Sequence record: OQ589852.1
Strand: one strand, 5' to 3'
DNA: 45,270 nucleotides
Source: Escherichia phage Ioannina
Shown: positions 1-45,270 of the stretch, piece by piece
Layout of the letters: each line of letters starts with the position of its first letter
How positions within the stretch are numbered: the first letter of the stretch is position 1
The notes under the pieces: generated by a model
What the model was told of the DNA's origin: nothing
The model's input: the letters and a program-made list of their open reading frames with translations, nothing else
Databases searched by the model: none
Program-made: the position numbers and the translations under genes

Positions 1-21
1 ATGCATAAAGGGGTTATTATC

Positions 22-573
22 ATGGCAGAAATCAAGGTAAAAGGCCGTCGTGCGAAGTTAGACGGGCGAGTCGCAGTCACTCCACGCCGCAAACCGGGCG
101 AGCAAACCGAACACACCAATCTCGGACCTGAAATCGAGTACGGCAAACGCCGGAAAGGGGGCAAGTGTGGCCGTCCTACTGATTATCGGTCTGTTTATTG
201 TCGCCAGTTGCGAGATTATTTTGCTTCAGCCGACGCATGGCAAGTCAACTACTCGGACAAGGGTGCGGCGCAAGTTATCCCACGTAACAAGATGCCAACA
301 CTTGGGCGCTTTGCGGCGGAAATCGGGGTAGGCGTAGCATGTCTGTATCGCTGGGCGCGTAAGCACGAAGAATTTGCCGAGGCGATGGCGGACGCGATGG
401 AACTGCAAAAGACCTTTCTCATGGAAGCGGGTGGCGTGACTATTGCTGCGGGATTTGCTGCATTCCTGCTTAAAGCCAACCACGGCGTACGCGACGATGC
501 ACCGCTGGAAGATGACGACGATGATAACGGCGACGTCACTGTGGAGCCAGCCGGTAAAGGGCAGGGCGAGTAA
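22..573 (+). CDS. terminase small subunit (putative)
   Basis: ORF immediately upstream of and overlapping the large terminase start (TAATG); HTH-like segment (ACLYRWARKHEEF), acidic C-terminus; AGGGG RBS before ATG at 22. The ATG at 1 is an alternative start. Confidence 0.55.
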   Translation: MAEIKVKGRRAKLDGRVAVTPRRKPGEQTEHTNLGPEIEYGKRRKGGKCGRPTDYRSVYCRQLRDYFASADAWQVNYSDKGAAQVIPRNKMPTLGRFAAEIGVGVACLYRWARKHEEFAEAMADAMELQKTFLMEAGGVTIAAGFAAFLLKANHGVRDDAPLEDDDDDNGDVTVEPAGKGQGE

Positions 574-1958
574 TGCGTAACTACGCGGCAGAGCACCGCG
601 CACTAGATCGCAAGCTGGCGAAACGCAACCGTCCGCCTAAACCTACCCGTGTAGCGCAAGCGGTCCGGCTATACCAGCCGGATTGCCTGCCGCACCAGGT
701 AGAGCTACTCCGCGACACGAAGACCAAAATCCTCGGCCTGTGTTCCGGCTTCGGCGGTGGAAAGTCATGGTCGGCGGCCCGTAAAGTCGTCCAGCTTCTG
801 TGCCTGAATCCTGGCTATGACGGCATTGTGACCGAGCCGACAATCCCGCTTCTGGTTAAAATCATGTACCCGGAGCTAGAGAAGTCTTTCGACGAGGCCG
901 GTTTGCGCTGGAAGTTCAATAAACAGGATAAGATTTATAACGTACTGGTGAAGGGTAAATGGACCCGCGTGATTTGCGAGTCAATGGAGAACTACACCCG
1001 CTTGATCGGTATTAACGCCGCGTGGATTGTTGCCGATGAGTTCGACACCACGAAGCAGGACGTCGCTATGGCGGCGTATCACAAGCTACTCGGTCGTTTG
1101 CGTGCTGGTAATGTGCGTCAGTTCGTCATCGTATCCACGCCAGAAGGCTTCCGGGCGATGTATCAGATTTTCGAAGTGGAGAAGGATAGCCAGAAACGTC
1201 TGATCCGGGCGAAGACTACCGACAACTTCCACTTACCGCCAGACTTCATCGACACGCTGCGAAGCCAGTACCCGGCAAACCTGATTGACGCATACCTGGA
1301 CGGTAAATTCGTCAACCTTACATCAGGTGCGGTGTACAAGATGTTCGACCGTGAGCAGAACGCCAGTACCGAGGAAGTGCAGCCAGAAGACACGCTAATC
1401 ATTGGCATGGACTTTAACGTCACGAAGATGGCGGCTGTGGTGTACGTCAGACGGCAGCGAGTCACGGAGGCGAAGGAGTTCCGCGACGAAATCCACGCAG
1501 TCGATGAGTTTGTTGACTTGTTCGATACGCCTGCAATGATTGACGAGATTGAGGCACGCTACCCCGATCATTGTGCTGCCGGTAAGGTGGTGATTTACCC
1601 GGATAGCAGTGGCAAGTCCCGTAAGACGGTCAACGCGTCCTCTTCGGATATTGCACAACTGGAAGACGCAGGCTTTGAGGTGGAATATGACAGCGTTAAC
1701 CCGCCGGTAAAAGACCGCCTGATTGCCATGAATACGATGATGTGTAACTCGAAGGGTGTGCGTCAGTATTTTGTGAATATGGCTAAATGCCCTACACTGG
1801 CAAAATGTTTAGAACAGCAGGTTTACGACCTGAAGAAAGGCGAGCCGGATAAAACGGCCGGTGTGGACCACATGAATGACGCCGCGGGCTATCCGATTGT
1901 GCACCTGTTCCCTGTGATTCGACCGATTGCCGTTGTTCCGACCGTCGATTTCTACTAA
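573..1958 (+). CDS. terminase large subunit
   Basis: 461 aa; Walker A-like GFGGGKS near N-terminus, nuclease-like C-terminal half; sits between TerS and portal. Confidence 0.85.
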   Translation: MRNYAAEHRALDRKLAKRNRPPKPTRVAQAVRLYQPDCLPHQVELLRDTKTKILGLCSGFGGGKSWSAARKVVQLLCLNPGYDGIVTEPTIPLLVKIMYPELEKSFDEAGLRWKFNKQDKIYNVLVKGKWTRVICESMENYTRLIGINAAWIVADEFDTTKQDVAMAAYHKLLGRLRAGNVRQFVIVSTPEGFRAMYQIFEVEKDSQKRLIRAKTTDNFHLPPDFIDTLRSQYPANLIDAYLDGKFVNLTSGAVYKMFDREQNASTEEVQPEDTLIIGMDFNVTKMAAVVYVRRQRVTEAKEFRDEIHAVDEFVDLFDTPAMIDEIEARYPDHCAAGKVVIYPDSSGKSRKTVNASSSDIAQLEDAGFEVEYDSVNPPVKDRLIAMNTMMCNSKGVRQYFVNMAKCPTLAKCLEQQVYDLKKGEPDKTAGVDHMNDAAGYPIVHLFPVIRPIAVVPTVDFY

Positions 1959-1970
1959 GAGGATAATTTA

Positions 1971-3491
1971 ATGTCTGTAAACGTGGACAACCAACACCCA
2001 CTCTACGCGCGCATTGCGCCTGAGTGGAAGATGATCCGTGACTGCGTTGCAGGTGAAAGGGCCGTTAAAGCGTGCGGCCCGCTTTACTTGCCGTTTCCGT
2101 CCAGTGGCGACAACACCGACCCAAAAGCGAAGGCCCGCTACAATGCATACAAGCAACGTGCGGTCTTCCTGAACGCCACCGCTCGCACGCTTAACGCGTT
2201 GCTGGGTATCGCCTTTGCGAAGCCAGTCACCATGAAGCTGTCCGGTAAAATCGCCGAGCTTATCGACGACGTAGACGGCAGCGGAATGCCATTGCCGCAG
2301 TTACTGCGTGGAGCGATGTCGGAAGTGCTGCAATCCGGGCGAGCCGGTTTTATGGTGGACTATGACCGCCAGGCGCATTTTGACGAACTGGGTAACGTCG
2401 TGCCGCAAACCGCCGCAGAGATGGCGATGCACCGTCCGCTCATTAAGCTGTACACGGCAGAGCAGATCATCAACTGGCGACAGACCCACGGGCAGGACAC
2501 CTTGATCGTGCTGAAAGAGTGCGACGAAATCAGCACCGAAGATACCGACGATTTCGCAAACCACGAAGTTACGATATGGACCGAGCTACGAATGGTCAAC
2601 GGCAAAGCACACGCCCGCCGCTGGTTTTTCAACGCAGACACGTCCGAAGTGCAGATGGATTTACCGCGTGGCTTTACCAAAACCGACCTGGTGCCGCTGG
2701 TAGATTCTGCCGGTCGCGCACTGGATAGCCTGCCGTTTTGCTGGTGTGGTGCAGTCGATAACAACGCCACCCCGGACGCCGCGCCGCTGGCTGATATTGC
2801 GTCCATCAACATTAAGCACTACAACGCCGAAGCGGACGTTGCTGAGATTGCGCACATCGTAGGCCAGCCGACGCTAATCACTACCGGTCTGACCCAATCA
2901 TGGGCCGATAAAAACCTGAAGGGTGGTATCGCGCTCGGTGCGACGAAGGGTGTTATCTTGGGCCAGAACATGGACGCCAAACTGCTTCAGGCCGAAGAAC
3001 GCAACCTGTCCGTGGCATTGTGTGAACGCCGTGAGAAACAGATGGCTAAACTCGGTGCGGCGCTGGTGGAGAAGGGGAGCGCACCTAAAACGGCAACAGA
3101 AGCGGCCTACGACGCGCAGACTGATAACAGTATCTTGTCGCTGATTGCCGGTAACGTTGAGAAGGCATTCAACAAGGCGCTTCAGATCGTGCAGTTGTTC
3201 ACTGGTGACACCGCCGAGCAGACTGTAACCCTGAACAAGTTCTACACCGAAATCACGGTGGATGCGCAGTTGATGACCGCAATGATGAGCGGTGTACAGA
3301 CTGGGACGGTCCGTCTTTCTGATTTCATCAAATGGATGATGGCACAGGGTGTAATCGACGATTCGCAGACTGTAGACCAGGTGGAAGACGACTTGCGGAA
3401 TCAGAATCCGTTGCCGCAAATGTCACCGGATGCGGTAAACTTGGACGATGACGAATCGGACAAGGTAGATGACGATGCCGAGGAAAATTAA
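1971..3491 (+). CDS. portal protein
   Basis: 506 aa directly after TerL; acidic C-terminal tail (DDDESDKVDDDAEEN); size and position typical. Confidence 0.75.
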   Translation: MSVNVDNQHPLYARIAPEWKMIRDCVAGERAVKACGPLYLPFPSSGDNTDPKAKARYNAYKQRAVFLNATARTLNALLGIAFAKPVTMKLSGKIAELIDDVDGSGMPLPQLLRGAMSEVLQSGRAGFMVDYDRQAHFDELGNVVPQTAAEMAMHRPLIKLYTAEQIINWRQTHGQDTLIVLKECDEISTEDTDDFANHEVTIWTELRMVNGKAHARRWFFNADTSEVQMDLPRGFTKTDLVPLVDSAGRALDSLPFCWCGAVDNNATPDAAPLADIASINIKHYNAEADVAEIAHIVGQPTLITTGLTQSWADKNLKGGIALGATKGVILGQNMDAKLLQAEERNLSVALCERREKQMAKLGAALVEKGSAPKTATEAAYDAQTDNSILSLIAGNVEKAFNKALQIVQLFTGDTAEQTVTLNKFYTEITVDAQLMTAMMSGVQTGTVRLSDFIKWMMAQGVIDDSQTVDQVEDDLRNQNPLPQMSPDAVNLDDDESDKVDDDAEEN

Positions 3492-4578
3492 CCAACGACT
3501 GGCGGATCGCATGATTCGCCGTCACATCTTCACCCAGCGCCTGAGCAATGAGCAGGCGCGTAAAGTGCTGGCAATGTGGCAAAAATTCCGTCCTACGTTA
3601 CTGGGTAAGCTGACCGAATTACTTGAGGGCAAGAAGTCAATGAGCAATAAGGCGCTTACCACTCTGCTAACCCAAATCGACAAAACGGTTAAGACCGAAC
3701 TGCGCGACGAGTTTAAAGTGCTGGCTGAAGGTCTGGCGGAGTTTGCCGATACCGAGGCTGAATATCTGACCGACACATTAACGGCAGCACTGCAACCTGC
3801 GCTTTCAGTCCCTGCCGTTGAGGTGGTTGGTGTAGTGACCGGTGCGCAGATTGCAGCGACGGCTATGAAAAATCCATTCCAGGGCAACACGCTTATGCAA
3901 TGGCCTGATTCTCTGTCAGAATGGACCAGAACGCAGATCAGCAATCAGGTGCGCGCCGGATTTATCCAGGGCAAACCTACTATGCAAATTATTGCGGACG
4001 TCAAGCGCGCGTTGGGCGGTCGTAGCGCGCAGGCCATTTCAAGCGTGGTCAAGTCCGCAGTCAACCACTATGCGGCGACCGCACGCGAATTAATGGTAAA
4101 AGCAAATGATGATATTCTCGACGGTCGCCAGTGGCTTTCTACACTGGATACTCACACCTCAACGCTCTGTCAGTTACGCGATCGCCTGTTTTATCCGGTT
4201 GATGTTACCCCCGAAACAAAAGGGAAACGGGACGGGAAAGTGGTGGCTGGATCACAGTATGGCGCTGGTCCTGGCAAGCTACATTATTGTTGCCGTTCTA
4301 CCGAGACGTGGAAAGTCAAGGGTATGGAAGATTGGCCCAGTGGTAAGCGTCCGGCACTGAAGGCCGAAGCGGGTAAACTGCTAAGTGAGCAGGTCAGTGC
4401 TAAGACGGACTTCTTCTCCTGGGTACAGCGCCAGCCGCGGCATATCCTTGAGGAATTATACGGAGTGCAGCGCGCGGACCAGATCCTGCGAGGCGTGAAA
4501 GTTCCGACCATGTTTAACGACGCGGGCGAGCTTATGACGATTCAACAACCAAAAAATAAGGGGTTATGGCGTGATTAA
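3469..4578 (+). CDS. minor head / head morphogenesis protein (Mu gpF / SPP1 gp7-like)
   Basis: 369 aa following and overlapping the portal gene; start codon uncertain (several in-frame Met). Confidence 0.55.
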   Translation: MTMPRKINQRLADRMIRRHIFTQRLSNEQARKVLAMWQKFRPTLLGKLTELLEGKKSMSNKALTTLLTQIDKTVKTELRDEFKVLAEGLAEFADTEAEYLTDTLTAALQPALSVPAVEVVGVVTGAQIAATAMKNPFQGNTLMQWPDSLSEWTRTQISNQVRAGFIQGKPTMQIIADVKRALGGRSAQAISSVVKSAVNHYAATARELMVKANDDILDGRQWLSTLDTHTSTLCQLRDRLFYPVDVTPETKGKRDGKVVAGSQYGAGPGKLHYCCRSTETWKVKGMEDWPSGKRPALKAEAGKLLSEQVSAKTDFFSWVQRQPRHILEELYGVQRADQILRGVKVPTMFNDAGELMTIQQPKNKGLWRD

Positions 4579-4879
4579 ATACGCAGCAGCCGGATTGATT
4601 CTCGGCCTTGTAATTGGGTTCTGGCAAGGTGACAACTATCGTGCTGGCGTGGTGGCGGAGGCGGCGCAGGAAGCGCAAGCCAAAGCCCAACGGCAGCAAA
4701 CTAAGGTAATCCATGAGTCGGTACAGAAAGAGCAGGCCCGCGAAGTGGAGTTCCGCACAGTTGAGAAAGAGGTGATTAAATATGTCACGCGTCCTGATCG
4801 CGATAATTGTAAGTTTGATGCTGACCGCGTGCGGATCAAGCAACGTGCCGTTGATGCCGCTAACGGAATCAGCAATTAA
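4571..4879 (+). CDS. Rz-like i-spanin
   Basis: N-terminal TM helix (AAAGLILGLVIGFW), Q/A/E-rich coiled coil; an out-of-frame lipoprotein ORF overlaps its 3' half, the classic Rz/Rz1 arrangement. Confidence 0.6.
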   Translation: MIKYAAAGLILGLVIGFWQGDNYRAGVVAEAAQEAQAKAQRQQTKVIHESVQKEQAREVEFRTVEKEVIKYVTRPDRDNCKFDADRVRIKQRAVDAANGISN

Positions 4880-5012
4880 GCCGCCGTGTAAGTTTGAGTC
4901 GCCATCGGAAGATCCGGACGAAGATTTAGCGATTGATGTGCGAAATATGAAATGCGGGGCGGAGTTAAGGGCACAAGTGCTGGATTTGCAGAAATTAATT
5001 AAGGGGCCGTAA
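4782..5012 (+). CDS. Rz1-like o-spanin lipoprotein
   Basis: Signal peptide with lipobox LTAC, Pro-rich mature part with Cys; begins inside Rz in another frame and runs past its stop. Confidence 0.65.
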   Translation: MSRVLIAIIVSLMLTACGSSNVPLMPLTESAIKPPCKFESPSEDPDEDLAIDVRNMKCGAELRAQVLDLQKLIKGP

Positions 5013-5025
5013 TGGCCCCTTTCTA
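5002..5025. terminator. bidirectional rho-independent terminator (AAGGGGCC-loop-GGCCCCTTT)
   Basis: GC-rich perfect stem flanked by A-run and T-run; lies between convergent Rz1 and the minus-strand gene. Confidence 0.7.
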
Positions 5026-5787
5026 TTAGCGCGGAATACCGCAGATTTCGTTTAGTGTCTTCACGTCAAGCGCTACTGCCGTTGACTTCTTCTCTTCCTG
5101 CGGGATGAACTGTTTCACTTCAGGCCATGCCTTAATAAGTTTGGTGTCTGTAGTGTACTTATTCAGAGTACCCATAACTGACAATTTAAACTCATCGTAT
5201 TTAGCACGTAAATCGCGGCGCGCCTTGTCGTTCTTATCCAGACGTTTGCAAAATTCATGCTCTGCCGGGTAATCTGCACGACCGCGAGGCTTGTAGATCG
5301 GCACTTGCTCACCTTCCGCGTTAATTTCCACCAGCGCCGTAAGTAGCGCAGTTTCAAACCCAGGTACGATTTCGCCAATGTCCGGGGCCATCGAGTTATT
5401 GTAGCGGTCTTCCCAGTAGCCTCGGTGACAGCGGCTGCTGTAGTTATCACCGCTCAATGACAGTGTGCGGATGTTACCACCCATGTTGACTTCGAACGTT
5501 GCATCGTACACAGCACCAATGCCGTGGGGCATGTCCTTGTTATGGCTGAAGGTTGCACGGCTGGCGTACACGCTTATGCTAAACATGCCGTTATTTGTGT
5601 CTTGATAGCTGCGCATCATTTTCTGCAACCCAACGAAGCTGGTAACACCTTTCGGCATCTGATCCAGAGTGATATCCAGCGCCAGGTCGCGCGATTCGGT
5701 CATTAACTTTTTGGCCTGCTTCGTGATTTCGTGGCCTGCCAGGATGTTAGCCAGGATTTGCTTTTTAATGTCTTTAGTCAGTCTCAT
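5026..5787 (-). CDS. hypothetical protein, early-promoter-driven minus-strand gene inside the structural module
   Basis: About 253 aa from MRLTKDIKK with GAGGAAACAACA RBS; own promoter upstream and own terminator downstream; no recognisable motif. Confidence 0.5.
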   Translation of the reverse strand: MRLTKDIKKQILANILAGHEITKQAKKLMTESRDLALDITLDQMPKGVTSFVGLQKMMRSYQDTNNGMFSISVYASRATFSHNKDMPHGIGAVYDATFEVNMGGNIRTLSLSGDNYSSRCHRGYWEDRYNNSMAPDIGEIVPGFETALLTALVEINAEGEQVPIYKPRGRADYPAEHEFCKRLDKNDKARRDLRAKYDEFKLSVMGTLNKYTTDTKLIKAWPEVKQFIPQEEKKSTAVALDVKTLNEICGIPR

Positions 5788-5810
5788 TGTTGTTTCCTCG
5801 TTTGTTGGTG

Positions 5811-5885
5811 TGCAACCAATATATTGCAACCAATTAGCCAATGCAAGCAAATTTTGTGATTATTTTTATCACTGATAATATTAAG
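5811..5885. promoter_or_regulatory. divergent promoter region with tandem TGCAACCAAT repeats
   Basis: Minus strand reads TTGCAT-N17-TATATT, overlapping two ATTGGTTGCA copies; plus strand has TTGTGA-N16-TAATAT upstream of the scaffold gene. Confidence 0.55.
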
Positions 5886-5937
5886 GGCGTGAAGTCGAGC
5901 GGGTGGCCCGCTCTGCCACAATCCCTGGGGGATGTTA

Positions 5938-6641
5938 TGAAACTGACTAAAGCAGAATATGACGCGTTGCCTGAAGGCATGAAAGCATTGTTTGTTGCCG
6001 ATGGTGACGGGTACAAGGCGACGTTTATGACCGCCGAAGAAGTACAGGCCGAGATCAAAGGTCTGAAGGATAACAACGCGAAGCTGGTAGGCGAGAAAAA
6101 GGCAGAAGCCGAACGCCGTGCCGAAGCGGAGCGACTCGCTAAAGAGAAAGAGGAAGCCGCAGCGCGCAAGAACGGCGACCTTGAAGCGATCGATAAGTCC
6201 TGGCAGGACAAGTTTACTAAATACGATGCGGATACGAAGGGCAAAATCGAAGCCTACCGCAAACAGATTCACGATCTTACCATCGGCAGCACTGCCAAAG
6301 ACCTGGCATCAAAGCTGTTCGGTAAGAACGCTGGCATTATGCAACGCCACGTCATGGACCGCCTTGCGCTGGAAGAAGGCGAAGACGGCAGTCTGAAAGT
6401 GCGCGTATTGCAGGACGGCAAACCATCCGCACTGACTATGGAAGAACTGGAGAAAGAGTTCCGTAGTAACGAAGATTTCGCGTCCGTCCTGGCGGGTACG
6501 CCTGCCGGTGGTGCGCCGAGCAAACCGACCCATGTAATCGACGATCCGAAATCTAAGATTCAGATGGGTCATAGCTTCGGCATCACTGACTTGACCAAAC
6601 AGGCCAGCGATATTATCGCCAAACTGGGCGACGACGAGTAA
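5938..6641 (+). CDS. scaffolding protein
   Basis: About 234 aa from MKLTKAEYDAL; charged coiled-coil (AEAERRAEAERLAKEKEEAAARK); directly upstream of major capsid gene. The track's longer ORF from 5841 is probably an over-extension. Confidence 0.65.
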
Positions 6642-6644
6642 GCA

Positions 6645-6680
6645 GGTTGCCCGCGAAAGCGGGCAATTTTGCGAGCGTGA
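6645..6680 (+). terminator. rho-independent terminator/attenuator
   Basis: TTGCCCGC-GAAA-GCGGGCAA hairpin followed by TTTT. Confidence 0.6.
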
Positions 6681-6738
6681 AAAATTAGGGTAACATTAAA
6701 AGCACTGGGCGATTGCTCTCTACTCAAAGGATAAACTT

Positions 6739-7860
6739 ATGTCTTTAACAGTGTTCCAGCGTAAACTCGTCACCGCGGTTACGCAAATGATCCCCGACAA
6801 CTTGAACGTCTTCAACGCTGCCGCTAACGGCGCGGTCGTTCTCGGTACTGGCGAAGTGCTGAAAGATGTTGTCGAGAAGATGTCTGTAGGTCTGATCGCC
6901 AACCTGGTGTCTGACCGTAACGCATATGCCCCGGTTGGTACTCCTGCCGATGCGAAAGTGCTGGCGCGTATGCTGACCAACTCCGTTAACCTGTCCGCGA
7001 AAGTCGGTCCTGTTGCAATCACCAAAGCTATGATGGCTAAAATCGAAACCAACGTTAACAGCGTTGCGGCTGAGATTGCGGCACAGGCTACTCAAGCTAT
7101 CTTGCTGCACTACCTGAAAGCGGGTATCGGCGCTGGTAAAGCTGCGATCGACTCTAACGATGCGGCGAAATATACCCAACCGGCGCGCGTTGACGGTGTA
7201 GGCGGTCGTACCTTCCCGACCCTGGCAGACTTCCCGCTGGCGGCGGCTAAGTTCGGCGATCAGGCATCTCTGATTAAGTCCTGGTTTATGGACGGTGTGA
7301 CCTGGGCTAACTTCATTGCATATCAGGCGCTGCCTTCTGCTGAGCAGGTGTTCGCGATCGGCGACCTTCAGGTAATGGGTGATGGCTTAGGCCGCCGCTT
7401 TATTATCTCCGATGCCGCTGCCGATGCAATGGGCGCTGGCAAAATGCTGGGTCTTGTTCCGGGCGCGGTAGCAGTTACTACCAACGGTCTGGATATGCTG
7501 GCGCAGGAGCGTGGTGGTAACGAGAACATCGAGCGCTGGTGGCAGGGTGAGTTTGACTTTAACGTCGCTGTTAAAGGCTATCGCATGACCGCGGCAGCAC
7601 GCGCAGGCGTTGAAGGCGTCCGTTCCTTCAAACTGGCTGATATTACCAATACCAGTAACTGGGAACTGGATCAGGGCCAGGTCGATAACGCGCCGTACAC
7701 TACCTACGACGTTGGCGGCACGGATACTGAAGAGGGATCTACCACTTCACTGAAAGAGAAAGGTCGTCGTCGTAAGCAGGACGCGCAGGCCGTACCGACC
7801 CGCCACATCAAGGAAACTGCCGGTGTGTTGGTAACTCTGACGGCAACCACCGCATCTTAA
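6739..7860 (+). CDS. major capsid protein
   Basis: 373 aa, Ala/Gly/Val-rich; follows scaffold; strong terminator hairpin after the stop. Confidence 0.8.
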   Translation: MSLTVFQRKLVTAVTQMIPDNLNVFNAAANGAVVLGTGEVLKDVVEKMSVGLIANLVSDRNAYAPVGTPADAKVLARMLTNSVNLSAKVGPVAITKAMMAKIETNVNSVAAEIAAQATQAILLHYLKAGIGAGKAAIDSNDAAKYTQPARVDGVGGRTFPTLADFPLAAAKFGDQASLIKSWFMDGVTWANFIAYQALPSAEQVFAIGDLQVMGDGLGRRFIISDAAADAMGAGKMLGLVPGAVAVTTNGLDMLAQERGGNENIERWWQGEFDFNVAVKGYRMTAAARAGVEGVRSFKLADITNTSNWELDQGQVDNAPYTTYDVGGTDTEEGSTTSLKEKGRRRKQDAQAVPTRHIKETAGVLVTLTATTAS

Positions 7861-7867
7861 TCGGTGC

Positions 7868-7900
7868 ATACCCAAACGGGGCGGGCTTAAGCCCGCCTTT
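7868..7900 (+). terminator. rho-independent terminator
   Basis: GGCGGGCTT-AA-GCCCGCC then TTTTTT. Confidence 0.7.
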
Positions 7901-7917
7901 TTTATAGGAGCAATATC

Positions 7918-8418
7918 ATGTATGGCGACCCACAAACATTTGTAGATTATGCCAACGCGCGAGGCGTAGAAGTCACATTGGGAGATGCAACGCAGCACTT
8001 GACCGTCGTTAACGACTTCCTGAACGGCCTCGACTGGATCGGCGACCCTGCGGACCATCTCGGCGTCGATGCGTGGCCTCGTATGAATTTCACCTCCGAC
8101 GGTAAGCCAATCCGCGAAACGGACACGCTTGACATCACCACTATTCCGAAAGGCCAGCAAGTCGAGTTTTCTGCAATTCCCGTTGCCGTTGAGCAGGCGG
8201 TTTATCGACTTGCCTTGCTGGTGGCGGACGGCATTGATATTTCACCCATCGGCGGTGGTAAAGAAACAATCCGCGAAACGGTTGGCCCGATTACGATGGA
8301 ATATGACCCGTCTACCTTTGGCGGTTATGTTTCGTTCCCGTGGTGGGATGGTATGCTGAGCTACTGGTTGAACACCGAAGGCAACGCAGCCGGTAACTTT
8401 GACGTATACAGAGGTTGA
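7918..8418 (+). CDS. head-tail connector / head completion protein (putative)
   Basis: 166 aa; position between capsid and tail genes; AGGAG RBS. Confidence 0.4.
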   Translation: MYGDPQTFVDYANARGVEVTLGDATQHLTVVNDFLNGLDWIGDPADHLGVDAWPRMNFTSDGKPIRETDTLDITTIPKGQQVEFSAIPVAVEQAVYRLALLVADGIDISPIGGGKETIRETVGPITMEYDPSTFGGYVSFPWWDGMLSYWLNTEGNAAGNFDVYRG

Positions 8419-8420
8419 TT

Positions 8421-8882
8421 ATGAATCCTGCAATCATCGTAGCGATGCTGGCGGCGTTGGCTACTAAAGAAGACGAGCCAGAAGTAGAACAACCGGAGGC
8501 CGGAACAACCAGAAGGAGGCGAAAGAGGATGGCGGGCTTTGACTATCGGGCGTTGAAACGGAAAGTTAATCCGTTGATTAATAAATTTGGCATGAAGGTG
8601 ATGGCATCACGTCCAGGCGGCGTGGTGCGCGTGGGCGGCGAGGAAGTGGTGACGCCGCCGTTATCGTTTGAAATCGTCGGCCTGCGTGAAGAATACAAGC
8701 CGCATGAGATAGACGGAACGCGTGTCCTTTCCGGGGACGTTAAATTTTTATGCCAGGCTACCGAGCAGTTGCAGGTTGGTGACACGGTTAATCTGAATAA
8801 CATCGACTACCGCGTGGTGAATCCTAACCCCCTGCAACCGGCAGCTACAACAATGCTGTTCCAGTTACAGCTAAGGGGCTAA
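8421..8882 (+). CDS. head-tail joining protein (putative)
   Basis: About 153 aa from MNPAII with GAGG RBS; call by position only. Confidence 0.35.
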   Translation: MNPAIIVAMLAALATKEDEPEVEQPEAGTTRRRRKRMAGFDYRALKRKVNPLINKFGMKVMASRPGGVVRVGGEEVVTPPLSFEIVGLREEYKPHEIDGTRVLSGDVKFLCQATEQLQVGDTVNLNNIDYRVVNPNPLQPAATTMLFQLQLRG

Positions 8883-8883
8883 C

Positions 8884-9474
8884 GTGGCAGAACAGTATTC
8901 TTTCGCGGCTACGATCGCAACGTGGGTAGAGAAGACGAAAGAGAACAACGATAAGGCGGTGCGGGCGGTGGGTATGCAAATCCTCGGTCGCCTTATCGAG
9001 ATCTCGCCAGTTGGCGACCCGAAGCGCTGGAAGATTAACCGCGCTTTCGCCCTTGCGCGGGAACACGCTAACAGAGTTAACGCCGCACAGCGCAAGAAGA
9101 ACGGCGGCAAACTGAAGCGAGGCCAGAAGAAGCACGCAAGCGTACTGGTTAGCTTCACGACGAAGAAAGGGCAGGTGACTTTCCGCCAGCGTGGCTGGGC
9201 AGCTAAGAATTACACCGGCGGGCGCTTCCGGGGAAACTGGCAGGTGTCATTTGATCGCCCGGCTACCGGTACAGTTGACCGCATCGACAAGGCGGGGGCC
9301 GCCACACTTGCCGCAGGGCGTGAGATTCTGGTGCAGTATGATTCGGACACGTACGGGTCGATCTGGTTTACTAACAATGTGCCGTATGCGCAGCGACTGG
9401 AGTACGGCTGGAGTAAACAAGCGCCCGCGGGCATCGTCCGCGTAGTGGCGGCAGAAATTAATTCGAAGGTGTGA
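8884..9474 (+). CDS. neck / head-tail joining protein (putative)
   Basis: 196 aa, GTG start after AAGGGG; call by position. Confidence 0.4.
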   Translation: MAEQYSFAATIATWVEKTKENNDKAVRAVGMQILGRLIEISPVGDPKRWKINRAFALAREHANRVNAAQRKKNGGKLKRGQKKHASVLVSFTTKKGQVTFRQRGWAAKNYTGGRFRGNWQVSFDRPATGTVDRIDKAGAATLAAGREILVQYDSDTYGSIWFTNNVPYAQRLEYGWSKQAPAGIVRVVAAEINSKV

Positions 9475-9475
9475 T

Positions 9476-9898
9476 ATGAGCAATACTAAAATCCGGAAGG
9501 CGCTGAATAGCGTAGTGGAAGAGTTAGCCGCGGAATTGCAGACGGGTACGCGCATTATCCGCATCAACTGGGAGAATATTGCGGGCGACCACGCAGACGG
9601 CAACGGCATCTACCTAGAGCCGTACCTGCTACCGGCCCCGACCCAGTTTGTTGGCCTACAGCAGAAGGGACGGATCTACGCGGGCGTGTATCAGGTTGCC
9701 GTAGTGTTCCCCGCGGACACGGGCACGCAGTATGCCAGCGAACTGGCGGACACCATTGCCGAGTCGCCAAAGTGGCAGAACGTGAAAATTGACGGCATGA
9801 CGTTCCAGTTACAAGATGCACCGTACACCAGTCCGGTGACTGAAGATATTGACGCGGCGCGCATTGTAATCACGGTTATGTACCACGGTTGCGCCTGA
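9476..9898 (+). CDS. tail completion / tail terminator protein (putative)
   Basis: 140 aa immediately upstream of major tail gene. Confidence 0.4.
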   Translation: MSNTKIRKALNSVVEELAAELQTGTRIIRINWENIAGDHADGNGIYLEPYLLPAPTQFVGLQQKGRIYAGVYQVAVVFPADTGTQYASELADTIAESPKWQNVKIDGMTFQLQDAPYTSPVTEDIDAARIVITVMYHGCA

Positions 9899-9959
9899 TT
9901 TGGCGCAATTCAGCGTGTGCGGTATCATTAATCGGAATAACTAAACAGGAGCATTCATT

Positions 9960-10685
9960 ATGGGTTATCAACTTCCTAACGGGTCCAGCGTCCAAATCGG
10001 GTCCGTACAGGGTGCAGGCATCGCAGTTACGGCAGCGTCGAACGCGGCGGCATCTATCAGCGACCTGACTCAAGGTTGCGTAATCACCTGCGCCGCTTCA
10101 CATGGTCTGGCGGTTGGCGACGTGGTTATGTTCACGAAATCCCCGTGGGTCCGTGCGCTTAACCAGGCTTTCATCGTGGGTAAAGTAGACACCAACGACG
10201 TGACGCTGGCGCGCTTCGACACGTCTGATACGACTAAGTATCCGAACGGTGCGTTCCAGGCAGGCACACCGGGTGAGGTCGTGAAGATTTCGAGCTTTAT
10301 CGACTTCCCGTTTATCACCAACGTTGCCGTGTCCGGTGGCGACCAGCAGACGACGACCTTCCAGCCGTTGCAGGTGAATACCGCGATCAGTCTGAACACC
10401 ACGAAAAACCCGTTGGTACAGACCTATACCTTCACCCACGACGAAGAAGACCCGATCCGTCCGATTCTGGAAGACCTGGACGACACGCAGAAGACAACGG
10501 TAATTAAGTTCACTAACCCGGCAGCGTCCAGCGGTAAAGGTGAAATCCGTATCTATGCGGCTAAGGTGTCCTTCCAGAAGATTCCGTCTGCGGAAGTAAA
10601 CAACGTCGAAACGGTACAATCCACTCTGACCATGCAGTCGGAAATGATGATTTACCGCAAAGACCTTGTTGAAGCCTTATCCTGA
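9960..10685 (+). CDS. major tail (tube) protein
   Basis: 241 aa, Ser/Thr/Val-rich beta-type composition; followed by attenuator hairpin and the G/GT chaperone pair. Confidence 0.65.
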   Translation: MGYQLPNGSSVQIGSVQGAGIAVTAASNAAASISDLTQGCVITCAASHGLAVGDVVMFTKSPWVRALNQAFIVGKVDTNDVTLARFDTSDTTKYPNGAFQAGTPGEVVKISSFIDFPFITNVAVSGGDQQTTTFQPLQVNTAISLNTTKNPLVQTYTFTHDEEDPIRPILEDLDDTQKTTVIKFTNPAASSGKGEIRIYAAKVSFQKIPSAEVNNVETVQSTLTMQSEMMIYRKDLVEALS

Positions 10686-10717
10686 TTTGGTCGGGTAAAT
10701 GGCGAGTGTTAACATTG

Positions 10718-10742
10718 GGGGCGTAAGCCCCCTTTTTAATGG
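10718..10742 (+). terminator. attenuator hairpin after major tail gene
   Basis: GGGGGCGTAAGCCCCC followed by TTTTT. Confidence 0.5.
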
Positions 10743-10752
10743 AGAGAATATC

Positions 10753-11115
10753 ATGGCTAAACAATCCCTTTTCACCCTCGACCCAAAACCGACTTTCAAG
10801 CTGCCTATTGAAATCCCGCGTCCGGGCGAGAAAGAGCCGGGTAAGCTGACTTTCACCGTCCGCCACCGTCCGATCGACGAGTTCTCGCAGACCATGCAGG
10901 AGACTGAACGCAAGCTGTCAGAGTATGACCAGAATGACCCGGACGGCTTTAACGTTATGGTCGAGGCCATCATGCATGTGGCTGAAGGCTGGAATCTGCC
11001 GGATGAGTTCACTGAAGAGAACGTACGCCGCCTGGTGGTGAACTATCCGCGTGCGTTCGGCGTGTTCCATACGTCGTACTATCTCGAATTGATGGGCTTG
11101 CGTGAAAAAAACTAA
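10753..11115 (+). CDS. tail assembly chaperone (lambda gpG-like)
   Basis: About 120 aa from MAKQSLF with GGAGAG RBS; ends just after an A-AAA-AAC slippery heptamer; lies between major tail and tape measure genes. Confidence 0.65.
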   Translation: MAKQSLFTLDPKPTFKLPIEIPRPGEKEPGKLTFTVRHRPIDEFSQTMQETERKLSEYDQNDPDGFNVMVEAIMHVAEGWNLPDEFTEENVRRLVVNYPRAFGVFHTSYYLELMGLREKN

Positions 11116-11429
11116 TTGAGGCGGCGCGACGCTTCTATGGTCCGCCGCCACCGTCCGAAGACCTTGCCGCTAGTTTATGGGGTGCGGCCCCCGAAGATAT
11201 TTGTCCGCCAGTTGCATTATGGCCTGATAACGTACAGGTCGTTGCCGTTTTCACTGACTGCTCAACGCAGTGGCGCACCGGTTTTAACGGCGCATACGGC
11301 ATCGACTACGGCGTGCTGGAATGGCTATTTAAAATGCACGGCATCGAAAATGAGAAGCGAGCTTTTAAAGATATCAAGTTAATGGAGCGTATTGCACTCG
11401 ACGAAATTGCAGCACAACAGGCCGGGTAA
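10753..11429 (+). CDS. tail assembly chaperone GT fusion (via -1 frameshift)
   Basis: G frame joined to the -1 frame at the slippery site; the extension is not the track ORF 11116..11382, which is in another frame. Confidence 0.5.
11106..11112 (+). other. -1 programmed ribosomal frameshift slippery site (A AAA AAC)
   Basis: Heptamer sits three codons before the G stop; the -1 frame beyond it stays open for about 105 codons of protein-like sequence (…AYGIDYGVLEWLFKMHGIENEKRAFKDIKLMERIALDEIAAQQAG) ending near 11429. Confidence 0.6.
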
Positions 11430-11440
11430 TTCCGGCCTTT

Positions 11441-11770
11441 TTCATAGCGGGACAGCGGGACGTCCCGTTTTTATCCCGCTGTCCCGCCCAGCCAAAAACT
11501 GCATACCTATTCAGAAATACTGCATAAAACCAAAACGGGACAAAAACGGGACAAGCAGGACGTCCCGCCTCAAAAGTGCATATCTATGCAGTTTTCGTGC
11601 ATAAAACGAACGGGACAAAAACGGGACAAATTGCAAGCGGGACAGAGCGGGACGTCCCGCCGTCCCTGCCAGAGCTGCCGCGGGTTTCAGCCGATCGGGA
11701 CAGGCGGGACAAAGCCCAGTCTTTCAGACTAGACGGGGGTCAATGGCCCCCTCCGTCTGAGACTGAATAA
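11441..11770. repeat. GGGACA iteron-like array plus conserved hairpin, copy 1
   Basis: At least ten CGGGACA/GCGGGACA units in both orientations, GGGACGTCCC palindromes, TGCATAAAAC boxes and the inverted repeat CAGTCTTTCAGACTAGACGGGGG…CCCCCTCCGTCTGAGACTG; about 180 bp nearly identical to 40205-40380. Confidence 0.8.
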
Positions 11771-11832
11771 GGTTGGTTGCAAAATGACTGATACAATACA
11801 AACGGCAACTTGCATAAAAAGGGGACTGCATA

Positions 11833-14475
11833 ATGGCAGATCAAGCGGCAGGCATCACGCTAAAGGCGGATGTTGCACAAATCAGAACGGCGAATACTGT
11901 GCTTGATTCATTCGCACAGAAATCAGAGAACACAGAAAACAAGGTTAAGAAATTAAACAACACCCTCGGCAACTCTAAAAAGGTGACGAGTGATGCCGCT
12001 GGCGGAATGGAAAAGCTGGCGAACGAATCGCATCGAGCAGCCGATGGCATGACGAAACAGGAGCGACTCGCCAACCGGTTAGGCATGTCGACCAAAAACC
12101 TGGGCTTTGCCTCGCGTAACGCCGCATTCCAGTTACAGGATATAGCGGTTACGCTTGAGATGGGTATGCCGGTGCACCGCGTCATGCTTCAGCAGTTACC
12201 ACAGCTTACTGGGGCGTTCGGTGGGTTTGGTAACACGCTGCGTTATGTTGCTGGCTTCCTCGGCCCAGTAGGGATCGGAATTGCAGCACTAACGGCAACG
12301 TTAGGCGTAGGGGTGGCAATTACGTCACGTGCCGAAAACCAGGTAGCAGCGCTTAACAAGACGCTGGCGCTATCCGGTAACATTTCCGGCCTAACTGCAA
12401 ACCAGATCCTGGTGCTATCCGAGAACGCCGAGCGCATGGGCGGGTCGTTCCGCAAGACGCGTGACACAATCCAGGCGCTGGCGGCGGCGGGTGTGAAAGC
12501 GGGTGCAGACTTCGGCACGCTGGCGAAAGTGGTGAATGATTTTGCGAAGGCGTCCAGCCAGCCGATCGAGGATGTGGTCGCGGCGGTGGCGAAGCTGTCT
12601 ACCGACCCGGTAGGTGGCTTGCGAGCATTGGCTGATAAGTATCACGTCGTAAACGAAGCGCAGATCCAGCAGGTGCAGTCACTAGTGACGGCTGGTCGCG
12701 AAACCGAAGCGGTGGCGCTGGCTAACAAAACAGCCGCAGCGTCGTTTACCACTATGACCAATGAGATCAAGTCCAACATGGGTACGCTTGAGCGGTCGAT
12801 GAACGTCGTTACATCGGCAGCTAAATCTATGTGGGATGCCATCCTGGATGTTGGACGCGCGCAGTCCTCGAATGAGTCAGAGATGAAAGCGCGTGAATCA
12901 TTGCAGCGACTGACCACGGCTTACTATGCCGAGATGAAAGCGGTAAACGCTGCCGGTGGGGTGATGACCGAAGCGCAGAAATCGCGTATTAACATGCTTT
13001 ACAGCGAACTGGTCGCCCAGGAGAAGGTGGTGGCGTCGCTCACCCTGCGCAACCGTGCCGAGCGGGACAACGCCAGCGCCGCGGACGCAGCAGCAAAGGC
13101 GAACGAAGAGGCAAACCGCACCGCCCGCGACCGCGCTGCGTTTGAGAAGGAGTACGCAACCAACGCGAAGAGGCGCGCCGACGAGATCGCCCGCCTCAAT
13201 TTGCTTAATAAGCGCGGCGTGATTGACGAGAAAGAGCTTGCCGAGGCGGTGAAGCAGGTAAACGAGCGTTACAAAGACCCCGCCCCGAAGAAGGCCGCCG
13301 CTGTTCGAGTCGATGCCGGGCTGAAAATGCTGGAAGTAGCACGGAGCGAACTGGCACAGCTTCGTGAGTCTGGAAAGCAGATCGAAGCCAACTCCTCGAC
13401 GCAGACCCGAACGCAACGCGCGCAAGCGGCCCTGAACAAGCTGATCGCGGATAATGAGCAGTTAATCGCCGCAAGCAAAGAAAGAGCACTAACGGCAGCC
13501 GAAAAGCAGCAGATGGTCGAATTCGGACGCGTGAAGGAAGTACGCGAGCAGATCGTCGAAGAAGCCAAATTGCTGGACGCGAAAGAGAAGCAGGTCAAGG
13601 CGCACGTGCAGATCGACGCCTTCGTTAAGAACCAGAACGCCGAGCTAAAAGCCACCGCGGCGGGCTATGCGCTTTCCACTCGCGAAGCGGCAAACCTGCG
13701 TGAAGAATTGCAGCTAATTGACCGCCTGAAGCGGGTGGGCGCTAGTGATACCGATATTGATCTGGCGGTGTCTAAACTGCGCGAAGTGCAGGAAGCACAG
13801 ACCGGTGCTAACGCCTCACTATGGGATGGATTCAGCCGTGGGCTTAAGGATAGCGTGGATGAAATGGGTAACGGCTATACGCAGATGGTATCGGCAACGA
13901 AATTTACATTCGGCGCTATGATGGACACGATGAATGAATTTTTCGAGACTGGTAAATTCAACGCGAAGGAAATGATTAAATCCATCCTGAGCGAATTTAT
14001 CAAGCTGGCTACCTCGCAGGCGTTCAAGTCCGTAATCAACGCATTCGGCGGTGACGGTGGGAAGAATGGTCTGTTCGGGGCAATCTTCTCCGGTCTGACG
14101 AAGAATGCCGACGGAGGAGCGTACGCTGGCGGCAACCTGTCCGCATATTCCGGTCAGATCGTAAGCCAGCCAACCTTTTTCAATTACGGCGTTAAGGCGT
14201 TCGCTAACGGCGCGGGATTGATGGGTGAGGCTGGGCCGGAGGCCATCATGCCGCTGAAGCGCGGGCCGGACGGTAAACTGGGCGTTGCCGCAAGTGGGGC
14301 TGGTGGTGGAATCGTCGTGACAACGAACGTGAACATGGGTACAGGGCAGGCTTACACCAGCGTTAAAGGGACCGACCCGCGAATGGGGCAGGTATTCGGC
14401 AAGCAGATCACGGAAGCGGTTAAGGCCGAAATCGTGAAAGCGACTAAACCAGGTGGAGTACTTTACAAACGATGA
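11833..14475 (+). CDS. tail tape measure protein
   Basis: 880 aa, long Ala/Gln/Glu-rich coiled coil, Gly-rich C-terminal part; downstream of G/GT. Confidence 0.9.
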   Translation: MADQAAGITLKADVAQIRTANTVLDSFAQKSENTENKVKKLNNTLGNSKKVTSDAAGGMEKLANESHRAADGMTKQERLANRLGMSTKNLGFASRNAAFQLQDIAVTLEMGMPVHRVMLQQLPQLTGAFGGFGNTLRYVAGFLGPVGIGIAALTATLGVGVAITSRAENQVAALNKTLALSGNISGLTANQILVLSENAERMGGSFRKTRDTIQALAAAGVKAGADFGTLAKVVNDFAKASSQPIEDVVAAVAKLSTDPVGGLRALADKYHVVNEAQIQQVQSLVTAGRETEAVALANKTAAASFTTMTNEIKSNMGTLERSMNVVTSAAKSMWDAILDVGRAQSSNESEMKARESLQRLTTAYYAEMKAVNAAGGVMTEAQKSRINMLYSELVAQEKVVASLTLRNRAERDNASAADAAAKANEEANRTARDRAAFEKEYATNAKRRADEIARLNLLNKRGVIDEKELAEAVKQVNERYKDPAPKKAAAVRVDAGLKMLEVARSELAQLRESGKQIEANSSTQTRTQRAQAALNKLIADNEQLIAASKERALTAAEKQQMVEFGRVKEVREQIVEEAKLLDAKEKQVKAHVQIDAFVKNQNAELKATAAGYALSTREAANLREELQLIDRLKRVGASDTDIDLAVSKLREVQEAQTGANASLWDGFSRGLKDSVDEMGNGYTQMVSATKFTFGAMMDTMNEFFETGKFNAKEMIKSILSEFIKLATSQAFKSVINAFGGDGGKNGLFGAIFSGLTKNADGGAYAGGNLSAYSGQIVSQPTFFNYGVKAFANGAGLMGEAGPEAIMPLKRGPDGKLGVAASGAGGGIVVTTNVNMGTGQAYTSVKGTDPRMGQVFGKQITEAVKAEIVKATKPGGVLYKR

Positions 14476-14480
14476 TAAAA

Positions 14481-14510
14481 TGGCCCTCACACACAACGTG
14501 AGGGCTTTTT
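14481..14510 (+). terminator. rho-independent terminator
   Basis: GCCCTCAC-loop-GTGAGGGC followed by TTTTTT. Confidence 0.65.
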
Positions 14511-14511
14511 T

Positions 14512-15111
14512 ATGGCACAAGGTACAATCACAGTGACGAATGGTAGTAAGACCGTCACAGGCGCGGGCACAGCGTTTTTAAGCGCATTGGGTAAGGTATT
14601 CGTGCTGGCCACCATCGACGGCAACGACTACATTGCTAAAATCGCGTCATTCAACTCTAACACTTCAATCACACTGGTGGACAATTGGCCCGGACCGACT
14701 AAATCCGGCGCTGCATACGACTTGATTGAGGCGCACGACCAGCGGGCTAATGAGTGGCCCTACTATTGGCATATGCAATTGCAAGGCGGTGGCGACGTGC
14801 AGTTATCATTCCGCACCGAAGAATTGCAATTTGGCAACGGGTACGGGCAGAACATCTCAGATGGGCCGAACGCCGAGACGAAACAATTCCCGATCCAGTT
14901 TGTAGGCTTGACTAACGACAAGTGGAATAACCCTAAGCTGGTCTATAACTTCCTGCGCGCGCATTTTGTAAAGCCGTTTATTGTCACCGCGCCGGATGGG
15001 GAGAAGGGGCTTTACGTTGTAGAGCGGTCGAGCTTGTCGTACACTGACAACGGACACTATACGGCAACCGTATCAGCGACACTTAAAACAGCAATTGGAT
15101 TCGTGCAATGA
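14512..15111 (+). CDS. minor tail protein (gpM position) with fiber-like N-terminal module
   Basis: 199 aa, first gene after tape measure; N-terminus MAQGTITVTNGSKTVTGAGTAF closely resembles the N-terminus of the tail fiber at 21992. Confidence 0.55.
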   Translation: MAQGTITVTNGSKTVTGAGTAFLSALGKVFVLATIDGNDYIAKIASFNSNTSITLVDNWPGPTKSGAAYDLIEAHDQRANEWPYYWHMQLQGGGDVQLSFRTEELQFGNGYGQNISDGPNAETKQFPIQFVGLTNDKWNNPKLVYNFLRAHFVKPFIVTAPDGEKGLYVVERSSLSYTDNGHYTATVSATLKTAIGFVQ

Positions 15112-15896
15112 ATAAACTTTACCGTGAGGCAACGCGCTTCGACCCGTCCGGGCGCGTTCGACTGATTCACATTGATGCGCAGGACGTCGATCCTGGCGAC
15201 GGCGCTATCGGGGCAGGACACCACTATTTCCACTACTGCTTTATCCCACACACCGCGGAAGATATTGCCGCTGCCGGTGGGGATGAGTCGAAGCTGAAGC
15301 CTAAATCTCTGTTCTTTGACGGACAGGAGTATGAATTTTGGCCCTTTGATTTAACCGGCCTTAATTTCTCCACCTCAACGGCGGCAGATCCGCAGCTAAC
15401 TATCGTCGATATTGGCGGCGTTATCACTCGCCTGTCACTGAATCACGACCAGCTACTGGGCGCAAAGGTTGAGGTTATCGACACGTTTGCGAAGTTCCTG
15501 GACCACGGCGAAGATCCAGACCCAACACAAAAACGCGTACAGGAGTTTTACATTGATTCGCAGGTTGGTCGCAATCCGGGTAGACAAATTACGTTTGCGC
15601 TTTCCTCGCCTGCGGATATGGAAGGGCAGGTGGTCCCGCGCCGCCAGATCATGAATATGTGCGAGTGGGCGCTTAATGGCAAATACGCCAGCGGGGACGG
15701 GTGTACGTGGAATCTGGCGGCCCCCGGCATCAAGTATTACGACGAGCGGGGCAACGAAGTCATAGCGATGAACATGGACCGCTGCGGTGGCTGTTTGTCA
15801 GACTGTTATCTTCGTTTTGGTCAGGGGCTGGCTGACCCTAAATCGGCAGTGCTGGACTTCGGCGGCTTCCCCGGATCTAAACTTATCAAGGGGTAA
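15108..15896 (+). CDS. minor tail protein L-like
   Basis: 262 aa; C-terminal Cys cluster (RCGGCLSDCY) as in lambda gpL; synteny M-L-K-I-J. Confidence 0.65.
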   Translation: MNKLYREATRFDPSGRVRLIHIDAQDVDPGDGAIGAGHHYFHYCFIPHTAEDIAAAGGDESKLKPKSLFFDGQEYEFWPFDLTGLNFSTSTAADPQLTIVDIGGVITRLSLNHDQLLGAKVEVIDTFAKFLDHGEDPDPTQKRVQEFYIDSQVGRNPGRQITFALSSPADMEGQVVPRRQIMNMCEWALNGKYASGDGCTWNLAAPGIKYYDERGNEVIAMNMDRCGGCLSDCYLRFGQGLADPKSAVLDFGGFPGSKLIKG

Positions 15897-15898
15897 TC

Positions 15899-16639
15899 AT
15901 GTTAACTAAGAAAGTGAGAAGTGAGATTACCGCTCATGTCGCGTCTTGTCTGCCTGAAGAGGCCTGCGGGCTTGTCGTCATGGTCGGGCGCAAGCAGGTT
16001 TTCGTACCCTGCCTGAACGTGTTCGAAGACCCCACCGGCGCGCGCACCAGGAAAGACGCATTCACTATCAGTGATATGGCATGGATGGATGCCGAAGATA
16101 TGGGCGAAGTCGTACGCGTGGTGCACTCGCACCCCGGACAGCGCGAACTAACACCATCGTTAGGCGACGTCAACGGATGCAACGGCAGCGGCATTACCTG
16201 GACCATCGTTAACGAGTTTGGCGACCTTATCGAGATAGACCCGGAAGACCCGCCGCTGGTAGGCCGCCGTTTTGTGCTGGGTATTACTGACTGCTACGGC
16301 CTCGTCATGGACTGGCACAAGAAGAATGGCGTAAACCTGCCGGACTTCCGCGTGCCGTATAACTGGTGGGAGAGCGGGGAGAATCTCTACATGGACAACT
16401 GGTATAGCGCCGGTTTCCGTGAATGCGCTGAGAACACCCCAGGCGCAATGGTCATCATGCAGATTAGCTCCGAGGTGCCAAACCACGCAGGGATCTACCT
16501 TCCGGGCGACCAACTGCTACACCACATCTACGGCAGCTTGTCCAGTGTTATCCCGTTCCGGGCAGGCTTTTTCCGTGAAAATGTGGTTAAATGGGTAAGA
16601 CACAAAGACCTACCGGAGAAAATTGCGATATGGCAATGA
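15899..16639 (+). CDS. tail assembly protein K-like (JAMM/MPN plus NlpC/P60-like)
   Basis: 246 aa; HSHPG JAMM-type metal motif; position between L-like and I-like genes. Confidence 0.7.
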   Translation: MLTKKVRSEITAHVASCLPEEACGLVVMVGRKQVFVPCLNVFEDPTGARTRKDAFTISDMAWMDAEDMGEVVRVVHSHPGQRELTPSLGDVNGCNGSGITWTIVNEFGDLIEIDPEDPPLVGRRFVLGITDCYGLVMDWHKKNGVNLPDFRVPYNWWESGENLYMDNWYSAGFRECAENTPGAMVIMQISSEVPNHAGIYLPGDQLLHHIYGSLSSVIPFRAGFFRENVVKWVRHKDLPEKIAIWQ

Positions 16640-17247
16640 CCACGTTTAAATTATACGGCGTCTTAGGACGCCGTTTTGGTAAAGAGCATAAGCTGGACTG
16701 TTTCACACCAGGCGAGGGAATTACCGGTCTGTGTGTGAAATTGCCCGGCTTACAGGAATTTTTAATGTCTGCGCACCTGGACAATATGATGTTCAAAGTG
16801 CGTAAAGGCGGCCACACAATGGGAAGCACCGATGAACTGGGCGAATCCCACGGCAACCGCGTCATTACCATCGCGCCAGTTATGACGGGTGCAAAAAGCG
16901 GCTTAGGCCAATTGCTGGCTGGCGTGGCTATCGTAGTAGCCTCGTTCTATACGGGTGGTCTTGCAACTGCCGCTTTCGGAGCTTCCGCCGCCACCGCTGC
17001 CGCGATCGGGACCGCCACATTCTCATTCGGTATGTCAATGGCGCTGGGTGGTGTTATGCAGCTACTATCACCGCAACCGAAAGGATTGCAGACACGCCAG
17101 GATGTTGATAACAAAGCATCGTACGCGTTCGGCGGGCCAGTAAACACGACTGCGCAAGGGACCGCACTTGGTGTATTATGGGGCGAGCGTGAGATCGGCG
17201 GCGCTATTATTTCTGCCGGTATCGTAACTGAGGATTTACACGAATGA
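16591..17247 (+). CDS. tail assembly protein I-like
   Basis: Gly/Ala-rich hydrophobic C-terminal half; overlaps the K-like gene; the true start may be the downstream Met (MAMTTFKLYG). Confidence 0.55.
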   Translation: MGKTQRPTGENCDMAMTTFKLYGVLGRRFGKEHKLDCFTPGEGITGLCVKLPGLQEFLMSAHLDNMMFKVRKGGHTMGSTDELGESHGNRVITIAPVMTGAKSGLGQLLAGVAIVVASFYTGGLATAAFGASAATAAAIGTATFSFGMSMALGGVMQLLSPQPKGLQTRQDVDNKASYAFGGPVNTTAQGTALGVLWGEREIGGAIISAGIVTEDLHE

Positions 17248-20200
17248 CTATCGTCTATTCCGTAACGGGCCATAAGGGCGGTGGCGGGAAACAGCATACC
17301 CCGCAAGAAACACCCGACAGCCTGCACTCGCTGGCTAAAATCCGCATTCTGCTAGCACTGGGAGAAGGGGAATTTGAAGGAATCCCGTCGGCAGCCGAGC
17401 TACGCAAGCGTGTCTATCTGGACGGCACGCCGATCATGAACGAGGATAACTCGGAAAACTTCCCTGGCGCGCGCGTTGAGTTCCGCCCTGGCACACAGCA
17501 CCAGGACGTGATTCACGGATTTTCAGCCGTGGAAAGCGAGTCGTCGGTAAACGTCAAGCTGGAGCAGGGCGCACCGTGGGTACGTCAAATCACCGACACC
17601 AGTCTGGACGCGGTGCGCATTCGTATTGGCATTCCTGCGTTGTACACCAACGAAGATAACGGCGACCTGGTTGGTGGGCGTATCGACTATAAGATCGTGG
17701 TGTACACCGACAACGCCGATCCGCGTGAGTTTGCATTCGCTGCCGTTGGTAAAACAATGTCGCTGTATGAGCGCGACCACCGCATCGAATTACCGTCGAA
17801 CGTTAACACCGGCTGGCGCGTCGAAGTGCACCGCATCACCGCAGACTCCACCTCGGCGAAAGTGGTAAACGATATTCGCGTACAATCTATCACCGAGATA
17901 ATCGACGCCCGTTTGCGCTACCCGCTAACCGCGTTGCTGTTCGTTGAGTTTGATGCGAAGGCTTTCCAGGATATCCCGCGCGTGTCTATCAAGTGCAAAG
18001 GCCGCAAAGTGCTGATCCCGACCAACTACGACCCGATCGCACATACCTATAGCGGCGACTGGGACGGCACTTTCAAGCGTGCATGGACGGATAACCCTGC
18101 GTGGCACTGGTACGATATTTGTATTACGGAACGCTTCGGCCTCGGTCGTCGCATCAAGCCGCAGATGCTAAACCGCTATGCGCTTTACCAGATTGCACAA
18201 CGCTGCGATCAGATGGTTAGTGACGGCAACGGCGGACAAGAAATACGGTTTAAGAATGATATGTACATACAGTCGCAGACCGACGCATGGACCGTTCTGA
18301 AGGACTTAGCCGCCATCTTCGCCGGAATGACCTGGTGGGGCAATCAGATGCTGAATATTGTCAGTGACCAACCAGTCGCTGCGGTTTCGCACACCATTAC
18401 GAATGCCTCCGTTATTGATGGGCGATTCGATTATGCGTCTGGCAGCCAGAAGACTCGCTATTCAACATTCGCGGTGGCATACGGCAATCCGGCTAACCAC
18501 TACGATGACGCAATCGCAACGGGCCAGCGCGTGGAACTGGTGCGCCGCCACAAGATTAACCGCCTTGATATTACGGCGATCGGCTGTACGCGTGAATCTG
18601 AAGCGCAACGCCGCGGTCACTGGGCGCTTATTTCAAACCAGCTTGACCAGCAGGTTAGCTTTAAAGTAGGTATGGAAGGTCTGTTCTTCATTCCGGGGAG
18701 CGTGGTCGCTATCGCCGACACCAACATTTCCGGCGGTTTCGAGATTCGCGGCGGTCGCTTACTGGAAGACCCAGGCACGCGCACGGTGCTTAACACAGAC
18801 GAAGAAATCACATTCCGCCCAGGTGATAAATTCCTGGTGCGCACTGCGAACGGTAGTGTCGAGACTCGCGCAATATCAAGCGTCAACGGCAACAAGGTTA
18901 CGTTATCCAGTGCCCTGGACGCAGACCCGATCCCGTTCCAGCCGTTTTGCGTCGACGGTGATGATATTCAGGTGCAGAAGTTCCGCATCACCGATCTGGA
19001 GTATGACGACGCAACCAGCACTTTCTCGGTGCGCGGGATTGAGTACAACGACAGCAAATATGATGCCGTTGATAATGGCGCTCGTCTTGATCCTGGCATC
19101 TTTACGCAAATGCCGGACGGTGTGCTGAAGGGGCCGGAATCCGTAACCATTACCCCGTCGCAGATTTCAAGCCAGGGTCAGTTAATCACCAACGTGGATA
19201 TTGTCTTTCCACCGGTGAAAAATGCCGTTGTATATGAAATCCAGTGGCGAAGGACCAGCCTTCAGAATATGGCGTTGCAGTGGGGTAACGACTGGGTAAA
19301 CTTGCCGCGTACGCCGTCGAACGGTGCACACATCCCCAACGTGTTCTCCGGTAACTACCAGGCGCGCGTCCGCGCAATCGGTATGGGTGAAATCTCATCC
19401 CCGTGGGTAGAGTCTGCCATCACGCCGATCGAGGGTCGTTTAGGTGGGCTGAATGCGCCAATCATTACGGCGGCAGTTTCCGGTTTGCATCAGATCTTGT
19501 GGAAGTGGAATCACAACAACGCTGCGACCGATATTTCATACACAGAGCTTGAAGTGCGCAAGCCAGGGACTGAAGAGTGGCACTTCCTCACTAACGTGCC
19601 GTACCCAGGCGCGGAGTACGCGCAGACTTCGCTTGAGTTCGGGATTTACCAGCAGTTGCGAGCGCGCGTAGCAGATAAAATCGGCAACCTGTCCGATTGG
19701 TCCGCACCGTTTGAAGGCCAGGTGAGCGATAAAGTTGACGACTACATGAAGGGACTCGACGATGAGTTTCTTACTTCTGAAGACGGCAAGCACTTCCAGG
19801 AACAGATCGACACGTTCCCGCAAGGCATTTACGAGTCAATGCTTACGGACGCGCAGCAGTTGCTTAACGCACGTGCCGAGTATCAAGGTATTTACGCCGA
19901 GATCAAAGTGGCCTATAACGTTGCTGCCGATGCGCACCAGGCGGTCGCTGAACTGGAAACGCTGATCGGCACGCGCCTTGATGATGCGGAAGCCGCAATC
20001 CATACGCTACAGACTGCGCAGAGCACACACGAACAGGCGTTCGCTCAGTACCAGCAAACGGTGTCAGCTAAGTTTGGCGATCAGGAAGCCGCAATCCAGT
20101 CAGTGCAAACGGCAACGAGTGATGTAGCCAGCGCTCTGGCGACCTACAAAACACAGGTAGCCGCGCAGTTCGGGCAACAGTCCGCCGCGATCGAGCAGAA

Positions 20201-20690
20201 AATGACGTCTACGTTTAACCACTCTGGTGGTAACGCAACCTACAGCCTGAAAGCTGGAGTTACGTACAACGGGACGTATTATGATGCCGGTATGCAGCTT
20301 TCGGTAGTTGCCGAAGGGAACTCGGTTAAATCGCGCATCGCGTTCAAGGCGGACCAGTTCTACATCATGCACCCGTCGAACGGTACGCTATCCTCCGCGT
20401 TCATCGTTGACGGCGGGCAGGTGTACATCGACACGGCCCGAATCAAGAACGCGTCCATTAACTTTGCGCAGATCACGGACACGCTGCAATCCAACAACTG
20501 GCAGCCTGGCAGCCAGGGGTGGCGAATCGCGAAGGATGGCGGCGCGGAGTTTAACAACGTGACAATCCGCGGCAACGTGTATGCGCAGACTGGTAACTTC
20601 GGTTTTTCAAGTGGGTCGGTACAAATCGACTGGTCGGGGGTAAACGTGCCGTTGCCTGGCGGAGGGCGGGTTAAAGTGGGGGTGTGGTAA
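17244..20690 (+). CDS. host specificity / tip attachment protein J-like (central tail fiber)
   Basis: 1148 aa, last gene of the M-L-K-I-J series; size and position match lambda gpJ. Confidence 0.85.
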   Translation: MTIVYSVTGHKGGGGKQHTPQETPDSLHSLAKIRILLALGEGEFEGIPSAAELRKRVYLDGTPIMNEDNSENFPGARVEFRPGTQHQDVIHGFSAVESESSVNVKLEQGAPWVRQITDTSLDAVRIRIGIPALYTNEDNGDLVGGRIDYKIVVYTDNADPREFAFAAVGKTMSLYERDHRIELPSNVNTGWRVEVHRITADSTSAKVVNDIRVQSITEIIDARLRYPLTALLFVEFDAKAFQDIPRVSIKCKGRKVLIPTNYDPIAHTYSGDWDGTFKRAWTDNPAWHWYDICITERFGLGRRIKPQMLNRYALYQIAQRCDQMVSDGNGGQEIRFKNDMYIQSQTDAWTVLKDLAAIFAGMTWWGNQMLNIVSDQPVAAVSHTITNASVIDGRFDYASGSQKTRYSTFAVAYGNPANHYDDAIATGQRVELVRRHKINRLDITAIGCTRESEAQRRGHWALISNQLDQQVSFKVGMEGLFFIPGSVVAIADTNISGGFEIRGGRLLEDPGTRTVLNTDEEITFRPGDKFLVRTANGSVETRAISSVNGNKVTLSSALDADPIPFQPFCVDGDDIQVQKFRITDLEYDDATSTFSVRGIEYNDSKYDAVDNGARLDPGIFTQMPDGVLKGPESVTITPSQISSQGQLITNVDIVFPPVKNAVVYEIQWRRTSLQNMALQWGNDWVNLPRTPSNGAHIPNVFSGNYQARVRAIGMGEISSPWVESAITPIEGRLGGLNAPIITAAVSGLHQILWKWNHNNAATDISYTELEVRKPGTEEWHFLTNVPYPGAEYAQTSLEFGIYQQLRARVADKIGNLSDWSAPFEGQVSDKVDDYMKGLDDEFLTSEDGKHFQEQIDTFPQGIYESMLTDAQQLLNARAEYQGIYAEIKVAYNVAADAHQAVAELETLIGTRLDDAEAAIHTLQTAQSTHEQAFAQYQQTVSAKFGDQEAAIQSVQTATSDVASALATYKTQVAAQFGQQSAAIEQKMTSTFNHSGGNATYSLKAGVTYNGTYYDAGMQLSVVAEGNSVKSRIAFKADQFYIMHPSNGTLSSAFIVDGGQVYIDTARIKNASINFAQITDTLQSNNWQPGSQGWRIAKDGGAEFNNVTIRGNVYAQTGNFGFSSGSVQIDWSGVNVPLPGGGRVKVGVW

Positions 20691-20696
20691 AACGCA

Positions 20697-20718
20697 AGGG
20701 GCCGTTTGGCCCCTTTCT
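20697..20718. terminator. bidirectional rho-independent terminator (AAGGGGCC-loop-GGCCCCTTT)
   Basis: Same stem family as 5002-5025 and 25167-25190; between convergent J and the minus-strand gene. Confidence 0.7.
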
Positions 20719-21692
20719 TAATACATATTAGGAAGGACAATCAGCGGTGTTGGTACGACAACATTGCGGTTAGGCATCTGGAATTGCTGCCGTGAATAGT
20801 TGCCAATGACGCGGTTTTTCGCTGCACCAACGACGCTACCCGCCATGCGTATCCCGTTCATGCGTACGTGGTTATAACCGCTATTGTTTTCAATAAGCGC
20901 GCCCGTGTATGAAAGCTGAATAAGGCTGTTACCGATATTCTGCCACCCTGCGCTAAGGTCAACCGTCCCGTTAAACACAAACGGCTTATTGACGGTGGAG
21001 AATGTAACCTGGCCTGCGTTGTTGGTCATCGTGATACCGGTTCCGGGGCTTGGCGGTGTGTTATTGAATATAACCAATTCCATGTCAACGGCAGCACCCA
21101 CATCATCAATCCCGCCGTAAGCCGCATTGCGGACGATAATACTGCCTCCATCGAAGCCAACCGACACGTTAGGGTCATCCCAACGGGCGAACGGAACACC
21201 TCCTACCGGCAGCGGCATACTTCCGTTCACATGGACGCGCTGCGCGTAGCGACAGGTCATCAGCCGAGCGACGTTTGATATGGCGGTAAAGTCCGTCGAG
21301 TTAGCCACCAGAAGCCCAGCATTACGCGACCCCACCGGCAGCACTTCCATAATCGTTCCCGCCCAGGTTGGAAGCCCGCTATAAGCGCCCAGCGCGTCAG
21401 CACCGTGCAGCGTAATTCCGCCATCACCATTTCGAGATATTGACGTTACAAACATCGGATCGGGTATTACCAGTGTTTGGTCGAACACTTCCACCACTTC
21501 AACGGGATTAGTTAGCACGACTATAAGCTGCGATCCAGGCGTTAGCGGAGTATTGACTGTTAGCGTCTTGTCAGATTGGCAGCGCTGATTAAAATTGGTA
21601 CAAAAAGACGGAGCACGAAGCCCCGCCGTAATTTCCATTCTTGGACGTCCATCGTTGTATTCGATAAGGATACCTGCACCCATAATTACCAC
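20718..21692 (-). CDS. hypothetical beta-rich protein (possible receptor-binding or secreted partner of the lipoprotein)
   Basis: 324 aa, Gly/Asn/Thr/Val-rich; second gene of a minus-strand cassette antisense to the tail genes; no motif recognised. Confidence 0.5.
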   Translation of the reverse strand: MVIMGAGILIEYNDGRPRMEITAGLRAPSFCTNFNQRCQSDKTLTVNTPLTPGSQLIVVLTNPVEVVEVFDQTLVIPDPMFVTSISRNGDGGITLHGADALGAYSGLPTWAGTIMEVLPVGSRNAGLLVANSTDFTAISNVARLMTCRYAQRVHVNGSMPLPVGGVPFARWDDPNVSVGFDGGSIIVRNAAYGGIDDVGAAVDMELVIFNNTPPSPGTGITMTNNAGQVTFSTVNKPFVFNGTVDLSAGWQNIGNSLIQLSYTGALIENNSGYNHVRMNGIRMAGSVVGAAKNRVIGNYSRQQFQMPNRNVVVPTPLIVLPNMY

Positions 21693-21910
21693 TCCCGTGA
21701 TTTAACTGATACCGTACCAGAGAAGTTACCGTCTGAATCTGCCGCCAAACCGGTGAATCGCATGTCAATGCCTCCGGCAGCGACCTTTTGCCCGTCAACA
21801 TAACGCAACATGCAGCTTCCCGCAACGTAGGTAACGCAATCGCCATTATGACGCTCAACAGCACAACCACACACCATAGCAACGACTAAAATACTTAATA
21901 AAGTTTTCAT
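21686..21910 (-). CDS. small lipoprotein, candidate Cor/Llp-like superinfection-exclusion protein
   Basis: About 74 aa from MKTLLSILVVAMVCGC (signal peptide with Cys); AAGGAG RBS; early-type promoter upstream; sits beside host-range genes as cor does in lambdoid phages and llp in T5. Confidence 0.45.
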   Translation of the reverse strand: MKTLLSILVVAMVCGCAVERHNGDCVTYVAGSCMLRYVDGQKVAAGGIDMRFTGLAADSDGNFSGTVSVKSREW

Positions 21911-21935
21911 GGTATCATCTCCTTTGTTTTGACAA

Positions 21936-21975
21936 CTTAAATATAGTGCAACCAATACGTGATTGCAACCAATTT
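21936..21975 (-). promoter_or_regulatory. early-type promoter (TTGCAA-N17-TATATT) with tandem ATTGGTTGCA repeats
   Basis: Read on the minus strand: ATTGGTTGCAATCACGTATTGGTTGCACTATATT; drives the lipoprotein cassette. Confidence 0.55.
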
Positions 21976-21991
21976 ATGAGGAGTTTTCGCT

Positions 21992-24016
21992 ATGGCAGCG
22001 GGTACACTTAACGTAACAAACAACAGCAAGGCCGTAACGGGGTCGGGCACGACGTTTACGTCATTGAAAGCGGGCGACTTTTTATCGCTGGTGGTGGGGC
22101 AAGTCCCGTACACCGTCGCGATTGAGTCAATCCAGAGCAACACGGCGCTTACGCTGGCGCTGCCGTTTGACGGCCCAACGTCTACCGGTCTGGCGTGGGA
22201 CTCCGTATCCCGCGATACGATGTCGCTGGCGACTATGGGTGTGACCGTACAGGCGCAGAAAGCGCTACGCATGTTGATTGCTGACGAAAGCAACTGGCGA
22301 GCAATCTTCGGCGACGCAGAGCAAATCAGCGTGACACTGCCAAACGGCACGGTTATGCAGGGTATGTCGTGGGGCTATTTGTCCAGCCTTCTAAAAGACG
22401 TCGATCCGGTTGAGCTTCAGAATATTGCCAACCAGGCGGTTAACGCTAAAAACCAGGCTGTAACGGCGAAGAACGACGCCGTGTCTGCTAAGAACGATGC
22501 GCAGACTGCGAAGACTGCCGCAGAAACAGCGCGCACACAGGCCCAGTCGGCTAAGACCGCCGCAGAGTCAGCACGTGACGACGCGCAGACGGCTAAGACT
22601 GCCGCAGAAACAGCACGCACCCAGGCACAGACCGCGAAGACCGCCGCAGAAACCGCCCAGGGTGCGGCGGAAGACGCCCGCGATGAGGCGAAGCAATATG
22701 CAGAGCAAGCCGGAGCACCATATAAGCAGGTATTACAACCGCTACCAGACGTGTGGGTTCCGTTTAACGATTCGCTGGATATGCTCGCAGGCTTCGCGCC
22801 AGGATACAAGACGGTTACGGTAGCCGACGACGAGGTTATTATGCCTAGCGACAAGGTGGTGTCGTTCAAGCGCGCATCAACGGCAACATATATTAACAAG
22901 TCCGGCGAGTTTAAAATCGCAGATATTGACGAGCCGCGGTTCGAGAAATACGGCCTGCTTATCGAAGGCCAGCGCACTAACCACATCACCAACGGGGGCG
23001 CTCCGGCTGCCTGGGGCCGCAGCACATCGGTTGGAGTGGTTACGGGTACAGATGATTTCGGTTTCTTGTATGGAAAGTTTGGTATCGGCCAGGGCGACGT
23101 GGGCAGTACGACTGCGCGTAACCTGGCTTCCGTAACATCAGTAAACAGTCTGGATACTTCCGGCGACGATAAGTATGTAACGGCGTCATGCCGCTTTCGG
23201 TCCGACAAGGATGTACGTCTTCGTGTGCGTTTTGCAGAAGGCGCGGATCAAGGCAGCATAGCTTTCTCTGGCGACGCGTACATTAAATTAAGCGATTTGT
23301 CCGTGTCTAAGACGGGTGTCGCGGCAGACCGCATTACCGTAGAAGTAGAGAAAGACGAAGCCACCGGATGGAATCGTGCGGTGGTAATGCTGCAAGCTAC
23401 CACGGCGCTGGTGAACGCGCAGATCCAGATCTCGCCAGTGAGCAGTTATGCTGCCGGTGATTATATCGAACTGGCAACTCCGCAGGTTGAGTTAGGGATC
23501 GGGGCGTCTTCATATATAATCTCCGGAACATCTCCAACCACACGCGCCAGCGATATGGTGACGGTACCGGCTAACCGCAACCTGTATAACCTGCCGTTTA
23601 CGGTGCTTGTAGAAGCGCACAAGAACTGGTCTAAGGCGCCGAACGCAGCGCCGCGTGTATTCGACACCGGCGGTAATCAATCGGGTGCGGCTATTATCCT
23701 TGGATTCGGGTCTGGCGCTATTGACGGGTATCCGTACTGCAACATCGGCAGTGCTAACGGACGTGTGAGTGAAAACGCAGGGCTTAAGCATATGGTTATG
23801 GGTATGCGTGTGAAAGAAAACCAGAACACTTGCGCGGTGAGTAACGGCACTCTTTCGACCGAATCTAAAACCACATGGACCTACCTGCAAGGGTCTGCAA
23901 CGCTGCGAATCGGCGGGCAGACCACGAACGGAGACAGACACCTGTTCGGGCACGTCCGTAACTTCCGTATCTGGCATAAAGCACTGACCGACTTACAAAT
24001 GGGAGAATTAGTATGA
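21992..24016 (+). CDS. tail fiber protein
   Basis: 674 aa; fiber-type N-terminal module, Ala/Lys/Thr/Gln coiled-coil repeats (AKTAAETARTQAQ x4-5), beta-rich C-terminal domain. Confidence 0.75.
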   Translation: MAAGTLNVTNNSKAVTGSGTTFTSLKAGDFLSLVVGQVPYTVAIESIQSNTALTLALPFDGPTSTGLAWDSVSRDTMSLATMGVTVQAQKALRMLIADESNWRAIFGDAEQISVTLPNGTVMQGMSWGYLSSLLKDVDPVELQNIANQAVNAKNQAVTAKNDAVSAKNDAQTAKTAAETARTQAQSAKTAAESARDDAQTAKTAAETARTQAQTAKTAAETAQGAAEDARDEAKQYAEQAGAPYKQVLQPLPDVWVPFNDSLDMLAGFAPGYKTVTVADDEVIMPSDKVVSFKRASTATYINKSGEFKIADIDEPRFEKYGLLIEGQRTNHITNGGAPAAWGRSTSVGVVTGTDDFGFLYGKFGIGQGDVGSTTARNLASVTSVNSLDTSGDDKYVTASCRFRSDKDVRLRVRFAEGADQGSIAFSGDAYIKLSDLSVSKTGVAADRITVEVEKDEATGWNRAVVMLQATTALVNAQIQISPVSSYAAGDYIELATPQVELGIGASSYIISGTSPTTRASDMVTVPANRNLYNLPFTVLVEAHKNWSKAPNAAPRVFDTGGNQSGAAIILGFGSGAIDGYPYCNIGSANGRVSENAGLKHMVMGMRVKENQNTCAVSNGTLSTESKTTWTYLQGSATLRIGGQTTNGDRHLFGHVRNFRIWHKALTDLQMGELV

Positions 24017-24270
24017 AAGACTTAACGCTGAAGTTTGAAAACAAGGCCGCTTTTGCGGCCTTCAAAGCGCAGTTAAACTGGGACGAGAACGAAACGTTGC
24101 AAGATGATATTCTGCTTGATGTCATCGGCAACATGTATGATGGTGATGAGGATAATCTCGTTGCCGTTGAGGGCTACTTCGTTAACGTGCGCATTCTTGA
24201 CGACGACCACGGCATTAACTTTGAGCAGTATGCCGTTGTGTTAGACTCACCACTTCGTCAATGGGCTTAA
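24013..24270 (+). CDS. hypothetical acidic protein (possible fiber assembly factor)
   Basis: 85 aa, start overlaps the fiber stop (ATGA); no motif. Confidence 0.35.
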   Translation: MKDLTLKFENKAAFAAFKAQLNWDENETLQDDILLDVIGNMYDGDEDNLVAVEGYFVNVRILDDDHGINFEQYAVVLDSPLRQWA

Positions 24271-24340
24271 GAGGGTAAATCATGGTTACTAAAACAAACA
24301 TCCCAGCGGATATACGGCGCTGAAAAATTCTACTTCATCA

Positions 24341-25084
24341 TTGTCGTCTGACAAGATGGATAAGTCAGCCAATTTGTCGGACCTGGCAGACAAAACTGAG
24401 GCGCGAAGTCATCTTGGTTTAGGGTCAGCAGCCACGTTGGACGTAGGGGATAGCAGCGGAAACGCGATGAAGGTTGGTGATTTTGGATTGGGGCGACCTA
24501 ACGGCGCTAAGGTTTTCTATACTACCTCGCAAGACACGCTACTTGCTGGACTGGACCAATACGGTTTATGTGTGTTCAGGAACGACCTGCAGATCGCTGC
24601 GCCGTGGGATATATGGAACTATTCATCAAACCTGTTCTTCCGCGCCGGAGATACTTACAGTATGCTAAGCATACCGTTTGAGGCGGCTGGTAAGGTGAAG
24701 GTTTTCGGCGGTGCCGCGGGTTACGGGTGGAAGACAGGGCGAACACTGCTCGATAACACAACGACGACTATTGACACTAACGGATTTGTCAAGCAAGCAT
24801 CGCCGATTGTTAAAGTATTTGGTGATGGTAAATTTGAGGTTAATGAAGAGTCGAAAGGGGCTAGTGTAGATCGCATATCCGTCGGCGTTTATCGTATCTC
24901 TGGTGTTCTCGGTCTTAACTCAGATGCGGCCTGGGGTGGCGTAGGCGGTGGCTTCGAGATTCCGGTAGACATCAACAAGCAGCCGCGGGTGTGGGTTGAC
25001 TTCGAGGTTGAGCCTGAAGGGTCTATCATTCTTAAAACGTACCACCGGACACACGACACGGCTCCGTCTTTTGCAAAAACATAA
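24341..25084 (+). CDS. tail fiber-like protein (second fiber or receptor-binding module)
   Basis: N-terminal NLSDLADKTEARSHLGLGSAA motif is common in phage fiber proteins; Gly-rich beta C-terminus; start uncertain (TTG at 24341 or ATG near 24356). Confidence 0.5.
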   Translation: MSSDKMDKSANLSDLADKTEARSHLGLGSAATLDVGDSSGNAMKVGDFGLGRPNGAKVFYTTSQDTLLAGLDQYGLCVFRNDLQIAAPWDIWNYSSNLFFRAGDTYSMLSIPFEAAGKVKVFGGAAGYGWKTGRTLLDNTTTTIDTNGFVKQASPIVKVFGDGKFEVNEESKGASVDRISVGVYRISGVLGLNSDAAWGGVGGGFEIPVDINKQPRVWVDFEVEPEGSIILKTYHRTHDTAPSFAKT

Positions 25085-25166
25085 TTGACGGCGTTAATGA
25101 CGGCGATCCGGTAGATATTCCATCAGACGCTTTTATCTCAGTTCGCGTTAACATGCCGTAAGTGGA

Positions 25167-25190
25167 AAGGGGCCAAACGGCCCCTTTTTC
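25167..25190. terminator. bidirectional rho-independent terminator (AAGGGGCC-loop-GGCCCCTTT)
   Basis: Separates the plus-strand late module from the minus-strand early module. Confidence 0.7.
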
Positions 25191-25764
25191 ATTGTGCGGA
25201 TTCCCAGTCTATCTTTCGGCGTATTGTAGGACTTTCGAAATACTCTTTGCCGTCTACTTCAACCAAAGGCCAGTCGTTCACAATGGCGTATGGATCTGCG
25301 ACCTCTTCGATTATGCCGGTGGCTTTATGCTGACCAAACTCTACCAGCACCAGAATCACCCCGGCAACGTGACGCTCCATATACTCGTATGCGCAACGTG
25401 CTTCAACCAGACCGCGACGGATGCCGGTAGTGGCCTTCACTTCGTACGACCAGACGGCATCAATAACCTGGTCTTTGTAATCCGGCCCTACTTTCACTTT
25501 GCGCTTACCCAGCATTACCACATCGCCACGGTTCATGGTGTTGCCGCTAAATAATCCGGTGCGCTGGAGTAAGCCTTGCGGGATGCAACTGCGACCGCCG
25601 GTTTGCCCTTCCAGATACATCCCTGCGAACATCTCGCCCAGTACACCAACGAGACGGCTTTGCTTGCACGCGTCGGAACGGTTACGCCAGTAGTCAAACT
25701 CAATGCTTGCAATCAACGATGCCAGATGAAATGCTTTGCCAGATAATTCATATTCACCGTACAT
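25189..25764 (-). CDS. putative PD-(D/E)xK-type nuclease
   Basis: 191 aa; GPDYKDQVIDAVWSYEVK fits a PD…(D/E)xK signature; last gene of the leftward early operon. Weak call. Confidence 0.3.
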   Translation of the reverse strand: MYGEYELSGKAFHLASLIASIEFDYWRNRSDACKQSRLVGVLGEMFAGMYLEGQTGGRSCIPQGLLQRTGLFSGNTMNRGDVVMLGKRKVKVGPDYKDQVIDAVWSYEVKATTGIRRGLVEARCAYEYMERHVAGVILVLVEFGQHKATGIIEEVADPYAIVNDWPLVEVDGKEYFESPTIRRKIDWESAQ

Positions 25765-25808
25765 GATTAAACTCCTTCAGGTTGCGGGCCGAAGCCCGCG
25801 ATTAATGA

Positions 25809-26279
25809 TTATTTAAGTGCGCGAGTTACCAGTGTTTTTTCCATATTGCGGAAGTCTTCCTCGGTCATCTGGATTTTCGACCCGTCTTCACCGTACAGCG
25901 TCACCAGCGGTTGAGCTTTCGCTAAAACTCCCTTCGGCAGCGACCACGCATCAACCTGTTTCTTCAGGCTTTCCAACTGCGCTGCCGTTACGTCGATCTG
26001 GATCTCGTCATGCACAGTTGTGTAAGACTCACCCAGTAGCGCGGAATATGCCACTAAATCCACAATGTTATCTTCCTGGTGTTTACGGGTCTGGCGTACC
26101 AGCTTCAGGCAAATCATAAATACCCAGGCTTCTTGCTCGGTAAGGTCACGACCGGTTAGTGCGTTGAATACGGCAGCGATCTGTTTAGCGCTGCGTTCTT
26201 CTTTGCTGTCATATCCATTTTCTTTCCCGCGCTGTTCCATAGTGGTGGCGGCGTTTTTGCAGTATTCGAATGCTTTCAT
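25809..26279 (-). CDS. putative MazG-like nucleotide pyrophosphohydrolase
   Basis: 156 aa, all-alpha character; segment LKLVRQTRKHQEDNIVDLVAYSALLGE resembles the MazG/HisE family. Weak call. Confidence 0.3.
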   Translation of the reverse strand: MKAFEYCKNAATTMEQRGKENGYDSKEERSAKQIAAVFNALTGRDLTEQEAWVFMICLKLVRQTRKHQEDNIVDLVAYSALLGESYTTVHDEIQIDVTAAQLESLKKQVDAWSLPKGVLAKAQPLVTLYGEDGSKIQMTEEDFRNMEKTLVTRALK

Positions 26280-26321
26280 GGTTTATCTCCTTGAGGGGCG
26301 GCGGTATTGCCTCCCGATGTG

Positions 26322-26356
26322 GTTAATATAGTGCAACCAACCTATTGGTTGCAAGT
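26322..26356 (-). promoter_or_regulatory. early-type promoter containing perfect palindrome TGCAACCAA-N4-TTGGTTGCA
   Basis: Minus strand reads TTGCAA-N18-TATATT; the palindrome looks like a dimer operator. Confidence 0.55.
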
Positions 26357-27034
26357 AAATTTTGCAACGTTTATTGCGTAAATTTTCGGGACTAAATCGC
26401 TGCACGCCCGACGAATTGCCGCGATGTTCTTCGGGCAGTCCTCGATGATGACCAGTTCCGACACATCCGCATAGCAAACCATTTGGAACACGGCGCACGC
26501 CTTAAACTCTGGCGGCGGGGTGTCGTCCAGCATGTGGCGCATAAACAACCGGCCTACCGGGAAGACCTCCAATTGCTTGGCGGTGGTATCCCAACATTCT
26601 CGCTGCCGGTTGGTCAGATACGCTATCTCGAAGCCTTGCTCTTTGTACATGCGCAGCAGCGGCAGCATATCCATGTTAAGGTCTTCGCGTACGTGTGCTT
26701 TGTGCCACTTCGCCCAAAAGGTTGATTTGGTTTTTATGCCGGGCACCAGGTCAGCACGCGCATCACTTGAACCATTAATAACGCCATCCAGATCACAAAT
26801 CAGTAGTTTCATTTTTAAGCTCTCAATAAGGGTGTAGCGGGCGCTTCGCGCAGTAACGGAGTTGCATACAAAATGGCAACGCTTGGTTATGACAAGCCAG
26901 CCGGTGAGGTCCAGGCCCAGGATGTATTCCGGGCGGCTGGCGCGCATCACTCGGTCGCGGCGCGGGTCGATGTTATAGTCTCTTTGCATTTGGTCTACTA
27001 CCGCGGGGTCGCGGTCAACGATTAAGATATTCAT
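26342..27034 (-). CDS. HAD-superfamily phosphatase-like protein with N-terminal extension
   Basis: Internal MKLLICDLDGVINGS matches HAD motif I (DxDG); N-terminal 75 aa unassigned and may be a separate small ORF. Confidence 0.45.
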   Translation of the reverse strand: MNILIVDRDPAVVDQMQRDYNIDPRRDRVMRASRPEYILGLDLTGWLVITKRCHFVCNSVTARSARYTLIESLKMKLLICDLDGVINGSSDARADLVPGIKTKSTFWAKWHKAHVREDLNMDMLPLLRMYKEQGFEIAYLTNRQRECWDTTAKQLEVFPVGRLFMRHMLDDTPPPEFKACAVFQMVCYADVSELVIIEDCPKNIAAIRRACSDLVPKIYAINVAKFTCNQ

Positions 27035-27500
27035 GTAACTCACTCTCGCTCATTATTTCAATTTGTGCGCTGCCGATTGGCGGCGCTTCGTCAAAGATTA
27101 TCAATTGCTGGCACTTGTTATTGCTCGGCCCGACTTCACCGGTGACAGCGTGTATAAATCTCACCCGCCAGTCCAGAAGAATTATCAGGTTTGCAGTCTT
27201 CCGGGCCAGCCTCGCCCACTTCGTCGACGTGTCCTGATTCAGTAGCATGACCGTCCGGCGTCCGTGCGCTGCGCATTCGACCCACGGCAGCGGATCGGAA
27301 TACGGCGGATTGCACCACTTCCACCCTTTCAACTCTGCCCAGTCCACATCAAGCGCGCTATGTTCTGCCGTGAAGTAACGCGGTAGCAGGTGGTTGGCAT
27401 CGCTTGCCGCCATATCGTAACGGAATCGGTATTTCCGACGAAGCGGTTTGAATAAAGCTGGCGGCGTGCGCCAGCTATCTTTTTGCTCACTCTTCTGCAT
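27015..27500 (-). CDS. dam: DNA N6-adenine methyltransferase (phage Dam family)
   Basis: 161 aa; WRTPPALF N-terminus and catalytic WCNPPY motif. Confidence 0.85.
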   Translation of the reverse strand: MQKSEQKDSWRTPPALFKPLRRKYRFRYDMAASDANHLLPRYFTAEHSALDVDWAELKGWKWCNPPYSDPLPWVECAAHGRRTVMLLNQDTSTKWARLARKTANLIILLDWRVRFIHAVTGEVGPSNNKCQQLIIFDEAPPIGSAQIEIMSESELHEYLNR

Positions 27501-27954
27501 GACCTGGATCTATCGCGTATAAAGGGACTTTATTGCCGGTTTTCATAACGCGCTGGACGCGCTTTGACTCCTCGGCGCTCATTGGGCGCATATCAGTGCT
27601 ATAACCACCGTTTGATGTGTGCCGCCACGCTATCAGCACCAGATCTTTCCGGTCGATCTTAGACTGGCGGCCCTTCGGTCGCACGTACGCCTCGGCCCGT
27701 TTGCAATGCTCGCGCAGACCTTCGGCAGTGATGCGGTTTAGTGCAACGCTGGTTGTGTATCCGGTGCGCTGCATAATCCCCATCAATTCGAAAAGCAGTT
27801 CGAAGCGCTCCTCTAACTCCTTGCGCACCTTCTCCTCACCTTCATAGCTCGCAAGGTAGGTGTCTGCCAGCGCGTTCGCACGTTCGGCCTGTTCGCGGGC
27901 TTCGAGGCATTGCGCGGCCCAGTATGCTTTTTCTTCTTGTAAAATTTTCATCGT
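27487..27954 (-). CDS. hypothetical protein
   Basis: About 155 aa from MKILQEEKAYW with GGAGA RBS; coiled-coil-like; early-type promoter directly upstream. Confidence 0.4.
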   Translation of the reverse strand, partial: TMKILQEEKAYWAAQCLEAREQAERANALADTYLASYEGEEKVRKELEERFELLFELMGIMQRTGYTTSVALNRITAEGLREHCKRAEAYVRPKGRQSKIDRKDLVLIAWRHTSNGGYSTDMRPMSAEESKRVQRVMKTGNKVPLYAIDPGHAEE

Positions 27955-27997
27955 GTTGTCTCCAGGTATTAAAAAGGGCGTTCCCTTCAGAACACCC

Positions 27998-28032
27998 CCA
28001 ATATAATGCAACCAATCTCGCAATGCAACCAA
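27998..28032 (-). promoter_or_regulatory. early-type promoter (TTGCAT-N17-TATATT) with tandem ATTGGTTGCA repeats
   Basis: Minus strand: ATTGGTTGCATTGCGAGATTGGTTGCATTATATT. Confidence 0.55.
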
Positions 28033-28033
28033 T

Positions 28034-28357
28034 TTATTCGAAGAAATTTGGGTCGCTCATCACATCCACAAGATAAAGGTTGTTAAGGCGGTTGCCGTAA
28101 TGGCCTGGCGTGCGCTGACGGCACACAACAGCGTAACCAGGGGGGACGGTATTTCCGGTCGCCAGAATCCACGCCACGCGCGCGCCGTTTAGTGATTTAC
28201 CGTTGTATTCTATGCGGGTGCCGCCATCTGCAGTGTTAAGGCTGCCAATCTTCTGACCGGTAGAATTGAGACGGATAACACCAGTCTGGCTATCGTAATT
28301 AAACAGTTGTTTGGTCAGTGCTACCGAAAAATCAATTGGATCAAAGATAGTGTTCAT
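28034..28357 (-). CDS. HNH-like endonuclease (small, possibly degenerate)
   Basis: 107 aa; GHYGNRLNNLYL resembles the HNH H-x-GN-x-LNN-x-NL signature. Confidence 0.35.
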   Translation of the reverse strand: MNTIFDPIDFSVALTKQLFNYDSQTGVIRLNSTGQKIGSLNTADGGTRIEYNGKSLNGARVAWILATGNTVPPGYAVVCRQRTPGHYGNRLNNLYLVDVMSDPNFFE

Positions 28358-29070
28358 TTTAAATTTTCCTCATTGACTGCAATTGCGAAGCCGCGCGGTG
28401 TGAGCGACCTGATTAATTTAGTGCGGGCGGACTTACCACCGAGCAGACTATACTGTTTGGAGTAACCTTTTTCAACAAATACCGGCTTCTTCTCCGGCAT
28501 CCTGAAGCCGTTCCCCGTCCATAAGCAAGTCAGCTTCGGATATGAATCACGCGCGTTGATATATTCCGGGAATAGCGGGTGCACATCATCTTCCGGCAGG
28601 TAGCCGCCACACTCCCACGGGTTAAACGAGTGATCTGGCTTGCGCCACTGGGTGGATAGCACACTGCGCGGATTCTCTATCATATATGGCACTTCGAAGA
28701 AGTCACCGAGAAAGGCCGCTATCTTAGCGGTGCGCACTGCCTTAATCTGGAATGCTGGGTCTTTAGCGCGTTTGCGCGGGAAAGCTGGCGCGCCGCTAAC
28801 TGCCAGGTCGGTGCATGGCGGAAAGGCGTAAATAATATCGGGTGTGCCAAACTCGCCCGCCATAGCGCGGTCTACGAAGTCCAGATCGATAAACACGTTC
28901 TTATAGCGAATGCCGCGCCCATAAAGCCGGTAGTGGTTGTAGGAGCCGTGGTCGGCCCCGTCAAAGTTAAAGCAGGTGCACTTATGCCCCATCTCGGCAG
29001 CACGCTCGATCATAAGGCCGCTGCCGTCGAATAATGACCAGATGTTTAGTATCCTAACTCGCTTATTCAC
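28354..29070 (-). CDS. DNA cytosine-C5 methyltransferase-like protein (short, atypical)
   Basis: LFDGSG (motif I-like), FPPCTDLAVSG (PC catalytic motif-like), IENP (ENV-like); only 238 aa, so the target-recognition region is reduced or absent. Confidence 0.45.
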   Translation of the reverse strand: MNKRVRILNIWSLFDGSGLMIERAAEMGHKCTCFNFDGADHGSYNHYRLYGRGIRYKNVFIDLDFVDRAMAGEFGTPDIIYAFPPCTDLAVSGAPAFPRKRAKDPAFQIKAVRTAKIAAFLGDFFEVPYMIENPRSVLSTQWRKPDHSFNPWECGGYLPEDDVHPLFPEYINARDSYPKLTCLWTGNGFRMPEKKPVFVEKGYSKQYSLLGGKSARTKLIRSLTPRGFAIAVNEENLK

Positions 29071-30713
29071 TTGCGGCCTCGCTTCTTCTCTTTCATATAT
29101 TCCATCAGTTCATCCTGGATGTCGCGCTTACCATCACGGCGGCTTGCCACTAACTCGTCGAGCGTGCCGCGGGCCTGGATAATGTAGACGAATACCGGGC
29201 GCGGGTGTCCGGCCTGCATCTGGCGCACCGGTCCGATACGTTCGACGATCTGCGCGAAGTGCTCAAAGTTCCACGTATCCGAGAAGATAGCGAGGTGGTG
29301 TCCGCCGTCCTGTAAGTTAAGACCGTGGCCTGCCGATGCCGGGTGTGCAAACATGATCGGAATCTCGCCCCGGTTCCACGCTTCCATATCCTTAACGCCT
29401 TGCTTGCCCTTACCCATTGCGACACCCTGCGGGAATTTCTTCTTAAGGCGGGCTAGGTCGTGCTTGTACTGGTAGGCCACAAGCAGCGGTGCGCCGTTAA
29501 GTTCTTCTACGATACTTTCCAGGGCGTCAAGTTTGGCGTCGTGGATTTTCTCCCACTCGTCGGTCCGCTCGCCGTCGTCGTCAACCTTATACACAGCGCC
29601 AGATGCAAGCTGGAGGCATTTAATCGTCTTAGAGGCAGCGTTGGCGGCCTCCACTGTTCCGCTTTCCAGTTCGGCAAATAGCTCGCTCTCGAACTGGTCG
29701 TAAATCTTGCGGGCTTTCTTCGGCAGGTCAACCAGCACCGGCGTGTAAATCGGCTTGTCACACCCGAAGTATTCAGCCGCGTCAACCGTTAGCGAAATAT
29801 CAGCCAGCTTTGCGTGAATCTCTTTTTCGGAGTTTTTCAGCGGGGAGTGCTGCATAGTGAAGCTGCCAGGCGCAACCGGCTTACTTATGAACCAGCGGTC
29901 GGTGAATGCTTTATAGCTACTGCCGAGGCGTTCGCCACCGTCAACAAACCAGTTCTGCCCCCACACATCCTTAAGCCCGTTGGGTGCTGGCGTACCGGTC
30001 AGGTTAATCCAGCGCTTGACGTGCTTATGTGCGATCGCCGCCAGTGCGCGAGCACGTTTACTGCCCTGCTTACTGCGGTAGCCTTTCAGCTTAGTGGACT
30101 CATCGGCAACAACGACCGTAAAAGGCCACTCCTCGCCGCAATAGTTCACAAGCCACTCAACCACATCATAGTTGATGCACACGACGTTCGCGCCGCTCTC
30201 AAGCGCTGTAATGCGGTCCTTCTCCGGTCCGGTGCCGTCTACTACCTGAAGCGATGAGAATCCCCATTTATCTTGTTCCGGGGGCCACGTACCGGACGCA
30301 ACGCGCAACGGGGCCAGCACCAGCACGCGGTCTTCTCCGTGGTTCAGGATGCCGGTCTGGAACATCTTGTTCAGCGCCCACATGGTAGCGCCAGTCTTTC
30401 CCGATCCCATCGTCGCCCAGATATTACAGCGGGCGTGTTTAATGATGAAAGACGTGATTAACTTTTGGTACTCGCGCCTGCGAAAACGTGCCATCTTGTT
30501 ACGCCTTTTCCAGACTTCTGTTTCATGGTGCCAATTCCTCGTCGTAGCGGTCCAGTTAAATTCGTGCCCCACATGCACGCCGGTCGCCCGGAAGCCTTTA
30601 AACTTCTGCCAGCACACAGTTAACGGCAGCGGCTCGCGCATTGCGGCGATATACCATACGCGATCGCCGGGTTTGCAGTCGCCAAGTGTGGTAAGGCGGT
30701 AATGTTCTTTCAT
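29067..30713 (-). CDS. SNF2-like ATP-dependent helicase
   Basis: Walker A MGSGKTG, DEST box (VVADESTKLK), LTGTPAPNGL motif III; start taken at MKEHYRL after GGAGA RBS. Confidence 0.8.
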   Translation of the reverse strand: MKEHYRLTTLGDCKPGDRVWYIAAMREPLPLTVCWQKFKGFRATGVHVGHEFNWTATTRNWHHETEVWKRRNKMARFRRREYQKLITSFIIKHARCNIWATMGSGKTGATMWALNKMFQTGILNHGEDRVLVLAPLRVASGTWPPEQDKWGFSSLQVVDGTGPEKDRITALESGANVVCINYDVVEWLVNYCGEEWPFTVVVADESTKLKGYRSKQGSKRARALAAIAHKHVKRWINLTGTPAPNGLKDVWGQNWFVDGGERLGSSYKAFTDRWFISKPVAPGSFTMQHSPLKNSEKEIHAKLADISLTVDAAEYFGCDKPIYTPVLVDLPKKARKIYDQFESELFAELESGTVEAANAASKTIKCLQLASGAVYKVDDDGERTDEWEKIHDAKLDALESIVEELNGAPLLVAYQYKHDLARLKKKFPQGVAMGKGKQGVKDMEAWNRGEIPIMFAHPASAGHGLNLQDGGHHLAIFSDTWNFEHFAQIVERIGPVRQMQAGHPRPVFVYIIQARGTLDELVASRRDGKRDIQDELMEYMKEKKRGRK

Positions 30714-30721
30714 CGTCATGT

Positions 30722-30748
30722 CTCCAAAAAGGCGGGACTAGCCCGCCA
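30722..30748 (-). terminator. minus-strand hairpin terminator/attenuator
   Basis: GCGGGCTAGTCCCGCC followed by TTTTT on the minus strand, between the Zn-ribbon gene and the helicase. Confidence 0.5.
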
Positions 30749-30754
30749 TGTTGA

Positions 30755-30958
30755 TTATTCGCGTTCTTCACGATAGCGGCGCTGCCGTTCTCGTTCGGCC
30801 TTGTTCCGGCACGATTTACACTGCGCACGATACCCGTCGGGGCTACGTGCTGTTTTGCCAGTGTACTTATGAAATTGCGATAGCGGTTTAACACAGCCGC
30901 ATTGGCTGCAACGTTTTTCTTCAATCATCTTAAATGCCTCGTTAGTCCTAACCTGCAC
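30755..30958 (-). CDS. zinc-ribbon protein
   Basis: CSQCGC…CKSCRNK (two CxxC pairs), basic C-terminus. Confidence 0.4.
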   Translation of the reverse strand: MQVRTNEAFKMIEEKRCSQCGCVKPLSQFHKYTGKTARSPDGYRAQCKSCRNKAERERQRRYREERE

Positions 30959-30967
30959 ACTATAACT

Positions 30968-31246
30968 TTATGCGACCAATTCCGCAACCAATAAATCAGC
31001 GTCGTGAATGTTGTCGATTACGCGAACGTCGGCCCCGCGCTTCGCCATGCGCTCATGTTCACGTACCTGGTGCGGCTTCGGCTTACCACCGGGGCGCTTC
31101 ACTTCAACGAATACGACTCTGCCGTTGATGATGATAATCAGGTCGGGAGCGCCGGTACGCCCTTCCCATGCCATTTTACGGCAGAATCCACCTGCCTCTT
31201 TTACCTCTTTCATCAGGTGACTTTGCATCTTGCCCTCAGGAGTCAT
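30968..31246 (-). CDS. VRR-NUC domain nuclease
   Basis: 92 aa; GAPDLIIIINGRVVFVEVKRPGG is a PD-(D/E)xK core of VRR-NUC type. Confidence 0.65.
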   Translation of the reverse strand: MTPEGKMQSHLMKEVKEAGGFCRKMAWEGRTGAPDLIIIINGRVVFVEVKRPGGKPKPHQVREHERMAKRGADVRVIDNIHDADLLVAELVA

Positions 31247-33537
31247 TATTTTCTATACCTGTACATGATGTCGCCTTCAGCGGCGAGCGGGAAGCCCTTA
31301 GCCCACACCGGCAGATCGCACATTAACCGGCATAACTCTTCCGTCGTGTAATCGTCCGTGTCCGGCACTTCGGTGATTAATTCATCGTGCACCGACAGGA
31401 CGATTTCGTATCCCGCCGCTTCGACGCCAGGCATTGCCCATGCGAGAATATCGCGGCACAGCGCCTGTACAATGTTCTCTGTCAGTTTGCCGCCGTAGGT
31501 GTACTGGAAGCCCCACTGGCGCGTCGTCTGATTCTCGCCCTGATATTTAATGCGGGTGTTGGTTTTCTTCTTGCCGGTGTCTTCGTCAACTTCAGTAGTT
31601 ACTGACAGCGCAATGCCAGGATAGCTCATGATACGACCCGACGGCAACTCGACTTTCAGCCACCAGCCGGGCGCGTCTGGGTCGTCCCGCTCATCGTCAA
31701 ACGTCGGGTCGTGCTTAGCCTTCGTGCGCATGATTTTAAGCGCCTGTTTGCCGTCTGGACGCACGTTAGCACCGGCCCAGTATGATTTGCCCGGATTGCG
31801 GATTGCGCACAGCACAGCGTCTTCCAGTTCGGCCCAGAATCTAACCGTTTCCGGGTGGGACTCACGCCACATACGCTTGATCGCATCGCAGGTAAGCCAC
31901 ACGTTCTTCGGCAGGATGTAAGTCGGTCGCTCGTCTTTCTTGCCAGGCTTCGGCGGACGCTTCGCTTCATTAATCCTCGCGTACTCGTACCCGCGTTTCG
32001 CTGCGGCCCATATGTGATCCGGGAACGTGCCTTTCATCACGTCTGCCATCGCATACAGGTCAAGACCCAGGTTTTTGGCAAACTGCAAGAACGCCGCAAC
32101 GCCACCACCATAGCCGAGGCCCAATTCACAGGCCTTACCGATCTGGCGAAGGTCTTTGCGGTTGGCCTTGATATAATCCGGGTCGAGGCCGAACATCTTA
32201 CCGGCAGTTTCGCAATAAATATCGCGTCCCGCCTTAAAGACCATCAACGCAGTTTTCTCGCCCGCAATCCAGGCAAGGCCGCGTCCTTCCACGTTGGAGT
32301 AGTCCGCTACAACAAACTTCTTACCCTTAGCCGGGATAATGCAGCCGCGTACGGTCGATGCTGTCAGCTTAGATATGTCGTACGCCCAGTGTGCGGTCCC
32401 GCGTAATAGGGAATTGATGCCGTTGGTTAGCATGTGCGACCGGACCCAAAACGACACGTCGCTTTCACCATCACGGCGCTTGATCTTGCCTTCGTGGTCG
32501 TCGCTGTACTCGCCACGCGCCAGGTTTTGAGGCTGAAAACTTTTACCGGCCCAGCGCAATGTTCGTTTAGCACCACCATACTGAAGACAACCACGGCGGC
32601 GACCGTCAGACGACAGACCGTTAACGAGCGGATTGTATTTGGTCGACGCCGTTGATGACGCACCGAGGCGCATTTCAATCAGAACTTTGCCCTCGTCCGG
32701 GAAGTCCGGGTCTTCCAGCAAATCATTCAGTGTGGATTTCTGCGCGTTATGGATAGTGAAAGCTGGCGCAATATCTCGTAACAACGGCAGGAAATCATTT
32801 CCGGTCAGCTTACCGCCAAACTTCTCCATCGCTTCTTCTTTCAGTTCTTCCTTGTGCGCTTCAACGGCCTTGATGGCGGCGTAGGCCAGTTCGGTGTCCA
32901 CGTTGAAGCCGCGGTCATTGATCAACTGGTCAATTGCCAGTATCTGGTCTTCCTTCGGAGTATTACCCCAATCCGGGATACGCCAGTACACTTCACGCAT
33001 CGCGATAATATCGAAGCGTGCATACTTGAGGAATTTGGCCCACTCTTCCGGGTGAGTCTCGCGAGTGTAGCGACGGACTTTGTAAGTCTTCGGCGTTGGC
33101 TTACAGAATCGCTTAATCAGCGCCTTGCCCGCTTTATCTTTCGCATGTTCAGCGTCAACGCCCAATACCTGGCATTGCATGTCAAGGCTGCCGGGGAGGG
33201 CGTGGCGGAAGGCCATAATCATGGTGTCTTCGATCTGGCAAACCGGCAGGTCAATACCCCACTTCTCACGGATAACCAGGCGGTCAAACAGGAGGCCGTT
33301 AGCCATTACGATTTTTGCTTTCTTGCGGACTACCGCACGCAATGCCTTACGCAGTTCACTCGGCATCTTCGGCGATTCAGTAGCGTCCCACGTCTGAACA
33401 CGGCCTTCATCAATGGCGTAGGTGCAGATCATGATTTCCGTGGTTGGGTGTTCTGCATACGCGTATGCGCCGACCTTCTTCAGATCAACGCCGCTAAACG
33501 TTTCGGTATCGAGGAATAGTCGTTCGAAGTTCATTGT
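31246..33537 (-). CDS. DNA polymerase, family A, with 3'-5' exonuclease domain
   Basis: Exo I motif FLDTETFSG; Pol motif A DYSNVEGR; motif B RQIGKACELGLGYGGG; motif C SVHDEL; start at MNFERLF with RBS. Confidence 0.9.
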   Translation of the reverse strand, partial: TMNFERLFLDTETFSGVDLKKVGAYAYAEHPTTEIMICTYAIDEGRVQTWDATESPKMPSELRKALRAVVRKKAKIVMANGLLFDRLVIREKWGIDLPVCQIEDTMIMAFRHALPGSLDMQCQVLGVDAEHAKDKAGKALIKRFCKPTPKTYKVRRYTRETHPEEWAKFLKYARFDIIAMREVYWRIPDWGNTPKEDQILAIDQLINDRGFNVDTELAYAAIKAVEAHKEELKEEAMEKFGGKLTGNDFLPLLRDIAPAFTIHNAQKSTLNDLLEDPDFPDEGKVLIEMRLGASSTASTKYNPLVNGLSSDGRRRGCLQYGGAKRTLRWAGKSFQPQNLARGEYSDDHEGKIKRRDGESDVSFWVRSHMLTNGINSLLRGTAHWAYDISKLTASTVRGCIIPAKGKKFVVADYSNVEGRGLAWIAGEKTALMVFKAGRDIYCETAGKMFGLDPDYIKANRKDLRQIGKACELGLGYGGGVAAFLQFAKNLGLDLYAMADVMKGTFPDHIWAAAKRGYEYARINEAKRPPKPGKKDERPTYILPKNVWLTCDAIKRMWRESHPETVRFWAELEDAVLCAIRNPGKSYWAGANVRPDGKQALKIMRTKAKHDPTFDDERDDPDAPGWWLKVELPSGRIMSYPGIALSVTTEVDEDTGKKKTNTRIKYQGENQTTRQWGFQYTYGGKLTENIVQALCRDILAWAMPGVEAAGYEIVLSVHDELITEVPDTDDYTTEELCRLMCDLPVWAKGFPLAAEGDIMYRYRK

Positions 33538-33664
33538 TTCACCCTTACCACGGCCTCGGCGTTCTGTTTCACTTCGGCAACCGTGAAGTATTCGCCCAGG
33601 AATTTGGACCACACGCGCATTCCCGGTTTCACATCTTTAGCTTTAATTCTCATTACATTGTCCT

Positions 33665-33690
33665 ATGAAAAAGCCCGCATAAAGCGGGCT
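33665..33690 (-). terminator. minus-strand rho-independent terminator after the SSB gene
   Basis: AGCCCGC-TTTATG-CGGGCTT followed by TTTT on the minus strand, just after the frame-B stop. Confidence 0.6.
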
Positions 33691-33709
33691 TGAGTAGTGG
33701 GCTTTGCCC

Positions 33710-34482
33710 TTAGCGGCGTCGACGTTTACGTGGTGCTTCGTCTTCGTCATCATCGTCATCTTCATCGCGTGACTTGCGACGTTTACGCGGCTTATCGTCT
33801 TCATCGTCGTCATCTTCATCACGGCGGCGCTTAGACTTGCGCGGTTTTTCATCTTCATCATCGTCGTCACGACGTTTTGACTTTTTGGATTTACGCGGTG
33901 CTTCGTCTTCGTCATCATCCAGGTCGTCGTCAGAGCAATATGCACCGCGCCGCCACCGAAGGAATCCCCATCATCACGGAAGCGCATACCCAGCAGACCA
34001 CAGCCTAAGCCTTTGCCGTTGGTATTGTTCCAGGCCCAAATATCTAAGGAAACGTTGCAATAGCAACCGGAATAGATTTCCTTCCCTTCGATTTCGTCGC
34101 CGTCGATGGTCAGACCCTGCTCCGTCTGCTTCTCGCCTTCGGAAGTCTGGATGATCGGCTGTTTGAATGATTTAGCGTTGATATACAGCTTACCTTCAAA
34201 CTCTTCCGTTACTTCTTCACGCTCATCACCATCTCGAACGGCACATTCTTTCGAATCCTGCGCGTAGTGGCGGTCCATCCACTTATCGGCGTTCTTCTCA
34301 GACTTCAGTTTTTCGGTGAGCACTGCGCGTGCCGCCGCTTCCACTTTGTCCACCTGCGGATCTTCTTTATCAAGAATAATCACCGCACGATATGCCGGTT
34401 TTTGTCCATCCTGTTTAGGGGTATCACGCTCCCAAATTTTCAGGAAGCATACACGTACATTTTTCAGGTTGACTTTAGCCAT
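33710..34482 (-). CDS. ssDNA-binding protein with tandem acidic/basic C-terminal repeats; two halves in different frames
   Basis: N-terminal domain from MAKVNLKNVRVCF (GAGGA RBS) is open in one frame; the C-terminal tail (four DDDDEDE-PRK-KRR units) is open only in the -1 frame and ends at 33710 ahead of the terminator. Confidence 0.5.
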
Positions 34483-34578
34483 TTTCCAATTCCTCATTTC
34501 ACATGTATCGGGGTTATTAGAAGCCACCCCGTCCGGCTTGGTTGCTAATGTACTTGGTTGCGTTTCCGCGGTCAAGTG

Positions 34579-34812
34579 TTATTTATCAAAAAGTTTTAAA
34601 ATCAGGTCGAGATATTTGTGCAGCCACACCAGTGGAGGGCGGTGCACGTTGTTTTCCATCCAGTTCAAACAGGCTTCGTTATAGCCGTCGTCCCATAAGC
34701 GGGATGGGTGGCGAATCATCCAGGCCAGCGCCAGCAGACCGCCGCAGGTATGTACTACGAATCCCAGCGCCGCAAGCGGCAGCACCATAATCATTGCCAG
34801 AATCTTATTCAT
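34579..34812 (-). CDS. small membrane protein
   Basis: About 77 aa from MNKILAMIMVLPLAALGF; two predicted TM helices. Confidence 0.4.
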   Translation of the reverse strand: MNKILAMIMVLPLAALGFVVHTCGGLLALAWMIRHPSRLWDDGYNEACLNWMENNVHRPPLVWLHKYLDLILKLFDK

Positions 34813-36235
34813 CGCCCAAATCCTCGTCTCTTGCTTCTTGCCATTCCGGGCGCGGGTCGTCAACTGGTGCCAGGACCGGTTTCGCCGGCGCACGCGTGAT
34901 TTTATCTTGCAGTTTCGCCCACACTTTCGGTTTCTCATCCTTCAGCACCTTCTCGGCATCAGTAGGGCTGATTAATGATTCCTTGTACATCAGGTCGCGC
35001 TTGATCCGGGCCGTTGTGAATACTGCGATAACTTCGCTTTCATCCTTCCACTTACGCGCACCTTCACGACCAGCTACCAGCTTCAGGCCCAGCGCTTCGC
35101 CGTCACCGGCTAACACTGCTTTGAATACGGCAGCCTCGATCGCTTTGATGTGCTGGCGCATGGTTTCCAGGCCGTCGTAAGCCTTCTTCAGTTCTTCCGT
35201 GGTCATAGCACCGGCTGGCGCTTCTTTCTTTCCACGCTTCGCACGTCGGGCAGCTTTCCGGGCTTCGAGGTCCATGTTCAGGTCGTGGTTTTTGCATTCT
35301 TCCTCGGCGGCAATGCTTACATCGTCGCCCAGGTCTTCGTCGGTTGCCGTTGGTGGCGTCATTGTGTCGATGGCGGCTTTAGCGCGGGCACTACATTGGT
35401 CCGCAAATCGACACCACTGACACGCATCGGCGCTCGGACGGAAGTCTGCACGGGTGAGATTCTTCTTACCCTTAGCGAGGGCATCCAGGGCGGCTACTGC
35501 GCGTTTTGCTGCGTACTTGGCGAAGATTTCCAGTGCTTCCACCGAAATATCCCACTCCGACGCCCCGCCGCAATACGGCTGGAATATGACCAGGCGCACG
35601 GTTGTTATGTCGTACATCTTTTGCAGCTTGCGCAGCAGTCCGAGCGCATACAGCATAAGCTGTTTGTTCTCTTTCGCCTCGACCTTATGGCGTCCGGTCT
35701 TCAGGTCGCCCACAATGAGCATGTACGTGCCGTCGGTCTTCTTCATTACCATAACCATATCGGCAGTACCGAAGGTCTTGATCGCTTCGCCGTCAATCTC
35801 GTAGCCTTTGTGCAGGACGCGAGTCAGATCCGCGCGCATCTCAAGCTGGACAAACTCGGCAACTTCAAGCAGCGGTCGCCAGTGGTCGATGTACGCGTCG
35901 CACTGTTTCACCATGTCGTCAGTTACCAGGATGGCGTCCTTAGGTGCTTTCGCTGCCGCTTTAACTGGTCCTTTACCCTGATTTTCGACGTAGCACCCTT
36001 TATATGTCTTCGCCGTGATGTGGTCTTCGCCTGCAATGATGCGGTTTAGTACCACTTCAGATACGGTGTGCATACTCGTACCGTTGATCGCGGCTTGCCC
36101 GGATTCGTTCGGAATACCTTTCTCCACCACCAGGGCGGCGGGACACCCCATCCATTTTTTAGCGCCGGATGGGCCGAGTAATGAGTGTTCTGTATTACTG
36201 CCGGATTGCGTCTTGCGCTTCGCTTTGATAGCCAT
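34805..36235 (-). CDS. Cas4-like PD-(D/E)xK exonuclease with Fe-S Cys cluster and long C-terminal extension
   Basis: N-terminal Cys plus GDLKTGRHK and QLMLYALGL core motifs and C-x2-C-x5-C (CQWCRFADQC); about 200 aa charged C-terminal region of unknown role. Confidence 0.65.
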   Translation of the reverse strand: MAIKAKRKTQSGSNTEHSLLGPSGAKKWMGCPAALVVEKGIPNESGQAAINGTSMHTVSEVVLNRIIAGEDHITAKTYKGCYVENQGKGPVKAAAKAPKDAILVTDDMVKQCDAYIDHWRPLLEVAEFVQLEMRADLTRVLHKGYEIDGEAIKTFGTADMVMVMKKTDGTYMLIVGDLKTGRHKVEAKENKQLMLYALGLLRKLQKMYDITTVRLVIFQPYCGGASEWDISVEALEIFAKYAAKRAVAALDALAKGKKNLTRADFRPSADACQWCRFADQCSARAKAAIDTMTPPTATDEDLGDDVSIAAEEECKNHDLNMDLEARKAARRAKRGKKEAPAGAMTTEELKKAYDGLETMRQHIKAIEAAVFKAVLAGDGEALGLKLVAGREGARKWKDESEVIAVFTTARIKRDLMYKESLISPTDAEKVLKDEKPKVWAKLQDKITRAPAKPVLAPVDDPRPEWQEARDEDLGDE

Positions 36236-36438
36236 TATTCGACCCTCGTAAATTGAGCAATATAATAATCATGCTTAATTCCTGCTTTCGCCGCGGCGTT
36301 ATTCATTGTCGCTGCCAGTTCTTTCGCTTGCATCCAGCAACAATTCCAGTTCTGATTCATAATTATTTCCGGCTGTTCGTCGCCGGTGTTACGGCAGCGA
36401 AATAAAATAAAGAAAATACTCATTATGGCGTCTCCCAA
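36235..36438 (-). CDS. hypothetical small protein
   Basis: 67 aa ORF in early operon; no motif. Confidence 0.3.
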   Translation of the reverse strand: MGDAIMSIFFILFRCRNTGDEQPEIIMNQNWNCCWMQAKELAATMNNAAAKAGIKHDYYIAQFTRVE

Positions 36439-36674
36439 CGGTCAATAGTTTTTGCTTCAGACCCAACTGCAAAGCGAACATATTCGTGATTCGAGTCCGC
36501 CCATAAATAAAAGTCTGGATTAGCGAAGGTCGTGCGTTTAATTTGTGCCGGTGTTTCCCGCTTCTTACTAATTACGGCAACGCGGGATTGAAAGGGGCCG
36601 GTGCGCTCGAATAGCCAGTAGTACGGGCGCTGGTCGCGCGAGTCCACCGCTTCAATTAATGTGAATCGTGCCAT
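36423..36674 (-). CDS. hypothetical protein
   Basis: 83 aa; second gene of the leftward early operon. Confidence 0.35.
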   Translation of the reverse strand: MARFTLIEAVDSRDQRPYYWLFERTGPFQSRVAVISKKRETPAQIKRTTFANPDFYLWADSNHEYVRFAVGSEAKTIDRWETP

Positions 36675-36689
36675 TGTCTCGTCTCTTTA

Positions 36690-36712
36690 AAAATAGGCCC
36701 GCAGAATAGCGG
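36690..36712 (-). terminator. minus-strand attenuator hairpin after first early gene
   Basis: GGCCCGC-TATTCT-GCGGGCC followed by TATTTTT on the minus strand. Confidence 0.5.
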
Positions 36713-36722
36713 GCCGGGTATA

Positions 36723-37225
36723 TTAGTCTTCCAGTTCGAAATAGGTTTCGACTATTTCTTTCAGTTCGGTGTGGAAGTCTTCAACGTCGTCATCTTCCAG
36801 CTTAGCCACAGTCTTGATTTCGAACGATTCCAGCAGGTCGTCAAATTCGTCGTTCGCGTCGTCATCGTCACCGCCTGCAATGATTGCCGCGTATTGTGCA
36901 ATTTCATCGCGCATTTCTTTCAGTGGATCGGCGTCTTTCTTAGCCTTCACTTTGCCCTTGCCTTTGGCTGGCTTTTCTTCCGGTTCGTCTTCGTCGTCGT
37001 CATCTTCTACGACTTCTTTTTTCGCCTTGCCCTTAGCCGTGGACTTCTTAGCAGGTTTCTTATCTTCCTGCTCGTTATCTTCGTCTTTGGCTTCTTCTTT
37101 CTTAGCCTTAGACGGTTTCTTATCTTCCTGCTTACCAACGGCAGCGCCCTGGGTTTCGTAATGTTTAGCGATGGTTTCCAGTGCTACTACGCCGCGAGTA
37201 ATCAGATTCAGGATTTGCTCAAACA
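36723..37225 (-). CDS. first early protein, highly charged low-complexity with very acidic C-terminus
   Basis: About 167 aa from MFEQILNL; lysine-rich blocks alternating with DDDDEDE-type blocks; promoter-proximal in the early operon. Confidence 0.45.
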
Positions 37226-37269
37226 TGGTGTGTCTCCGTTTAGTTAAAAGTGAATGTCGTTTCGACGAG

Positions 37270-37305
37270 GTGAATAATAGATTGGTTGCAGGATGGGTGT
37301 CAACA
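37270..37305 (-). promoter_or_regulatory. leftward early promoter (TTGACA-N18-TATTAT)
   Basis: Consensus -35 hexamer on the minus strand, with a TGCAACCAAT copy in the spacer. Confidence 0.6.
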
Positions 37306-37414
37306 ACTAATTTAAAAAAAAAATCCCCGAAGCAAAACGCAACGGGGATAACCATAAGAGACAATGAGACTGGTTTTATTATTACACGCGCGCGCACCCG
37401 TTTCAATATACAAA

Positions 37415-37450
37415 ACAGTTGACACCGGTTTAATTTGGGTGTAGTTTCTT
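37415..37450 (+). promoter_or_regulatory. rightward promoter for the HTH regulator and primase operon (TTGACA-N17-TAGTTT)
   Basis: Plus-strand TTGACA about 55 nt upstream of the ATG; GGTGTCAAC…GTTGACACC inverted repeats flank the divergent region. Confidence 0.5.
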
Positions 37451-37477
37451 TGGTCATTAACCAACAGGAGACGGATT

Positions 37478-37807
37478 ATGAATATCAACGAAGCAATTGA
37501 AGTGTTATCTAATGCAATCCGCGGCGAGACGGGTAAATCCTGGTATTACACGAATGCGGTGGGTACTCTGCTATTTGAGGTGTCCCGATTATCGCGTGTC
37601 GAGAAAGAGCTTACCGCCAAACTTGAATTGCTGAACGGTACGGCGGCGAGCAAGCTGCAAAAGCATAACGAAGAAATGGAAGAATACAAAAAGCAGGTTA
37701 TCAGACTGCGTGAAGAAGGTAAGTCCTGGGCGATGATTGCCGAGTTAACGGGTATTAATCAGAGCACCGTTCGTTCTTGGGTCCGCAATACTAAAACTGC
37801 TAAGTAA
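37478..37807 (+). CDS. HTH DNA-binding regulator
   Basis: 109 aa; C-terminal helix-turn-helix (SWAMIAELTGINQSTVRSWV); first gene of the rightward operon beside the divergent promoters. Confidence 0.6.
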   Translation: MNINEAIEVLSNAIRGETGKSWYYTNAVGTLLFEVSRLSRVEKELTAKLELLNGTAASKLQKHNEEMEEYKKQVIRLREEGKSWAMIAELTGINQSTVRSWVRNTKTAK

Positions 37808-37819
37808 GGAATTGAGACA

Positions 37820-40084
37820 ATGAGAAATATAGAATTTGCGATCACACCCCCCGCTAAGAAAGGCGAATCTGCGGTAGCTCATAACCAGTCCATGACTACC
37901 GCCGAGTTTTTCGAATTTATCCAGGATGCACCGGTAGTGTCGTCAGTTTGCATTAACGGTACTGAAGATAAAAAAGAATATGCGCGACGTAAGCGTAAAG
38001 GCGACGGCATTGTGGCTACAACCGCCGATGGCACGCGTAAAAAGACTGGCGTGGTTAGCCGCTCGATCCTGTTCTTCGACCTGGACCGTGCTGACAACCG
38101 CACACTTACCCGCTGCCGCAGGGCTTTCCGCAAGTCCGGCCTGGAATATGTCTACCACACCACCACCGGCGACCGCCACCCGTTGAAAGACGGCAAGCGC
38201 TGTGTGCGTTTCCTGGTGCTGACAAACAAGCCAGTTCCGGCGGAAGACTTGGGTCGCGCGCAGGCTGCACTGCTTGAGCAACTGGGTCTTACCGACGCGG
38301 GCTTTGATGACTGCTCGAAAGACACAAACCGCCTTATGTACCTGCCCCACCAGCAGGCTAAGGTCGAGTGTCATGAGGGTGAACGCGCTAACGTGCGTCG
38401 TCTGCTTCGCCTGGCTGACAAGATGGGTATTGAGCAGGAAACGTTTCGCCGTGAACTGGTGCAGGGCGACGACGAGCAGATGAACGGCATCCTCGACTGG
38501 TGTTTCCAGGCTGGTTTTGAGCCGTTACCATCCGGGCGCGGTTATGAAGTACCGTGCCCAAACGAACATCTGCACTCTGGTGAAGGGTCTACCGCTATCA
38601 TGCTTAAGGATGGCGAGATTCGTTTCAAATGTATGCACACCGGCAACGGATGCTGTTCTGAACTGAACAAACACCAACACCTGGCGCTGCGAATGATTGG
38701 TATCCCGGATATTTATAACGTGGAACCTCACAACATGTCGCGCAAACAGATCTCGGCAATCCTGCCCGGACTGGACGATGAAGAAGTGGACGCGCAGTAT
38801 GAGCACATGGTCGATCTGGTTGGCGAAGGTGAGGATTATGCGTCCTGTACTGACGCAGACCTGGAAGACGAACCAACGGCACTGTTCTCTAAACACGACC
38901 CGATCATCGAAGGTCTGATTAACTTCAAATCGACCTGGTACGCAGCGGGTGAGTCGAACATTGGTAAGTCCTTCTTCGTCCTGGGTCAGATGGCTGCCGT
39001 TGCCGCTGGCATCCCGTTCGGCGGCGCTAAGGTCGTCCAGTCCCATTGCTTCTACTTCGATGCGGAAGGTGGCGAGGCGTCCCACCAGCGTAAAGAAGCG
39101 TTGCAGATTAAATATGAGCACGACCTGGACAAGCTGCACATTATCGACCTTCAGGCACGCGGCTGGGATATTACGAGCAAATCCGGCCTGCGTGAAGTCA
39201 TCAGCTTTATCAACCGCACAGCGGATGGGGAACCGGTCGGCCTGGTGGCGTTCGACTCCCTTAACCAGACCGTGGCCCTGCGCTCGGCAGATGCCAAACC
39301 GTTCGACGAGAACAACGCAAGCGATATGGGTGAGATTGTCAAAGCGCTGAAGTCCATTGCGGAAAACACAGGCGGCAGTGCGGGCGTCATCCACCACCCG
39401 GCGAAGGGTGCAAACGGCAGCCGATCCCCGCGTGGGTCCGGTGCGCTACATGGCGCGGTGGATTCTGCATTCTTCCTGGAACAGCCAGACGAGAATCAGC
39501 CAGGCCAGCTTAACCTCTATCATGAGAAAGCCCGTAACGGCGTGAAACAGGGTCCGCGCGGCTTCGTGCTACTGAAGTGCAAAGTGTCCATTAACGAGCG
39601 CAAGTCCGACACGTTCGAAGCGCACCAGTCCACTAACCCTGGTCCAGACTTCGGCGATGTGGTTGCCGGTTGGGACGTCAAGCCAATCCAGGCCACCCCG
39701 CGTGATGAGACTCTGTACCTTGTACCGGTAGCTCTGGTCCCGTTCGCTATCGAACAGGCGAAGGCCGCGGGCAAGCAGGCTGTTAAGGAAGAAAACCCCG
39801 CCGGTCCGCGCAATGAAAAAGAGAAAGTGCTTTACGCAGCGCTCGAAGCGTTGATGGAAGAGAATCCGGGACACCATGGCTTCAGCAAATCGGCAATCGT
39901 CCGCAAAGCCGGACTGGCGAAAGGTGGCACATCGACGAAGCCAATAGACGATATGCGTGAGCGCGGAATAATCGGCTTTTACAAAGACCCGGACACCGGG
40001 GCCATTTACGGGTCGTCGAATCTGGTTATCAATTCACAAATACCTATGCAATTGACGGCGACGGATGATGATTTGAAAGATTAA
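37820..40084 (+). CDS. DNA primase / replicative helicase (bifunctional)
   Basis: 754 aa; N-terminal primase-like domain (FFDLDRADN), Cys/His cluster (CPNEHLHSGEG…CMHTGNGCC), C-terminal RecA/DnaB-like ATPase with Walker A GESNIGKS. Confidence 0.75.
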   Translation: MRNIEFAITPPAKKGESAVAHNQSMTTAEFFEFIQDAPVVSSVCINGTEDKKEYARRKRKGDGIVATTADGTRKKTGVVSRSILFFDLDRADNRTLTRCRRAFRKSGLEYVYHTTTGDRHPLKDGKRCVRFLVLTNKPVPAEDLGRAQAALLEQLGLTDAGFDDCSKDTNRLMYLPHQQAKVECHEGERANVRRLLRLADKMGIEQETFRRELVQGDDEQMNGILDWCFQAGFEPLPSGRGYEVPCPNEHLHSGEGSTAIMLKDGEIRFKCMHTGNGCCSELNKHQHLALRMIGIPDIYNVEPHNMSRKQISAILPGLDDEEVDAQYEHMVDLVGEGEDYASCTDADLEDEPTALFSKHDPIIEGLINFKSTWYAAGESNIGKSFFVLGQMAAVAAGIPFGGAKVVQSHCFYFDAEGGEASHQRKEALQIKYEHDLDKLHIIDLQARGWDITSKSGLREVISFINRTADGEPVGLVAFDSLNQTVALRSADAKPFDENNASDMGEIVKALKSIAENTGGSAGVIHHPAKGANGSRSPRGSGALHGAVDSAFFLEQPDENQPGQLNLYHEKARNGVKQGPRGFVLLKCKVSINERKSDTFEAHQSTNPGPDFGDVVAGWDVKPIQATPRDETLYLVPVALVPFAIEQAKAAGKQAVKEENPAGPRNEKEKVLYAALEALMEENPGHHGFSKSAIVRKAGLAKGGTSTKPIDDMRERGIIGFYKDPDTGAIYGSSNLVINSQIPMQLTATDDDLKD

Positions 40085-40087
40085 ATT

Positions 40088-40175
40088 TTGCGCGCATTGG
40101 TTGCCAATATGGTTAATTTGTGCGCGCATTGGTTGCCGGATTGAGCATTAAATTCATATCGTATTGGTTGCCGTG
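40088..40175. repeat. three direct repeats of (GCGCGC)ATTGGTTGCC spaced about 34 bp
   Basis: Immediately downstream of the primase-helicase stop. Confidence 0.7.
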
Positions 40176-40204
40176 TAGTGTTAAAGAAGTGAATAATTAT
40201 GCAA

Positions 40205-40380
40205 AATACGTGCATAAAACAAACGGGACAAAAACGGGACAAACGGCAAGCGGGACAAAGCGGGACGTCCCGTCGTCCCCGTCAGTCGTGGCGCGGGTTT
40301 GAGGCAAACGGGACAAGCGGGACAGACCACAGTCTTTCAGACTAGACGGGGGGTATTGTCCCCCCTCCGTCTGAGACTGC
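40205..40380. repeat. GGGACA iteron-like array plus conserved hairpin, copy 2
   Basis: Collinear with 11591-11770 (TGCATAAAAC, ACGGGACAAAAACGGGACAA, GCGGGACA-AGCGGGACGTCCCG, CGCGGGTTT, hairpin CAGTCTTTCAGACTAGACGGGGGG…CCCCCCTCCGTCTGAGACTG). Confidence 0.8.
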
Positions 40381-40529
40381 ATAAAATCTCTGGTTGCATA
40401 ATCAACGGCAGCATAGTGAAAAATGCGGCGGGGGTAGATCTCGGCAACCAATGCGAGTTGAAGAGTGGAGAGTGAAAAATGCAGTTTGCAATTGCAACTC
40501 ATAGCGATCAGCATTTTCATGCGCGTGAT

Positions 40530-40575
40530 TAATATTGGTTGCATCCAGCCTGGCACCTTGCTATATTGGTTGCAC
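40530..40575 (+). promoter_or_regulatory. early-type promoter (TTGCAT-N17-TATATT) with ATTGGTTGCA repeats
   Basis: Plus strand: ATTGGTTGCATCCAGCCTGGCACCTTGCTATATTGGTTGCAC, about 30 nt upstream of the ATG at 40596. Confidence 0.55.
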
Positions 40576-40595
40576 ACCAACATGAGGACTGAACG

Positions 40596-40901
40596 ATGAG
40601 AGCATTAATCTGGAATTACACAATGGCTGTGGCGAAGCTGTACGAAGCGAAGCACACAAACGGCAACGCAGACGACGCGCGCCAGGCTGTCATCCTGGCC
40701 CAGCAGGGAATCATGAACGCGTTCGACAATATGTTTGCCAGCCTAGACGAACTGGAACCGCTGCGCGTGGCAATCTGCGAATATGCGATGGCATTTGCCC
40801 GTGAACGCCTGGCATACCGGTTTGGTATCGGGAAAACGGCAGTGGCTAACATCGCCCGCATTCAGGCCCAGCGTGAGCTGCACGCCATACTCGCGAAATA
40901 A
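40596..40901 (+). CDS. hypothetical protein
   Basis: 101 aa, alpha-helical; no motif. Confidence 0.4.
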   Translation: MRALIWNYTMAVAKLYEAKHTNGNADDARQAVILAQQGIMNAFDNMFASLDELEPLRVAICEYAMAFARERLAYRFGIGKTAVANIARIQAQRELHAILAK

Positions 40902-40910
40902 GGGGCCAAA

Positions 40911-41180
40911 ATGGCACGCAGACGCGCTCAATGGCTTTCATGGCACATTCCCCTACATAGCATCCGTTTATGGGCGCAGAACGCGATTGAGGGCGATTCT
41001 GTGTTCTGGAGCTATCGGGATGACGTCAAGCCGCTGACGCAGACCAGAAAGCTGCACCAGTTCATGAACGAACACGGACTGCCGGTGAAAACATCATTGC
41101 AACCAATCGGCATCCGTATTACATTACGCCGTAAGCCAATCGTTGAGCAGGTTGGCAAACACAGGAGACTGACAAAATGA
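40911..41180 (+). CDS. hypothetical protein
   Basis: 89 aa, basic. Confidence 0.35.
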   Translation: MARRRAQWLSWHIPLHSIRLWAQNAIEGDSVFWSYRDDVKPLTQTRKLHQFMNEHGLPVKTSLQPIGIRITLRRKPIVEQVGKHRRLTK

Positions 41181-41773
41181 AATTGATCTTCCGCCATAAA
41201 CATAATGGGCGATTCCTTACCCCAATCCAGGTGCTGCCGAACTATGTGCGCCTGCACCACGAAGCCAGCGACCGCGTATTCTGGTTTAAGAAAGCCACTC
41301 TGCCGAAATATTTGCAGGTTGTGCATCATGACGTCCGCGTCGGCGATGTGCTGCGGGATATTCGGGACGGTGCGCTGTTCGTAGTCCAGCGTGTGACTAC
41401 CTTCGGCGTTGTACTGCAATGCGGAGCGATCCGACGCCGTCTATTTTCTGTCGGCCTGGTGAACTACACTCGCGTGGGCCGGAACTATGTGCCTAAGCTG
41501 TTCAAGCGCTACGACGCCAACCAGGTGCAAGCGAAGATGGGTCGCGCCGTACACAAAATCGTCAATCGCTTTGATGCCGTGACGAACGCACAGCGCCATG
41601 CGCAGGAATACGGTGTGGGATTCATCCGAGTAGAACGAGACGGCAGTATGACGTCCATCGACCCGCGCTCGACCCAACTGAAGATAGTCGAAGTGAGCAA
41701 ATGTTGCCGGGCAGAAGTTGTGCGCGACCCCGGCGGGCAAGCCTTCTGTCGCGAGTGTGTGGGTGTGATATGA
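41177..41773 (+). CDS. hypothetical protein with C-terminal CxxC…CxxC
   Basis: 198 aa; C-terminal SKCCRAEV…CREC. Confidence 0.4.
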   Translation: MKLIFRHKHNGRFLTPIQVLPNYVRLHHEASDRVFWFKKATLPKYLQVVHHDVRVGDVLRDIRDGALFVVQRVTTFGVVLQCGAIRRRLFSVGLVNYTRVGRNYVPKLFKRYDANQVQAKMGRAVHKIVNRFDAVTNAQRHAQEYGVGFIRVERDGSMTSIDPRSTQLKIVEVSKCCRAEVVRDPGGQAFCRECVGVI

Positions 41774-41910
41774 GCGCAACCATCCGTGATATGCTTATGC
41801 ACAACCGTTTTGAGATAGGCGGTCGGGTGTTTCGCAATTACTTCGTGGCGCGTGCCTGGGCGCGCCATATTGGCAAACCGGAGAAAGAGATAAAATGCTA
41901 TACGATGTGA
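41770..41910 (+). CDS. small hypothetical protein
   Basis: About 46 aa from MSATIRDM; overlaps neighbours; weak. Confidence 0.25.
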   Translation: MSATIRDMLMHNRFEIGGRVFRNYFVARAWARHIGKPEKEIKCYTM

Positions 41911-42182
41911 TATTTTGGTTCGGGTTATTCTGCGCAATCTTACTGGTTGGCGCTGTTACCCTGGTGATTGCAGTCTGGTTTATATGGCCTGCCGTTGAGG
42001 CCGTGAGCATTACCCGCATGACCTTCGCCTACTACAAGAAACACAGCATCACGCAACATTCCAGCAGGCTTAGGGTGTGGTGGCTGTGGTATCGCGATAT
42101 GCTCGGAGGCAGGCGGTTCGAGGCCATCAGGTCACACGGTTGGGAATGGCAAGGCGTAGGACGCTGGTCAATTTCAGAATAA
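41895..42182 (+). CDS. membrane protein
   Basis: N-terminal hydrophobic span (VIFWFGLFCAILLVGAVTLVIAVWFIW), Trp/Arg-rich C-terminus. Confidence 0.4.
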   Translation: MLYDVIFWFGLFCAILLVGAVTLVIAVWFIWPAVEAVSITRMTFAYYKKHSITQHSSRLRVWWLWYRDMLGGRRFEAIRSHGWEWQGVGRWSISE

Positions 42183-42203
42183 TTATGCAGTCGTGATATA
42201 GTC

Positions 42204-42233
42204 CCCAGTGAGGTTTAATCTTACTGGGGCTTT
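42204..42233 (+). terminator. rho-independent terminator
   Basis: CCCCAGT-loop-ACTGGGG followed by CTTTTT. Confidence 0.55.
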
Positions 42234-42235
42234 TT

Positions 42236-42538
42236 ATGGAAGTTTTCCACAAATTAGATGAATGGGTAATTATCGCCGCTGCCGGGGTGGCGGGTGGCTT
42301 CGTAGGTGCGCGTATGCACCCGGAAGCTGCACAAGGACCGGTAAACTTTGTGCTGTTCGTCGTCGTTGGCTTCCTGTGTGCGGTATTCGGCGCACCAGCC
42401 ATCGCCGAACTGACCGGATTGACCAGTCAGCGCATGATCGCAGGTCTTGGATTCGTAACGGCAATCTTCTGGATGCCGATTGCGGCACGGATCCGAGAGC
42501 TAATCGCTAATGCCCGCTTTCCGGGAGGTGCCAAATGA
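42236..42538 (+). CDS. holin-like membrane protein
   Basis: 100 aa, three predicted TM segments, charged C-terminus; directly upstream of the lysozyme gene. Confidence 0.5.
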   Translation: MEVFHKLDEWVIIAAAGVAGGFVGARMHPEAAQGPVNFVLFVVVGFLCAVFGAPAIAELTGLTSQRMIAGLGFVTAIFWMPIAARIRELIANARFPGGAK

Positions 42539-42801
42539 TTTTCGGCGTCGATGTTTGTGCGTGGTTTGGCGTTATGTTCTTCCTCATCGTCGGCGTGTCG
42601 TCGCTGTACAACGTCTACGCCGCATCCGTGAATGACGGCCTTGTTGGTCGTGTGCTCTATCTCTTAACGGCAGTCTTCTGCGTGGTCGGCTTGATGCAAA
42701 CCGGGCATGTGGAGAACGCCACTATCAACGCCATTTGCTGGCTGTTTGCATTGCGCACCCTGCGCAATGCTGTTTTGAAAGGTGTAAAACATGCAATTTA
42801 G
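42535..42801 (+). CDS. holin/antiholin-like membrane protein
   Basis: 88 aa, two or three TM segments; overlaps both neighbours. Confidence 0.45.
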   Translation: MIFGVDVCAWFGVMFFLIVGVSSLYNVYAASVNDGLVGRVLYLLTAVFCVVGLMQTGHVENATINAICWLFALRTLRNAVLKGVKHAI

Positions 42802-43276
42802 TGAGAATGGTTTGCGGTTTACTGCCGCATGGGAGACGTTTAGCCCGGTGCCCTACTTCGCCACGAAGAAAGAGCAGGAGCAAGGTCTTTATACCTGGGG
42901 CTTCGGTCATACGGGCACTAACCCGCCGCGCAGCATTACCCGCACTGAGGCAATGGAACTACTGCGCAAGGATATTGCCATTGCTGAGAAGTTTGTTCAG
43001 CGCGCAATGCCGATCGGGGCGTTCAACCAGGCCCAGTACGACGCGCTTGTGGATCTGGTCTTCAACGTAGGGCCGCGTGCCATCGGGGCTAATACCGGAA
43101 CTGGTCGTGCAGTTCGTGCCGGTGATATTCAGACGATCCGTGCTAAACTGCCTCAATTCCGTATGCAAGCCGGGGTTGTTGTCAAGGGTCTGGTGCGTCG
43201 CGCTAACGGACGCCTGGCACTGTTCGACGGTAAGCAGTGGGACGTTGCCGAGCGTATCGGTCGTAATTCAGCTTAA
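42791..43276 (+). CDS. endolysin (T4-type lysozyme, GH24-like)
   Basis: N-terminal ENGLRFTAAWE…YTWGFGHTG follows the T4 lysozyme E…D…T pattern. Confidence 0.75.
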   Translation: MQFSENGLRFTAAWETFSPVPYFATKKEQEQGLYTWGFGHTGTNPPRSITRTEAMELLRKDIAIAEKFVQRAMPIGAFNQAQYDALVDLVFNVGPRAIGANTGTGRAVRAGDIQTIRAKLPQFRMQAGVVVKGLVRRANGRLALFDGKQWDVAERIGRNSA

Positions 43277-43285
43277 GGGGGAGAT

Positions 43286-43693
43286 ATGTTAAAAAGTATT
43301 CTTGATCATAATGCGGACGCGCTTGACGCGTTGGCTAAAACGGACGACGCTGGCGCGCGTCGCATCATTGCAAACACCATCAGCCATGCTGGGGTGTTTG
43401 GTGCAAGCCTTCCGGGGCCTAAGCCGGATGTGAAGGTGTCAAGCGCCACAGTAACGGTAACACCAGAGGAAGTTACAATCGGCACCAAGTCTAAGGCTAC
43501 GGTGGCGGTGCAACCGGCAGGGGCGACCGATAAATCCGGTGTGTGGATTAGTGGGTCGCCAACCATCGCCACCGTTGACGCTTCGGGTAATATCGACGGC
43601 AAAACTCCCGGTTCTGTCGATATTATTTGGGTGGCTAAGGATGGAAGCGGGGTGTCGGGCCGAAAAACGGTAACTGTGGCAAACGCCGAGTAA
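43286..43693 (+). CDS. bacterial Ig-like (Big_2-type) domain protein
   Basis: C-terminal 80 aa (ATVAVQPAGATDKSGVWISGSPTIATVDASGNIDGKTPGSVDIIWVAKDGSGVSGRKTVTV) is a typical Big_2 fold; no signal peptide. Confidence 0.55.
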   Translation: MLKSILDHNADALDALAKTDDAGARRIIANTISHAGVFGASLPGPKPDVKVSSATVTVTPEEVTIGTKSKATVAVQPAGATDKSGVWISGSPTIATVDASGNIDGKTPGSVDIIWVAKDGSGVSGRKTVTVANAE

Positions 43694-43697
43694 AGAG

Positions 43698-43728
43698 CAA
43701 GCCCGCAACTATGGCGGGCTTTTTATTG
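43698..43728 (+). terminator. rho-independent terminator
   Basis: AGCCCGC-AACTATG-GCGGGCT followed by TTTTTATT. Confidence 0.65.
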
Positions 43729-43780
43729 CTTGACTTGCAACCAATTAATAGCTCATACTTCTGTCGCCGTGGTATATTGA
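43728..43780 (+). promoter_or_regulatory. promoter region (TTGACT plus TGCAACCAAT; downstream TATATT)
   Basis: TTGACTTGCAACCAATTAATAGCTCATACT and a TATATT hexamer upstream of the ATG at 43812; exact -10 unresolved. Confidence 0.4.
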
Positions 43781-43811
43781 TCGCGGTCAAACTGAATCAG
43801 GAAAATATACG

Positions 43812-44954
43812 ATGCACCCTCAAACCAAAATTACAGACGAGCAGTTGATCGCCGAAATCCAGGCGGGAACGACCGCGAAAGATATTGCTAAGAAATACGG
43901 GATTGCACTGCGCAATGTTTATATGCGCAAAGCACGCTTATCTAAAAAGGGGATTGGGCACGGTAACGATGCCGTAATTCGTAAGCGGGTTGCCGATGGC
44001 TTCGGCGTGAAACGTGTATCCGCCCTGGTACGAGGCAATGGCGAAGAGGTCATGTCGTGGGTTATCACCGAGCAGGACAAAGAGCGCCAGCTTGAGGCGA
44101 TGCGTGCAGTGCTGGACGGCATGAACAGCGAAATCACACCGGCAGCACCCGTAAGCGCGCCACCAGTCCCGATCCAGGCGCTGGACCTGCTAAACCTGTA
44201 CACCGTGTCCGACTTCCACCTGGGGATGCTGGCATGGGGAGAAGAGACTGGCGAGGATTGGGATATGGCTATTGCCGAAGACCTGTTCTACCGCTGGTTT
44301 GTCGAAGCCTTTGCCCGCGCCCCGGATGCCGGAACAGGCGTGATTAACATCCTCGGTGATATGGCCCACTTTGACAGCCTGGATGCCGTTACCCCCGCAA
44401 GTGGTCACGTCCTGGATGCCGATACCCGCTATCAGAAGCTGGTGCGCTACATGATTCGCATGGTCCGCCGCGTTGTCGAACTGGCATTGCAGAAACACCA
44501 CAAGGTTAAACTGCTAATCGTGCAGGGCAACCATGACGAAAGCGGTATGATCTGGCTGGCGGAGATGTTCGCTACGCTGTACGAGAACGAGCCGCGCGTT
44601 GAGGTGGATACGTCGCCGGATGTCTATAAGATGGTCCAGCACGGTAAGACTACGCTGTTCTTCCATCACGGGCACAAGGCTAAATTCGACGCTATCGAGC
44701 CGGTCATGATTTCGAAATTTCGTGAGGCGTTCGGATCCAGCCAGTACAGCTATGCTCACGTAGGACACCTGCACCACCAGAAGATTATCGAATCGCGCAA
44801 CATGATTGTTGAACAGCACCGCACGCTTGCCGCGAAGGATGCCTACGCCAGCCGAGGCGGTTGGATGAGCGGACGCAGTGCAAACGTGATAACCTATAGC
44901 GCGAACTACGGTGAAGTAGCACGCTTAACCATTAGCCCGGAGATGTTGAAATGA
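43812..44954 (+). CDS. HTH domain fused to calcineurin-like metallophosphoesterase
   Basis: N-terminal HTH (TAKDIAKKYGIALRNVYMRKARL); metallophosphatase motifs GDMAHFD, GNHDE and HHGH. Confidence 0.55.
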   Translation: MHPQTKITDEQLIAEIQAGTTAKDIAKKYGIALRNVYMRKARLSKKGIGHGNDAVIRKRVADGFGVKRVSALVRGNGEEVMSWVITEQDKERQLEAMRAVLDGMNSEITPAAPVSAPPVPIQALDLLNLYTVSDFHLGMLAWGEETGEDWDMAIAEDLFYRWFVEAFARAPDAGTGVINILGDMAHFDSLDAVTPASGHVLDADTRYQKLVRYMIRMVRRVVELALQKHHKVKLLIVQGNHDESGMIWLAEMFATLYENEPRVEVDTSPDVYKMVQHGKTTLFFHHGHKAKFDAIEPVMISKFREAFGSSQYSYAHVGHLHHQKIIESRNMIVEQHRTLAAKDAYASRGGWMSGRSANVITYSANYGEVARLTISPEMLK

Positions 44955-45163
44955 TCAGACAAGTATTCATGAGCACGCAGGCCGCACGCCTGGCTGAATT
45001 ACGCAAACAACTGGAAGGACTGCGCCGATTCGAGCGCACAGCGGCAGCGGTAGGCATGAGTATGTCGGAACGGATCGAGATACTCACTCAAATTCGCCAC
45101 ACAGAGGGCGCAATCGAGGCAGTTAAGGCTATGCTAACCCGATACTACGGTCGACCCGTTTAA
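44951..45163 (+). CDS. hypothetical small protein
   Basis: 70 aa, helical; followed by terminator. Confidence 0.35.
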   Translation: MIRQVFMSTQAARLAELRKQLEGLRRFERTAAAVGMSMSERIEILTQIRHTEGAIEAVKAMLTRYYGRPV

Positions 45164-45171
45164 TCTCACCA

Positions 45172-45200
45172 CAGGCCCGCTTACGCGGGCTTTTTTGTGT
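45172..45200 (+). terminator. rho-independent terminator
   Basis: GCCCGC-TTAC-GCGGGC followed by TTTTTTGTG. Confidence 0.65.
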
Positions 45201-45270
45201 CTGCAATTCTCCCTGATATAATCGTGACAGGTGGTTGGGCCACCTCCTATGTTGCCGATGGTCGGCGCAT

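Follow-up and report, generated by a model that had tools for sequence, protein, structure and literature searches.

The window analysed here, 45,270 nucleotides of Escherichia phage Ioannina (OQ589852.1), covers the circular genome map of a virulent E. coli phage exactly once; the phage is a siphovirus belonging to Dhillonvirus (HK578/SO-1-like), and its map has been opened, by convention, at the earliest in-frame ATG of the reading frame for terS. That the genome is complete and closes into a circle, which genes it carries and to which genus it belongs were all established directly for this phage. The explanation that best accounts for the results as a whole, and which is very probably correct, is that of a complete Dhillonvirus unit opened at terS by convention, which would be packaged by the headful mechanism from a site-directed cut placed at about 40495 by homology. 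A genome of this kind is already known and ordinary, with the predicted remote pac end adding a modest result on the side.

Completeness of the genome

The original prediction that the window spans an entire phage genome was borne out by full-length colinearity with complete Dhillonvirus genomes and by the circular junction between its end and its start. Record OZ035811 (LM40P1) gives the same circle, shifted by 8 bases: its bases 1-8 correspond to 45263-45270 of the window, and its end to 45262. In phage rolling, the end and start of the window are joined within a single unbroken alignment, and a junction query (end, then start) was found in one place in 92 records of differently permuted relatives, the Dhillonvirus relatives having been deposited in many different permutations. 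Further phage or host sequence across both edges had been proposed as a sign that the genome is incomplete; sequence does continue past the edges, but as each edge runs into the other, this signifies circular closure, not incompleteness.

That the window might instead belong to a larger whole (a longer phage, a prophage flanked by host DNA, an assembly concatemer), and so be incomplete or not one unit, is extremely improbable. Nothing positive speaks for it except that the window exceeds the three LM40P1 records (OZ035811, OZ035746, OZ035780) in length by 151-257 bp, and this difference is due to mosaic replacement, not duplication. The segments concerned, replaced or diverged, are 22994-23476 within the gene for the lateral tail fibre, 26341-27963 among accessory genes, and 36262-36411. 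Genomes of this genus measure 43-47 kb, a range into which the window falls, and no integrase or lysogeny gene was present among the genes mapped with KarlBarth proteins. A prophage was rejected on the grounds that none of 5,426 complete E. coli genomes matched the window. The suggested comparison of the two ends for direct repeats was run and gave none, the longest common words being 11-mers, at chance level, and prefix/suffix overlap was absent.

Gene content and the window edges

Packaging, head, tail, replication and lysis genes were all identified using PHROG, Pfam and KarlBarth homologues, in agreement with the functions originally proposed, and a tRNA scan of the whole window found none. 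The genes and edge features are as follows.

1..573, +: small terminase gene (terS); PHROG 3064 'terminase', E=6e-71; 92% identity to KarlBarth TerS from window position 22
573..1958, +: large terminase gene (terL); Pfam Terminase_6N and Terminase_6C, PHROG terminase large subunit
1971..7860, +: head module (homologues, PHROG, Pfam)
1971-3491, +: portal, head module
3469-4578, +: head morphogenesis, head module
4571-4879 and 4782-5012: spanin pair within the head module, annotated as spanins in the KarlBarth homologues
5026-5850, -: Nmad5 gene, within the head module
5841/5937-6641, +: scaffold, head module
6739-7860, +: major capsid, head module
7918..11420, +: head-tail connector genes, major tail protein (9960-10685) and tail chaperone genes (KarlBarth homologues, PHROG)
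11833..25084, +: tail module including minor tail proteins (KarlBarth homologues, PHROG, Pfam)
11833-14475, +: tape measure, tail module
17244-20690, +: J-like tip, tail module
20718-21692, -: DUF6453 gene, within the tail module
21992-24016, +: lateral tail fibre, tail module, with fibre accessory genes to 25084
25165..37457, -: leftward block with accessory genes (KarlBarth homologues, PHROG, Pfam)
27015-27500, -: Dam, leftward block
28354-29070, -: Dcm, leftward block
29067-30719, -: helicase, leftward block
31246-33612, -: DNA polymerase, leftward block
33643-34575, -: SSB, leftward block
34805-36235, -: exonuclease, leftward block
37478-37807, +: HTH / sigma-70 region-4-like protein (PHROG, Pfam)
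37820-40084, +: replicative helicase-primase (PHROG, Pfam)
40596..45163, +: operon of small genes and lysis cassette (KarlBarth homologues, PHROG)
42236-42538 and 42535-42801, +: two holins, lysis cassette
42791-43276, +: endolysin, lysis cassette
43812-44954, +: phosphoesterase/DNA-repair exonuclease (KarlBarth homologues, PHROG)
44951..45163, +: 70-aa gene, the last gene (PHROG 20931)
45173..45198, +: intrinsic terminator closing the rightward operon; on folding, a terminator-like hairpin (45173-45192) with an 8-bp stem including 6 GC pairs, then TTTTTT
45195..45270, +: leader upstream of terS, with promoter-like TTGTGT-16 nt-TGaTATAAT (extended -10) and a GGTGG..CCACC hairpin

Both GC and AT skew switch sign over the leftward block. 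The order first described at the edges holds, with terS as the first reading frame and a small gene and terminator last, the stop codon of the 70-aa gene lying 107 bp before the window end. The true start of terS is likely to be the ATG at 22, which has AAGGGG 7 nt upstream, position 1 being merely the first in-frame ATG. The edge itself falls in a 128-bp intergenic stretch downstream of the terminator. In LM40P1 and rolling the leader is continuous with terS, and the edge thus parts terS from its own promoter region, which contains a putative promoter; with this region at the far end of the window, edge features must be read across the junction. Neither terminase subunit gave a homologue when compared by sequence with solved structures, the matches of TerS being at chance level.

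Relationship to other dhillonviruses

About 150 Dhillonvirus records match the window at ~82% nucleotide identity. The ICTV criterion for a genus is a nucleotide similarity of ≥70% over the genome, and the window shares ~95.5% with LM40P1, filed by NCBI under Dhillonvirus, while its identity to KarlBarth is ~83% across 74-93% of the length. The core proteins and their order are shared, 58 of the 65 KarlBarth proteins mapping colinearly onto the window. The similarity to OZ035811 (~95.5% overall, colinear throughout) lies right at the 95% species line, and the phage is either the same species as 'Dhillonvirus LM40P1' or a sister species to it. Gene order is identical in the three LM40P1 records, and identity to them is 99.3-99.6% in the first half (the first 23-25 kb) and 97.4-97.8% in the second.

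Differences from the HK578/SO-1-like phages (KarlBarth, rolling, BF9, WFI, UDS3lw) include additional genes at 25189-27043, and the DUF6453 gene on the minus strand, which replaces gp25-27 of KarlBarth. The phosphoesterase gene is present in the window and in rolling but absent from KarlBarth. Outside the genus, the nearest relatives of TerL in a similarity search were in Jerseyvirus and Kagunavirus (~41% identity over 88% of the protein), different genera of siphoviruses of Salmonella and E. coli, whose likeness to the window was seen at the protein level only, via TerL.

Probable headful packaging

This phage most likely packages concatemers by a headful (pac) mechanism, a mode that has been shown in relatives only. 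Opt-212 and its relatives gave circular assemblies and a PhageTerm verdict of headful (PMC9022532), BF9 has permuted and redundant DNA and was placed in the PhageTerm class 'Headful (pac), P1 type' (PMC10059673), and UDS3lw was described as headful with a pac site (PMC13348001). Among five bovine dhillonviruses, four were called circularly permuted and one isolate was scored 'fixed' (PMC8407724). The jerseyviruses are reported to be P1-like headful packagers, and their TerL and DNA polymerase are related to those of dhillonvirus K19 (PMC10783031). For the window itself, the closure of the circle and the absence of a fixed terminal repeat from the unit are consistent with headful packaging.

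Replication would yield concatemers, on which terminase would make one site-directed cut; the head would then be filled with slightly over one genome length, a second cut would be made without sequence specificity, and terminase would go on along the same concatemer. From the predicted cut, packaging would run rightward, from 40495 to 45270 and on from position 1. Virion DNA packaged in this way would be terminally redundant and partly circularly permuted, so that the window edges would not be physical ends. Like the pac-type headful phages P1, P22, Sf6 and SPP1, the dhillonvirus relatives have one fixed end on one strand with the other ends distributed, together with redundancy and permutation; the one-strand pattern has been shown for BF9 and is stated for Opt-212 and UDS3lw. 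The TerL found here, of the Terminase_6 type, may be a further likeness. The pac site of those model phages is inside the small-terminase gene or adjoins it, whereas the fixed end of dhillonviruses, as measured in BF9, maps to non-coding sequence 4.8 kb before terS.

Fixed cohesive ends (cos), giving a unique linear genome with ends elsewhere than at the window edges, are a very improbable alternative, which draws on a 10-nt 5' cos end, ATCTTAAGGG, called by PhageTerm for dhillonvirus EE09 (PMC10673088). This 10-mer is absent from the window, where its best matches carry 1 mismatch and occur at chance frequency, and the start of EE09 maps to about 28000, a position that is not conserved, with its first 21 bases unaligned. 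The EE09 genome came from scaffolding and gap-filling and was put at 97% completeness (PMC10673088), and in an assembly of this kind the ends of contigs could be mistaken for termini. Headful packaging or permutation was scored in at least six other dhillonviruses (Opt-212, BF9, UDS3lw and four bovine isolates). Given the missing motif, the unrelated site and the draft quality of the assembly, a cos end like that of EE09 was rejected as a property of the genus. At the window edges themselves, the search for fixed ends, whether a direct terminal repeat or cos, yielded only the chance 11-mers.

Predicted position of the pac end

The site-directed cut of this phage is most likely at about 40495, as predicted by homology with relatives in which it has been measured. 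It falls in the second of two non-coding regions that carry repeat modules.

11421..11832, +: 412-bp non-coding region, with a terminator-like hairpin (~11421-11445), GGGACA module 1 and a hairpin (11717-11765)
11449-11560 and 11574-11770, +: GGGACA module 1, partial and full copy, in front of the tape-measure gene and 29 kb from module 2
40085..40595, +: conserved non-coding region of 511 bp that separates the helicase-primase gene from the operon carrying the lysis cassette; contains GTGAAAAATGC repeats besides the GGGACA module and TTGCGCGCATTGGTTGCC boxes
40081-40172, +: three TTGCGCGCATTGGTTGCC boxes, 40085-40595 region
40187-40384, +: GGGACA module 2, with a hairpin (40330-40379), 40085-40595 region
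40485..40505, +: fixed (pac) end predicted for the first headful by homology to relatives, with the cut between 40494 and 40495 (TTTGCAATTG/CAACTCATAG)
40534-40580, +: ATTGGTTGCA promoter, after the predicted pac-proximal cut

Among the published read starts of BF9 one peak alone is significant, at 28168(-) (T=0.53, p=8e-65; PMC10059673), and it maps exactly to window ~40495, about 110 bp after GGGACA module 2. Its T value would point to no more than about two headfuls in each packaging series. The only other minus-strand peak with p<1, at 38030 (T=0.04, p=0.03), maps near window 30600. The base of the main peak is also the first base of six records (WFI, PTXU06, Pandora71, SP1, UDS3lw and BMA1), and for UDS3lw and WFI the circle is closed in the records at this shared start, although some of these identical starts may be copied orientations and not independent measurements; no statement on termini was found in Korf et al. 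2019, which describes WFI and PTXU06. Alignment of 9 phages, the window included, shows that the sequence flanking the site is conserved. About 8 bases on either side of the predicted cut diverge in this lineage, with CAATTG/CAACTCATAG in the window versus CAGTCA/CAGCAGATAG in most relatives, and for this reason the cut could be shifted in this phage.

The original prediction had instead placed the physical ends or pac site near the window edges, and on this point it was not supported: the only fixed terminus measured in a relative corresponds to a position 4776 bp before the window end, the relatives are headful with permuted, redundant ends, and the edges reflect a convention of re-orientation. 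A complete genome with its ends or pac site at or near the edges, pac lying inside terS or immediately before it on the pattern of P22, Sf6 and SPP1, is accordingly improbable. It would fit the position of the edge in an intergenic stretch past a terminator, and the weak matches of TerS to the Pfam families GP3_package and Sf6_terminase, both below cut-off; in these P22 gp3 and Sf6 small-terminase families the pac sites lie inside terS. Many records also start at terS, but this is a stated re-orientation convention (PMC9022532), and terS as the first gene carries no information on where the DNA ends are. Further, BF9 reads have no peak near terS, sequence is continuous across the edge in 92 relatives, and the window ends have no repeat in common. 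Judged through relatives only, the P22/Sf6/SPP1 arrangement was not found, the BF9 peak and the six record starts all lying 4776 bp upstream of terS.

Repeat modules and a possible remote pac site

A rather unlikely proposal is that dhillonvirus packaging starts in the 40085-40595 region and not at terS, and that the adjacent iteron-like GGGACA/hairpin module forms part of terminase recognition or of a combined replication and packaging control. If true, the pac site would lie far from the terminase genes, an arrangement described in no paper found by literature search. The module as a sufficient pac signal was rejected: BF9 has no second peak corresponding to module 1, which indicates that the GGGACA module alone does not direct cutting. 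For packaging and transduction work in a common coliphage group, a testable packaging coordinate is provided, namely the one measured fixed end in the genus, which maps ~4.8 kb upstream of terS and next to a conserved repeat module.

As the window is exactly one genome unit, the two GGGACA modules and the promoter family (motif ATTGGTTGC, 17 exact copies in the window) are whole-genome features, as had been anticipated, and their counts are whole-genome counts. GGGACA shows no overall enrichment (19 copies versus 18.5 expected), but two clusters, at 11449-11711 and 40225-40362, account for 15 of these copies; both clusters are part of a 178-nt direct repeat that is 83% identical. No Rfam family was detected at gathering thresholds in the whole window, so the conserved hairpins of the modules are not a catalogued RNA. 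Both modules and the 40085-40595 region occur in all 158 records of the HK578/SO-1-like phages.

Genome identity and completeness

When the two halves of the window were searched for similarity among the phage records of GenBank, the matches placed it in the genus Dhillonvirus. Dhillonviruses are virulent E. coli siphoviruses of the HK578/SO-1 type. Closest were three records without annotation, all titled 'Dhillonvirus LM40P1' (45,013-45,119 bp), which were 99.3-99.6% identical over the first 23-25 kb of the window and about 97.5% over the remainder, while some 150 further Dhillonvirus records matched at about 82%. Direct comparison with one LM40P1 record, OZ035811, showed colinearity throughout, the only off-diagonal matches being those of the GGGACA modules (two non-coding repeat clusters) to one another. 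Overall similarity, taken as the sum of identity times length, was about 95.5%, which sits on the usual species boundary, and the window is the complete genome of an already known kind of phage.

Segments replaced or diverged relative to OZ035811
22994-23476
26341-27963
36262-36411

The first of these lies just downstream of four or five 42-nt (14-aa) tandem repeats within the lateral tail-fibre gene (22464-22673).

The original prediction that the sequence spans an entire phage genome was borne out by three independent tests. The first eight bases of OZ035811 correspond to window 45263-45270 and its end to window 45262, so that both represent one circle, with an offset of eight bases. A query joining the final 1,500 bases to the initial 1,500 matched as one colinear piece in phage rolling, a record with a different permutation, and a 1,400-base junction query found one location in each of 92 records, in most cases as an undivided BLAST match, with the gene order phosphoesterase, 70-aa gene, terS, terL. 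The two ends, compared for direct repeats as had been suggested, shared none and had no prefix/suffix overlap, and the window sequence was absent from all 5,426 complete E. coli genomes searched. The window is therefore exactly one unit of the circular map, with its opening placed at the earliest in-frame ATG of the terS reading frame. In annotated relatives terS begins at the counterpart of the ATG at window 22, which has a better ribosome-binding site. The last ~75 bases of the window are the terS leader, severed by the window edge; they carry a small hairpin and a promoter-like element (TTGTGT-16-TGaTATAAT), a putative promoter judged from its sequence.

Packaging start and genome ends

The window edges are not physical ends, and related records have been deposited in many different permutations. 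Relative BF9 was reported to be a headful (pac) packager with a permuted genome (PMC10059673), UDS3lw to be headful with a pac site (PMC13348001), and of five bovine dhillonviruses, four were called circularly permuted (PMC8407724). The large terminase of the window has Terminase_6N and 6C domains (Pfam), and its nearest relatives outside the genus (~41%) are those of Jerseyvirus and Kagunavirus, a group reported to comprise P1-like headful packagers (PMC10783031).

The PhageTerm table of BF9 gives redundant and permuted ends, class Headful (pac), with only one significant peak, at 28168 of the minus strand (T=0.53, p=8e-65; runner-up T=0.04) (PMC10059673 supplement). In the BF9 record sequence, turned to the orientation of the window, the peak falls on the C of TTGCAGTTA|CAGCAGATAGCGATC. 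This very base is the first one of six GenBank records, and in UDS3lw and WFI the record end closes the circle at the same point.

Records starting at the BF9 peak base
WFI, Germany
PTXU06, Germany
Pandora71, Greece
SP1, China
UDS3lw, USA
BMA1, Ecuador

The chance that the BF9 peak and a shared record start would coincide so exactly is about 1 in 45,000, and the agreement also confirms that the supplement uses GenBank record coordinates. In the window the homologous site falls between 40494 and 40495, TTTGCAATTG|CAACTCATAG, and a packaging start at about 40495 is probable for this phage, as predicted from the data on its relatives. This position precedes the end of the window by 4,776 bp, so the expectation that the physical ends or pac site would lie near the edges fails. 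Since the BF9 record runs opposite to the window and its peak is on the minus strand, packaging would run rightward, through the lysis genes and across the window junction to terS and then the structural genes.

The flanks of the cut, GTGAAAAATGCAGTTTG and ATAGCGATCA...TTTTCATGCGCGTGATTAAT, show conservation across nine aligned phages, while about eight bases on each side of it are variable, also in the lineage of the window, a pattern that would be consistent with a cut whose place is set by a recognition site nearby and not by its own sequence. In this lineage a perfect 12-bp palindrome, TTGCAATTGCAA, occupies 40486-40497, its centre 3 nt left of the inferred cut; other dhillonviruses have TTGCAGTCACAG instead, and OZ035811 has TTGGTAATGACA.

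A conflicting report exists for dhillonvirus EE09, for which a 10-nt 5' cos end, ATCTTAAGGG, was called from a scaffolded, gap-filled assembly described as 97% complete (PMC10673088). This motif does not occur in the window, and the start of the EE09 record corresponds to a point near window 28000, its first 21 bases lacking a counterpart. A cos end is rejected as a property of the genus, and that of EE09 is probably a contig-end artefact.

GGGACA modules and the ATTGGTTGC motif

The point to carry forward is that the probable packaging start, near 40495, is next to a repeat module that is both conserved and duplicated. One GGGACA module is found in each of the two longest non-coding stretches of the genome.

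Non-coding stretches and module repeats
11421-11832, non-coding, 412 bp
40085-40595, non-coding, 511 bp
11574-11751 and 40187-40364, GGGACA direct repeat, 178 nt, 83% identical
11449-11560, partial third module copy

A conserved extension follows the 178-nt repeat; the modules occupy 11449-11770 and 40187-40384. In each, GGGACA units recur every 11 bp, accompanied by a GGGAC-GTCCC palindrome and by a strong hairpin (-28 kcal/mol, z about -4) that lacks a U-run behind it; no Rfam family matched. Both regions were present in all 158 Dhillonvirus records, and their conservation is high. The inferred cut falls about 110 bp after module 2. In the PhageTerm table, BF9 has no peak at the equivalent of module 1, so the module is ruled out as a sufficient pac signal. 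Candidate roles are a terminase recognition or packaging signal, origin iterons beside the helicase-primase gene, or sites for a transcription regulator.

The motif ATTGGTTGC occurs in 17 exact copies, against about 0.35 expected on a simple estimate from the length of the genome. Pairs are frequent among the copies, and almost all are intergenic; they overlap a TTGCA -35-like element with a TATATT/TATAAT-like -10 downstream, and three are within tandem TTGCGCGCATTGGTTGCC boxes (40081-40172).

Examples of ATTGGTTGC sites
5812, 5826, 21948, 21965, 28008, 28025, 40096, 40128, 40163, 40534, 40565

Directly upstream of the helicase-primase gene, in the divergent early region, 37478-37807 (+) encodes a 109-aa protein with Sigma70_r4_2 and HTH_23 matches, a candidate binder of the ATTGGTTGC or GGGACA motifs.

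Gene content

The elements named in the original prediction, from the opening terminase gene to the closing terminator, were all found in the sequence.

Genes and terminator at the window edges
1-573, small terminase, first ORF (PHROG 3064, E=6e-71)
44951-45163, 70-aa conserved protein, last gene
45173-45192, hairpin and T-run after the last gene

The stop codon of the last gene is 107 bp from the window end. In order along the window, 58 of the 65 proteins of relative KarlBarth could be mapped. PHROG and Pfam matches confirmed genes for packaging and head (terminase, portal, head morphogenesis, scaffold, capsid), tail (major tail, tape measure, J-like tip, lateral fibre), replication (DNA polymerase, helicase-primase, helicase, SSB, exonuclease) and lysis (two holins, one endolysin); a scan of the window gave no tRNAs.

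Overlapping spanin genes (4571-4879 and 4782-5012), homologues of the annotated i-spanin and o-spanin of KarlBarth, are preceded by the head-morphogenesis gene and followed by a minus-strand gene, and lie about 8 kb from the holin-endolysin cassette (42236-43276) on the circular map and 37 kb in window coordinates. On the opposite strand within the head module, 5026-5850 (-) encodes a Nucleotide-modification-associated domain 5 protein (Nmad5, E=6e-43) and has its own ATTGGTTGC promoter pair; methyltransferases elsewhere are Dam-like (27015-27500) and Dcm-like (28354-29070). One 550-aa reading frame, 29067-30719 (-), matches the small separate family PHROG 9291/KarlBarth gp38 at residues 3-72 and the DNA helicase, KarlBarth gp37, at residues 58-548; these are two genes in KarlBarth, whereas in the window they are in frame with no intervening stop.

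A 22-nt sequence that itself forms a hairpin, AAGGGGCCGTTTGGCCCCTTTC, is present in two perfect inverted copies (20696-20717 and 25165-25186) flanking a host-range cassette of the DUF6453 gene, lateral tail fibre and fibre accessory genes. This cassette varies partly among relatives, KarlBarth gp25-27 being replaced in the window, and recombination that exchanges modules may have its boundaries at the AAGGGGCCGTTTGGCCCCTTTC pair.

Follow-up and report, generated by a model that had tools for sequence, protein, structure and literature searches.

The closest described relatives of this locus are the overlapped spanins of the Jersey family, for which Kongari et al. (2018) list the phages HK578, EK99P-1, EP23, JL1, SSL-2009a, and SO-1 (PMC6139136); SETP3 is listed in the same family (PMC6139136). 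Both the gene pair and its placement are already known: orthologous pairs are annotated at this position in the BASEL Dhillonviruses and catalogued in SpaninDB and by Kongari et al. (2018). The genome announcement for Schulenberg describes the holin and endolysin as "genetically separate" from the overlapping spanins (PMC6763661), and the same separated layout is implicit for Jerseyvirus SeF1, Golestan, and Dhillonvirus P78; the announcements of Shelanagig, Shashou, and Shemara (CPT) and the Sciku paper make no mention of spanins. Because our literature search found no published experimental assay of Jersey-family spanins (complementation, lipidation, or localisation), spanin function is assigned here from sequence features and bioinformatic classification.

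The window, by which we mean the whole 45,270-nucleotide stretch of DNA analysed, is a genome of the Dhillonvirus type. Applying the spanin criteria of Summer et al. (2007) and Kongari et al. (2018), we identify the ORFs at 4571–4879 and 4782–5012 as a Dhillonvirus two-component spanin of the overlapped, "Jersey" family, a reading to which we give a probability of roughly 0.9. Identity to the spanins of the Jersey-listed phages EK99P-1, EP23, and SSL-2009a is 74–78%; membership is judged here by BLASTP similarity to listed members, the clustering of Kongari et al. having been done with BLASTCLUST. The locus and its surroundings comprise the following features:

3469–4578, + strand: upstream neighbour, SPP1-gp7-like minor head/head morphogenesis protein (phrog_241, E 5.4e-110)
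4571–4879, + strand: i-spanin gene, 102 aa, GTG start (PHROG match and synteny)
4782–4879, + strand: 98-nt dual-coding overlap, in which the o-spanin signal sequence shares the 3′ end of the i-spanin gene
4782–5012, + strand: o-spanin gene, 76 aa, ATG start, in the +1 frame relative to i-spanin
5026–5850, − strand: antisense Nmad5-domain gene (PF18757 Nmad5, E 5.9e-43, aligned from residue 22)
about 5937–6641, + strand: downstream neighbour, head scaffolding protein (phrog_206, E 9.9e-48)
6739–7860: major capsid protein, downstream of the spanins

The original prediction of an overlapping pair at 4571–5012 is borne out, as both ORFs are present at exactly those coordinates with a 98-nt overlap. 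Its placement of the pair between the minor head and scaffold genes is right for both flanks but omits the antisense Nmad5 gene, which intervenes before the scaffold. The true start of the Nmad5 gene is likely the ATG at 5787, and a 765-nt minus-strand gene is annotated at this position in all Dhillonvirus relatives; the gene is context only and lies outside the spanin system. The longest ORF for the scaffold gene begins at 5841, and its annotated length in relatives is about 234 aa.

The i-spanin matches phrog_2536, "Rz-like spanin" (E 7.5e-31), and SETP3 gp07 (36% identity, E 2e-15, BLASTP), and PaulFeyerabend and Bas84 carry a syntenic gene annotated as i-spanin. The protein has a hydrophobic N-terminal segment at approximately residues 4–19, with a Kyte–Doolittle 15-residue maximum of 2.03, and hydropathy along the 102 aa revealed no second hydrophobic segment. 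By this method the i-spanin has a single N-terminal transmembrane segment, which would be followed by a periplasmic C-terminal domain in an N-in/C-out topology. A single periplasmic cysteine, C80, is conserved in at least 90% of aligned homologues and in all four phage lineages compared. The transmembrane segment had been predicted together with a coiled coil in the i-spanin and an LTAC lipobox in its partner; the transmembrane segment and LTAC are confirmed, but the coiled coil is not. While the protein contains a 48-residue segment free of Pro and Gly (47 residues, 27–73, were scored, of which 64% are A/E/Q/K/R), the best heptad register was equalled by 4778 of 5000 shuffles in what is a crude heptad test, a score at chance level. 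An AlphaFold monomer model places helices at residues 3–72 and 84–98 with low confidence (mean pLDDT 59.5); as modelled, the periplasmic domain appears helix-prone. A PDB profile search with the i-spanin alignment returned nothing meaningful, the best hit being a ribosomal protein at E 0.17.

The o-spanin begins MSRVLIAIIVSLMLTA|CGSS, which reads as a signal peptide ending in a lipobox, LTA|C17. The residue at +2 is Gly, and the Asp associated with Lol avoidance is absent; in 12 o-spanin homologues, drawn from Dhillonvirus, Jerseyvirus, Kagunavirus, and one Klebsiella Guernseyvirinae phage, this position is occupied by G, Q, S, N, or R and never by D. The lipoprotein signal of the original prediction is thus recovered, with the lipobox called by regular expression and hydropathy, and a database protein with 100% identity (Escherichia phage Ioannina) carries the name "prokaryotic lipoprotein lipid attachment site." The mature part, which had been predicted to be Pro-rich, contains 7 Pro in 60 aa as well as two further cysteines, Cys36 and Cys58. 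Cys17, Cys36, and Cys58 are invariant across the 12 sequences; C36 and C58, together with C80 of the i-spanin, would be available for predicted intermolecular disulfides. The protein matches SETP3 gp08 with 44% identity (E 3e-20, BLASTP). In a genome-wide lipobox scan it was the sole credible lipoprotein ORF in 45 kb. The scan returned one other candidate, an antisense TTG ORF at 9110–8871, which lies inside a structural gene and was judged spurious.

The architecture of the pair is of the overlapped type: the o-spanin is read in the +1 frame and runs beyond the i-spanin stop. Synonymous-site divergence inside the overlap is 0.13–0.33 in either frame, as compared with 0.5–0.65 in the single-coding parts. 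Putative translation signals precede both starts:

4558–4563, + strand: Shine–Dalgarno-like AAGGGG, 7 nt 5′ of the i-spanin GTG
4769–4775, + strand: Shine–Dalgarno-like GAGGTGA, 6 nt 5′ of the o-spanin ATG and within the i-spanin coding sequence

The GGGG motif and GTG of the i-spanin are retained in six other Dhillonviruses, as is AAAGAGGT at the o-spanin Shine–Dalgarno site; the o-spanin ATG is likewise conserved. Counted from its GTG, the i-spanin gene shares 8 nt with the end of the minor head gene (TAA, 4576–4578), and this overlap suggests translational coupling of the i-spanin to the minor head gene.

The Dhillonvirus pairs PaulFeyerabend bas15_0005/0006, JohannBuxtorf Bas84_0005/0006, and EK99P-1 gp05/gp06 are orthologues with 65–78% amino acid identity. 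In these relatives, too, the pair follows the minor head gene and precedes the antisense 765-nt gene and the scaffold; the locus is 442 nt long, with GTG and ATG starts and the same lipobox and cysteine pattern, and a holin–holin–endolysin cassette lies at the far genome end. The differences are at the allele level only: the lipobox is LTAC in the window and LSAC in other Dhillonviruses, and the i-spanin has the 102-aa form, whereas some Dhillonvirus relatives have a 109-aa C-terminal variant. More distant Jersey members (SETP3 gp07/gp08, K1G gp06/gp07, and Schulenberg QEG06797/QEG06798) show 36–40% identity in the i-spanin and 38–50% in the o-spanin, and share the overlapped architecture, the conserved cysteines, and a placement away from holin and endolysin, in a slot that head-morphogenesis or decoration genes flank on one side and the scaffold on the other. 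Guernseyvirinae i-spanins, at about 128 aa, differ in their longer N-terminus and C-terminal tail, and the o-spanins of that group have 82–87 aa; the neighbouring cargo there is a Hoc-like decoration gene, HNH, sliding clamp, or amidase, as opposed to Nmad5 in the window. The slot is common to SETP3, K1G, RP180, VLCpiS11a, and Schulenburg, with collinear head-module homology of 25–41% at the amino acid level. Placement in the head module was already established when Dhillonvirus split from Guernseyvirinae and is no peculiarity of this genome.

The remaining lysis genes are found toward the other end of the window:

42236–42538, + strand: holin (phrog_2359, E 6.9e-27; PaulFeyerabend counterpart annotated as holin)
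42535–42801, + strand: second small membrane protein, holin or antiholin (hydrophobic segments; syntenic PaulFeyerabend gene annotated as holin)
42791–43276, + strand: endolysin of the phage lysozyme family (PF00959, E 2.9e-23; phrog_7)

The endolysin lacks an N-terminal membrane or SAR segment. It is adjoined by ORFs for an Ig-domain protein and an exonuclease, and a search of ORFs and lipoboxes beside the endolysin found no spanin or u-spanin candidate. Holin-like genes and a lysozyme had been predicted at 42.2–43.3 kb, in agreement with the cassette at 42236–43276, and the predicted gap of approximately 6.5 kb for a circularly permuted genome corresponds to 6,564 nt between the stop of the endolysin and the start of the i-spanin, measured across the genome ends. 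That this separation is unusual, as the original prediction supposed, is a weak premise: records of related phages, more than 600 in all, share it as a conserved state, and the literature comments on it for one relative. The observation is therefore correct but ordinary, since relatives have the same placement, for which annotations and published remarks already exist.

Other readings of the pair fare less well. Only three database proteins match the 76-aa ORF, as against 61 for the i-spanin; the ORF is often missed by gene callers, and several records lack an o-spanin annotation or give it a truncated start. These observations might suggest a chance overlapping frame, with the 102-aa membrane protein alone being real and having a head-assembly or unknown role. 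However, in its non-overlapping part the o-spanin has a pN/pS of 0.25 in its own frame versus 2.2–2.6 off-frame (the corresponding values for the i-spanin are 0.29 and at least 1.1); each gene is under purifying selection in its own frame, and this frame-specific constraint refutes the chance-ORF reading at the level of sequence evolution. The ORF also remains intact, with its lipobox and three invariant cysteines, in lineages that are only 41–46% identical; its Shine–Dalgarno sequence and ATG are conserved, and it matches phrog_5672, a spanin family, at E 1.9e-22. We give this reading practically no credence. A real pair could nonetheless serve another purpose, as an envelope-modifying or superinfection-exclusion module in which a receptor-blocking lipoprotein (of the T5 Llp or phi80/N15 Cor type) and a membrane partner are expressed with the structural genes. 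The position outside the lysis cassette would fit such a role, as would the general observation that exclusion is a frequent role of small lipoproteins in virulent siphophages; further, neither protein matches a Pfam or NCBIfam spanin model, and the family has no experimental spanin assay that we could find. Against this, an obligate overlap with a type II membrane protein, with conserved periplasmic cysteines in both partners, is a spanin signature. The genome encodes a canonical holin and soluble lysozyme and no other spanin candidate, while spanins are present in 586 of 677 phages of Gram-negative hosts (Kongari et al., 2018; PMC6139136). An exclusion lipoprotein would also be expected to track the receptor-binding protein, yet the pair is retained at 36–50% identity across Escherichia, Salmonella, Klebsiella, and Raoultella phages, for which one common receptor is unlikely. 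An exclusion module is accordingly a very improbable reading, and we retain the overlapped spanin assignment.

How the spanin genes are transcribed bears on a further alternative. Co-transcription with the head genes is plausible, as a prediction. Three hairpins are relevant here:

5001–5021, no strand assigned: GC-rich hairpin with an 8-bp stem and the o-spanin stop in its loop, between the convergent o-spanin and Nmad5 genes
43699–43721, + strand: strong terminator-like hairpin and T-tract, following the lysis cassette and Ig-domain gene
45173–45192, + strand: strong terminator-like hairpin and T-tract, a short way before the small terminase gene (reached across the genome ends)

The spanins could instead form the distal end of a long late transcript that starts upstream of the holin, read from a circularly permuted or concatemeric template. 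Plus-strand orientation is unbroken from about 40.6 kb through the genome ends to 5012, and a scan that was itself at chance level found no convincing plus-strand sigma-70-like promoter directly preceding the terminase or head genes; nor did that scan find a promoter-like plus-strand site before the i-spanin GTG. Promoter scans were limited to sigma-70 consensus sites, and their counts were at shuffle expectation; since they did not exceed shuffles, the absence of promoters carries little weight. The two strong plus-strand hairpins at 43699–43721 and 45173–45192, in contrast, lie between the cassette and the terminase, setting the lysis genes apart from the head genes, and they argue against such read-through, which we consider unlikely.

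The third hairpin, at 5001–5021, is probably a bidirectional terminator or transcript-end hairpin. The terminator scan reported it on the minus strand, its plus-strand T-tract being weak, and its RNA fold (−15.7 kcal/mol) has a modest z-score of −1.6. It is retained in relatives with compensatory stem changes and better T-tracts, and a "terminator" feature is annotated at this position in phage WFI. A likely transcription unit would run from terminase through portal, minor head, and spanins to this hairpin, and spanin translation would be coupled to that of the minor head gene. It is a rather doubtful proposition that coupling to a low-copy head protein sets the dosage or timing of the spanins independently of the holin clock. 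If it did, the capacity for outer-membrane disruption would be tied to the progress of head-gene expression, and the head-module arrangement would be functional, beyond mere history.

By analogy with lambda Rz/Rz1, the i-spanin would sit in the inner membrane in type II orientation, its C-terminal domain facing the periplasm, and the o-spanin would be lipidated at Cys17 and then sorted to the outer membrane. On the same analogy, the C-terminal domains of both may bind one another, giving disulfide-stabilised complexes that reach across the periplasm and pass through the peptidoglycan mesh. The holin (42236–42538) would release the soluble lysozyme (42791–43276), which would degrade the wall; with the wall gone, the spanin complexes would be free to fuse the inner and outer membranes and so complete lysis. 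Spanins stay inert as long as the wall is present; late accumulation therefore suffices, and expression from the head operon is compatible with their function.

The significance of the locus beyond correct annotation is small. It does serve as a reminder, for annotation and for phage engineering, that lysis functions are split over two loci in this large coliphage and salmophage group, members of which are used for therapy and biocontrol. In annotations of this phage group, the o-spanin is often missed or given a truncated start.

The original prediction called the pair "Rz/Rz1-like," which is apt as an analogy, although the two proteins fall outside those sequence families. Neither of them matched a spanin model in Pfam (to E 0.1) or NCBIfam, the best Pfam result being a weak DUF2570 match of 15.7 bits against a cut-off of 26.6, and BLASTP against lambda Rz and Rz1 detected no similarity (E 33 and 4.1, respectively). 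In the same Pfam search, used as a positive control, lambda Rz scored 183 bits (E 2.6e-54) and Rz1 72 bits (E 2.9e-20); as the control shows that the models work, the pair is not filed under the lambda Rz/Rz1 families (PF03245, PF06085). Resemblance to lambda, whose pair is the prototype defined by experiment, lies instead in organization. Both systems combine a predicted type II inner-membrane protein that has helical periplasmic segments with a small Pro-containing lipoprotein; the outer-membrane lipoprotein partner is encoded in the +1 frame, and both partners carry periplasmic cysteines. Lambda Rz/Rz1 is, however, an embedded pair at the end of an S-R-Rz/Rz1 cassette, whereas the pair in the window is overlapped and stands at a distance of 6.56 kb from the endolysin. 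T4 offers a precedent in PseT.3/PseT.2, spanin genes that are remote from both the holin (t) and the endolysin (e) gene, although these have the "separated" architecture and represent an unrelated family. The T4 genes t and e are also unlinked to each other, while the holin and endolysin genes of the window form a compact cassette.

The window is a complete genome of a Dhillonvirus (an HK578-like siphophage) with the small terminase gene at the point of opening: the region shares 99.0–99.8% identity with three 'Dhillonvirus LM40P1' records and approximately 82% with over 100 Dhillonvirus genomes, and a database protein 100% identical to the outer-membrane lipoprotein subunit (o-spanin) is labeled 'prokaryotic lipoprotein lipid attachment site [Escherichia phage Ioannina]'. 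An ARAGORN search of the whole window (1–45270) gave neither tRNA nor tmRNA genes. The o-spanin and inner-membrane subunit (i-spanin) ORFs are given with their genomic surroundings:

1–573, +, small terminase (terS)
573–1958, +, large terminase (terL)
1971–3491, +, portal
3469–4578, +, SPP1-gp7-like minor head protein
4571–4879, +, i-spanin; GTG start, 102 aa (mechanical ORF list)
4782–5012, +, o-spanin; ATG start, 76 aa (mechanical ORF list)
5026–5850, −, Nmad5-domain gene (PF18757, E 5.9e-43; phrog_1965, no assigned function)
about 5937–6641, +, scaffold
6739–7860, +, major capsid protein (PF20036, Gp13-like)
41895–42182, +, small membrane protein, 95 aa (phrog_2531, no assigned function)
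42236–42538, +, holin (phrog_2359)
42535–42801, +, second small membrane protein
42791–43276, +, lysozyme (endolysin; PF00959), without N-terminal membrane segment
43286–43693, +, Ig-domain (Big_2) protein
43699–43721, +, strong terminator-like hairpin between lysis cassette and terS
43812–44954, +, exonuclease
45173–45192, +, strong terminator-like hairpin between lysis cassette and terS

The original prediction placed an overlapping spanin pair in the head module, some 6.5 kb from the holin–lysozyme cassette, and this observation is confirmed. Both ORFs occur in the mechanical ORF list and overlap, between the minor head gene upstream and, beyond the antisense Nmad5 gene, the scaffold gene; the distance from endolysin stop to i-spanin start across the genome ends is 6,564 nt. 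No spanin-like gene adjoins the endolysin among its neighboring ORFs.

With respect to the i-spanin ORF, that of the o-spanin is in the +1 frame, and the two overlap by 98 nt. Each start is preceded by a correctly spaced Shine–Dalgarno-like motif (AAGGGG, 7 nt upstream of the GTG; GAGGTGA, 6 nt upstream of the ATG). The i-spanin product (N-terminus MIKYAAAGLILGLVIGFWQG) has one hydrophobic segment only (Kyte–Doolittle 15-residue maximum 2.03), followed by 48 residues without Pro or Gly; A/E/Q/K/R make up 64% of residues 27–73 (47 scored), and a P75...C80 linker precedes a second helix-prone stretch. The single membrane segment agrees with the prediction, but the predicted coiled coil is not established, a crude heptad register test being at chance level and the AlphaFold monomer (helices 3–72 and 84–98) having a mean pLDDT of only 59.5. 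The predicted LTAC lipobox and Pro-rich partner are borne out: the o-spanin carries a classical signal peptide (MSRVLIAIIVSLMLTA, followed by CGSS) with Gly at +2, and its 60 mature residues include 7 Pro and two Cys besides the lipobox Cys.

The pair exceeds chance by PHROG matches, frame-specific selection, conserved cysteines, and lipoprotein signal. Both subunits match PHROG families annotated 'Rz-like spanin' (i-spanin, phrog_2536, E 7.5e-31; o-spanin, phrog_5672, E 1.9e-22). In gapless alignment of the 442-nt locus to its counterparts in six other Dhillonviruses (74–78% nucleotide identity), pN/pS in the annotated frames of the non-overlapping parts is 0.29 for the i-spanin and 0.25 for the o-spanin, as compared with 1.1–2.6 in other frames; within the overlap, synonymous divergence collapses in either frame, as expected of dual coding. 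Across 12 aligned o-spanin homologs from Dhillonvirus, Jerseyvirus, Kagunavirus, and one Klebsiella Guernseyvirinae phage, none of the three Cys (lipobox and two periplasmic) varies, and the single periplasmic Cys of the i-spanin is at least 90% conserved (n = 16). A lenient genome-wide lipoprotein-signal scan returned the o-spanin and one other candidate only, an ORF that begins with TTG, runs antisense to a structural gene, and is regarded as spurious.

By sequence, the pair does not belong to the lambda Rz/Rz1 families: BLASTP found no similarity (E 33 and 4.1), and neither spanin matched PF03245 or PF06085, which lambda's pair matched strongly in that scan. Searches of NCBIfam and PDB likewise came up empty. 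The predicted 'Rz/Rz1-like' character is therefore one of analogous architecture and a presumed mechanism, not of a sequence family. By that analogy, the inner membrane would anchor the i-spanin, whose helical domain would lie in the periplasm, and the o-spanin would be lipidated at Cys17 and, because its +2 residue is not Asp, sorted to the outer membrane. The two may associate through their C-terminal parts, stabilized by disulfides through the conserved Cys; once holin-released lysozyme strips the peptidoglycan, the complex would fuse the inner and outer membranes.

Homologs identified by tblastn are numerous (i-spanin, 610 phage records; o-spanin, 644), mostly in Salmonella and Escherichia phages. 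Both genes occupy the same position in the BASEL phages PaulFeyerabend (Bas15) and JohannBuxtorf (Bas84), annotated 'i-spanin' and 'o-spanin', and in EK99P-1 and Envy, annotated 'Rz-like spanin'. In SETP3, K1G, RP180, VLCpiS11a, and Schulenburg, the spanin slot likewise lies past the head-morphogenesis/decoration genes and ahead of the scaffold gene; direct alignment to SETP3 gives 36% identity for the i-spanin with gp07 (E 2e-15) and 44% for the o-spanin with gp08 (E 3e-20). The flanking genes (terS, terL, portal, gp7-like, and scaffold) are homologous and run in the same order, at 25–41% identity, comparable to the spanins (36–50%). Given this shared slot and these neighbors, the placement is ancestral to Dhillonvirus and Guernseyvirinae, inherited along with the head module. 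In the SETP3, K1G, and Schulenburg head regions, tblastn matched all of these genes and both spanins, except for the K1G terS, which lies outside the stretch searched; the major capsid protein (6739–7860) had no match there at E up to 1e-3, which points to the capsid gene having been replaced, or having diverged much faster, in an otherwise collinear head module.

Dhillonviruses differ at the i-spanin C-terminus (window 4860–4879 and homologs), in and just past the dual-coding overlap: the 102-aa form has ...GISN or ...RVGL at its end; the 109-aa form ends in ...GVGTATAVQVR, an extension resembling the Guernseyvirinae tail (…ATAVQ…). A published comment on overlapped spanin families, which places their variability at the very C-terminus of the i-spanin (PMC6139136), agrees with this.

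From its GTG on, the i-spanin gene shares 8 nt with the end of the minor head gene upstream, stop codon included; this overlap and the Shine–Dalgarno motif are conserved in relatives. No promoter-like site was found on the + strand ahead of the pair, and a GC-rich hairpin with the o-spanin stop in its loop is conserved, with compensatory changes. These features point to the spanins being the last genes of a terminase–portal–minor head expression unit. The predicted hairpins at 43699–43721 and 45173–45192 argue against a single continuous late transcript from the lysis cassette through the spanins. A further terminator-like hairpin (42203–42229, +; 12-bp stem, T-tract) separates the 41895–42182 membrane-protein gene from the holin gene, and with a weak promoter-like site ahead of the latter (42173–42202) suggests that the holin cassette may have its own transcription start. 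Since spanins are harmless before the wall is degraded, late expression of any kind is enough, and a place in the head operon raises no functional difficulty.

The stretch between the portal/head-morphogenesis genes and scaffold looks like a cargo hot-spot, with accessory genes that differ by lineage and frequently lie on the opposite strand. Dhillonvirus has Nmad5 there (window 5026–5850), Schulenburg has an HNH endonuclease and the sliding clamp of DNA polymerase III (locus 4576–5145, 5636–6157), and SETP3 has an amidase (locus 3319–3969). The Nmad5 gene is antisense, mid-module, and convergent with the o-spanin, and likely starts at the ATG at 5787 rather than the TTG at 5850; most Dhillonvirus relatives have a 765-nt minus-strand gene there annotated 'hypothetical', and 'DNA polymerase III beta subunit' is listed under one Dhillonvirus match.

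In lambda-like cassettes, spanins sit directly after the endolysin. Here, that position (43286–43693, +) encodes a 135-aa product with a short conserved N-terminal part (phrog_11068) fused to a Big_2 Ig-like domain. At least 80% of its length is covered in only 39 of 123 matching records; in sampled relatives, JL1 and PaulFeyerabend among them, the match is confined to the first ~60 aa (the PaulFeyerabend gene encodes 53 aa), and the StarDew record labels the full-length protein 'putative lysozyme'.

Public records annotate the o-spanin poorly, with 3 protein database entries versus 61 for the i-spanin. RefSeq EK99P-1 and Envy begin it at an internal codon (locus 1784–1942; 52 aa, without signal peptide or lipobox), though the full 76-aa ORF is intact with LSAC (locus 1712–1942). 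The i-spanin is left unannotated in phage bob, and the o-spanin in UHP65.

The interpretation originally offered is supported, with lambda likeness by analogy and function inferred. The finding itself is already known, in annotation, family classification, and positional remark alike. HK578, EK99P-1, EP23, JL1, SSL-2009a, and SO-1, all HK578-like, have both subunits placed in the 'Jersey' family of overlapped two-component spanins (Kongari et al., 2018; PMC6139136); the SETP3 gp07 and gp08 alignments served as a direct check of this link. Separation from the holin/endolysin cassette has been explicitly stated in print for phage Schulenberg (PMC6763661), and is implicit in gene lists for Jerseyvirus SeF1 (Gp9/10 vs. 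Gp63–65, with the same PHROGs as the window), Golestan (ORF7/8 vs. ORF66–68), and Dhillonvirus P78 (gene 40 vs. genes 31–33). PaulFeyerabend, like the window, carries holin, holin, and endolysin at the far genome end. The textbook case of spanins that are not linked to holin and endolysin is T4 (PMC6139136).

Follow-up and report, generated by a model that had tools for sequence, protein, structure and literature searches.

Why does one hairpin occur three times in a single phage genome, always where two genes converge, and does its recurrence mark the edges of inserted DNA? The window analysed here, 45,270 nt in length, is the whole genome of Escherichia phage Ioannina (OQ589852.1), a virulent siphovirus of E. 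coli that belongs to Dhillonvirus as its genus and shares 99.5% identity with LM40P1. The preliminary description of this sequence held that the three hairpins are bidirectional terminators, that they bound minus-strand insertions, and that a reused terminator module arrived with pre-packaged promoter-gene-terminator units or through recombination at the hairpins.

Three predicted terminators between convergent genes

The motif GGGGCC-N4/5-GGCCCC occurs at exactly three sites in the window (5003–5019, 20698–20713, and 25169–25184). For the looser pattern GGGGCC-N2-10-GGCCCC, three matches were observed against 0.03 expected from 100 dinucleotide-preserving shuffles, none of which reached three. 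The full hairpins are AAGGGGCCgtaatGGCCCCTTT (hairpin 1, 5001–5022), AAGGGGCCgtttGGCCCCTTT (hairpin 2, 20696–20716), and AAAGGGGCCaaacGGCCCCTTTTT (hairpin 3, 25166–25189), which read AAGGGGCC-gtaat-GGCCCCTT(T), AAGGGGCC-gttt-GGCCCCTT(T), and AAAGGGGCC-aaac-GGCCCCTTT(TT), respectively. The convergent genes are those for the o-spanin (4782–5012, plus strand) and Nmad5 (5026–5787, minus strand) at site 1, the gpJ-like protein (17244–20690, plus) and a DUF6453 protein (20718–21692, minus) at site 2, and the distal tail fibre (plus) and the product of 25189–25764 (minus) at site 3. The hairpins begin at, or no more than 6 nt from, one stop codon, which falls within the loop at site 1, 5 nt before the hairpin at site 2, and 4 nt before it at site 3 (in the intact frame), and they end 0–2 nt before the convergent stop codon. 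These counts and positions bear out the threefold recurrence between convergent genes that had been described.

All three hairpins share one design, an all-G/C 6-bp core lengthened by A–T pairs, with A's upstream and T's downstream; therefore, a hairpin followed by U's is encoded on either transcript. The stems (8–9 bp, with 6 G–C pairs) and loops (4–5 nt) fall within the ranges of intrinsic terminators (at least 5 bp and 3–8 nt), and RNA folding of the cores gave −15.0 to −15.9 kcal/mol on either strand at all three sites (−15.0/−15.2 kcal/mol for hairpin 1). On the plus strand, the 3′ tails at sites 1–3 (UUUCUAUU, UUUCUUAA, and UUUUUCAU) qualify as U-tracts, of a short or interrupted kind (UUUCU, UUUCUU, and UUUUUC). 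The minus-strand tracts (UUAAUU, UUGCGUUUU, and UUUCC) are likewise short or interrupted, and the tails UUAAUUAA, UUGCGUUU, and UUUCCACU contain only two or three proximal U's. The efficiency of termination, above all in the minus direction, is uncertain.

Of the three sites, a generic terminator scan picked up only the first, on the minus strand; sites 2 and 3 escaped it. These misses are attributed to a greedy extension of the stem through G–T pairs that swallows the T-tract, and are not taken as counter-evidence. A search of the whole window against Rfam at gathering thresholds matched no family.

Compared with the bidirectional intrinsic terminators of E. coli and phages, the three sites exhibit the same GC-rich stem-loop, the A-tract on the 5′ side, the T-tract on the 3′ side, and the location in the gap between convergent stop codons; nothing essential differs, with the reservation that the U-tracts here are short and the function is predicted. 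The three hairpins are very probably intrinsic (Rho-independent) terminators placed where plus-strand late units meet minus-strand units. From folds of about −15 kcal/mol on both strands at convergent junctions, we infer actual termination and its bidirectionality, in agreement with the terminators first proposed. Each hairpin would stop RNA polymerase arriving from either direction, and would limit antisense read-through into the opposing genes. As standard terminators, they carry little weight for basic biology.

The proposal of a reused module fared less well. When the three sites were aligned with 40-nt flanks, identity was restricted to AAGGGGCC...GGCCCCTTT-T, about 20 nt, and no extended similarity among the flanks was found. 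Concerted evolution or gene conversion between the sites was considered and rejected, as sites 1 and 3 do not vary in step over 14 genomes; GGGGGCC at the former, for example, is accompanied by AAGGGGCC at the latter. The sole hint of concerted evolution is in L126, where the loops at sites 2 and 3 are both aaac, the reverse complement of the site 2 loop in the window. Since flanks are not shared and the variants at sites 1 and 3 are uncoupled, nothing points to a module that was copied and reused.

Viral contigs with the motif number at least 120; among the matches listed, only two are related to the window and at least 118 are unrelated. The motif occurs in Klebsiella phage RCIP0011 as well, in another gene arrangement. 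The idea of a Dhillonvirus-specific element was rejected on these grounds, and its presence in so many unrelated contigs indicates a generic design. The 6-bp core common to the three sites is explained no further than as a 'favoured design', and may stem from an ancient duplication. Identical terminators within one genome need not imply a shared mobile origin.

The stems themselves vary in a compensatory manner among relatives, from AAGGGGCC/GGCCCCTT to GGGGGCC/GGCCCCC, GAGGGGCC/GGCCCCTC, AAAGGGCC/GGCCCTTT, and ATGGGGCC/GGCCCCAT, and the orthologous loops drift in sequence and in length (3–7 nt). The covariation is modest, at one or two pairs per site, and because the sequences are related, its shuffle control is not to be read as a probability. 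That terminator stems evolve through compensatory changes has been described (PMC5381666). The hairpins, fixed landmarks of the genus rather than traces of recent insertions, would be maintained by selection for structure as backbone features tied to their positions; they do not descend from a single mobile element by copying. In WFI (MK373791), HK578 (NC_019724), and SA12KD (OL960582), earlier annotators had already marked the orthologous sites as rho-independent terminators, and the literature on Dhillonvirus terminators yielded annotation-level mentions only; the modularity of the RBP locus, discussed below, is published.

Hairpin 1 and the Nmad5 slot

The i-spanin and o-spanin genes overlap (4571–4879 and 4782–5012, plus strand; PHROG Rz-like spanin families, E = 7.5e-31 and 1.9e-22) and form the end of the first late unit; the pair is also annotated in Oekolampad. 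The 5′ arm of hairpin 1 consists of the last o-spanin codons, and the o-spanin stop codon, TAA at 5010–5012, lies within the loop. The predicted terminator closes the terminase-to-spanin late unit on the plus strand and, on the minus strand, a cassette whose cargo is Nmad5 (nucleotide modification associated domain 5; Pfam PF18757, E = 5.9e-43; ATG at 5787–5785). In Dhillonviruses, nmad5 is dispensable, proves toxic when cloned, and has a link to Tmn defence sensing (PMC11846954).

The hairpin was found at the equivalent position in all 18 Dhillonvirus genomes, irrespective of the cargo behind it, with one base pair altered on both sides (A–U to G–C). Its orthologue is annotated on both strands in HK578 and on the plus strand in WFI. 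The more distant relative L155 (69% protein identity) carries another stem, AGCCCGGC-aata-GCCGGGCT, at the equivalent position between the o-spanin gene and its convergent neighbour.

The other end of the cassette is equally constant. The motif ATTGGTTGCA has 21 matches in the window against 3.7 expected, and pairs of it lie upstream of both small cassettes, 1 and 2, and of early-arm genes. In the promoter region of cassette 1 (5811–5850, minus strand), tandem copies contain a sigma-70-like TTGCAT-17-TATATT; at least one copy was present in all genomes compared and both in 17 of 18, and L155 also retains the motif. At cassette 2, the predicted promoter (21940–21973, minus strand) consists of two copies giving TTGCAA-17-TATATT, and in 16 of 16 genomes, whichever allele they carry, the tail-fibre start is preceded by one copy at a distance of about 25 nt. 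The motifs are located approximately 0.8–1.2 kb from the hairpin, at the opposite cassette end.

The putative promoters of the cassettes are members of a repeated, early-type family native to the phage, from which we infer early timing of both cassettes. The Nmad5 cassette and the cassette of DUF6453 and lipoprotein genes would be early-type units lying antisense within the late region, each beginning at a pair of the phage's own ATTGGTTGCA motifs and finishing at a hairpin. Both appear to be driven by such a motif, which gives a conserved slot that runs from promoter to terminator and takes variable cargo.

At site 1, the length between the constant flanks ranges from 367 to 1606 nt in 18 genomes, and the cargo is Nmad5, another gene, two genes, or, in Teewinot, a remnant of Nmad5 only. 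Extra genes bear a small hairpin of their own, for example TGGGGCtttcGCCCCA in L147 and HK578. The changes sit between the hairpin and the promoter motif, with the junction microhomologies TTCGTCAG and GTTGG; replacement begins no more than 12 nt past hairpin 1. In Teewinot, Nmad5 is internally deleted, and hairpin 1 and both promoter motifs are retained. This genome was considered as a pristine 'empty site' and rejected as such: Nmad5 survives in it as about 25 nt of 3′ and about 110 nt of 5′ sequence, and therefore the genome is a deletion derivative and no pre-insertion state.

On sequence comparison, hairpin 1 belongs to the phage backbone, and the predicted promoter and terminator at site 1 form a constant slot in which cargo is gained, lost, or replaced. 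The suggestion that hairpin 1 arrived in a mobile promoter-gene-terminator unit is contradicted by its overlap with the o-spanin stop codon, its presence in 18 of 18 genomes, and the equal constancy of the promoter. The preliminary description had named hairpins lacking adjacent insertions in related genomes as evidence against itself; hairpin 1 of Teewinot, which persists with no intact cassette, comes close to this. The slot, with its constant promoter and terminator and its dispensable cargo, is a natural place for payload insertion when Dhillonviruses are engineered, and these phages have already been engineered around nmad5 and anti-Tmn (PMC11846954).

Hairpins 2 and 3 and their neighbouring modules

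For hairpin 2, the neighbouring gene on the plus strand (17244–20690) encodes a gpJ-like tail tip protein, annotated as host specificity protein J. On the minus strand follows cassette 2 (20718–21910), which encodes the DUF6453 'membrane protein' (20718–21692; PF20051, E = 3.9e-123) and a phage lipoprotein (21686–21910; PF24052, E = 7.7e-20). The HK578 homologues of these genes are annotated as similar to rtp44 and rtp45 of RTP, and further homologues are present in Drexlerviridae, Seuratvirus, and Klebsiella phages.

The bona fide RBP and superinfection-exclusion locus downstream of gpJ is modular in small siphoviruses, as stated in the available part of Maffei et al. (2021, PMC8594841). Cassette 2 occupies exactly that locus, directly after the gpJ homologue, with discrete, exchanged alleles and the lipoprotein included; the locus is common to Drexlerviridae and Queuovirinae. 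The terminator is not discussed in that part of PMC8594841, whereas here the hairpin type follows the allele. Among 16 genomes, site 2 exhibited four hairpin types, with hairpin 2 in the six that have this type of cassette allele and other hairpins in the ten with other alleles. The C-terminal 30–60 or so codons of gpJ also co-vary with the downstream allele, and on its left side the RBP module extends into gpJ, to 90–190 nt upstream of the hairpin.

The orthologue of hairpin 2 is annotated as a terminator in WFI. In Tunavirus SA12KD, the same stem stands beside a homologous gene of 74% identity, and the terminator is annotated on both strands. As far as these alleles reveal, the predicted terminator at site 2 lies within the horizontally exchanged RBP module and changes with the allele, and its type is a cheap marker for the RBP allele. 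The notion of pre-packaged units survives here in part, in that hairpin 2 travels with the RBP cassette, gpJ C-terminus included; it does not hold at site 1.

For hairpin 3, the left-hand neighbour is the variable lateral tail-fibre locus (21992–25161, plus strand), with genes at 21992–24016, 24013–24270, and 24341–25084. The last appears frameshifted at an A-run (25075–25079), with five A's here and six in LM40P1; the intact frame terminates at TAA 25159–25161. The right edge of this locus coincides with hairpin 3, and in approximately 150 relatives the homology to the window sets in at the left edge of the hairpin, give or take a few bases. On the other side, the gene at 25189–25764 (minus strand; phrog_10558, E = 6e-97; gene order from HK578 and Teewinot) is the last of a 12-kb early/replication arm (25189–37457, minus strand), which was found in every relative.

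The hairpin itself was intact in all 14 further genomes with a readable junction; 99% of the cells in its alignment are paired, two pairs are changed on both sides, and the loops vary. Its orthologue is annotated in WFI. The gene order places the predicted terminator at the end of the early arm, and this arm is not an insertion. The reading of the hairpins as insertion boundaries holds to the extent that variable modules have their edges at these sites, and fails at hairpin 3, which ends an arm present throughout the relatives.

Breakpoints, mobile cassettes, and protein sites

In KarlBarth, a deletion of three early-arm genes starts in the loop of hairpin 3, with the left arm and ATCC retained and the right arm lost. 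In addition, the site 2 loop is inverted (gttt, against aaac) relative to L126, the closest non-identical relative. In one reading, a dedicated antisense 'expression slot' in the late region of Dhillonviruses, with the early-type ATTGGTTGCA pair at one end and the terminator fused to the o-spanin stop codon at the other, repeatedly exchanges accessory genes of the phage-defence interface (Nmad5, DnaN-like, gp06-like, and others), and the hairpins are preferred breakpoints, as the two observations would suggest. The arrangement would be a functional analogue of PeSL-mediated shuffling in T4-type phages, made of separate elements; we regard it as rather unlikely.

A stronger version, in which the hairpins serve as hot spots of recombination or deletion that actively drive module exchange through cruciform or hairpin-induced breakage, slippage, or template switching, with termination secondary, is improbable. 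It would account for the same two observations, for the onset of homology near hairpin 3 in some 150 relatives, and for cargo replacement within 12 nt of hairpin 1. However, the same breakpoints are expected if conserved flanks undergo ordinary homologous recombination, or if intact genes are selected for; the RBP module has its left edge in gpJ, away from hairpin 2; and Nmad5 in HK578 was lost between 8-nt direct repeats, TTCGTCAG, and not at the stem. As for the recombination at the hairpins originally suggested, a single deletion breakpoint, that of KarlBarth, lies inside a hairpin.

Morons, in the sense of Juhala and Hendrix, are extra genes with their own promoter and terminator in lambdoid phages. 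The small cassettes share with them an accessory gene antisense to the late operon and a predicted promoter and terminator of its own. Here, however, the promoter and terminator appear to be conserved backbone that stays after gene loss, as in Teewinot, where a moron's would be absent with the gene, and the promoters are of the phage's early family. The phage is virulent, and therefore, unlike with morons, there is no lysogenic expression.

PeSLs (promoter-early stem-loops) are mobile regulatory cassettes of the T4-type phages RB49 and phi1 (Arbiol et al., 2010, PMC2839356). In both systems, non-essential genes of variable regions are flanked by early promoters that recur and by terminator stem-loops. 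Indels between relatives are bounded by PeSLs; at site 1, the cargo changes lie between hairpin and promoter motif, with microhomologies at the junctions rather than exchange within the repeats. In contrast to PeSLs, the promoter and the stem-loop lie here at opposite ends of the slot, rather than in one composite repeat; the three hairpin sites lack the extended identity of such a repeat, being alike over only about 20 nt, and no evidence of mini-circles was obtained.

That each hairpin is the 3′ end of such a pre-packaged unit, with the three copies introduced through three separate minus-strand insertions, is very improbable. The placement of promoter and hairpin at the two ends of both small cassettes, the co-variation of hairpin 2 with its allele, the GGGGCC hairpin beside the Tunavirus gene, and the extra site 1 genes with their own hairpins are all consistent with it. 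Against it stand the survival of hairpin 1 and its promoter through cargo deletion and replacement, the role of hairpin 1 as part of the o-spanin coding end, the whole early arm terminated by hairpin 3, the dissimilar flanks, the phage's own early promoters, and the internal nature of the Teewinot deletion. For sites 1 and 3, this origin is largely refuted.

That the palindromes act as DNA, bound by a dimeric protein of phage or host (as an operator or as a signal for packaging or replication), and not as RNA hairpins is hardly credible: their perfect dyad symmetry and common GGGGCC half-site would suit it, but the loops vary in length and sequence across orthologues, the half-sites change through compensatory pairs, the stem of L155 at the equivalent position is unrelated, the motif is scattered over unrelated viral contigs, and T-tracts and an adjoining stop codon are present at every site.

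Hairpins at convergent gene junctions

The window holds a complete E. coli siphovirus genome (genus Dhillonvirus), which is 99.5–99.8% identical to Dhillonvirus LM40P1 and has about 160 related records. The plus-strand late arm, running from terminase through portal and head morphogenesis to the i-/o-spanins, ends at 5012 and is followed by a single minus-strand gene, Nmad5 (PF18757, 5026–5787). The plus-strand genes for scaffold, capsid, tail, tape measure and the gpJ-like protein end at 20690, and are followed by the minus-strand DUF6453 gene (20718–21692) and phage lipoprotein gene (PF24052, 21686–21910), the plus-strand lateral tail-fibre genes (ending at about 25161), the 12-kb minus-strand early/replication arm (25189–37457) and, in the last part of the genome, a plus-strand early and lysis region. 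The overlapping i-/o-spanin genes (4571–5012) close the head-morphogenesis unit and are about 37 kb from the holin/endolysin position annotated in related genomes near the right genome end.

At each of three sites, a hairpin fills the short space separating the stop codons of two convergent genes: hairpin 1 at 5001–5022 (AAGGGGCCgtaatGGCCCCTTT), hairpin 2 at 20696–20716 (AAGGGGCCgtttGGCCCCTTT) and hairpin 3 at 25166–25189 (AAAGGGGCCaaacGGCCCCTTTTT). The recurrence of the same hairpin, claimed in the preliminary description, was confirmed by the sequences at all three sites and by the three matches to GGGGCC-N2-10-GGCCCC in the window, compared with 0.03 expected from dinucleotide-preserving shuffles. 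In the alignment of the hairpins with 40-nt flanks, which the same description had proposed, the identity ended at the hairpin and the first T's. The core hairpins have folding energies of −15.0 to −15.9 kcal/mol on both strands, within the range of the window's other strong terminator-like hairpins, whose stems differ. The o-spanin stop TAA (5010–5012) lies inside the loop of hairpin 1, indicating that the 5' arm of this hairpin is coding.

The three hairpins are very probably intrinsic terminators, carrying every sequence feature of that class, and would probably act in both directions between the convergent late (plus-strand) and early-type (minus-strand) units that they separate. We infer both that termination occurs and, with U-tracts this short, how efficient it is. 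Late transcription, too, would end at hairpins 1 and 2, so that the plus-strand genes beyond them would have to be transcribed from a new start. The interval 5855–5935, between the Nmad5 promoter and the scaffold gene (start about 5937), is a strongly conserved regulatory region containing two inverted repeats, and may represent a promoter/operator for late genes and a structured 5'-UTR. One inverted repeat, GTGATtatttttATCAC, shows a compensatory change to GCGAT...ATCGC in most relatives; the other, GAGCGGGtggCCCGCTC, immediately precedes the scaffold gene and has no T-tract.

Terminators have been annotated at these positions before: phage WFI carries 'putative transcriptional terminator' features at all three orthologous positions, HK578 has a terminator on both strands at the site-1 hairpin, and Tunavirus SA12KD has terminators on both strands at the gpJ/DUF6453 junction. 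The finding as originally worded is already known or ordinary, and its interpretation finds support in part. Bidirectional terminators at the borders of modules are a reasonable reading, whereas site 3 does not bound a minus-strand insertion, being the end of the early arm.

Variable cargo and predicted early-type promoters at site 1

For the genus comparison, site 1 was examined in 18 genomes and each of the other two sites in 16; the genomes were IMG/VR loci, Teewinot and HK578. The hairpin at the o-spanin stop was kept in all 18 genomes, with the distance between conserved anchors ranging from 367 to 1606 nt. The interval can contain only Nmad5, Nmad5 accompanied by one further gene (gp06-like, of 121 aa, or with the annotation DNA polymerase III beta) or that further gene without Nmad5; other combinations also occur, and Teewinot has no gene there. 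In Teewinot the hairpin and the promoter are both retained, together with remnants of Nmad5 (about 25 nt from the 3' end and about 110 nt from the 5' end), indicating an internal deletion, and in HK578 Nmad5 was lost between two TTCGTCAG copies. Site 1 does not bear out the suggestion that the cassettes came as pre-packaged promoter-gene-terminator units, since loss of the gene leaves hairpin and promoter in place. A small addition to existing knowledge is the arrangement of this site as a constant promoter, variable cargo and constant terminator.

The stem variants of hairpin 1 are compensatory (AAGGGGCC/GGCCCCTT versus GGGGGCC/GGCCCCC), with a K to R change in the o-spanin. The same architecture of o-spanin end, convergent genes on the minus strand and pair of promoter motifs is found in L155, a more distantly related genome whose head morphogenesis protein is 69% identical, with an unrelated stem (AGCCCGGC-aata-GCCGGGCT). 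Nmad5 is known to be non-essential and toxic on cloning, with a link to Tmn defence sensing (PMC11846954), which fits a variable accessory slot. The slot, equivalent to window 5023–5810, is a hypervariable accessory locus in the related loci L124, L125 and L142–L153, holding Nmad5, DnaN-like (DNA polymerase III beta-annotated), gp06-like and 121-aa genes, singly or paired; its junction microhomologies are the HK578 deletion repeat and GTTGG at the promoter-proximal insertion point.

The 10-mer ATTGGTTGCA (at most one mismatch) has 21 matches in the window, compared with 3.7 expected. Tandem minus-strand copies lie directly upstream of Nmad5 (5811–5834) and the lipoprotein gene (21947–21973), forming predicted sigma-70-like TTGCA(A/T)-17-TATATT promoters, and the same arrangement is found upstream of early-arm genes (26325–26354, 28007–28033 and 30971–30992) and of plus-strand early genes (40534–40574). 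The right edge of the slot has at least one copy in the genomes compared, including Teewinot, and both copies in 17 of the 18; all 16 genomes have one copy about 25 nt before the tail-fibre gene, with any cassette allele. Since the motif is shared with early genes and kept at the slot edges, the cassettes are wired into the phage's own early-type regulon rather than carrying imported promoters; the timing of their expression would presumably be early-type as well.

The 10-mer occurs mostly as tandem pairs overlapping TTGCAA-17-TATATT promoter-like sites before early-type genes, the first early-arm occurrence being at 26332–26353, and as single copies elsewhere. A triple ATTGGTTGCC array is located at 40096–40172, and Teewinot has an array of 5–6 motif copies with 53-nt spacing. 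The repeat may be an early promoter family signature, a phage regulator site or iterons.

Allelic exchange at site 2

The site-2 hairpin co-varied with the cassette allele and the last 30–60 gpJ codons, giving four types in 16 genomes. Type A (six genomes including the window) has a 324-aa DUF6453 protein and the lipoprotein, with the stem AAGGGGCC...GGCCCCTT or, once, ATGGGGCC...GGCCCCAT. Type B (three genomes) is HK578-like, with a 34% identical protein and the hairpin ACTAAAGCCCC-gcca-GGGGCTTTAGT. Type C (six genomes) is Teewinot-like, with a minus-strand exclusion gene coming after two plus-strand genes, and has AGGGGC-ttcg-GCCCCT plus a second hairpin, AAGCCCC...GGGGCTT. Type D (EP23, one genome) has a further, different hairpin.

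This cassette corresponds to the 'bona fide RBP locus' for receptor-binding proteins of Maffei et al. (PMC8594841), who showed that it occurs as alleles, is linked to the receptor and is passed horizontally between Drexlerviridae, Dhillonvirus, Nonagvirus and Seuratvirus. Analogous A-tract/hairpin/T-tract elements follow DUF6453-gene homologues in other genera, with the stems GGGGCC in SA12KD (Tunavirus), CGGGGC in phiG7 (Seuratvirus), GGGGCG in A120 (Tempevirinae), GCCCC/GGGGC in e4/1c (Rogunavirus) and GGGGCC in RCIP0011, a Klebsiella phage with a different gene arrangement. The hairpin 2 loop gttt (20704–20707) is the exact reverse complement of the site-2 loop aaac in the closest non-identical relative (L126) and of the hairpin 3 loop aaac (25175–25178), which suggests a hairpin-loop inversion or template-switch event.

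Site 3, recombination and spread of the motif

Hairpin 3 was intact in all 14 other genomes with a readable junction, its right flank (early-arm end) being conserved and its left flank (tail fibre) variable. The loops varied freely (aaac, atgc, atac, attc, gtat, acac, gtac, atat and gtgc), and the stem had two pairs with both-sided changes, 99% of cells being paired. Beside it, the homopolymer at 25075–25079 is A5 in the window versus A6 in LM40P1 (OZ035746); the resulting frameshift truncates the distal tail-fibre ORF (24341–25084) at 25084, so that the 80-nt gap after this ORF is an artefact. The intact frame ends ...SVRVNMP* at TAA 25159–25161, as in phage KarlBarth. Either the A5 run is an error of sequencing or the fibre C-terminus is truly mutated.

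In BLAST of 24000–27000, the homology of most relatives begins at 25164–25167, the left base of hairpin 3. The exception is KarlBarth (MZ501088; locus L157, 3662–3700), which has only AAGGGGCC and ATCC on the left and has lost the right arm together with the last three genes of the early arm (that of phrog_10558 and two upstream), indicating a breakpoint in the hairpin loop. No intact terminator is left in KarlBarth to separate the tail fibre from the early arm. Recombination at the hairpins, the other proposed origin of the cassettes, is backed by this one clear case and some suggestive junctions, but the remaining junctions are explained by conserved flanks and recombination of the ordinary homologous or the microhomology-mediated kind.

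Among known systems, bidirectional intrinsic terminators, the RBP loci downstream of gpJ, morons and the PeSL cassettes of T4-type phages (PMC2839356) come closest; the hairpins and cassettes here differ from both morons and PeSL cassettes in a defining feature. Site 1 and site 3 variants did not co-occur across the compared genomes, giving no sign of concerted evolution or of one site having been copied from another. The pattern AAGGGGCC-N3-6-GGCCCCTTT occurs in at least 120 viral contigs, only two of them, among the matches listed, being related to the window, and the pattern is a generic terminator design.

Follow-up and report, generated by a model that had tools for sequence, protein, structure and literature searches.

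The antisense gene in the head cluster of Escherichia phage Ioannina is a Dhillonvirus nmad5 and may encode a non-enzymatic early adaptor

We have analysed an antisense gene within the head gene cluster of Escherichia phage Ioannina (sequence record OQ589852.1; the whole 45,270-nt stretch is called the window below), and identify it with high confidence as the Dhillonvirus nmad5 gene, encoding a non-structural protein of 253 aa that belongs to the Nmad5 family. A gene that had been flagged as unknown can now be named, and two misreadings of it, as a recent moron and as a DNA-modification enzyme, are corrected. The best explanation that we can offer as a whole combines this identity with a role as a non-enzymatic early adaptor; we regard the combination as evenly balanced between right and wrong, and the adaptor function in itself is put forward with low confidence.

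Results

Reading frame and surroundings of the gene

The gene occupies positions 5026-5787 on the minus strand (253 codons plus a stop), with the coordinates and length originally described, and its product begins with MRLTKDIKK. The assignment as nmad5 draws on the reading of the ORF, on profile matches and on an AF2 model. A good ribosome-binding site, the Shine-Dalgarno sequence GAGGAA, can be read directly at 5794-5799 on the minus strand, 6 nt 5′ of the ATG. A longer mechanical ORF, opened by an upstream TTG at 5850, would give a protein of 274 aa; since all the homologues compared start at MRLT, the 253-aa reading is the correct one.

The head gene cluster surrounds nmad5, with the spanin genes upstream and the scaffold and major capsid genes downstream. 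Its immediate neighbours are the overlapping spanin genes at 4571-5012, which are convergent with it, and the scaffold gene at 5937-6641, which is divergent. The divergent intergenic stretch on the scaffold side of nmad5 (5788-5936) contains the predicted promoter of nmad5 together with an AT-rich palindrome at 5860-5884 and, before the scaffold start, a GC hairpin at 5884-5926; it shares 88% nucleotide identity with that of Bas84. The GC content of nmad5 is 0.496, as compared with 0.536 for the genome and 0.514 for the adjacent spanin genes. The window belongs to Dhillonvirus, a genus that is regarded as virulent and whose members are in use as phage-therapy chassis. Over the region 4500-6700 its nucleotide identity is 99.9% with LM40P1 and about 82% with over 100 further Dhillonviruses of E. 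coli and Shigella.

Family membership and conserved signature

The protein matches Pfam Nmad5 (PF18757) with an E value of 4.3e-43 and 148.2 bits, against a gathering cut-off of 27, and the alignment pairs residues 1-252 with profile positions 1-206 of 206; phrog_1965 is matched as well (E 4e-50). The original prediction could assign no motif to the protein and named a remote-homology profile search among its checks; the full-length Pfam Nmad5/phrog_1965 match has overturned the statement. NCBIfam gave no match for the protein, and a search against the PADLOC-DB defence HMMs, where a hit would have hinted at an exclusion function, gave 0 families at E up to 1.

Family membership was followed with an exhaustive HMMER search, which gave 142 cluster representatives of Nmad5; most of these are about 200 aa long and align best over the C-terminal 80 residues. 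In the Dhillonvirus proteins the central region, residues about 46-175, is enlarged. By tblastn, 338 phage records contain Nmad5, and a single scan of IMG/VR yielded 247 confirmed loci. The family signature consists of an N-terminal helix MRLT..I...I.N, the motif T..KL..AWPE and a terminal LNxx[CI]G[LI]P, usually a few residues from the C-terminus, that is present in 123 family members. In the window protein this family-wide peptide lies within residues 244-253 (TLNEICGIPR, positions 5029-5058, minus strand), a segment predicted to be disordered or of low confidence, with pLDDT below 50. The peptide was also considered as a beta-clamp-binding or SSB-tail-like motif, and both candidates were set aside because it does not seem to fit their consensus sequences.

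Five residues (L217, W221, P222, N246 and G104) are invariant in the family alignments, and C249 and E223 are nearly so. Lys216, encoded at 5140-5142 on the minus strand and located by alignment to the Tmn-escape orthologues described below, is conserved in the window protein, where it stands immediately before the invariant L217 and the W221-P222-E223 (WPE) motif encoded at 5119-5127.

Predicted structure

The AF2 model of the protein is confident (pLDDT 85.9, pTM 0.81) and comprises helices at the N-terminus, a beta-meander of four strands, one long helix (residues 178-208), short helices at the WPE motif and a low-confidence C-terminal tail. A Foldseek search of this model against the PDB gave nothing below E 0.7, sequence and profile searches of the PDB were empty, and a BFVD search returned other phage Nmad5 proteins only. 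Neither a recognisable catalytic fold nor conserved catalytic residues were found in Nmad5; no residue of a catalytic type is invariant, and the invariant L, W, P, N and G residues look structural. A new fold is in itself compatible with catalysis.

A self-contained antisense transcription unit

The decamer ATTGGTTGCA is present in the window in 21 copies at no more than one mismatch, where 3.7 would be expected. A motif search places three direct copies upstream of nmad5 (5811-5851, minus strand), two of them exact (5811-5820 and 5825-5834) and a third degenerate (5842-5851), so that the ATTGGTTGCA-type promoter first pointed out for this gene indeed carries the phage's own motif. Seen in their context, the copies make up one promoter design, (ATTGG)TTGC[AG]N followed by a 17-nt spacer and TATANT. 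The geometry TTGC[AG]N-N17-TATANT occurs five times in the window against 0.13 expected, and all five sites lie directly 5′ of correctly oriented non-structural genes. The site at nmad5 (5818-5851, minus strand), recovered by the pattern search, is a predicted sigma-70-type phage promoter of the form TTTGC-TTGCAT-N17-TATATT, with the putative −35 at 5846-5841 and the −10 at 5823-5818.

The other four promoters of the same geometry precede the small genes lying right of the helicase-primase (40534-40567, plus strand), a 67-aa ORF followed by the SNF2 helicase (30992-30959, minus strand), a 154-aa ORF with Dam and a HAD phosphatase-like gene (28033-28000, minus strand), and a lipoprotein gene with DUF6453 (21973-21940, minus strand), the last pair making up another antisense island, within the tail cluster. 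Moreover, the 20-mer TATATTGGTTGCACACCAAC at 5804-5823 (minus strand), which spans the −10 and the initial transcribed region, is identical to the promoter at 40562-40581 on the plus strand, with 0 such matches expected by chance. The nmad5 promoter is also kept in Teewinot and, with an 18-nt spacer, in Bas84. A generic sigma-70 scan reported no promoter for nmad5, because the TTGCAT −35 scores only 3 of 6; that result was dismissed, as the phage-specific pattern search recovers the site. Judged by the genes that use the same type, the promoter is probably an early one. The original description as 'early-type' is thus supported by association with non-structural operons, and its timing part is deduced from that association.

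Between the convergent o-spanin gene and nmad5 lies an 8-bp GC-rich hairpin, AAGGGGCC-5 nt-GGCCCCTT (5001-5021), which by folding and terminator scan is likely a shared terminator. Its folding energies on the two strands are −15.7 and −15.9 kcal/mol, and the o-spanin stop codon (5010-5012) sits in its loop. The terminator scan flagged the hairpin on the minus strand only; if the shorter GGGGCC stem is taken, the plus strand then runs into TTTCTATT and there are U-containing tails on both sides, which makes bidirectional termination plausible. Of the bidirectional terminator first proposed, then, the strong hairpin and its minus-strand call in the scan stand, and action both ways is plausible from the sequence. 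Transcription of nmad5 most likely ends at this hairpin, shared with the spanin genes. With its own predicted promoter and hairpin terminator, nmad5 appears as the self-contained antisense transcription unit that had been anticipated.

Distribution, decay and divergence

DNA-level matches to nmad5 were found in 149 phage records, nearly all of them named Escherichia, Shigella or Dhillonvirus phages, and 134 of the 149 cover at least 80% of the gene and are counted as full length. The gene was in the same slot in all Dhillonvirus records for which the annotation was consulted. The slot is also filled in a 45-kb relative with a 38%-identical Nmad5, where the island consists of three genes (a 105-aa ORF, Nmad5 and a Phage_VG64/RDF-like protein), and in SM_A8 an additional 104-aa ORF lies upstream of nmad5. 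Three natural loss alleles were seen: Teewinot and JL1 carry internal deletions, and SM_S24 a truncation to 184 aa that lacks the conserved C-terminus. The absences of nmad5 are decay products of the same gene.

The full-length presence in 134 of 149 records, the filled slot in the 38% relative and the exceptions that are decay together argue that the slot is old. On these comparisons it is an old, somewhat plastic antisense island, and nmad5 is no recent insertion. The presence/absence comparison among related phages, which had been suggested as a check, therefore speaks against a sporadic, 'inserted' moron. Of the term 'moron', the predicted promoter and terminator of its own and the dispensability remain, and the sporadic presence does not. 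The accessory nature of the gene is borne out by the published deletion, which is viable (PMC11846954), and by the deletions and truncation in Teewinot, JL1 and SM_S24.

Nmad5 shares 62% identity with its Bas84 orthologue, as against 72-93% for the other 13 head/tail-module proteins compared, and nucleotide identity to Bas84 falls to 60-68% only within the body of nmad5. Co-divergence of the scaffold with nmad5 was considered and is ruled out by the 91% identity of the scaffold protein to that of Bas84. The alleles fall into discrete classes, a window type (that of LM40P1) with 3 representatives and a main clade with 35 at a mean identity of 88%. Between the two classes identity is about 64%, rising to 100% over the last 20 aa and 90% over the first 10, an architecture of conserved ends and a variable middle.

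Genomic context and the DNA-modification label

Nmad domains were reportedly defined by Iyer and co-workers in 2013 and are said to owe their name to an association with modification genes. The window encodes Dam, an SNF2 helicase, VRR-NUC, an Enc34-type SSB and a DUF2800/PD-(D/E)XK nuclease, and its Pol A and primase-helicase were assigned from the Bas84 annotation. Neither in the window nor in the Bas84 annotation was a hydroxymethylase, an aGPT-Pplase, a 5-hmdU kinase or a glycosyltransferase found; the only modification-type gene found in the window is the Dam methyltransferase, about 21 kb from nmad5.

In other phages, Nmad5 overlaps the Pol A start at one locus, and is found elsewhere with a DEAD helicase on one side and VRR-NUC on the other, beside HNH and DUF2800, or between ThyX and AAA_24. 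Lambdoid and Stx phages have members of the family too; in the lambdoid phage mEp235 the gene belongs to the early-left operon, where it is flanked by N/Nun and cIII. Among the contexts examined, it lies within a hypermodification cassette only in Yuavirus/M6-like phages.

A census in IMG/VR, collected via two narrow alignments, covered 144 ORFs that neighbour Nmad5 in 24 non-redundant clusters. CI-like repressors (Peptidase_S24, HTH_3), PD-(D/E)XK nucleases (DUF2800, DUF3799) and Enc34 SSB dominate it, with AAA_24, Pol A, DnaG, AAA_25 and RecT as further frequent neighbours, and there is no modification family among the top 25 of these 144 neighbours. The label 'DNA modification enzyme' for nmad5 is unsupported. 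A role tied to nucleotide metabolism is possible, because of the Yuavirus/M6-like cassette and of ThyX or thymidylate-synthase neighbours at two loci.

Published genetics of orthologues and escape from Tmn

Tmn-escape mutants of two Dhillonviruses carry the equivalent nmad5 change, K216E in PhiSMA8 and K296E in PhiSMS22, the latter number following a longer annotation of nmad5 in PhiSMS22 (PMC11846954). Reverting the substitution brought Tmn sensitivity back and engineering it conferred resistance, as reported in the same study; a delta-nmad5 phage was viable and still Tmn-sensitive, wild-type Nmad5 gave no protection against Tmn, cloning of nmad5 was unsuccessful, apparently from toxicity, and one Tmn escape phage carried a scaffold mutation as well (PMC11846954, Table 1 for the last). 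The orthologues behind these Tmn and toxicity data share 62-64% identity with the window's Nmad5.

The published anti-Tmn gene was considered as a possible occupant of the nmad5 island and rejected: it is ORF35, elsewhere in the genome. In the accessible parts of two other Dhillonvirus escape-mutant studies, the Stokar-Avihail preprint and the RAZR paper, nmad5 is not involved. The original suggestion of a host-takeover, exclusion or anti-defence function has gained from the genetic link of the orthologues to Tmn, and has lost ground in one respect, since a prophage-expressed exclusion gene is unlikely. A lytic-cycle function is favoured over prophage exclusion because the temperate relatives keep the family in a repressor-controlled early operon.

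Discussion

Taken together, nmad5 is best seen as a gene of the replication or early module that is stranded in the late region and has retained its promoter type. We propose that Nmad5 would act early in infection as an adaptor, with no DNA-modifying activity. The parts conserved in the family, namely the helices at the N-terminus, the long helix towards the C-terminus, the KL..AWPE helix and the invariant, flexible LNxxCG(I/L)P peptide, may dock onto some partner conserved throughout Proteobacteria or their phages, such as a component of replication or recombination, or a host protein; docking of this kind could explain the toxicity met in cloning. Specificity of the alleles would reside in the beta-rich central domain, which diverges fast. 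K216E, a charge reversal at the edge of the conserved WPE helix, may change what Nmad5 binds or masks, and the mutant protein would then mask or neutralise whatever Tmn responds to, as a gain of function. Such altered binding would account for the contrast between the point mutant, which escapes Tmn, and the deletion, which does not.

In its most specific form the proposal is tentative, a possibility distinctly short of probable. It holds that Nmad5 is misnamed and is a widespread early adaptor of novel fold, whose invariant, flexible C-terminal peptide would dock onto a partner shared by Proteobacteria, be it the replisome or recombination machinery or a defence sensor, whose hypervariable central domain would be shaped by an arms race, and in which single substitutions near the WPE helix could retarget the protein so that it neutralises or masks the trigger of the Tmn KAP-NTPase defence.

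Three other explanations have to be weighed against this one. That Nmad5 is a dedicated anti-defence or host-takeover inhibitor of a host immune or housekeeping protein, shaped by an arms race and retargeted to Tmn by one substitution, is in our estimate somewhat unlikely. Such an inhibitor would suit the position of Nmad5 in lambdoid phages, where it lies in the early-left operon between N and cIII, an interval that houses accessory genes such as ral and sieB, and it would also suit the gain of extra small genes by the slot in relatives, as well as the standing of nmad5 as the fastest-diverging gene of the head module with discrete allele classes. The gene is dispensable in the laboratory, and the neomorphic nature of the escape mutation and the toxicity of the clones (PMC11846954) point the same way. 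However, wild-type Nmad5 does not protect against Tmn (PMC11846954), and no similarity of Nmad5 to characterised anti-defence proteins was found. The family is moreover very widespread, with termini conserved across distant hosts, which is unusual for an inhibitor of narrow specificity, and Nmad5 often lies tight inside replication modules, once overlapping the Pol A start. This explanation overlaps with the adaptor proposal, and the main difference between them is the nature of the partner.

A part for Nmad5 in DNA base modification, with Tmn responding to the modified DNA, is quite unlikely. The family name and the published label 'DNA modification enzyme' suggest it, as do the thymidine-hypermodification cassette around nmad5 in Yuavirus/M6-like phages, the ThyX or thymidylate-synthase neighbours at two loci and the Dam methyltransferase encoded in the window. 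These have to be set against the lack of hypermodification genes in the window and in the Bas84 annotation, the occurrence of Nmad5 in lambdoid and Stx phages, a census in which none of the top 25 families is one of modification, and a protein in which neither an enzyme-like fold nor a catalytic signature was found. The nmad5 deletion, moreover, leaves Tmn sensitivity unchanged (PMC11846954): if Tmn sensed an Nmad5-dependent modification, delta-nmad5 should escape, and it does not, so that such sensing is hard to reconcile with the genetics. The idea that Nmad5 is a head-assembly or virion component is hardly credible and already largely refuted. It could appeal to the location of the gene in the head cluster, between the head-morphogenesis and scaffold genes, and to the scaffold mutation that was also present in one Tmn escape phage (PMC11846954). 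Against it, the gene is antisense and has the promoter type of non-structural operons, its deletion and natural truncations are viable, and the family lies in replication or immunity regions in other phages. In mass spectrometry of the Dhillonvirus EE09, 24 phage proteins were detected in the cell-free lysate, including 16 of the 17 annotated structural proteins (PMC10673088). The Nmad5 orthologue EE09_32 is absent from these 24, with its neighbours detected, and absent also from the four proteins detected in infected cultures (PMC10673088). The original reading, for which detection in particles by proteomics had been named as a refuting result, is in keeping with these data from lysate and infected cultures of EE09.

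The Nmad5 family and the genetics of its orthologues in the same genus were already known, and the window adds a divergent allele class. The matter is of wider use in that a single nmad5 substitution lets Dhillonviruses evade Tmn; knowledge of its binding partner would explain how Tmn senses the phage and would enable rational engineering. Experimental handles are offered by the conserved core and C-terminal peptide, the hypervariable middle, the replication and early-operon context, and a protein with no enzyme fold.

Comparison with known systems

The closest known systems are the nmad5 genes of PhiSMA8 and PhiSMS22 (Yamashita et al. 2025, PMC11846954), which are orthologous to the gene of the window and occupy its slot in the same orientation. 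Over the full length, the SM_A8 protein shares 62% identity with that of the window; K216, L217 and WPE are conserved and the C-terminal peptide is identical. The window allele is of the LM40P1 type, a class distinct from the main clade.

The N-terminal MRLT helix and WPE motif of Pfam PF18757 recur in the window protein, as does the C-terminal LNxxCGxP. At 253 aa the window protein exceeds the 206 positions of the Pfam model, and the enlarged centre is a Dhillonvirus feature. The modification-gene context behind the Nmad5 name is absent around the window's nmad5. This difference is most evident from the Yuavirus/M6-like Pseudomonas phages, whose Nmad5 aligns with the window protein over the C-terminal 80 residues at 35-42% identity: there the gene lies amid hydroxymethylase, aGPT-Pplase, kinase, radical-SAM and PLP enzymes, whereas nmad5 of the window stands alone in the head cluster.

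Compared with classical morons, nmad5 is alike in being autonomous, with its own predicted promoter and terminator, in lying antisense in the late operon and in being non-essential. It differs in being near genus-wide, where morons are sporadic; its GC content is slightly below that of the genome and similar to that of the adjacent spanin genes. Classical morons are, moreover, often expressed from the prophage, whereas the Nmad5 of temperate relatives lies in the repressed early operon.

Natural loss alleles of nmad5 and gene content of its island

Three related phages carry natural loss alleles of nmad5, the 253-aa gene that runs antisense between the spanin genes and the scaffold gene: Teewinot (L003), SM_S24 (L115) and JL1 (JX865427.2). 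The Teewinot remnant joins about 35 N-terminal codons to the last few codons of the gene, that of JL1 consists of about 40 N-terminal codons only, and the SM_S24 protein, at 184 aa, is without the conserved C-terminal third. Additional genes are present in this spanin-scaffold antisense island in two relatives, namely a 105-aa ORF (phrog_2510) and a Phage_VG64/RDF-like protein (phrog_478) in the 45-kb phage L013 (6681-8115), and a 104-aa ORF (phrog_24635) in SM_A8 (L008, 4746-5060).

Elements flanking nmad5

The o-spanin gene and nmad5 are convergent, both being packed against one likely terminator (5001-5021), and the loop of this common hairpin holds the o-spanin stop codon (5010-5012). On the other side, 5′ of the scaffold gene, the 5860-5926 stretch contains an AT-rich palindrome with TTATCACTGATAA at 5866-5878 and a GC-rich hairpin of -18.8 kcal/mol (5884-5926), within surrounding sequence that is 88% identical to that of the related phage Bas84. 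These two elements may be late-promoter or regulatory elements of the scaffold-to-tail operon.

Possible regulatory elements elsewhere in the genome

Directly 3′ of the promoter at 28033-28000, the leader contains GGGGGTGTTCTGAAGGGAACGCCCTTTTT (27960-28000, minus strand), a hairpin followed by a T-run that is kept in Bas84. This leader hairpin was not called in the terminator scan, and it may be an attenuator. The tape-measure gene (11833) has a single copy of GTTGGTTGCA just 5′ of it (11772-11781, plus strand), and no -10 can be recognised at the usual distance from this copy.

The plus-strand gene at 37478-37807 encodes a 109-aa protein with a sigma-70 region-4/homeodomain-like HTH (Pfam Sigma70_r4_2 and HTH_23), which is annotated as a 'transposase' in relatives. 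As pure speculation, this protein is a candidate for a regulator, and the -35-like ATTGGTTGCA motif might be its recognition site.

Direct repeats crowd the intergenic region 3′ of the helicase-primase gene (40081-40172, 40221-40320 and 40415-40482). They comprise three 25-nt units that each end in ATTGGTTGCC, spaced by 32 and 35 nt, together with four AAACGGGACAA units and two copies of AGTGAAAAATGC. A replication origin or a regulatory hub may be located here.

A second antisense island in the tail gene cluster

Besides the nmad5 island, a second antisense island is found in the tail gene cluster, likewise with a promoter of the ATTGGTTGCA type (21940-21973, minus strand). On the same strand, it encodes a small protein beginning MKTLLSILVVAMVCGC that matches Phage_lipoprotein (Pfam PF24052; 21686-21910) and a 324-aa DUF6453 protein (20718-21692). 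Superinfection exclusion or receptor blocking is a candidate function for this island, whose DUF6453 protein is labelled a membrane protein/moron in the annotation of Bas84.

What the first reader, a model, noticed from the sequence alone, without database searches (positions are those of the whole stretch)
11106..11429. Conserved G/GT -1 frameshift at A-AAA-AAC
The chaperone ORF ends three codons after an A-AAA-AAC heptamer, and the -1 frame continues as plausible protein for about 105 codons up to the repeat region. This matches the programmed frameshift established for lambda G/GT and most long-tailed phages, and confirms the identity of the flanking genes.
Basis: partly seen in the sequence, partly recalled or inferred. 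Interest (0 to 1): 0.35.

Follow-up and report, generated by a model that had tools for sequence, protein, structure and literature searches.

The report
Tail chaperone G/GT programmed -1 frameshift
This is an ordinary but real example of the ribosome-slipping trick that long-tailed phages use to make a little of an extended tail-assembly chaperone; it is usually left unannotated in this phage genus.

Summary
The window is a Dhillonvirus (99.9% to LM40P1). A 120-aa chaperone ORF (10753-11115, Pfam Phage_TAC_4) ends ...GAA AAA AAC TAA. The in-phase heptamer A AAA AAC is at 11106-11112. One correction: AAC is the last sense codon, so the stop follows directly, not three codons later.

The -1 frame is closed by TGA at 11103-11105, so the heptamer is the only place where G can join T. 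It then runs 105 codons to 11429, encodes a DUF1799 domain, and has no start codon before 11313.

In 16 GenBank phages and 79 IMG/VR contigs, T always follows G in the -1 frame. [quoted passage not shown] Curators already annotate the fusion in related Webervirus phages.

A GC hairpin (11120-11149) lies 7 nt downstream. It shows covariation, and it lies in the strongest dip in synonymous variation across G-T.

AlphaFold models the fusion confidently, with one helix running across the junction.

There is no sequence similarity to lambda G or T, so this is the same mechanism in a different protein family.

It is a new member of a known kind and of low interest.

The parts
10753..11115 (+). Gene G: tail assembly (tape measure) chaperone, 120 aa, ending ...LREKN-TAA
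   Evidence: Pfam Phage_TAC_4 1.2e-24, covering residues 1-120. PHROG 569. Homologues start MAK.../MAT... at this ATG. The upstream ATG at 10699 would run through a terminator-like hairpin.
10741..10746 (+). Shine-Dalgarno-like GGAGAG, 6 nt before the G start codon
   Evidence: Read directly from the sequence.
11103..11105 (+). TGA stop in the -1 frame, immediately before the heptamer; it sets the 5' limit of the shift window
11106..11112 (+). Slippery heptamer A AAA AAC (X XXY YYZ), in phase with G
   Evidence: The same heptamer sits at the same junction in 9 of 16 GenBank loci and 73 of 79 IMG/VR loci. G GGA AAC takes its place in 2 and 5 loci. No synonymous change in codons GAA AAA AAC among 18 Dhillonvirus sequences.
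11113..11115 (+). TAA stop of G, directly abutting the heptamer; its first two bases are reused in the first -1 codon, CTA (Leu)
   Evidence: This position is always TAA or TGA in 52 unique homologous junctions.
11112..11429 (+). T segment: 105 codons in the -1 frame plus TAA (11427-11429); expressed only as the C-terminal part of GT = join(10753..11112,11112..11429), 225 aa
   Evidence: Pfam DUF1799 7.4e-21, residues 23-99. PHROG 680, and the fused-GT PHROG 17368. The first ATG/GTG/TTG in this frame is at 11313. Homology to relatives starts at residue 1, the Leu.
11120..11149 (+). Candidate stimulatory stem-loop, 7 nt after the heptamer: GGCGGCG (11120-11126) pairs with CGCCGCC (11143-11149), plus inner pairs
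   Evidence: MFE -20 kcal/mol, z -2.3, 3 of 200 shuffles fold as well. The outer 4 pairs are kept in 85% of cells over 52 unique sequences, against at most 55% with slid partners, and 44 cells change on both sides. The synonymous-site minimum at 11104-11150 is the lowest of 210 blocks, permutation P 0.00015.
10717..10738 (+). Terminator-like hairpin plus T run between the tail tube gene and G
11419..11443 (+). Terminator-like hairpin plus T run overlapping the T stop codon
   Evidence: Terminators are annotated at the same place in Shelby, Solomon and AHS24.
9960..10685 (+). Flanking gene: tail tube / major tail protein
   Evidence: Pfam Phage_tail_3 1.4e-32.
11833..14475 (+). Flanking gene: tape measure protein, 880 aa
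   Evidence: Pfam TMP_2 1.5e-43 and Tape_meas_lam_C 1.7e-11.

Best explanation
Most ribosomes translating G (10753-11115) terminate at TAA 11113 and release the 120-aa chaperone G.

A small fraction slip back one base on A AAA AAC (11106-11112). In this slip, tRNA-Lys re-pairs from AAA to AAA and tRNA-Asn re-pairs from AAC to AAA. These ribosomes then read CTA ATT GAG... in the -1 frame to 11429. The product is a 225-aa fusion, GT, with the junction ...LREKN-LIEAARR....

The GC-rich stem-loop that starts 7 nt after the heptamer (11120-11149) probably raises the rate on this intrinsically weak heptamer. The abutting stop codon may contribute too.

By analogy with lambda, the G part of both proteins coats the tape measure protein. 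The rare T domain recruits the tail tube protein. Neither protein ends up in the virion.

Shown here: the sequence anatomy, the protein-family identities, conservation of the -1 junction, the lack of an independent start, and the constraint on the RNA. Inferred: that the slip occurs, its efficiency, the stimulatory role of the hairpin, and the protein partners.
For: - Anatomy.
- Protein families: G is Phage_TAC_4 and T is DUF1799. PHROG 17368 is a 213-position profile that matches G at positions 1-107 and T at 148-211, so it was built from fused GT proteins.
- Spread: tblastn of the fused GT finds 1152 phage records. In 763 of them one place covers at least 80% of the query, and nearly all listed rows have two adjacent pieces.
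- Junction: in 16 of 16 GenBank loci T is -1 relative to G. In the 79 IMG/VR loci the G stop overlaps the first T codon in the same way, apart from assembly indels.
- Prior annotation: joined frameshift CDSs are annotated in Shelby and Solomon.
- Independent start: none in the Dhillonvirus T frame until 67 codons in.
- RNA constraint: the hairpin, its covariation and the synonymous-site suppression.
- Structure: the AlphaFold2 model of GT has pLDDT 93.8 and pTM 0.86, with a single helix (100-129) running through the junction. Its structural neighbours are annotated tape measure chaperones, including full-length frameshift products such as Solomon (TM 0.77/0.82).
- Literature: A_AAA_AAC is a proven -1 site in E. 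coli (IS1). [quoted passage not shown] The lambda G:GT ratio is about 30:1, and the roles of G and T are described in PMC5009743.
Against: - No direct evidence exists for the fusion protein or for the frameshift rate.
- A_AAA_AAC is a poor shifter in E. coli without stimulators (PMC4066793).
- The hairpin's energy is only modestly better than shuffles. The window gives z -2.3, other Dhillonviruses about -1.4 to -1.5, and an 88-nt context gives z -0.35.
- RNAalifold finds no consensus structure over all 52 sequences.
- The inner three pairs of the stem hold only in Dhillonvirus and a few other lineages.
- The stem arms encode the conserved residues Ala4 and Pro13, so protein constraint and shared ancestry could account for part of the signal. 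The tested structure was also derived from the window sequence.
- Some relatives (UALMA_PCEc3, AHS24) show no comparable hairpin.
Confidence: 0.9

Rival explanations
1. Transcriptional slippage. RNA polymerase adds one extra A while copying the run of seven A (11105-11111). A fraction of mRNAs would then encode GT in a single frame, with no ribosomal slip.
For: The site is an A7 homopolymer in Dhillonvirus and in most IMG/VR relatives (GAAAAAAAC). One metagenomic contig (L076) carries A8 and so encodes an in-frame GT. The protein product would be nearly the same.
Against: Homologous junctions in other lineages have only 6 A (GTAAAAAAC, GCAAAAAAC), 4 A (GCAAAAGTT, CAAAAGC) or 3 A (GGGAAAC). All of them keep a ribosomal X XXY YYZ or A-AAR pattern in phase. 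A conserved hairpin 7 nt downstream and a synonymous-site dip match the ribosomal mechanism. From general knowledge (Baranov et al. 2005, cited in PMC4066793), productive slippage by bacterial RNA polymerase usually needs runs of about 9 or more.
Confidence: 0.07
2. T is made as a separate protein, by internal initiation or re-initiation after G terminates, and is not fused to G.
For: Several GenBank records annotate short separate ORFs in the T frame. In some relatives a start codon lies 7 codons into T.
Against: In this phage the first ATG/GTG/TTG in the T frame is at 11313. That is 67 codons in and lies inside the DUF1799 domain, which starts at residue 23. Homology among relatives begins at the very first -1 codon, with Leu1 invariant and Ala4 and Tyr9 nearly so. 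The predicted helix is continuous across the junction.
Confidence: 0.02
3. The -1 ORF is a chance open frame or a decaying remnant, and the heptamer is coincidental.
For: None beyond the lack of direct protein evidence.
Against: The DUF1799 match has E 7e-21. T is 90-92% identical in protein across Dhillonviruses that are about 84% identical in DNA, and it is recognisable at 30-40% identity in Drexlerviridae, Ralstonia and Pseudomonas phages. The heptamer is invariant.
Confidence: 0.01

Closest known systems
Phage lambda G / GT (-1 frameshift at G GGA AAG; Levin et al. 1993; Xu, Hendrix & Duda 2004, 2013, 2014, as summarised in PMC5009743)
   Same: Position between the major tail gene and the tape measure gene. 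A short G ORF with a -1 extension that lacks its own start. An in-phase heptamer near the end of G. Downstream M/L/K-like genes.
   Different: No detectable sequence similarity of G or T (BLASTP E 9.2; hhalign probability 1.3%). The heptamer is A AAA AAC rather than G GGA AAG. The stop codon abuts the heptamer. A candidate hairpin follows. About 400 nt of repeats separate T from the tape measure gene, whereas in lambda T overlaps H.
Tape measure chaperone frameshift products of Drexlerviridae (Klebsiella phages Solomon and Shelby; T1 gp40 family)
   Same: Homologous G and T (28-41% identity). The same -1 junction with the first T codon overlapping the G stop. Solomon uses the same A AAA AAC. 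The joined CDS is annotated by curators. Solomon's product is a close structural match (TM 0.77/0.82).
   Different: Shelby and PWKp17 have only an A AAA G tetramer-type site. T is followed within about 40 nt by a terminator and then the tape measure gene, with no repeat region.
Edwardsiella phage eiAU ORF22/23 (PMC3025963)
   Same: The published note describes a conserved frameshift between two ORFs lying between the tape measure and major tail genes. eiAU Gp15 is a structural match to G at 33% identity.
   Different: A different genus. The paper predicted the frameshift with FrameD and gives no shift site.
IS1 insA-insB' -1 frameshift at A AAA AAC
   Same: The same heptamer, proven to shift at low level in E. 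coli (PMC4066793).
   Different: A transposase fusion rather than a phage chaperone. No established stimulator is reported for IS1.

Membership tests
G/GT-type tail assembly chaperone with programmed -1 frameshift (Xu, Hendrix & Duda 2004 class) | The gene pair lies between the major tail (tube) gene and the tape measure gene | tested here: met
   Phage_tail_3 at 9960-10685; TMP_2 + Tape_meas_lam_C at 11833-14475; M/L/K-like genes downstream.
G/GT-type tail assembly chaperone with programmed -1 frameshift (Xu, Hendrix & Duda 2004 class) | The second ORF overlaps the end of the first in the -1 frame and has no start of its own | tested here: met
   The -1 frame is open from 11106 to 11429; the first start codon is at 11313.
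G/GT-type tail assembly chaperone with programmed -1 frameshift (Xu, Hendrix & Duda 2004 class) | An in-phase slippery sequence (X XXY YYZ) lies inside the overlap | tested here: met
   A AAA AAC at 11106-11112 fills the whole 7-nt overlap window.
G/GT-type tail assembly chaperone with programmed -1 frameshift (Xu, Hendrix & Duda 2004 class) | The arrangement is conserved in homologues despite sequence divergence | tested here: met
   16 of 16 GenBank loci and 79 of 79 IMG/VR loci (three of them with assembly indels or an ORF-picking error in my script).
G/GT-type tail assembly chaperone with programmed -1 frameshift (Xu, Hendrix & Duda 2004 class) | The fusion protein is made at a low fixed ratio to G | not testable with these tools
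   Needs a reporter assay, western blot or mass spectrometry.
G/GT-type tail assembly chaperone with programmed -1 frameshift (Xu, Hendrix & Duda 2004 class) | Both products are needed for tail assembly and are absent from virions | not testable with these tools
   Needs genetics and virion proteomics.
Lambda gpG and gpT sequence families | Detectable sequence similarity to lambda G and T | tested here: not met
   BLASTP E 9.2 for G; hhalign probability 1.3% for T.
Pfam Phage_TAC_4 (PF08748) | Score above the gathering threshold over the full domain | tested here: met
   87.3 bits against a 21.1 cut-off; profile positions 1-124 of 124.
Pfam DUF1799 (PF08809) | Score above the gathering threshold over the full domain | tested here: met
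   74.6 bits against a 26 cut-off; profile positions 1-80 of 80.
Transcriptional-slippage recoding sites | A long homopolymer run (about 9 or more A/T) conserved as a run | tested here: not met
   The run is A7 here. Homologous junctions have 3, 4 or 6 A.
Rfam frameshift elements | A match to a curated covariance model | tested here: not met
   The only match is a chance-level one (asX2, E 0.36, on the minus strand in the repeat region).

The most novel reading that the evidence does not exclude
The stem-loop at 11120-11149, with its fixed 7-nt spacer, may be a lineage-wide cis-stimulator, perhaps acting together with the stop codon that always abuts the shift site. [quoted passage not shown] If so, the Phage_TAC_4/DUF1799 chaperone family would be a tractable natural series for studying how heptamer strength and stimulator strength co-evolve. 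The series runs from heptamer plus hairpin, to the same heptamer with no predicted hairpin, to a bare A-AAR tetramer.
Probability: 0.5. Interest if true: 0.3.

Novelty: new member of a known kind. Interest (0 to 1): 0.2.

Why it matters
The main value is for annotation. Four Dhillonvirus GenBank records were inspected in detail. None has the joined GT CDS. They list T-frame fragments or a spurious minus-strand ORF as 'hypothetical protein' or 'DUF1799', or leave the T region unannotated. The records closest to this window carry no annotation at all.

Recognising the frameshift gives a 225-aa GT product. It also fixes the identity of the neighbouring tail genes.

Scientifically it adds one more well-conserved case to a textbook phenomenon. 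There is a modest bonus: evidence for a conserved downstream hairpin at a low-efficiency heptamer.

Tried and rejected
- The search for homologous proteins with the fused GT returned only 3 hits. The word index coped poorly with the query, so I used tblastn against phage records and an IMG/VR scan instead.
- An Rfam scan of 10600-11900 found nothing relevant.
- The PDB search by sequence and by Foldseek found no solved relative of G or T.
- RNAalifold on the 52 anchored junction sequences predicted no consensus structure. The named-structure count was informative only for the outer four pairs.
- By eye, a possible pseudoknot pairs loop GACG (11128-11131) with CGTC (11153-11156). Other Dhillonviruses have CCCTCC there, so I dropped it.
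- I saw no canonical Shine-Dalgarno-like stimulator 6-17 nt upstream of the heptamer. Only GGGC is present there.
- The longer G start at 10699 was rejected. It spans a terminator-like hairpin, and homologues start at the MAK position.
- The promoter scan found no sigma-70-like site in 10600-11900.

Full report
**What the window is.** A 2.2-kb query around the finding matches Dhillonvirus LM40P1 genomes at 99.4-99.9%. It matches about 150 other Dhillonvirus (HK578-like) coliphages at about 84%. The closest records carry no annotation.

**The observation.** The ORF at 10753..11115 ends TTG CGT GAA AAA AAC TAA.
- The heptamer A AAA AAC lies at 11106-11112 and is in phase, with AAA and AAC as 0-frame codons.
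AAC is the last sense codon and TAA (11113-11115) abuts the heptamer.
- The -1 frame has TGA at 11103-11105 and is then open to TAA at 11427-11429. That gives 105 codons from CTA at 11112.
- The only stretch in which a -1 shift can join G to T without meeting a stop is therefore the heptamer itself.
- A random 7-mer fits X XXY YYZ with probability of about 0.004 (arithmetic).
- AAAAAAC is depleted in the window, with 2 copies against 8.4 expected.

**What the two frames encode.**
- G (120 aa) is a full-length match to Pfam Phage_TAC_4, 'phage tail assembly chaperone' (1.2e-24).
- The -1 segment is a full-length match to DUF1799 (7.4e-21).
- PHROG 17368 is a 213-position profile. It matches G at positions 1-107 and T at 148-211, so it was built from fused GT proteins.
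- The flanks are a tail tube protein (Phage_tail_3) and an 880-aa tape measure protein (TMP_2, Tape_meas_lam_C).
- M-, L- and K-like genes follow, which is the lambda tail order.
- The T frame has no ATG, GTG or TTG before 11313. That position is inside the DUF1799 domain, so T cannot be made on its own.
- G most likely starts at 10753, with GGAGAG 6 nt upstream. The earlier ATG at 10699 would run through a terminator-like hairpin at 10717-10732, and homologues start at MAK/MAT.

**Conservation.** tblastn with the fused 225-aa GT finds 1152 phage records. In 763 of them one place covers at least 80% of the query, and nearly all listed rows have two adjacent pieces. The groups are Dhillonvirus, Drexlerviridae (Tlsvirus, Warwickvirus, Webervirus, Rogunavirus), and Ralstonia and Pseudomonas phages.

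In 16 fetched GenBank loci, T is always -1 relative to G:

| Shift site at the end of G | GenBank loci (of 16) |
|---|---|
| A AAA AAC | 9 |
| G GGA AAC | 2 |
| A-AAA-G or A-AAG tetramer only | 5 |

An IMG/VR scan with a T-domain alignment returned 80 loci, of which 79 include the junction:

| Shift site directly before the G stop | IMG/VR loci (of 79) |
|---|---|
| A AAA AAC | 73 |
| G GGA AAC | 5 |
| A8 run that fuses G and T in frame (L076) | 1 |

- L056 (A AAA AAC) has a 1-nt indel upstream of the site, so its G frame looks displaced.
- For L068 (G GGA AAC), my script picked the wrong ORF; inspection shows the normal arrangement.
- Homology to the window's T begins at the very first -1 codon in nearly all loci. 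Leu1 is invariant.
- These loci are not independent samples. Many are close relatives, and the scan kept the best 80 of 593 confirmed hits.

**Prior annotation.** Klebsiella phages Shelby and Solomon carry a joined CDS labelled as the frameshift product. The related Edwardsiella phage eiAU paper notes the conserved frameshift (PMC3025963).

None of the four Dhillonvirus records inspected (rolling, SECphi18, EE09, SM_S22) has the join. Three list T-frame fragments as 'hypothetical protein' or 'DUF1799', and SECphi18 also lists a minus-strand ORF. Phage rolling annotates nothing in the T region. I found no paper in the held library that describes the frameshift for Dhillonvirus.

**Downstream structure.** A stem-loop starts 7 nt after the heptamer. 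GGCGGCG (11120-11126) pairs with CGCCGCC (11143-11149), and there are inner pairs.
- It folds at -20 kcal/mol, z -2.3, and 3 of 200 shuffles fold as well.
- In an 88-nt context the signal is lost (z -0.35).
- Other Dhillonviruses give z of about -1.4 to -1.5.
- Tlsvirus and Warwickvirus keep a stem in the same codon register, with C-G and G-C replaced by U-A, U-A or U-G.
- Over 52 unique junction sequences aligned without gaps, the outer four pairs are formed in 85% of cells. With slid partners the figure is at most 55%.
- 44 cells are changed on both sides, against at most 14 with slid partners. The covariation score is 0.48 against at most 0.24.
- The inner three pairs hold mainly in Dhillonvirus.
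- RNAalifold predicts no family-wide consensus.

Caveats on this structure:
- It was derived from the window sequence.
- The sequences compared are related to one another.
- The arms encode the conserved residues Ala4 and Pro13.

Independent support comes from synonymous variation among 18 Dhillonvirus sequences. The 16-codon block 11104-11150 has the lowest value of all 210 blocks in G-T (0.055 against a mean of 0.245; permutation P 0.00015). The GCG, GCG, CCG and CCG codons are invariant, while the Pro codon just outside the stem varies freely. No second reading frame overlaps 11116-11150, so dual coding does not explain the dip. I rate the hairpin as a probable stimulator, at about 0.5-0.6.

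**Mechanism.** The most likely mechanism is tandem -1 slippage, with tRNA-Lys re-pairing from AAA to AAA and tRNA-Asn from AAC to AAA. The junction would read ...LREKN-LIEAARR...
- A_AAA_AAC is a proven -1 site in E. coli (IS1).
- Low output fits lambda, where G:GT is about 30:1. There G binds the tape measure protein and T binds the tube protein (PMC5009743).
- A variant cannot be excluded: peptidyl-tRNA-Asn alone slips while the abutting stop codon waits in the A site. It gives the same protein.
- The roles of G and T in this phage are inferred by analogy only.

**Structure prediction.** AlphaFold2 with a 24-sequence GT alignment gives pLDDT 93.8 and pTM 0.86. A single helix (residues 100-129) runs through the junction at 120/121. 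There is no PDB relative by sequence or by fold. The BFVD neighbours are annotated tape measure or tail assembly chaperones. They include full-length frameshift products from phages Scapp, Solomon (TM 0.77/0.82), Seurat, CcrColossus and Loki.

**Rivals.**
- Transcriptional slippage on the A7 run would give nearly the same protein. It is disfavoured because homologous junctions have only 3-6 A yet keep the ribosomal slippery pattern, and because of the spaced hairpin.
- Independent initiation of T is excluded by the lack of a start codon.
- A chance ORF is excluded by the domain match and the conservation.

**Comparison with known systems.** This works like lambda G/GT and meets every testable defining feature of that class. 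It is not a member of lambda's own G or T sequence families. It belongs to the Phage_TAC_4/DUF1799 family shared with T1-like phages, in which the frameshift is already annotated.

**Verdict.** This is a new, and in this genus usually unannotated, member of a well-known kind. Interest is low (0.2). The only mildly new element is the evidence for a conserved downstream hairpin.

Noticed in passing
window 11430-11830 and 40187-40402: The ~400-nt gap between T and the tape measure gene is packed with repeats. There are 14 copies of CGGGAC on both strands in 11448-11710, GGGACGTCCC palindromes and TGCATAA motifs. The region ends in a strong hairpin (about 11727-11762). A 216-nt part (11574-11785) recurs at 40187-40402 in the same orientation at 82% identity, just after a 754-aa AAA_25 gene. 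The T1-like relatives inspected have only about 40 nt plus a terminator at this position. Function is unknown; it may be an array of regulator-binding sites.
   Followed up: partly
window 10717-10738 and 11419-11443: Terminator-like hairpins with T runs bracket the G-T pair. One lies between the tail tube gene and G. The other overlaps the T stop codon. Together they suggest attenuation of chaperone and tape measure expression relative to the tube protein.
   Followed up: partly
L076 (IMGVR_UViG_3300025728_000347), around 893-901; L056, around 880: One metagenomic relative has eight A instead of seven at the shift site, which fuses G and T in frame. Another has a 1-nt deletion in a G run just upstream. 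These are either homopolymer assembly errors or real variants.
   Followed up: partly
L002 (SECphi18) 2737-3352; L003 (EE09) 1125-1688; L004 (SM_S22) 1432-1898: GenBank Dhillonvirus records split the T frame into short 'hypothetical protein' or 'DUF1799' ORFs. SECphi18 adds a minus-strand ORF. SECphi18 also labels G as 'major tail protein', and PHROGs name both the G and T families 'tail length tape measure protein'. All of these are annotation errors that the frameshift explains.
   Followed up: yes
window 11113-11115 and the homologous position in 52 unique junctions (alignment A2, columns 8-10): The G stop codon that overlaps the first T codon is always TAA or TGA and never TAG. T and A are invariant at columns 8 and 10. 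This may reflect the second T codon always starting with A, or a preference in termination context.
   Followed up: no
whole window: AAAAAAC occurs only twice on both strands, against 8.4 expected from dinucleotide shuffles. One copy is the G/T site and the other is at 25834-25840 on the minus strand. This is consistent with avoidance of slippery runs elsewhere in the genome.
   Followed up: no
window 10924-10950 (G codons 58-66): A second, smaller dip in synonymous variation (0.08 against a mean of 0.245) lies inside G, far from the shift site. It is unexplained.
   Followed up: no

Follow-up and report, generated by a model that had tools for sequence, protein, structure and literature searches.

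A candidate iteron-type replication origin 3' of the helicase-primase gene of Escherichia phage Ioannina and a second, origin-like copy in its tail operon

The stretch of DNA analyzed here, 45,270 nucleotides from Escherichia phage Ioannina (OQ589852.1; referred to as the window), carries GGGACA repeat modules at two loci, one in the tail operon (locus A, 11447-11765) and one 3' of the helicase-primase gene (module B, approximately 40189-40379). With moderate confidence, we interpret these modules as cis-acting DNA sites of the replication machinery rather than as genes, promoters, or a mobile repeat. The best reading, to which we give about an even chance, is that a self-loading helicase-primase reads an iteron-type replication origin in this phage and that the late genes contain a second, origin-like site. 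Module B would be ancestral and most probably serves as the replication origin; it combines an AT-rich segment, 5-to-7-bp iterons in direct and inverted orientations, and a hairpin-forming repeat downstream of a fused helicase-primase gene. It is proposed that the C-terminal winged helix of the helicase-primase binds the GGGACA iterons, that oligomerization of the enzyme on the array melts the adjoining AT-rich segment, and that the inverted repeat, once unwound, folds into a hairpin that may give the primase part a place to load or prime. Locus A would be an ancient duplication of 1.5 modules plus an iteron palindrome, lodged between the chaperone and tape-measure genes, and might act as a second origin or as an accessory site bound by the initiator, comparable to oriR of SPP1 or crr of P4. 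A previous sequence-only reading had offered three roles without ranking them (origin iterons, an array for a regulator of a late-gene switch, or a structured RNA). The origin is now the best supported of the three, because four additional lineages carry the module immediately 3' of their helicase-primase genes, because the iteron changes together with the winged helix, and because the layout resembles that of origins served by self-loading helicases.

Tail chaperone and tape-measure genes are normally contiguous. In the window, the last position of the chaperone T-domain frame (Pfam DUF1799) is 11429 and the first of the tape-measure gene (PF06791) is 11833, which leaves a noncoding gap of 403 bp (11430-11832). 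The existence of this gap had been recognized from the letters of the sequence, but its size had been given as 390 bp. All of the elements previously described were recovered at or near their proposed places and above chance. Thus, the claim of at least 10 (G)CGGGACA units in both orientations was borne out by 15 GGGAC/GTCCC cores in 11449-11710 (10 forward and 5 reverse), the palindromes and boxes were located (GGGACGTCCC at 11457 and 11649 and TGCATAAAAC at 11521 and 11598, each with a further copy in module B, at 40262 and 40211, respectively), and the long inverted repeat said to end the array was found (Table 1).

The repeats were concentrated at the two loci, which held the only iteron clusters in the window. 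The heptamer CGGGACA occurred 18 times in the window compared to 6.5 expected, a count reached in none of 100 shuffles, and 14 of the 18 copies fell within 11448-11711 or 40224-40324. Nine GGGAC/GTCCC cores were counted in 40225-40362. Against a background density of 0.58 per 400 bp for this core, all other 400-bp windows contained fewer than 4. The sequence TGCATAAAA was present in 5 copies, with 0.42 expected. The palindrome at the start of locus A had a folding energy of -30.3 kcal/mol (z = -5.9). Within locus A, 11495-11554 resembles 11572-11629, and this internal partial duplication brings to three the number of modules of the type TGCAT..TGCATAAAAC..CGGGACAAAAACGGGACAA in the window.

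Table 1. Features at and around the two repeat loci (positions in the window)
Feature	Position	Strand	Remarks
Rho-independent terminator-like hairpin	11419..11438	+	overlaps stop of chaperone T domain
Locus A, iteron palindrome	11447..11487	.	2 direct and 2 inverted units; perfect 14-bp arms
Locus A, partial module 1	11495..11568	+	AT-rich TGCATA..TGCATAAAAC, 11495-11535; then 2 direct units and AGGACGTCCC palindrome, 11536-11568
Locus A, module 2, AT-rich segment	11572..11610	+	TGCATATCTATGCA palindrome and TGCATAAAAC box
Locus A, module 2, iterons	11611..11711	+	4 direct and 2 inverted, 11611-11666; GC-rich spacer, 11667-11695; distal pair, 11696-11711
Locus A, long imperfect inverted repeat, three-tier hairpin	11717..11765	.	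paralogous to 40330-40379
TGATACAAT, extended -10-like sequence	11789..11797	+	between hairpin and tape-measure start
Helicase-primase gene (754 aa), proposed trans-acting reader	37820..40084	+	RepA/DnaB-like AAA_25 core, aa 355-531; acidic tail
ATTGGTTGCC direct repeats (n = 3; 40096, 40128, 40163)	40096..40172	+	upstream of module B; members of a separate, promoter-linked motif family, TTGGTTGC
Module B, AT-rich segment	40189..40223	+	TGAATAATTATGCA palindrome and TGCATAAAAC box; 70-80% A+T; three 1-mismatch DnaA-box-like sites
Module B, main iteron array	40224..40279	+	4 direct CGGGACA-type units, then 2 inverted GTCCC units
Module B, GC-rich spacer	40280..40308	+	only GCGCGG..TTT kept, rest variable
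Module B, distal iteron pair CGGGACAAGCGGGACA	40309..40324	+	
Module B, long imperfect inverted repeat, three-tier hairpin	40330..40379	.	apex (loop and start of 3' arm) carries inverted iteron TGTCCC
Inverted copy of the ATTGGTTGCC motif (CGGCAACCAATGCG)	40442..40455	-	with 40096-40172 brackets module B
Sigma-70-type promoter, TTGGTTGCA family (TTGCAT, 17 bp, TATATT)	40539..40567	+	heads + strand genes from 40596

The two loci, 28.6 kb apart in the window, are copies of one another. The sequence 11574-11785 was collinear with 40187-40402 over approximately 215 bp, at 82% identity by blastn (E = 7e-58) and 87% column identity in a MAFFT alignment. The collinearity that had been proposed for the last 180 bp and 40205-40380 was thus upheld, but at 82 to 87% the copies do not deserve the description "near-identical." It had also been observed that the hairpin stems are kept and the loops differ, and this held, with stems identical between the two copies and loops not. 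The sequences 3' of the two hairpins were nonhomologous. A comparison of the two copies for concerted evolution yielded only a marginal same-genome excess (83.6% versus 82.0%).

Both copies were kept unit by unit in approximately 140 to 160 Dhillonvirus genomes. The region was matched in 158 phage records, with query coverage of at least 80% in 142 to 143 of them, and whole-element matches were confined to Dhillonvirus-like phages. Orthologous copies were 89% identical, those of locus A being as conserved as those of module B, and paralogous copies were 82 to 84% identical. Among 32 copies compared, the direct iterons and the hairpin stems were invariant or nearly so and the TGCATAAA box was invariant, while the loop and the GC spacer drifted; the spacing between iterons varied from 8 to 12 bp, orthologous positions included. 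Coding was considered and rejected, as the 70- and 64-aa open reading frames of locus A and the 128-aa antisense frame at the other locus belong to no Pfam family and their orthologs carry 1-nt indels inside the array. Both loci are noncoding.

Homologous modules were present 3' of the helicase-primase gene in phages TS6, GRNsp27, and phiEap-2 and in five metagenomic contigs (L132, L150, L158, L161, and L166), where 28 to 38 nt separate the helicase-primase stop codon from a TGAATAGT box and the iterons start inside this stretch, approximately 10 to 30 nt past the stop in TS6, phiEap-2, L158, and L161. In Ioannina, module B begins approximately 105 bp past the stop (40084), and its hairpin begins 246 bp past it. 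Together with this phage, the association of the module with the 3' end of the helicase-primase gene extends to five lineages. These relatives share a scaffold of AT-rich TGAATA boxes, iteron array, GC spacer, iteron pair, and three-tier hairpin, but the iteron is GGGGGAG, CGGACA, or CCGACA instead of CGGGACA. The module site holds 6 of the 7 genomic iteron copies in TS6 and 9 of the 27 in phiEap-2. Moreover, the apex of the G-rich hairpin carries in each case an inverted copy of the iteron of its own lineage (TGTCCG, TGTCGG, or TGTCCC); in module B, the apex iteron spans the loop into the 3' arm. The outgroup genomes checked held one module copy, with none ahead of the tail genes, so that, among the genomes compared, the tail-operon copy looks like a Dhillonvirus-specific duplication. 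The gap between chaperone and tape-measure genes is absent in TS6, Bas74, K1H, and phiEap-2, where the junction is seamless. In the Kagunavirus-type phages K1H, Bas74, and Esher4, no module follows the helicase gene, and a terminator and an antisense helix-turn-helix (HTH) gene are found there instead.

The protein that would read the iterons is named a hexameric replicative helicase of the RepA type in related records (PMC4913238). AAA_25 was its sole Pfam match, its N-terminal part matched no Pfam or NCBIfam family, and the full protein had no match among PDB sequences at E values up to 1. An N-terminal primase is only suggested, by the names given by depositors and by a DxD and a Cys/His motif seen by eye. 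A C-terminal winged-helix domain was predicted at aa 666-734 (nt 39815-40021), and in an alignment of this domain built from genome sequences the iteron class tracked the residues just after an invariant GG turn, where helix 3, the predicted recognition helix, begins: TSTK/TNTT, N(S/Q)RRR, RRRP, or DRYK. This correlation comprises four classes that are also phylogenetic groups. The winged-helix fold itself is generic, and a word-indexed protein search with the C-terminal domain returned 2 matches only. A similarity of the domain profile to the TALE-like protein BurrH (summed E = 2e-30) was discarded as a generic helix-turn motif, each repeat being weak over approximately 20 residues.

The conserved stems and variable loops had been taken as a sign of selection on structure. 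Within the genus this was not supported, as none of the 32 predicted pairs showed compensatory change (covariation term, -0.12). The stems there are simply invariant, for which reason the within-genus test is uninformative rather than negative. Across lineages, the proposal gained support, since equivalents of the 40330-40379 hairpin exist in TS6, phiEap-2, L158, and L161 with different arm sequences, all three stem tiers having been replaced by other complementary sequences. For the inverted repeats of the two loci, the RNA folding energies were -28 to -32 kcal/mol (z = -3.8 to -5.2), whichever strand was folded; for module B, the values were -28.9 (+ strand) and -32.1 (- strand) as RNA and -14.7 kcal/mol as DNA (z of about -5). 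The stability as RNA, the retention of structure despite changed arms, the location of all copies on the transcribed strand, the GGA or GA core common to the iterons of all lineages, and a weak promoter-like site that points into module B (9/12; TTGCCG, 18 bp, AATAAT; 40168-40197) would all suit a transcribed module acting as a processing or 3'-stabilizing hairpin, a put/nut-like antitermination element, or a GGGA-repeat small RNA that sequesters an RNA-binding protein. We nevertheless find a structured RNA improbable. Units occur in both orientations and the apex shows the reverse complement of the array motif, forms that duplex DNA, unlike RNA, does not distinguish; both strands give an equally good hairpin, which lacks a 3' U-tract; no pairs covary within the genus; and TS6-type modules, by inspection, have no equivalent upstream -35/-10 pair. 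A known RNA family was also rejected, as a search of the whole window against Rfam at the gathering score gave zero matches.

Control of late transcription has more in its favor and is still, in our judgment, unlikely. Here, the GGGACA units and TGCATA boxes would bind a phage regulator that switches on or insulates two late + strand blocks. At module B it would act in front of the lysis, terminase, and head genes; at locus A, transcription stopped by the terminators at 10717 and 11419 would be restarted for the tape-measure and distal tail genes. Both copies are indeed co-oriented with transcription at the head of late gene blocks, locus A is preceded by two terminator-like hairpins, and the module sits at the same early/late boundary in TS6 and phiEap-2. 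An early gene (37478-37807) encodes a 109-aa protein with a sigma-70 region-4-like HTH. Furthermore, the TGATACAAT sequence 3' of locus A is a possible promoter for the distal tail genes, the form (g)cTGATACAAT being kept in each complete copy of locus A from 14 other Dhillonvirus genomes; it was not called by a two-hexamer promoter scan, and no sigma-70 promoter (-35/-10 hexamers with 16-to-18-bp spacing) was called in 10600-12400. Against this, the recognizable sigma-70-type promoters of the phage belong to another motif family (TTGGTTGCA..TATATT) than GGGACA. The nearest of them lies outside the module, 160 to 380 bp downstream of the array in module B, and the TTGGTTGCA-family pattern recurs at five other sites in the window. 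The lack of homology downstream of the two hairpins also speaks against late control, as does TS6, which has the replication genes of this phage and the module without a homolog of the HTH protein. Finally, it is the helicase-primase C-terminal domain with which the iteron class goes, and in five lineages the module accompanies the 3' end of the gene for this protein, with no second copy before the tail genes in the outgroups checked.

It is also conceivable that locus A has no function of its own and that illegitimate recombination placed a copy of origin DNA in the tail operon, where it became fixed and is tolerated, as the locus is a rearranged 1.5-copy module and relatives thrive with a single module and a seamless junction. 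This is less probable still than a structured RNA, because locus A is present in essentially all Dhillonvirus records (the 142 to 143 of 158 given above), its orthologs are conserved like those of module B, and the contrast between near-invariant iterons, boxes, and stems and a drifting loop and spacer is a pattern of purifying selection, not of decay. A packaging, partition, or mobile-element site (terminase-binding repeats near a genome end, a centromere, or a MITE-like repeat) is the explanation to which we assign the least weight, and it appears very remote. Three phage records end approximately 90 to 110 bp downstream of the module B hairpin (near window position 40490), and inverted ATTGGTTGCC-type repeats bracket module B. 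Most records start elsewhere, however; the small terminase is of a P22 gp3/Sf6-like type and is encoded 5 kb away, and the published cos sequence of a Dhillonvirus (phage EE09) is not in the window, so that packaging was rejected. No transposase or partition genes are present. A generic mobile repeat, an outcome that the sequence-only reading itself had named as refuting, was likewise rejected, with zero matches in 5,426 Escherichia coli genomes and 72,556 plasmids and whole-element matches to Dhillonvirus-like phages only. In unrelated viral contigs, only a short, 11-bp-phased GGGACA repeat recurs and not the whole element. The exact 19-mer CGGGACAAAAACGGGACAA was found in 24 unrelated viral loci that had no flanking similarity to the window; these contigs had no proteins in common with the window except for one weak 37-residue match to contig L023. 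The 24 loci are independent iteron arrays, and several of them adjoin replication or recombination genes.

Several observations count against an origin. The AT-rich segment of module B has iterons on one side only, whereas TS6-type modules have two iterons on either flank of their AT-rich stretch, in the same direction. The spacing between iterons drifts, and the co-orientation of both copies with transcription at the head of late gene blocks also suits transcription control. Module B is, moreover, set in a dense regulatory region, with TTGGTTGC sites and the promoter 160 bp downstream. GC skew showed no inflection at either locus and was dropped as an origin marker, as it merely tracks gene orientation and transcription. 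DnaA-box-like sites were not enriched across the window (35 versus 29 expected), with three located within 30 bp in module B.

If the origin reading is correct, it defines a precise origin (40189-40379) and its cognate initiator domain for a group in which a search of 8 million papers and preprints found no described replication origin or replication-control element, for either Dhillonvirus or its Guernseyvirinae-type relatives, and no description of the element itself. Common virulent phages of E. coli and Salmonella, the Dhillonviruses and Guernseyvirinae-type relatives figure in the BASEL collection and in therapy-oriented work. Four iteron specificities (CGGGACA, CGGACA, CCGACA, and GGGGGAG) would be set on one scaffold, each matched by slight differences at a single helix of the winged-helix domain, providing a compact system for studying the coevolution of initiator and origin specificity and for orthogonal replicons. 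The same reading would account for a rare anomaly, i.e., 400 bp of strongly conserved noncoding DNA between chaperone and tape-measure genes, and would supply a second example, in a phage of Gram-negative bacteria, of an SPP1-type origin copy inside late genes. More tentatively, and with only a small probability in our estimation, locus A could be a coupling device, in which bound helicase-primase acts as a fork or transcription roadblock that times the change from theta replication early on to concatemer replication late, as proposed for gp38 at oriR of SPP1, or makes expression of the tape-measure and distal tail genes dependent on replication. The replication initiator would then directly gate virion-tail gene expression via a duplicated origin.

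The closest functional parallels come from elements whose helicase is its own loader. In SaPIs, the C-terminal winged helix of the Rep helicase binds penta- or hexanucleotide iterons, 6 to 12 of which lie directly downstream of rep around an AT-rich region, and in SaPI5 primase and Rep are fused (PMC9371898). The modules described here similarly have short iterons (9 GGGAC(A) cores in module B and 15 in locus A), cognate iterons differ from element to element in both systems, and the helicase carries a predicted C-terminal winged helix, the helicase itself being in SaPIs the initiator that reads the iterons. Location directly downstream of the helicase frame is true of module B but not of locus A. 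Conversely, the SaPI arrangement of a central AT-rich region with at least two opposed iterons on each side is found in locus A (reverse units at 11462 and 11481, AT-rich at approximately 11490-11530, and forward units at 11537 and 11548), while module B has no left iteron and its AT-rich segment is at the edge of the array. The core of the SaPI enzyme is SF3/AAA+ and that of this phage is RepA/DnaB-like; therefore, the analogy with SaPI, P4, and pRN1 is one of function and not of family membership. Further differences are the conserved three-tier hairpin, the second copy in a tail operon, and the host element, a virulent 45-kb phage with its own polymerase.

P4 has two separated iteron-bearing cis regions, ori and crr. 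Its alpha protein joins primase, helicase, and a C-terminal winged helix that binds origin repeats in one polypeptide (PMC4234260), but the TOPRIM primase and SF3 helicase of alpha have neither a Pfam match nor any similarity found in the Ioannina helicase-primase, and the P4 iteron is an octamer. The oriV of RSF1010 (IncQ) combines iterons with ssi hairpins (PMC4234260), stem-loops that are exposed on unwinding and serve a dedicated primase; in the phage, the iterons adjoin one long hairpin-forming repeat. The RSF1010 helicase is of the RepA type, as AAA_25 suggests for the phage enzyme. RSF1010 differs in its three separate proteins (RepA, RepB', and RepC), its two ssi hairpins on opposite strands, and its 20-bp iterons. 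Plasmid pRN1 (ORF904) and Bordetella phage BIP-1 depend on a large stem-loop located immediately 3' of their replication genes; that of pRN1 is essential for replication and can be relocated (PMC4234260). The hairpin at 40330-40379 occupies the comparable place 3' of the helicase-primase gene, with its predicted winged helix, although the pRN1 and BIP-1 origins are without iterons and their proteins have an SF3 helicase and a recognizable prim-pol (AEP), neither of which gave a Pfam match here.

For the presence of two sites, the counterpart is SPP1, which has two origins of like organization, one of them in a noncoding segment interrupting the virion genes, and both oriL and oriR are bound by the same origin-binding protein (PMC6316719). 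Where this phage has a fused helicase-primase, SPP1 relies on gp38 as a separate origin-binding protein, on a loader and a DnaB-type helicase, and on the primase and polymerases of its host; oriL lies inside gene 38, and a hairpin element is not described for SPP1. As in SPP1, the two sites of Ioannina share an organization in which direct repeats accompany an AT-rich segment, lie kilobases apart, and are placed one at the replication genes and the other in a noncoding segment that interrupts the order of virion genes, with transcription signals on either side.

The window represents all or nearly all of the genome of a Dhillonvirus, an HK578-like virulent coliphage, with 99 to 100% identity to 'Dhillonvirus LM40P1' records and ~82 to 84% identity to HK578, KarlBarth, rolling, and others. 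CGGGACA occurs in it 18 times versus 6.5 expected, and 14 of these 18 copies lie in two places, locus A, between the tail-chaperone T domain (DUF1799) and the tape-measure gene (PF06791), and module B, 3' of the helicase-primase gene. The GGGAC/GTCCC core is present in 15 and 9 copies, respectively, versus a background of 0.58 per 400 bp, and the rest of the window nowhere comes near these densities. The sequence-only reading had placed locus A in a noncoding gap of 390 bases and called part of it near-identical to module B; the gap is present, at 403 bases, and the two places are collinear, at 82 to 87% identity. Palindromes, TGCATAAAAC boxes, and terminal inverted repeats were located where that reading had put them, and the inverted repeats form stable folds on both strands, as RNA or DNA. 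Within locus A there are also a partial internal duplication and an iteron palindrome of 41 bp. Coding capacity of the modules was rejected, as was a mobile repeat as their identity. Three one-mismatch DnaA-box-like sites (TTATTCACT, TTATGCAAA, and TTATGCACG) lie inside 30 bp of the module B AT-rich segment; across the whole window such sites are not enriched (35 versus 29 expected), and GC skew was uninformative on origin position. Directly past the major tail protein gene is a strong terminator-like hairpin (GGGGGCGTAAGCCCCC, then TTTTT); because it coincides with the beginning of the chaperone ORF called at 10699, the true chaperone start may be downstream.

Positions of features in the window and, where named, in other phages or viral contigs
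Feature	Position	Strand
HTH protein, helicase-primase, small genes, lysis, terminase, head, and tail	~37.5 kb to window end and on to ~24 kb	+
Replication genes	25-37.4 kb	-
Terminator-like hairpin	10717-10732	
Chaperone T-domain frame, end	11429	
Tape-measure gene, start	11833	
Locus A	11447-11765	
GGGAC/GTCCC core copies, locus A	11449-11710	
Module B	~40189-40379	
GGGAC/GTCCC core copies, module B	40225-40362	
Collinear segments	11574-11785 with 40187-40402	
DnaA-box-like sites	40188-40217	
GC-rich spacer, locus A	11667-11695	
GC-rich spacer, module B	40280-40308	
HTH protein	37478-37807	+
Helicase-primase	37820-40084	+
Its residues 666-734	39815-40021	
Its acidic tail	40060-40081	
Promoter at head of late genes	40539-40567	+
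TTGGTTGC sites	5812-5833, 21948-21972, 28008-28032, 30984, 40444	-
TTGGTTGC sites	34538-34561, 37282, 40096-40172, 40535-40573	+
TTGGTTGC site	26333-26352	
TGAATAGT box, Bas74 (L128)	33100-33220	
TGAATAGT box, K1H (L129)	31690-31810, ~35700-36750	
GGGACA array, contig L008	4346-4380	
GGGACA array, contig L023	3334-3420	
GGGACA arrays, contigs L010 and L021	~5040-5300	

Locus A and module B were matched in 158 phage records, all Dhillonvirus-like irrespective of label, with at least 80% query coverage in 142 to 143 of them; the sole depositor annotation was a small feature at the 5' edge, labeled 'terminator' or 'repeat_region'. When 32 copies out of 16 genomes were compared unit by unit, no or almost no variation was seen in the TGCATAAA box, in any direct GGGACA unit, in either arm of the hairpin, or in the GAGACTGnATAA that follows. 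The loop of the hairpin varied, as did the GC-rich spacer over most of its length, and unit spacing shifted by one base. Orthologous copies were 89% identical and paralogous copies 82 to 84%, with almost no excess within the same genome; the duplication is therefore older than the genus, and selection has retained both copies ever since. The earlier argument that conserved stems with differing loops indicate selection on structure was unprovable within the genus, where compensatory stem changes were found in 0 of 32 pairs, and gained support from arm replacement across lineages. In a comparison that included contigs L047 and L061, the GC-rich spacers of module B and locus A resemble each other in the window lineage and in the divergent L061, and are unlike each other in most other Dhillonviruses, a hint that gene conversion has now and then acted between the two places.

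Homologs of the helicase-primase with 44% identity over the full length are encoded by Salmonella phages TS6 and GRNsp27, and directly past the stop codon there sits a module with the scaffold of module B: TGAATAGTTATTCA palindromes, a direct-repeat array with one inverted unit, a spacer (..GGGTTT..GCCGA..), two further repeats, and two hairpins, one small and one G-rich. The iteron there is GGGGGAG, and 6 of the 7 TS6 genomic copies are inside the module. Searching viral contigs for the shared TGAATAGTTAT box gave more modules, in each of which 28 to 38 nt separate the helicase-primase stop codon from the box; their iterons are CGGACA (Enterobacter phage phiEap-2 and two contigs) and CCGACA (one further contig). 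Across lineages, three tiers of the hairpin stem are swapped for other complementary sequences (e.g., CAGTC/GACTG, AGTCTTAG/CTAAGACT, and ATCATC/GATGAT), every version folds well, and the apex (the loop, extending into the 3' arm in module B) contains each lineage's own iteron in inverted form. On this sampling, locus A appears to be a Dhillonvirus-specific duplication, since TS6 and phiEap-2 have a single module each, with a seamless chaperone/tape-measure junction, and ~30 related Salmonella phage records have one module place apiece. Kagunavirus-type relatives were without the module.

Helicase-primase residues directly past an invariant GG turn, at the beginning of helix 3, track the iteron class: TSTK/TNTT with CGGGACA, even in a lineage with 61% identity in the C-terminal domain, N(S/Q)RRR with CGGACA (two lineages), RRRP with CCGACA, and DRYK with GGGGGAG. 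This correlation, over four classes that are each also a clade, is suggestive, not proof, of the C-terminal domain as the likely iteron reader. The sole profile match of residues 666 to 734, a predicted winged helix, was BurrH (PDB 4cj9), a TALE-like DNA-binding repeat protein sharing the motif GFSxSxIVKxAG..GG (summed E value of 2e-30 over ~19 repeats, each weak); this likeness may reflect a generic helix-turn motif. The full protein had no relative among PDB sequences, and its N-terminal part had no family match. Its acidic C-terminal tail, T(D/E)(D/E)DL(K/E/A)(D/N), is kept in every homolog, down to an identity of 31%, and is reminiscent of the acidic tails by which contacts are made in the T7 replisome. 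TS6 has the replication genes in common with the window phage and no homolog of the HTH protein, a 109-amino-acid early protein with an HTH like sigma-70 region 4, HTH_23, and IS630-type domains (Pfam and NCBIfam); the latter is a candidate reader of TTGGTTGC or TGCATA boxes.

The likeliest reading, to which we give about an even chance, makes module B an origin of the iteron type lying 3' of a self-loading helicase-primase, and locus A an origin-like duplicate within the tail operon. Both places stand at the head of a late gene block, and terminators and a conserved TGATACAAT flank locus A, as might be expected of an array controlling late transcription; we consider such a role viable though unlikely. 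No promoter comparable to the TTGGTTGC family was found in the modules. It is quite improbable that the modules act as RNA, given motif units in two orientations, the strand symmetry of hairpin folding, and the lack of an Rfam match or covariation.

TTGGTTGC itself occurs 22 times in the window versus 2.2 expected, frequently paired, and six sites form a promoter family with a -35 TTGCA(a/t) within TTGGTTGCA, a 17-bp spacer containing a second TTGGTTGCAc, and TATATT. The family is apparently the sigma-70 promoter and operator system of the phage; equivalent places in TS6-type phages carry TGTTGGCTG. The TGAATAGT box of the modules recurs in Kagunavirus-type promoter spacers and -10 regions on the flanks of a Cro-like HTH gene (e.g., TTGACAtgTGAATAGTtcgcTATTATAgt) and may be a conserved operator common to these phage groups. 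Dhillonvirus records PV841870, PQ178821, and NC_073065 end at window position ~40490, ~110 bp past the hairpin of module B, and Pandora71 starts there too; this point is either a physical end of the genome or an annotation convention common to the records. The window does not contain the 5' cos ATCTTAAGGG that was reported for phage EE09. GGGACA arrays with an 11-bp phase and up to 13 GGGAC/GTCCC units occur in unrelated viral contigs, one (L008) separated by ~190 bp from the beginning of a gene for a D5-like primase-helicase (DUF5906/Pox_D5), one in a RecT and ATPase neighborhood (L023), and others at tRNA/integrase junctions, with L005, L015, and L022 beside tRNA genes. These appear to be independent iteron systems using the same short motif.

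The literature searched gave no account of the element or of any origin for these phages. Rep helicases of SaPIs use a C-terminal winged helix to bind iterons of five or six nucleotides, 6 to 12 of which lie directly 3' of rep around an AT-rich region, and in SaPI5 primase and Rep are fused (PMC9371898). P4 alpha binds its origin repeats via a winged helix, RSF1010 has, beside its iterons, ssi hairpins that its primase uses, and a stem-loop 3' of the replication gene is required in pRN1 and predicted to be so in phage BIP-1 (PMC4234260). SPP1 has two origins alike in organization, of which oriR lies in a noncoding segment breaking up virion genes, and the oriR-bound initiator is the proposed trigger of a switch in replication mode (PMC6316719). 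Although the helicase-primase, with its RepA/DnaB-like core (AAA_25), falls outside the protein families of these systems, the GGGACA element would work like a blend of them.
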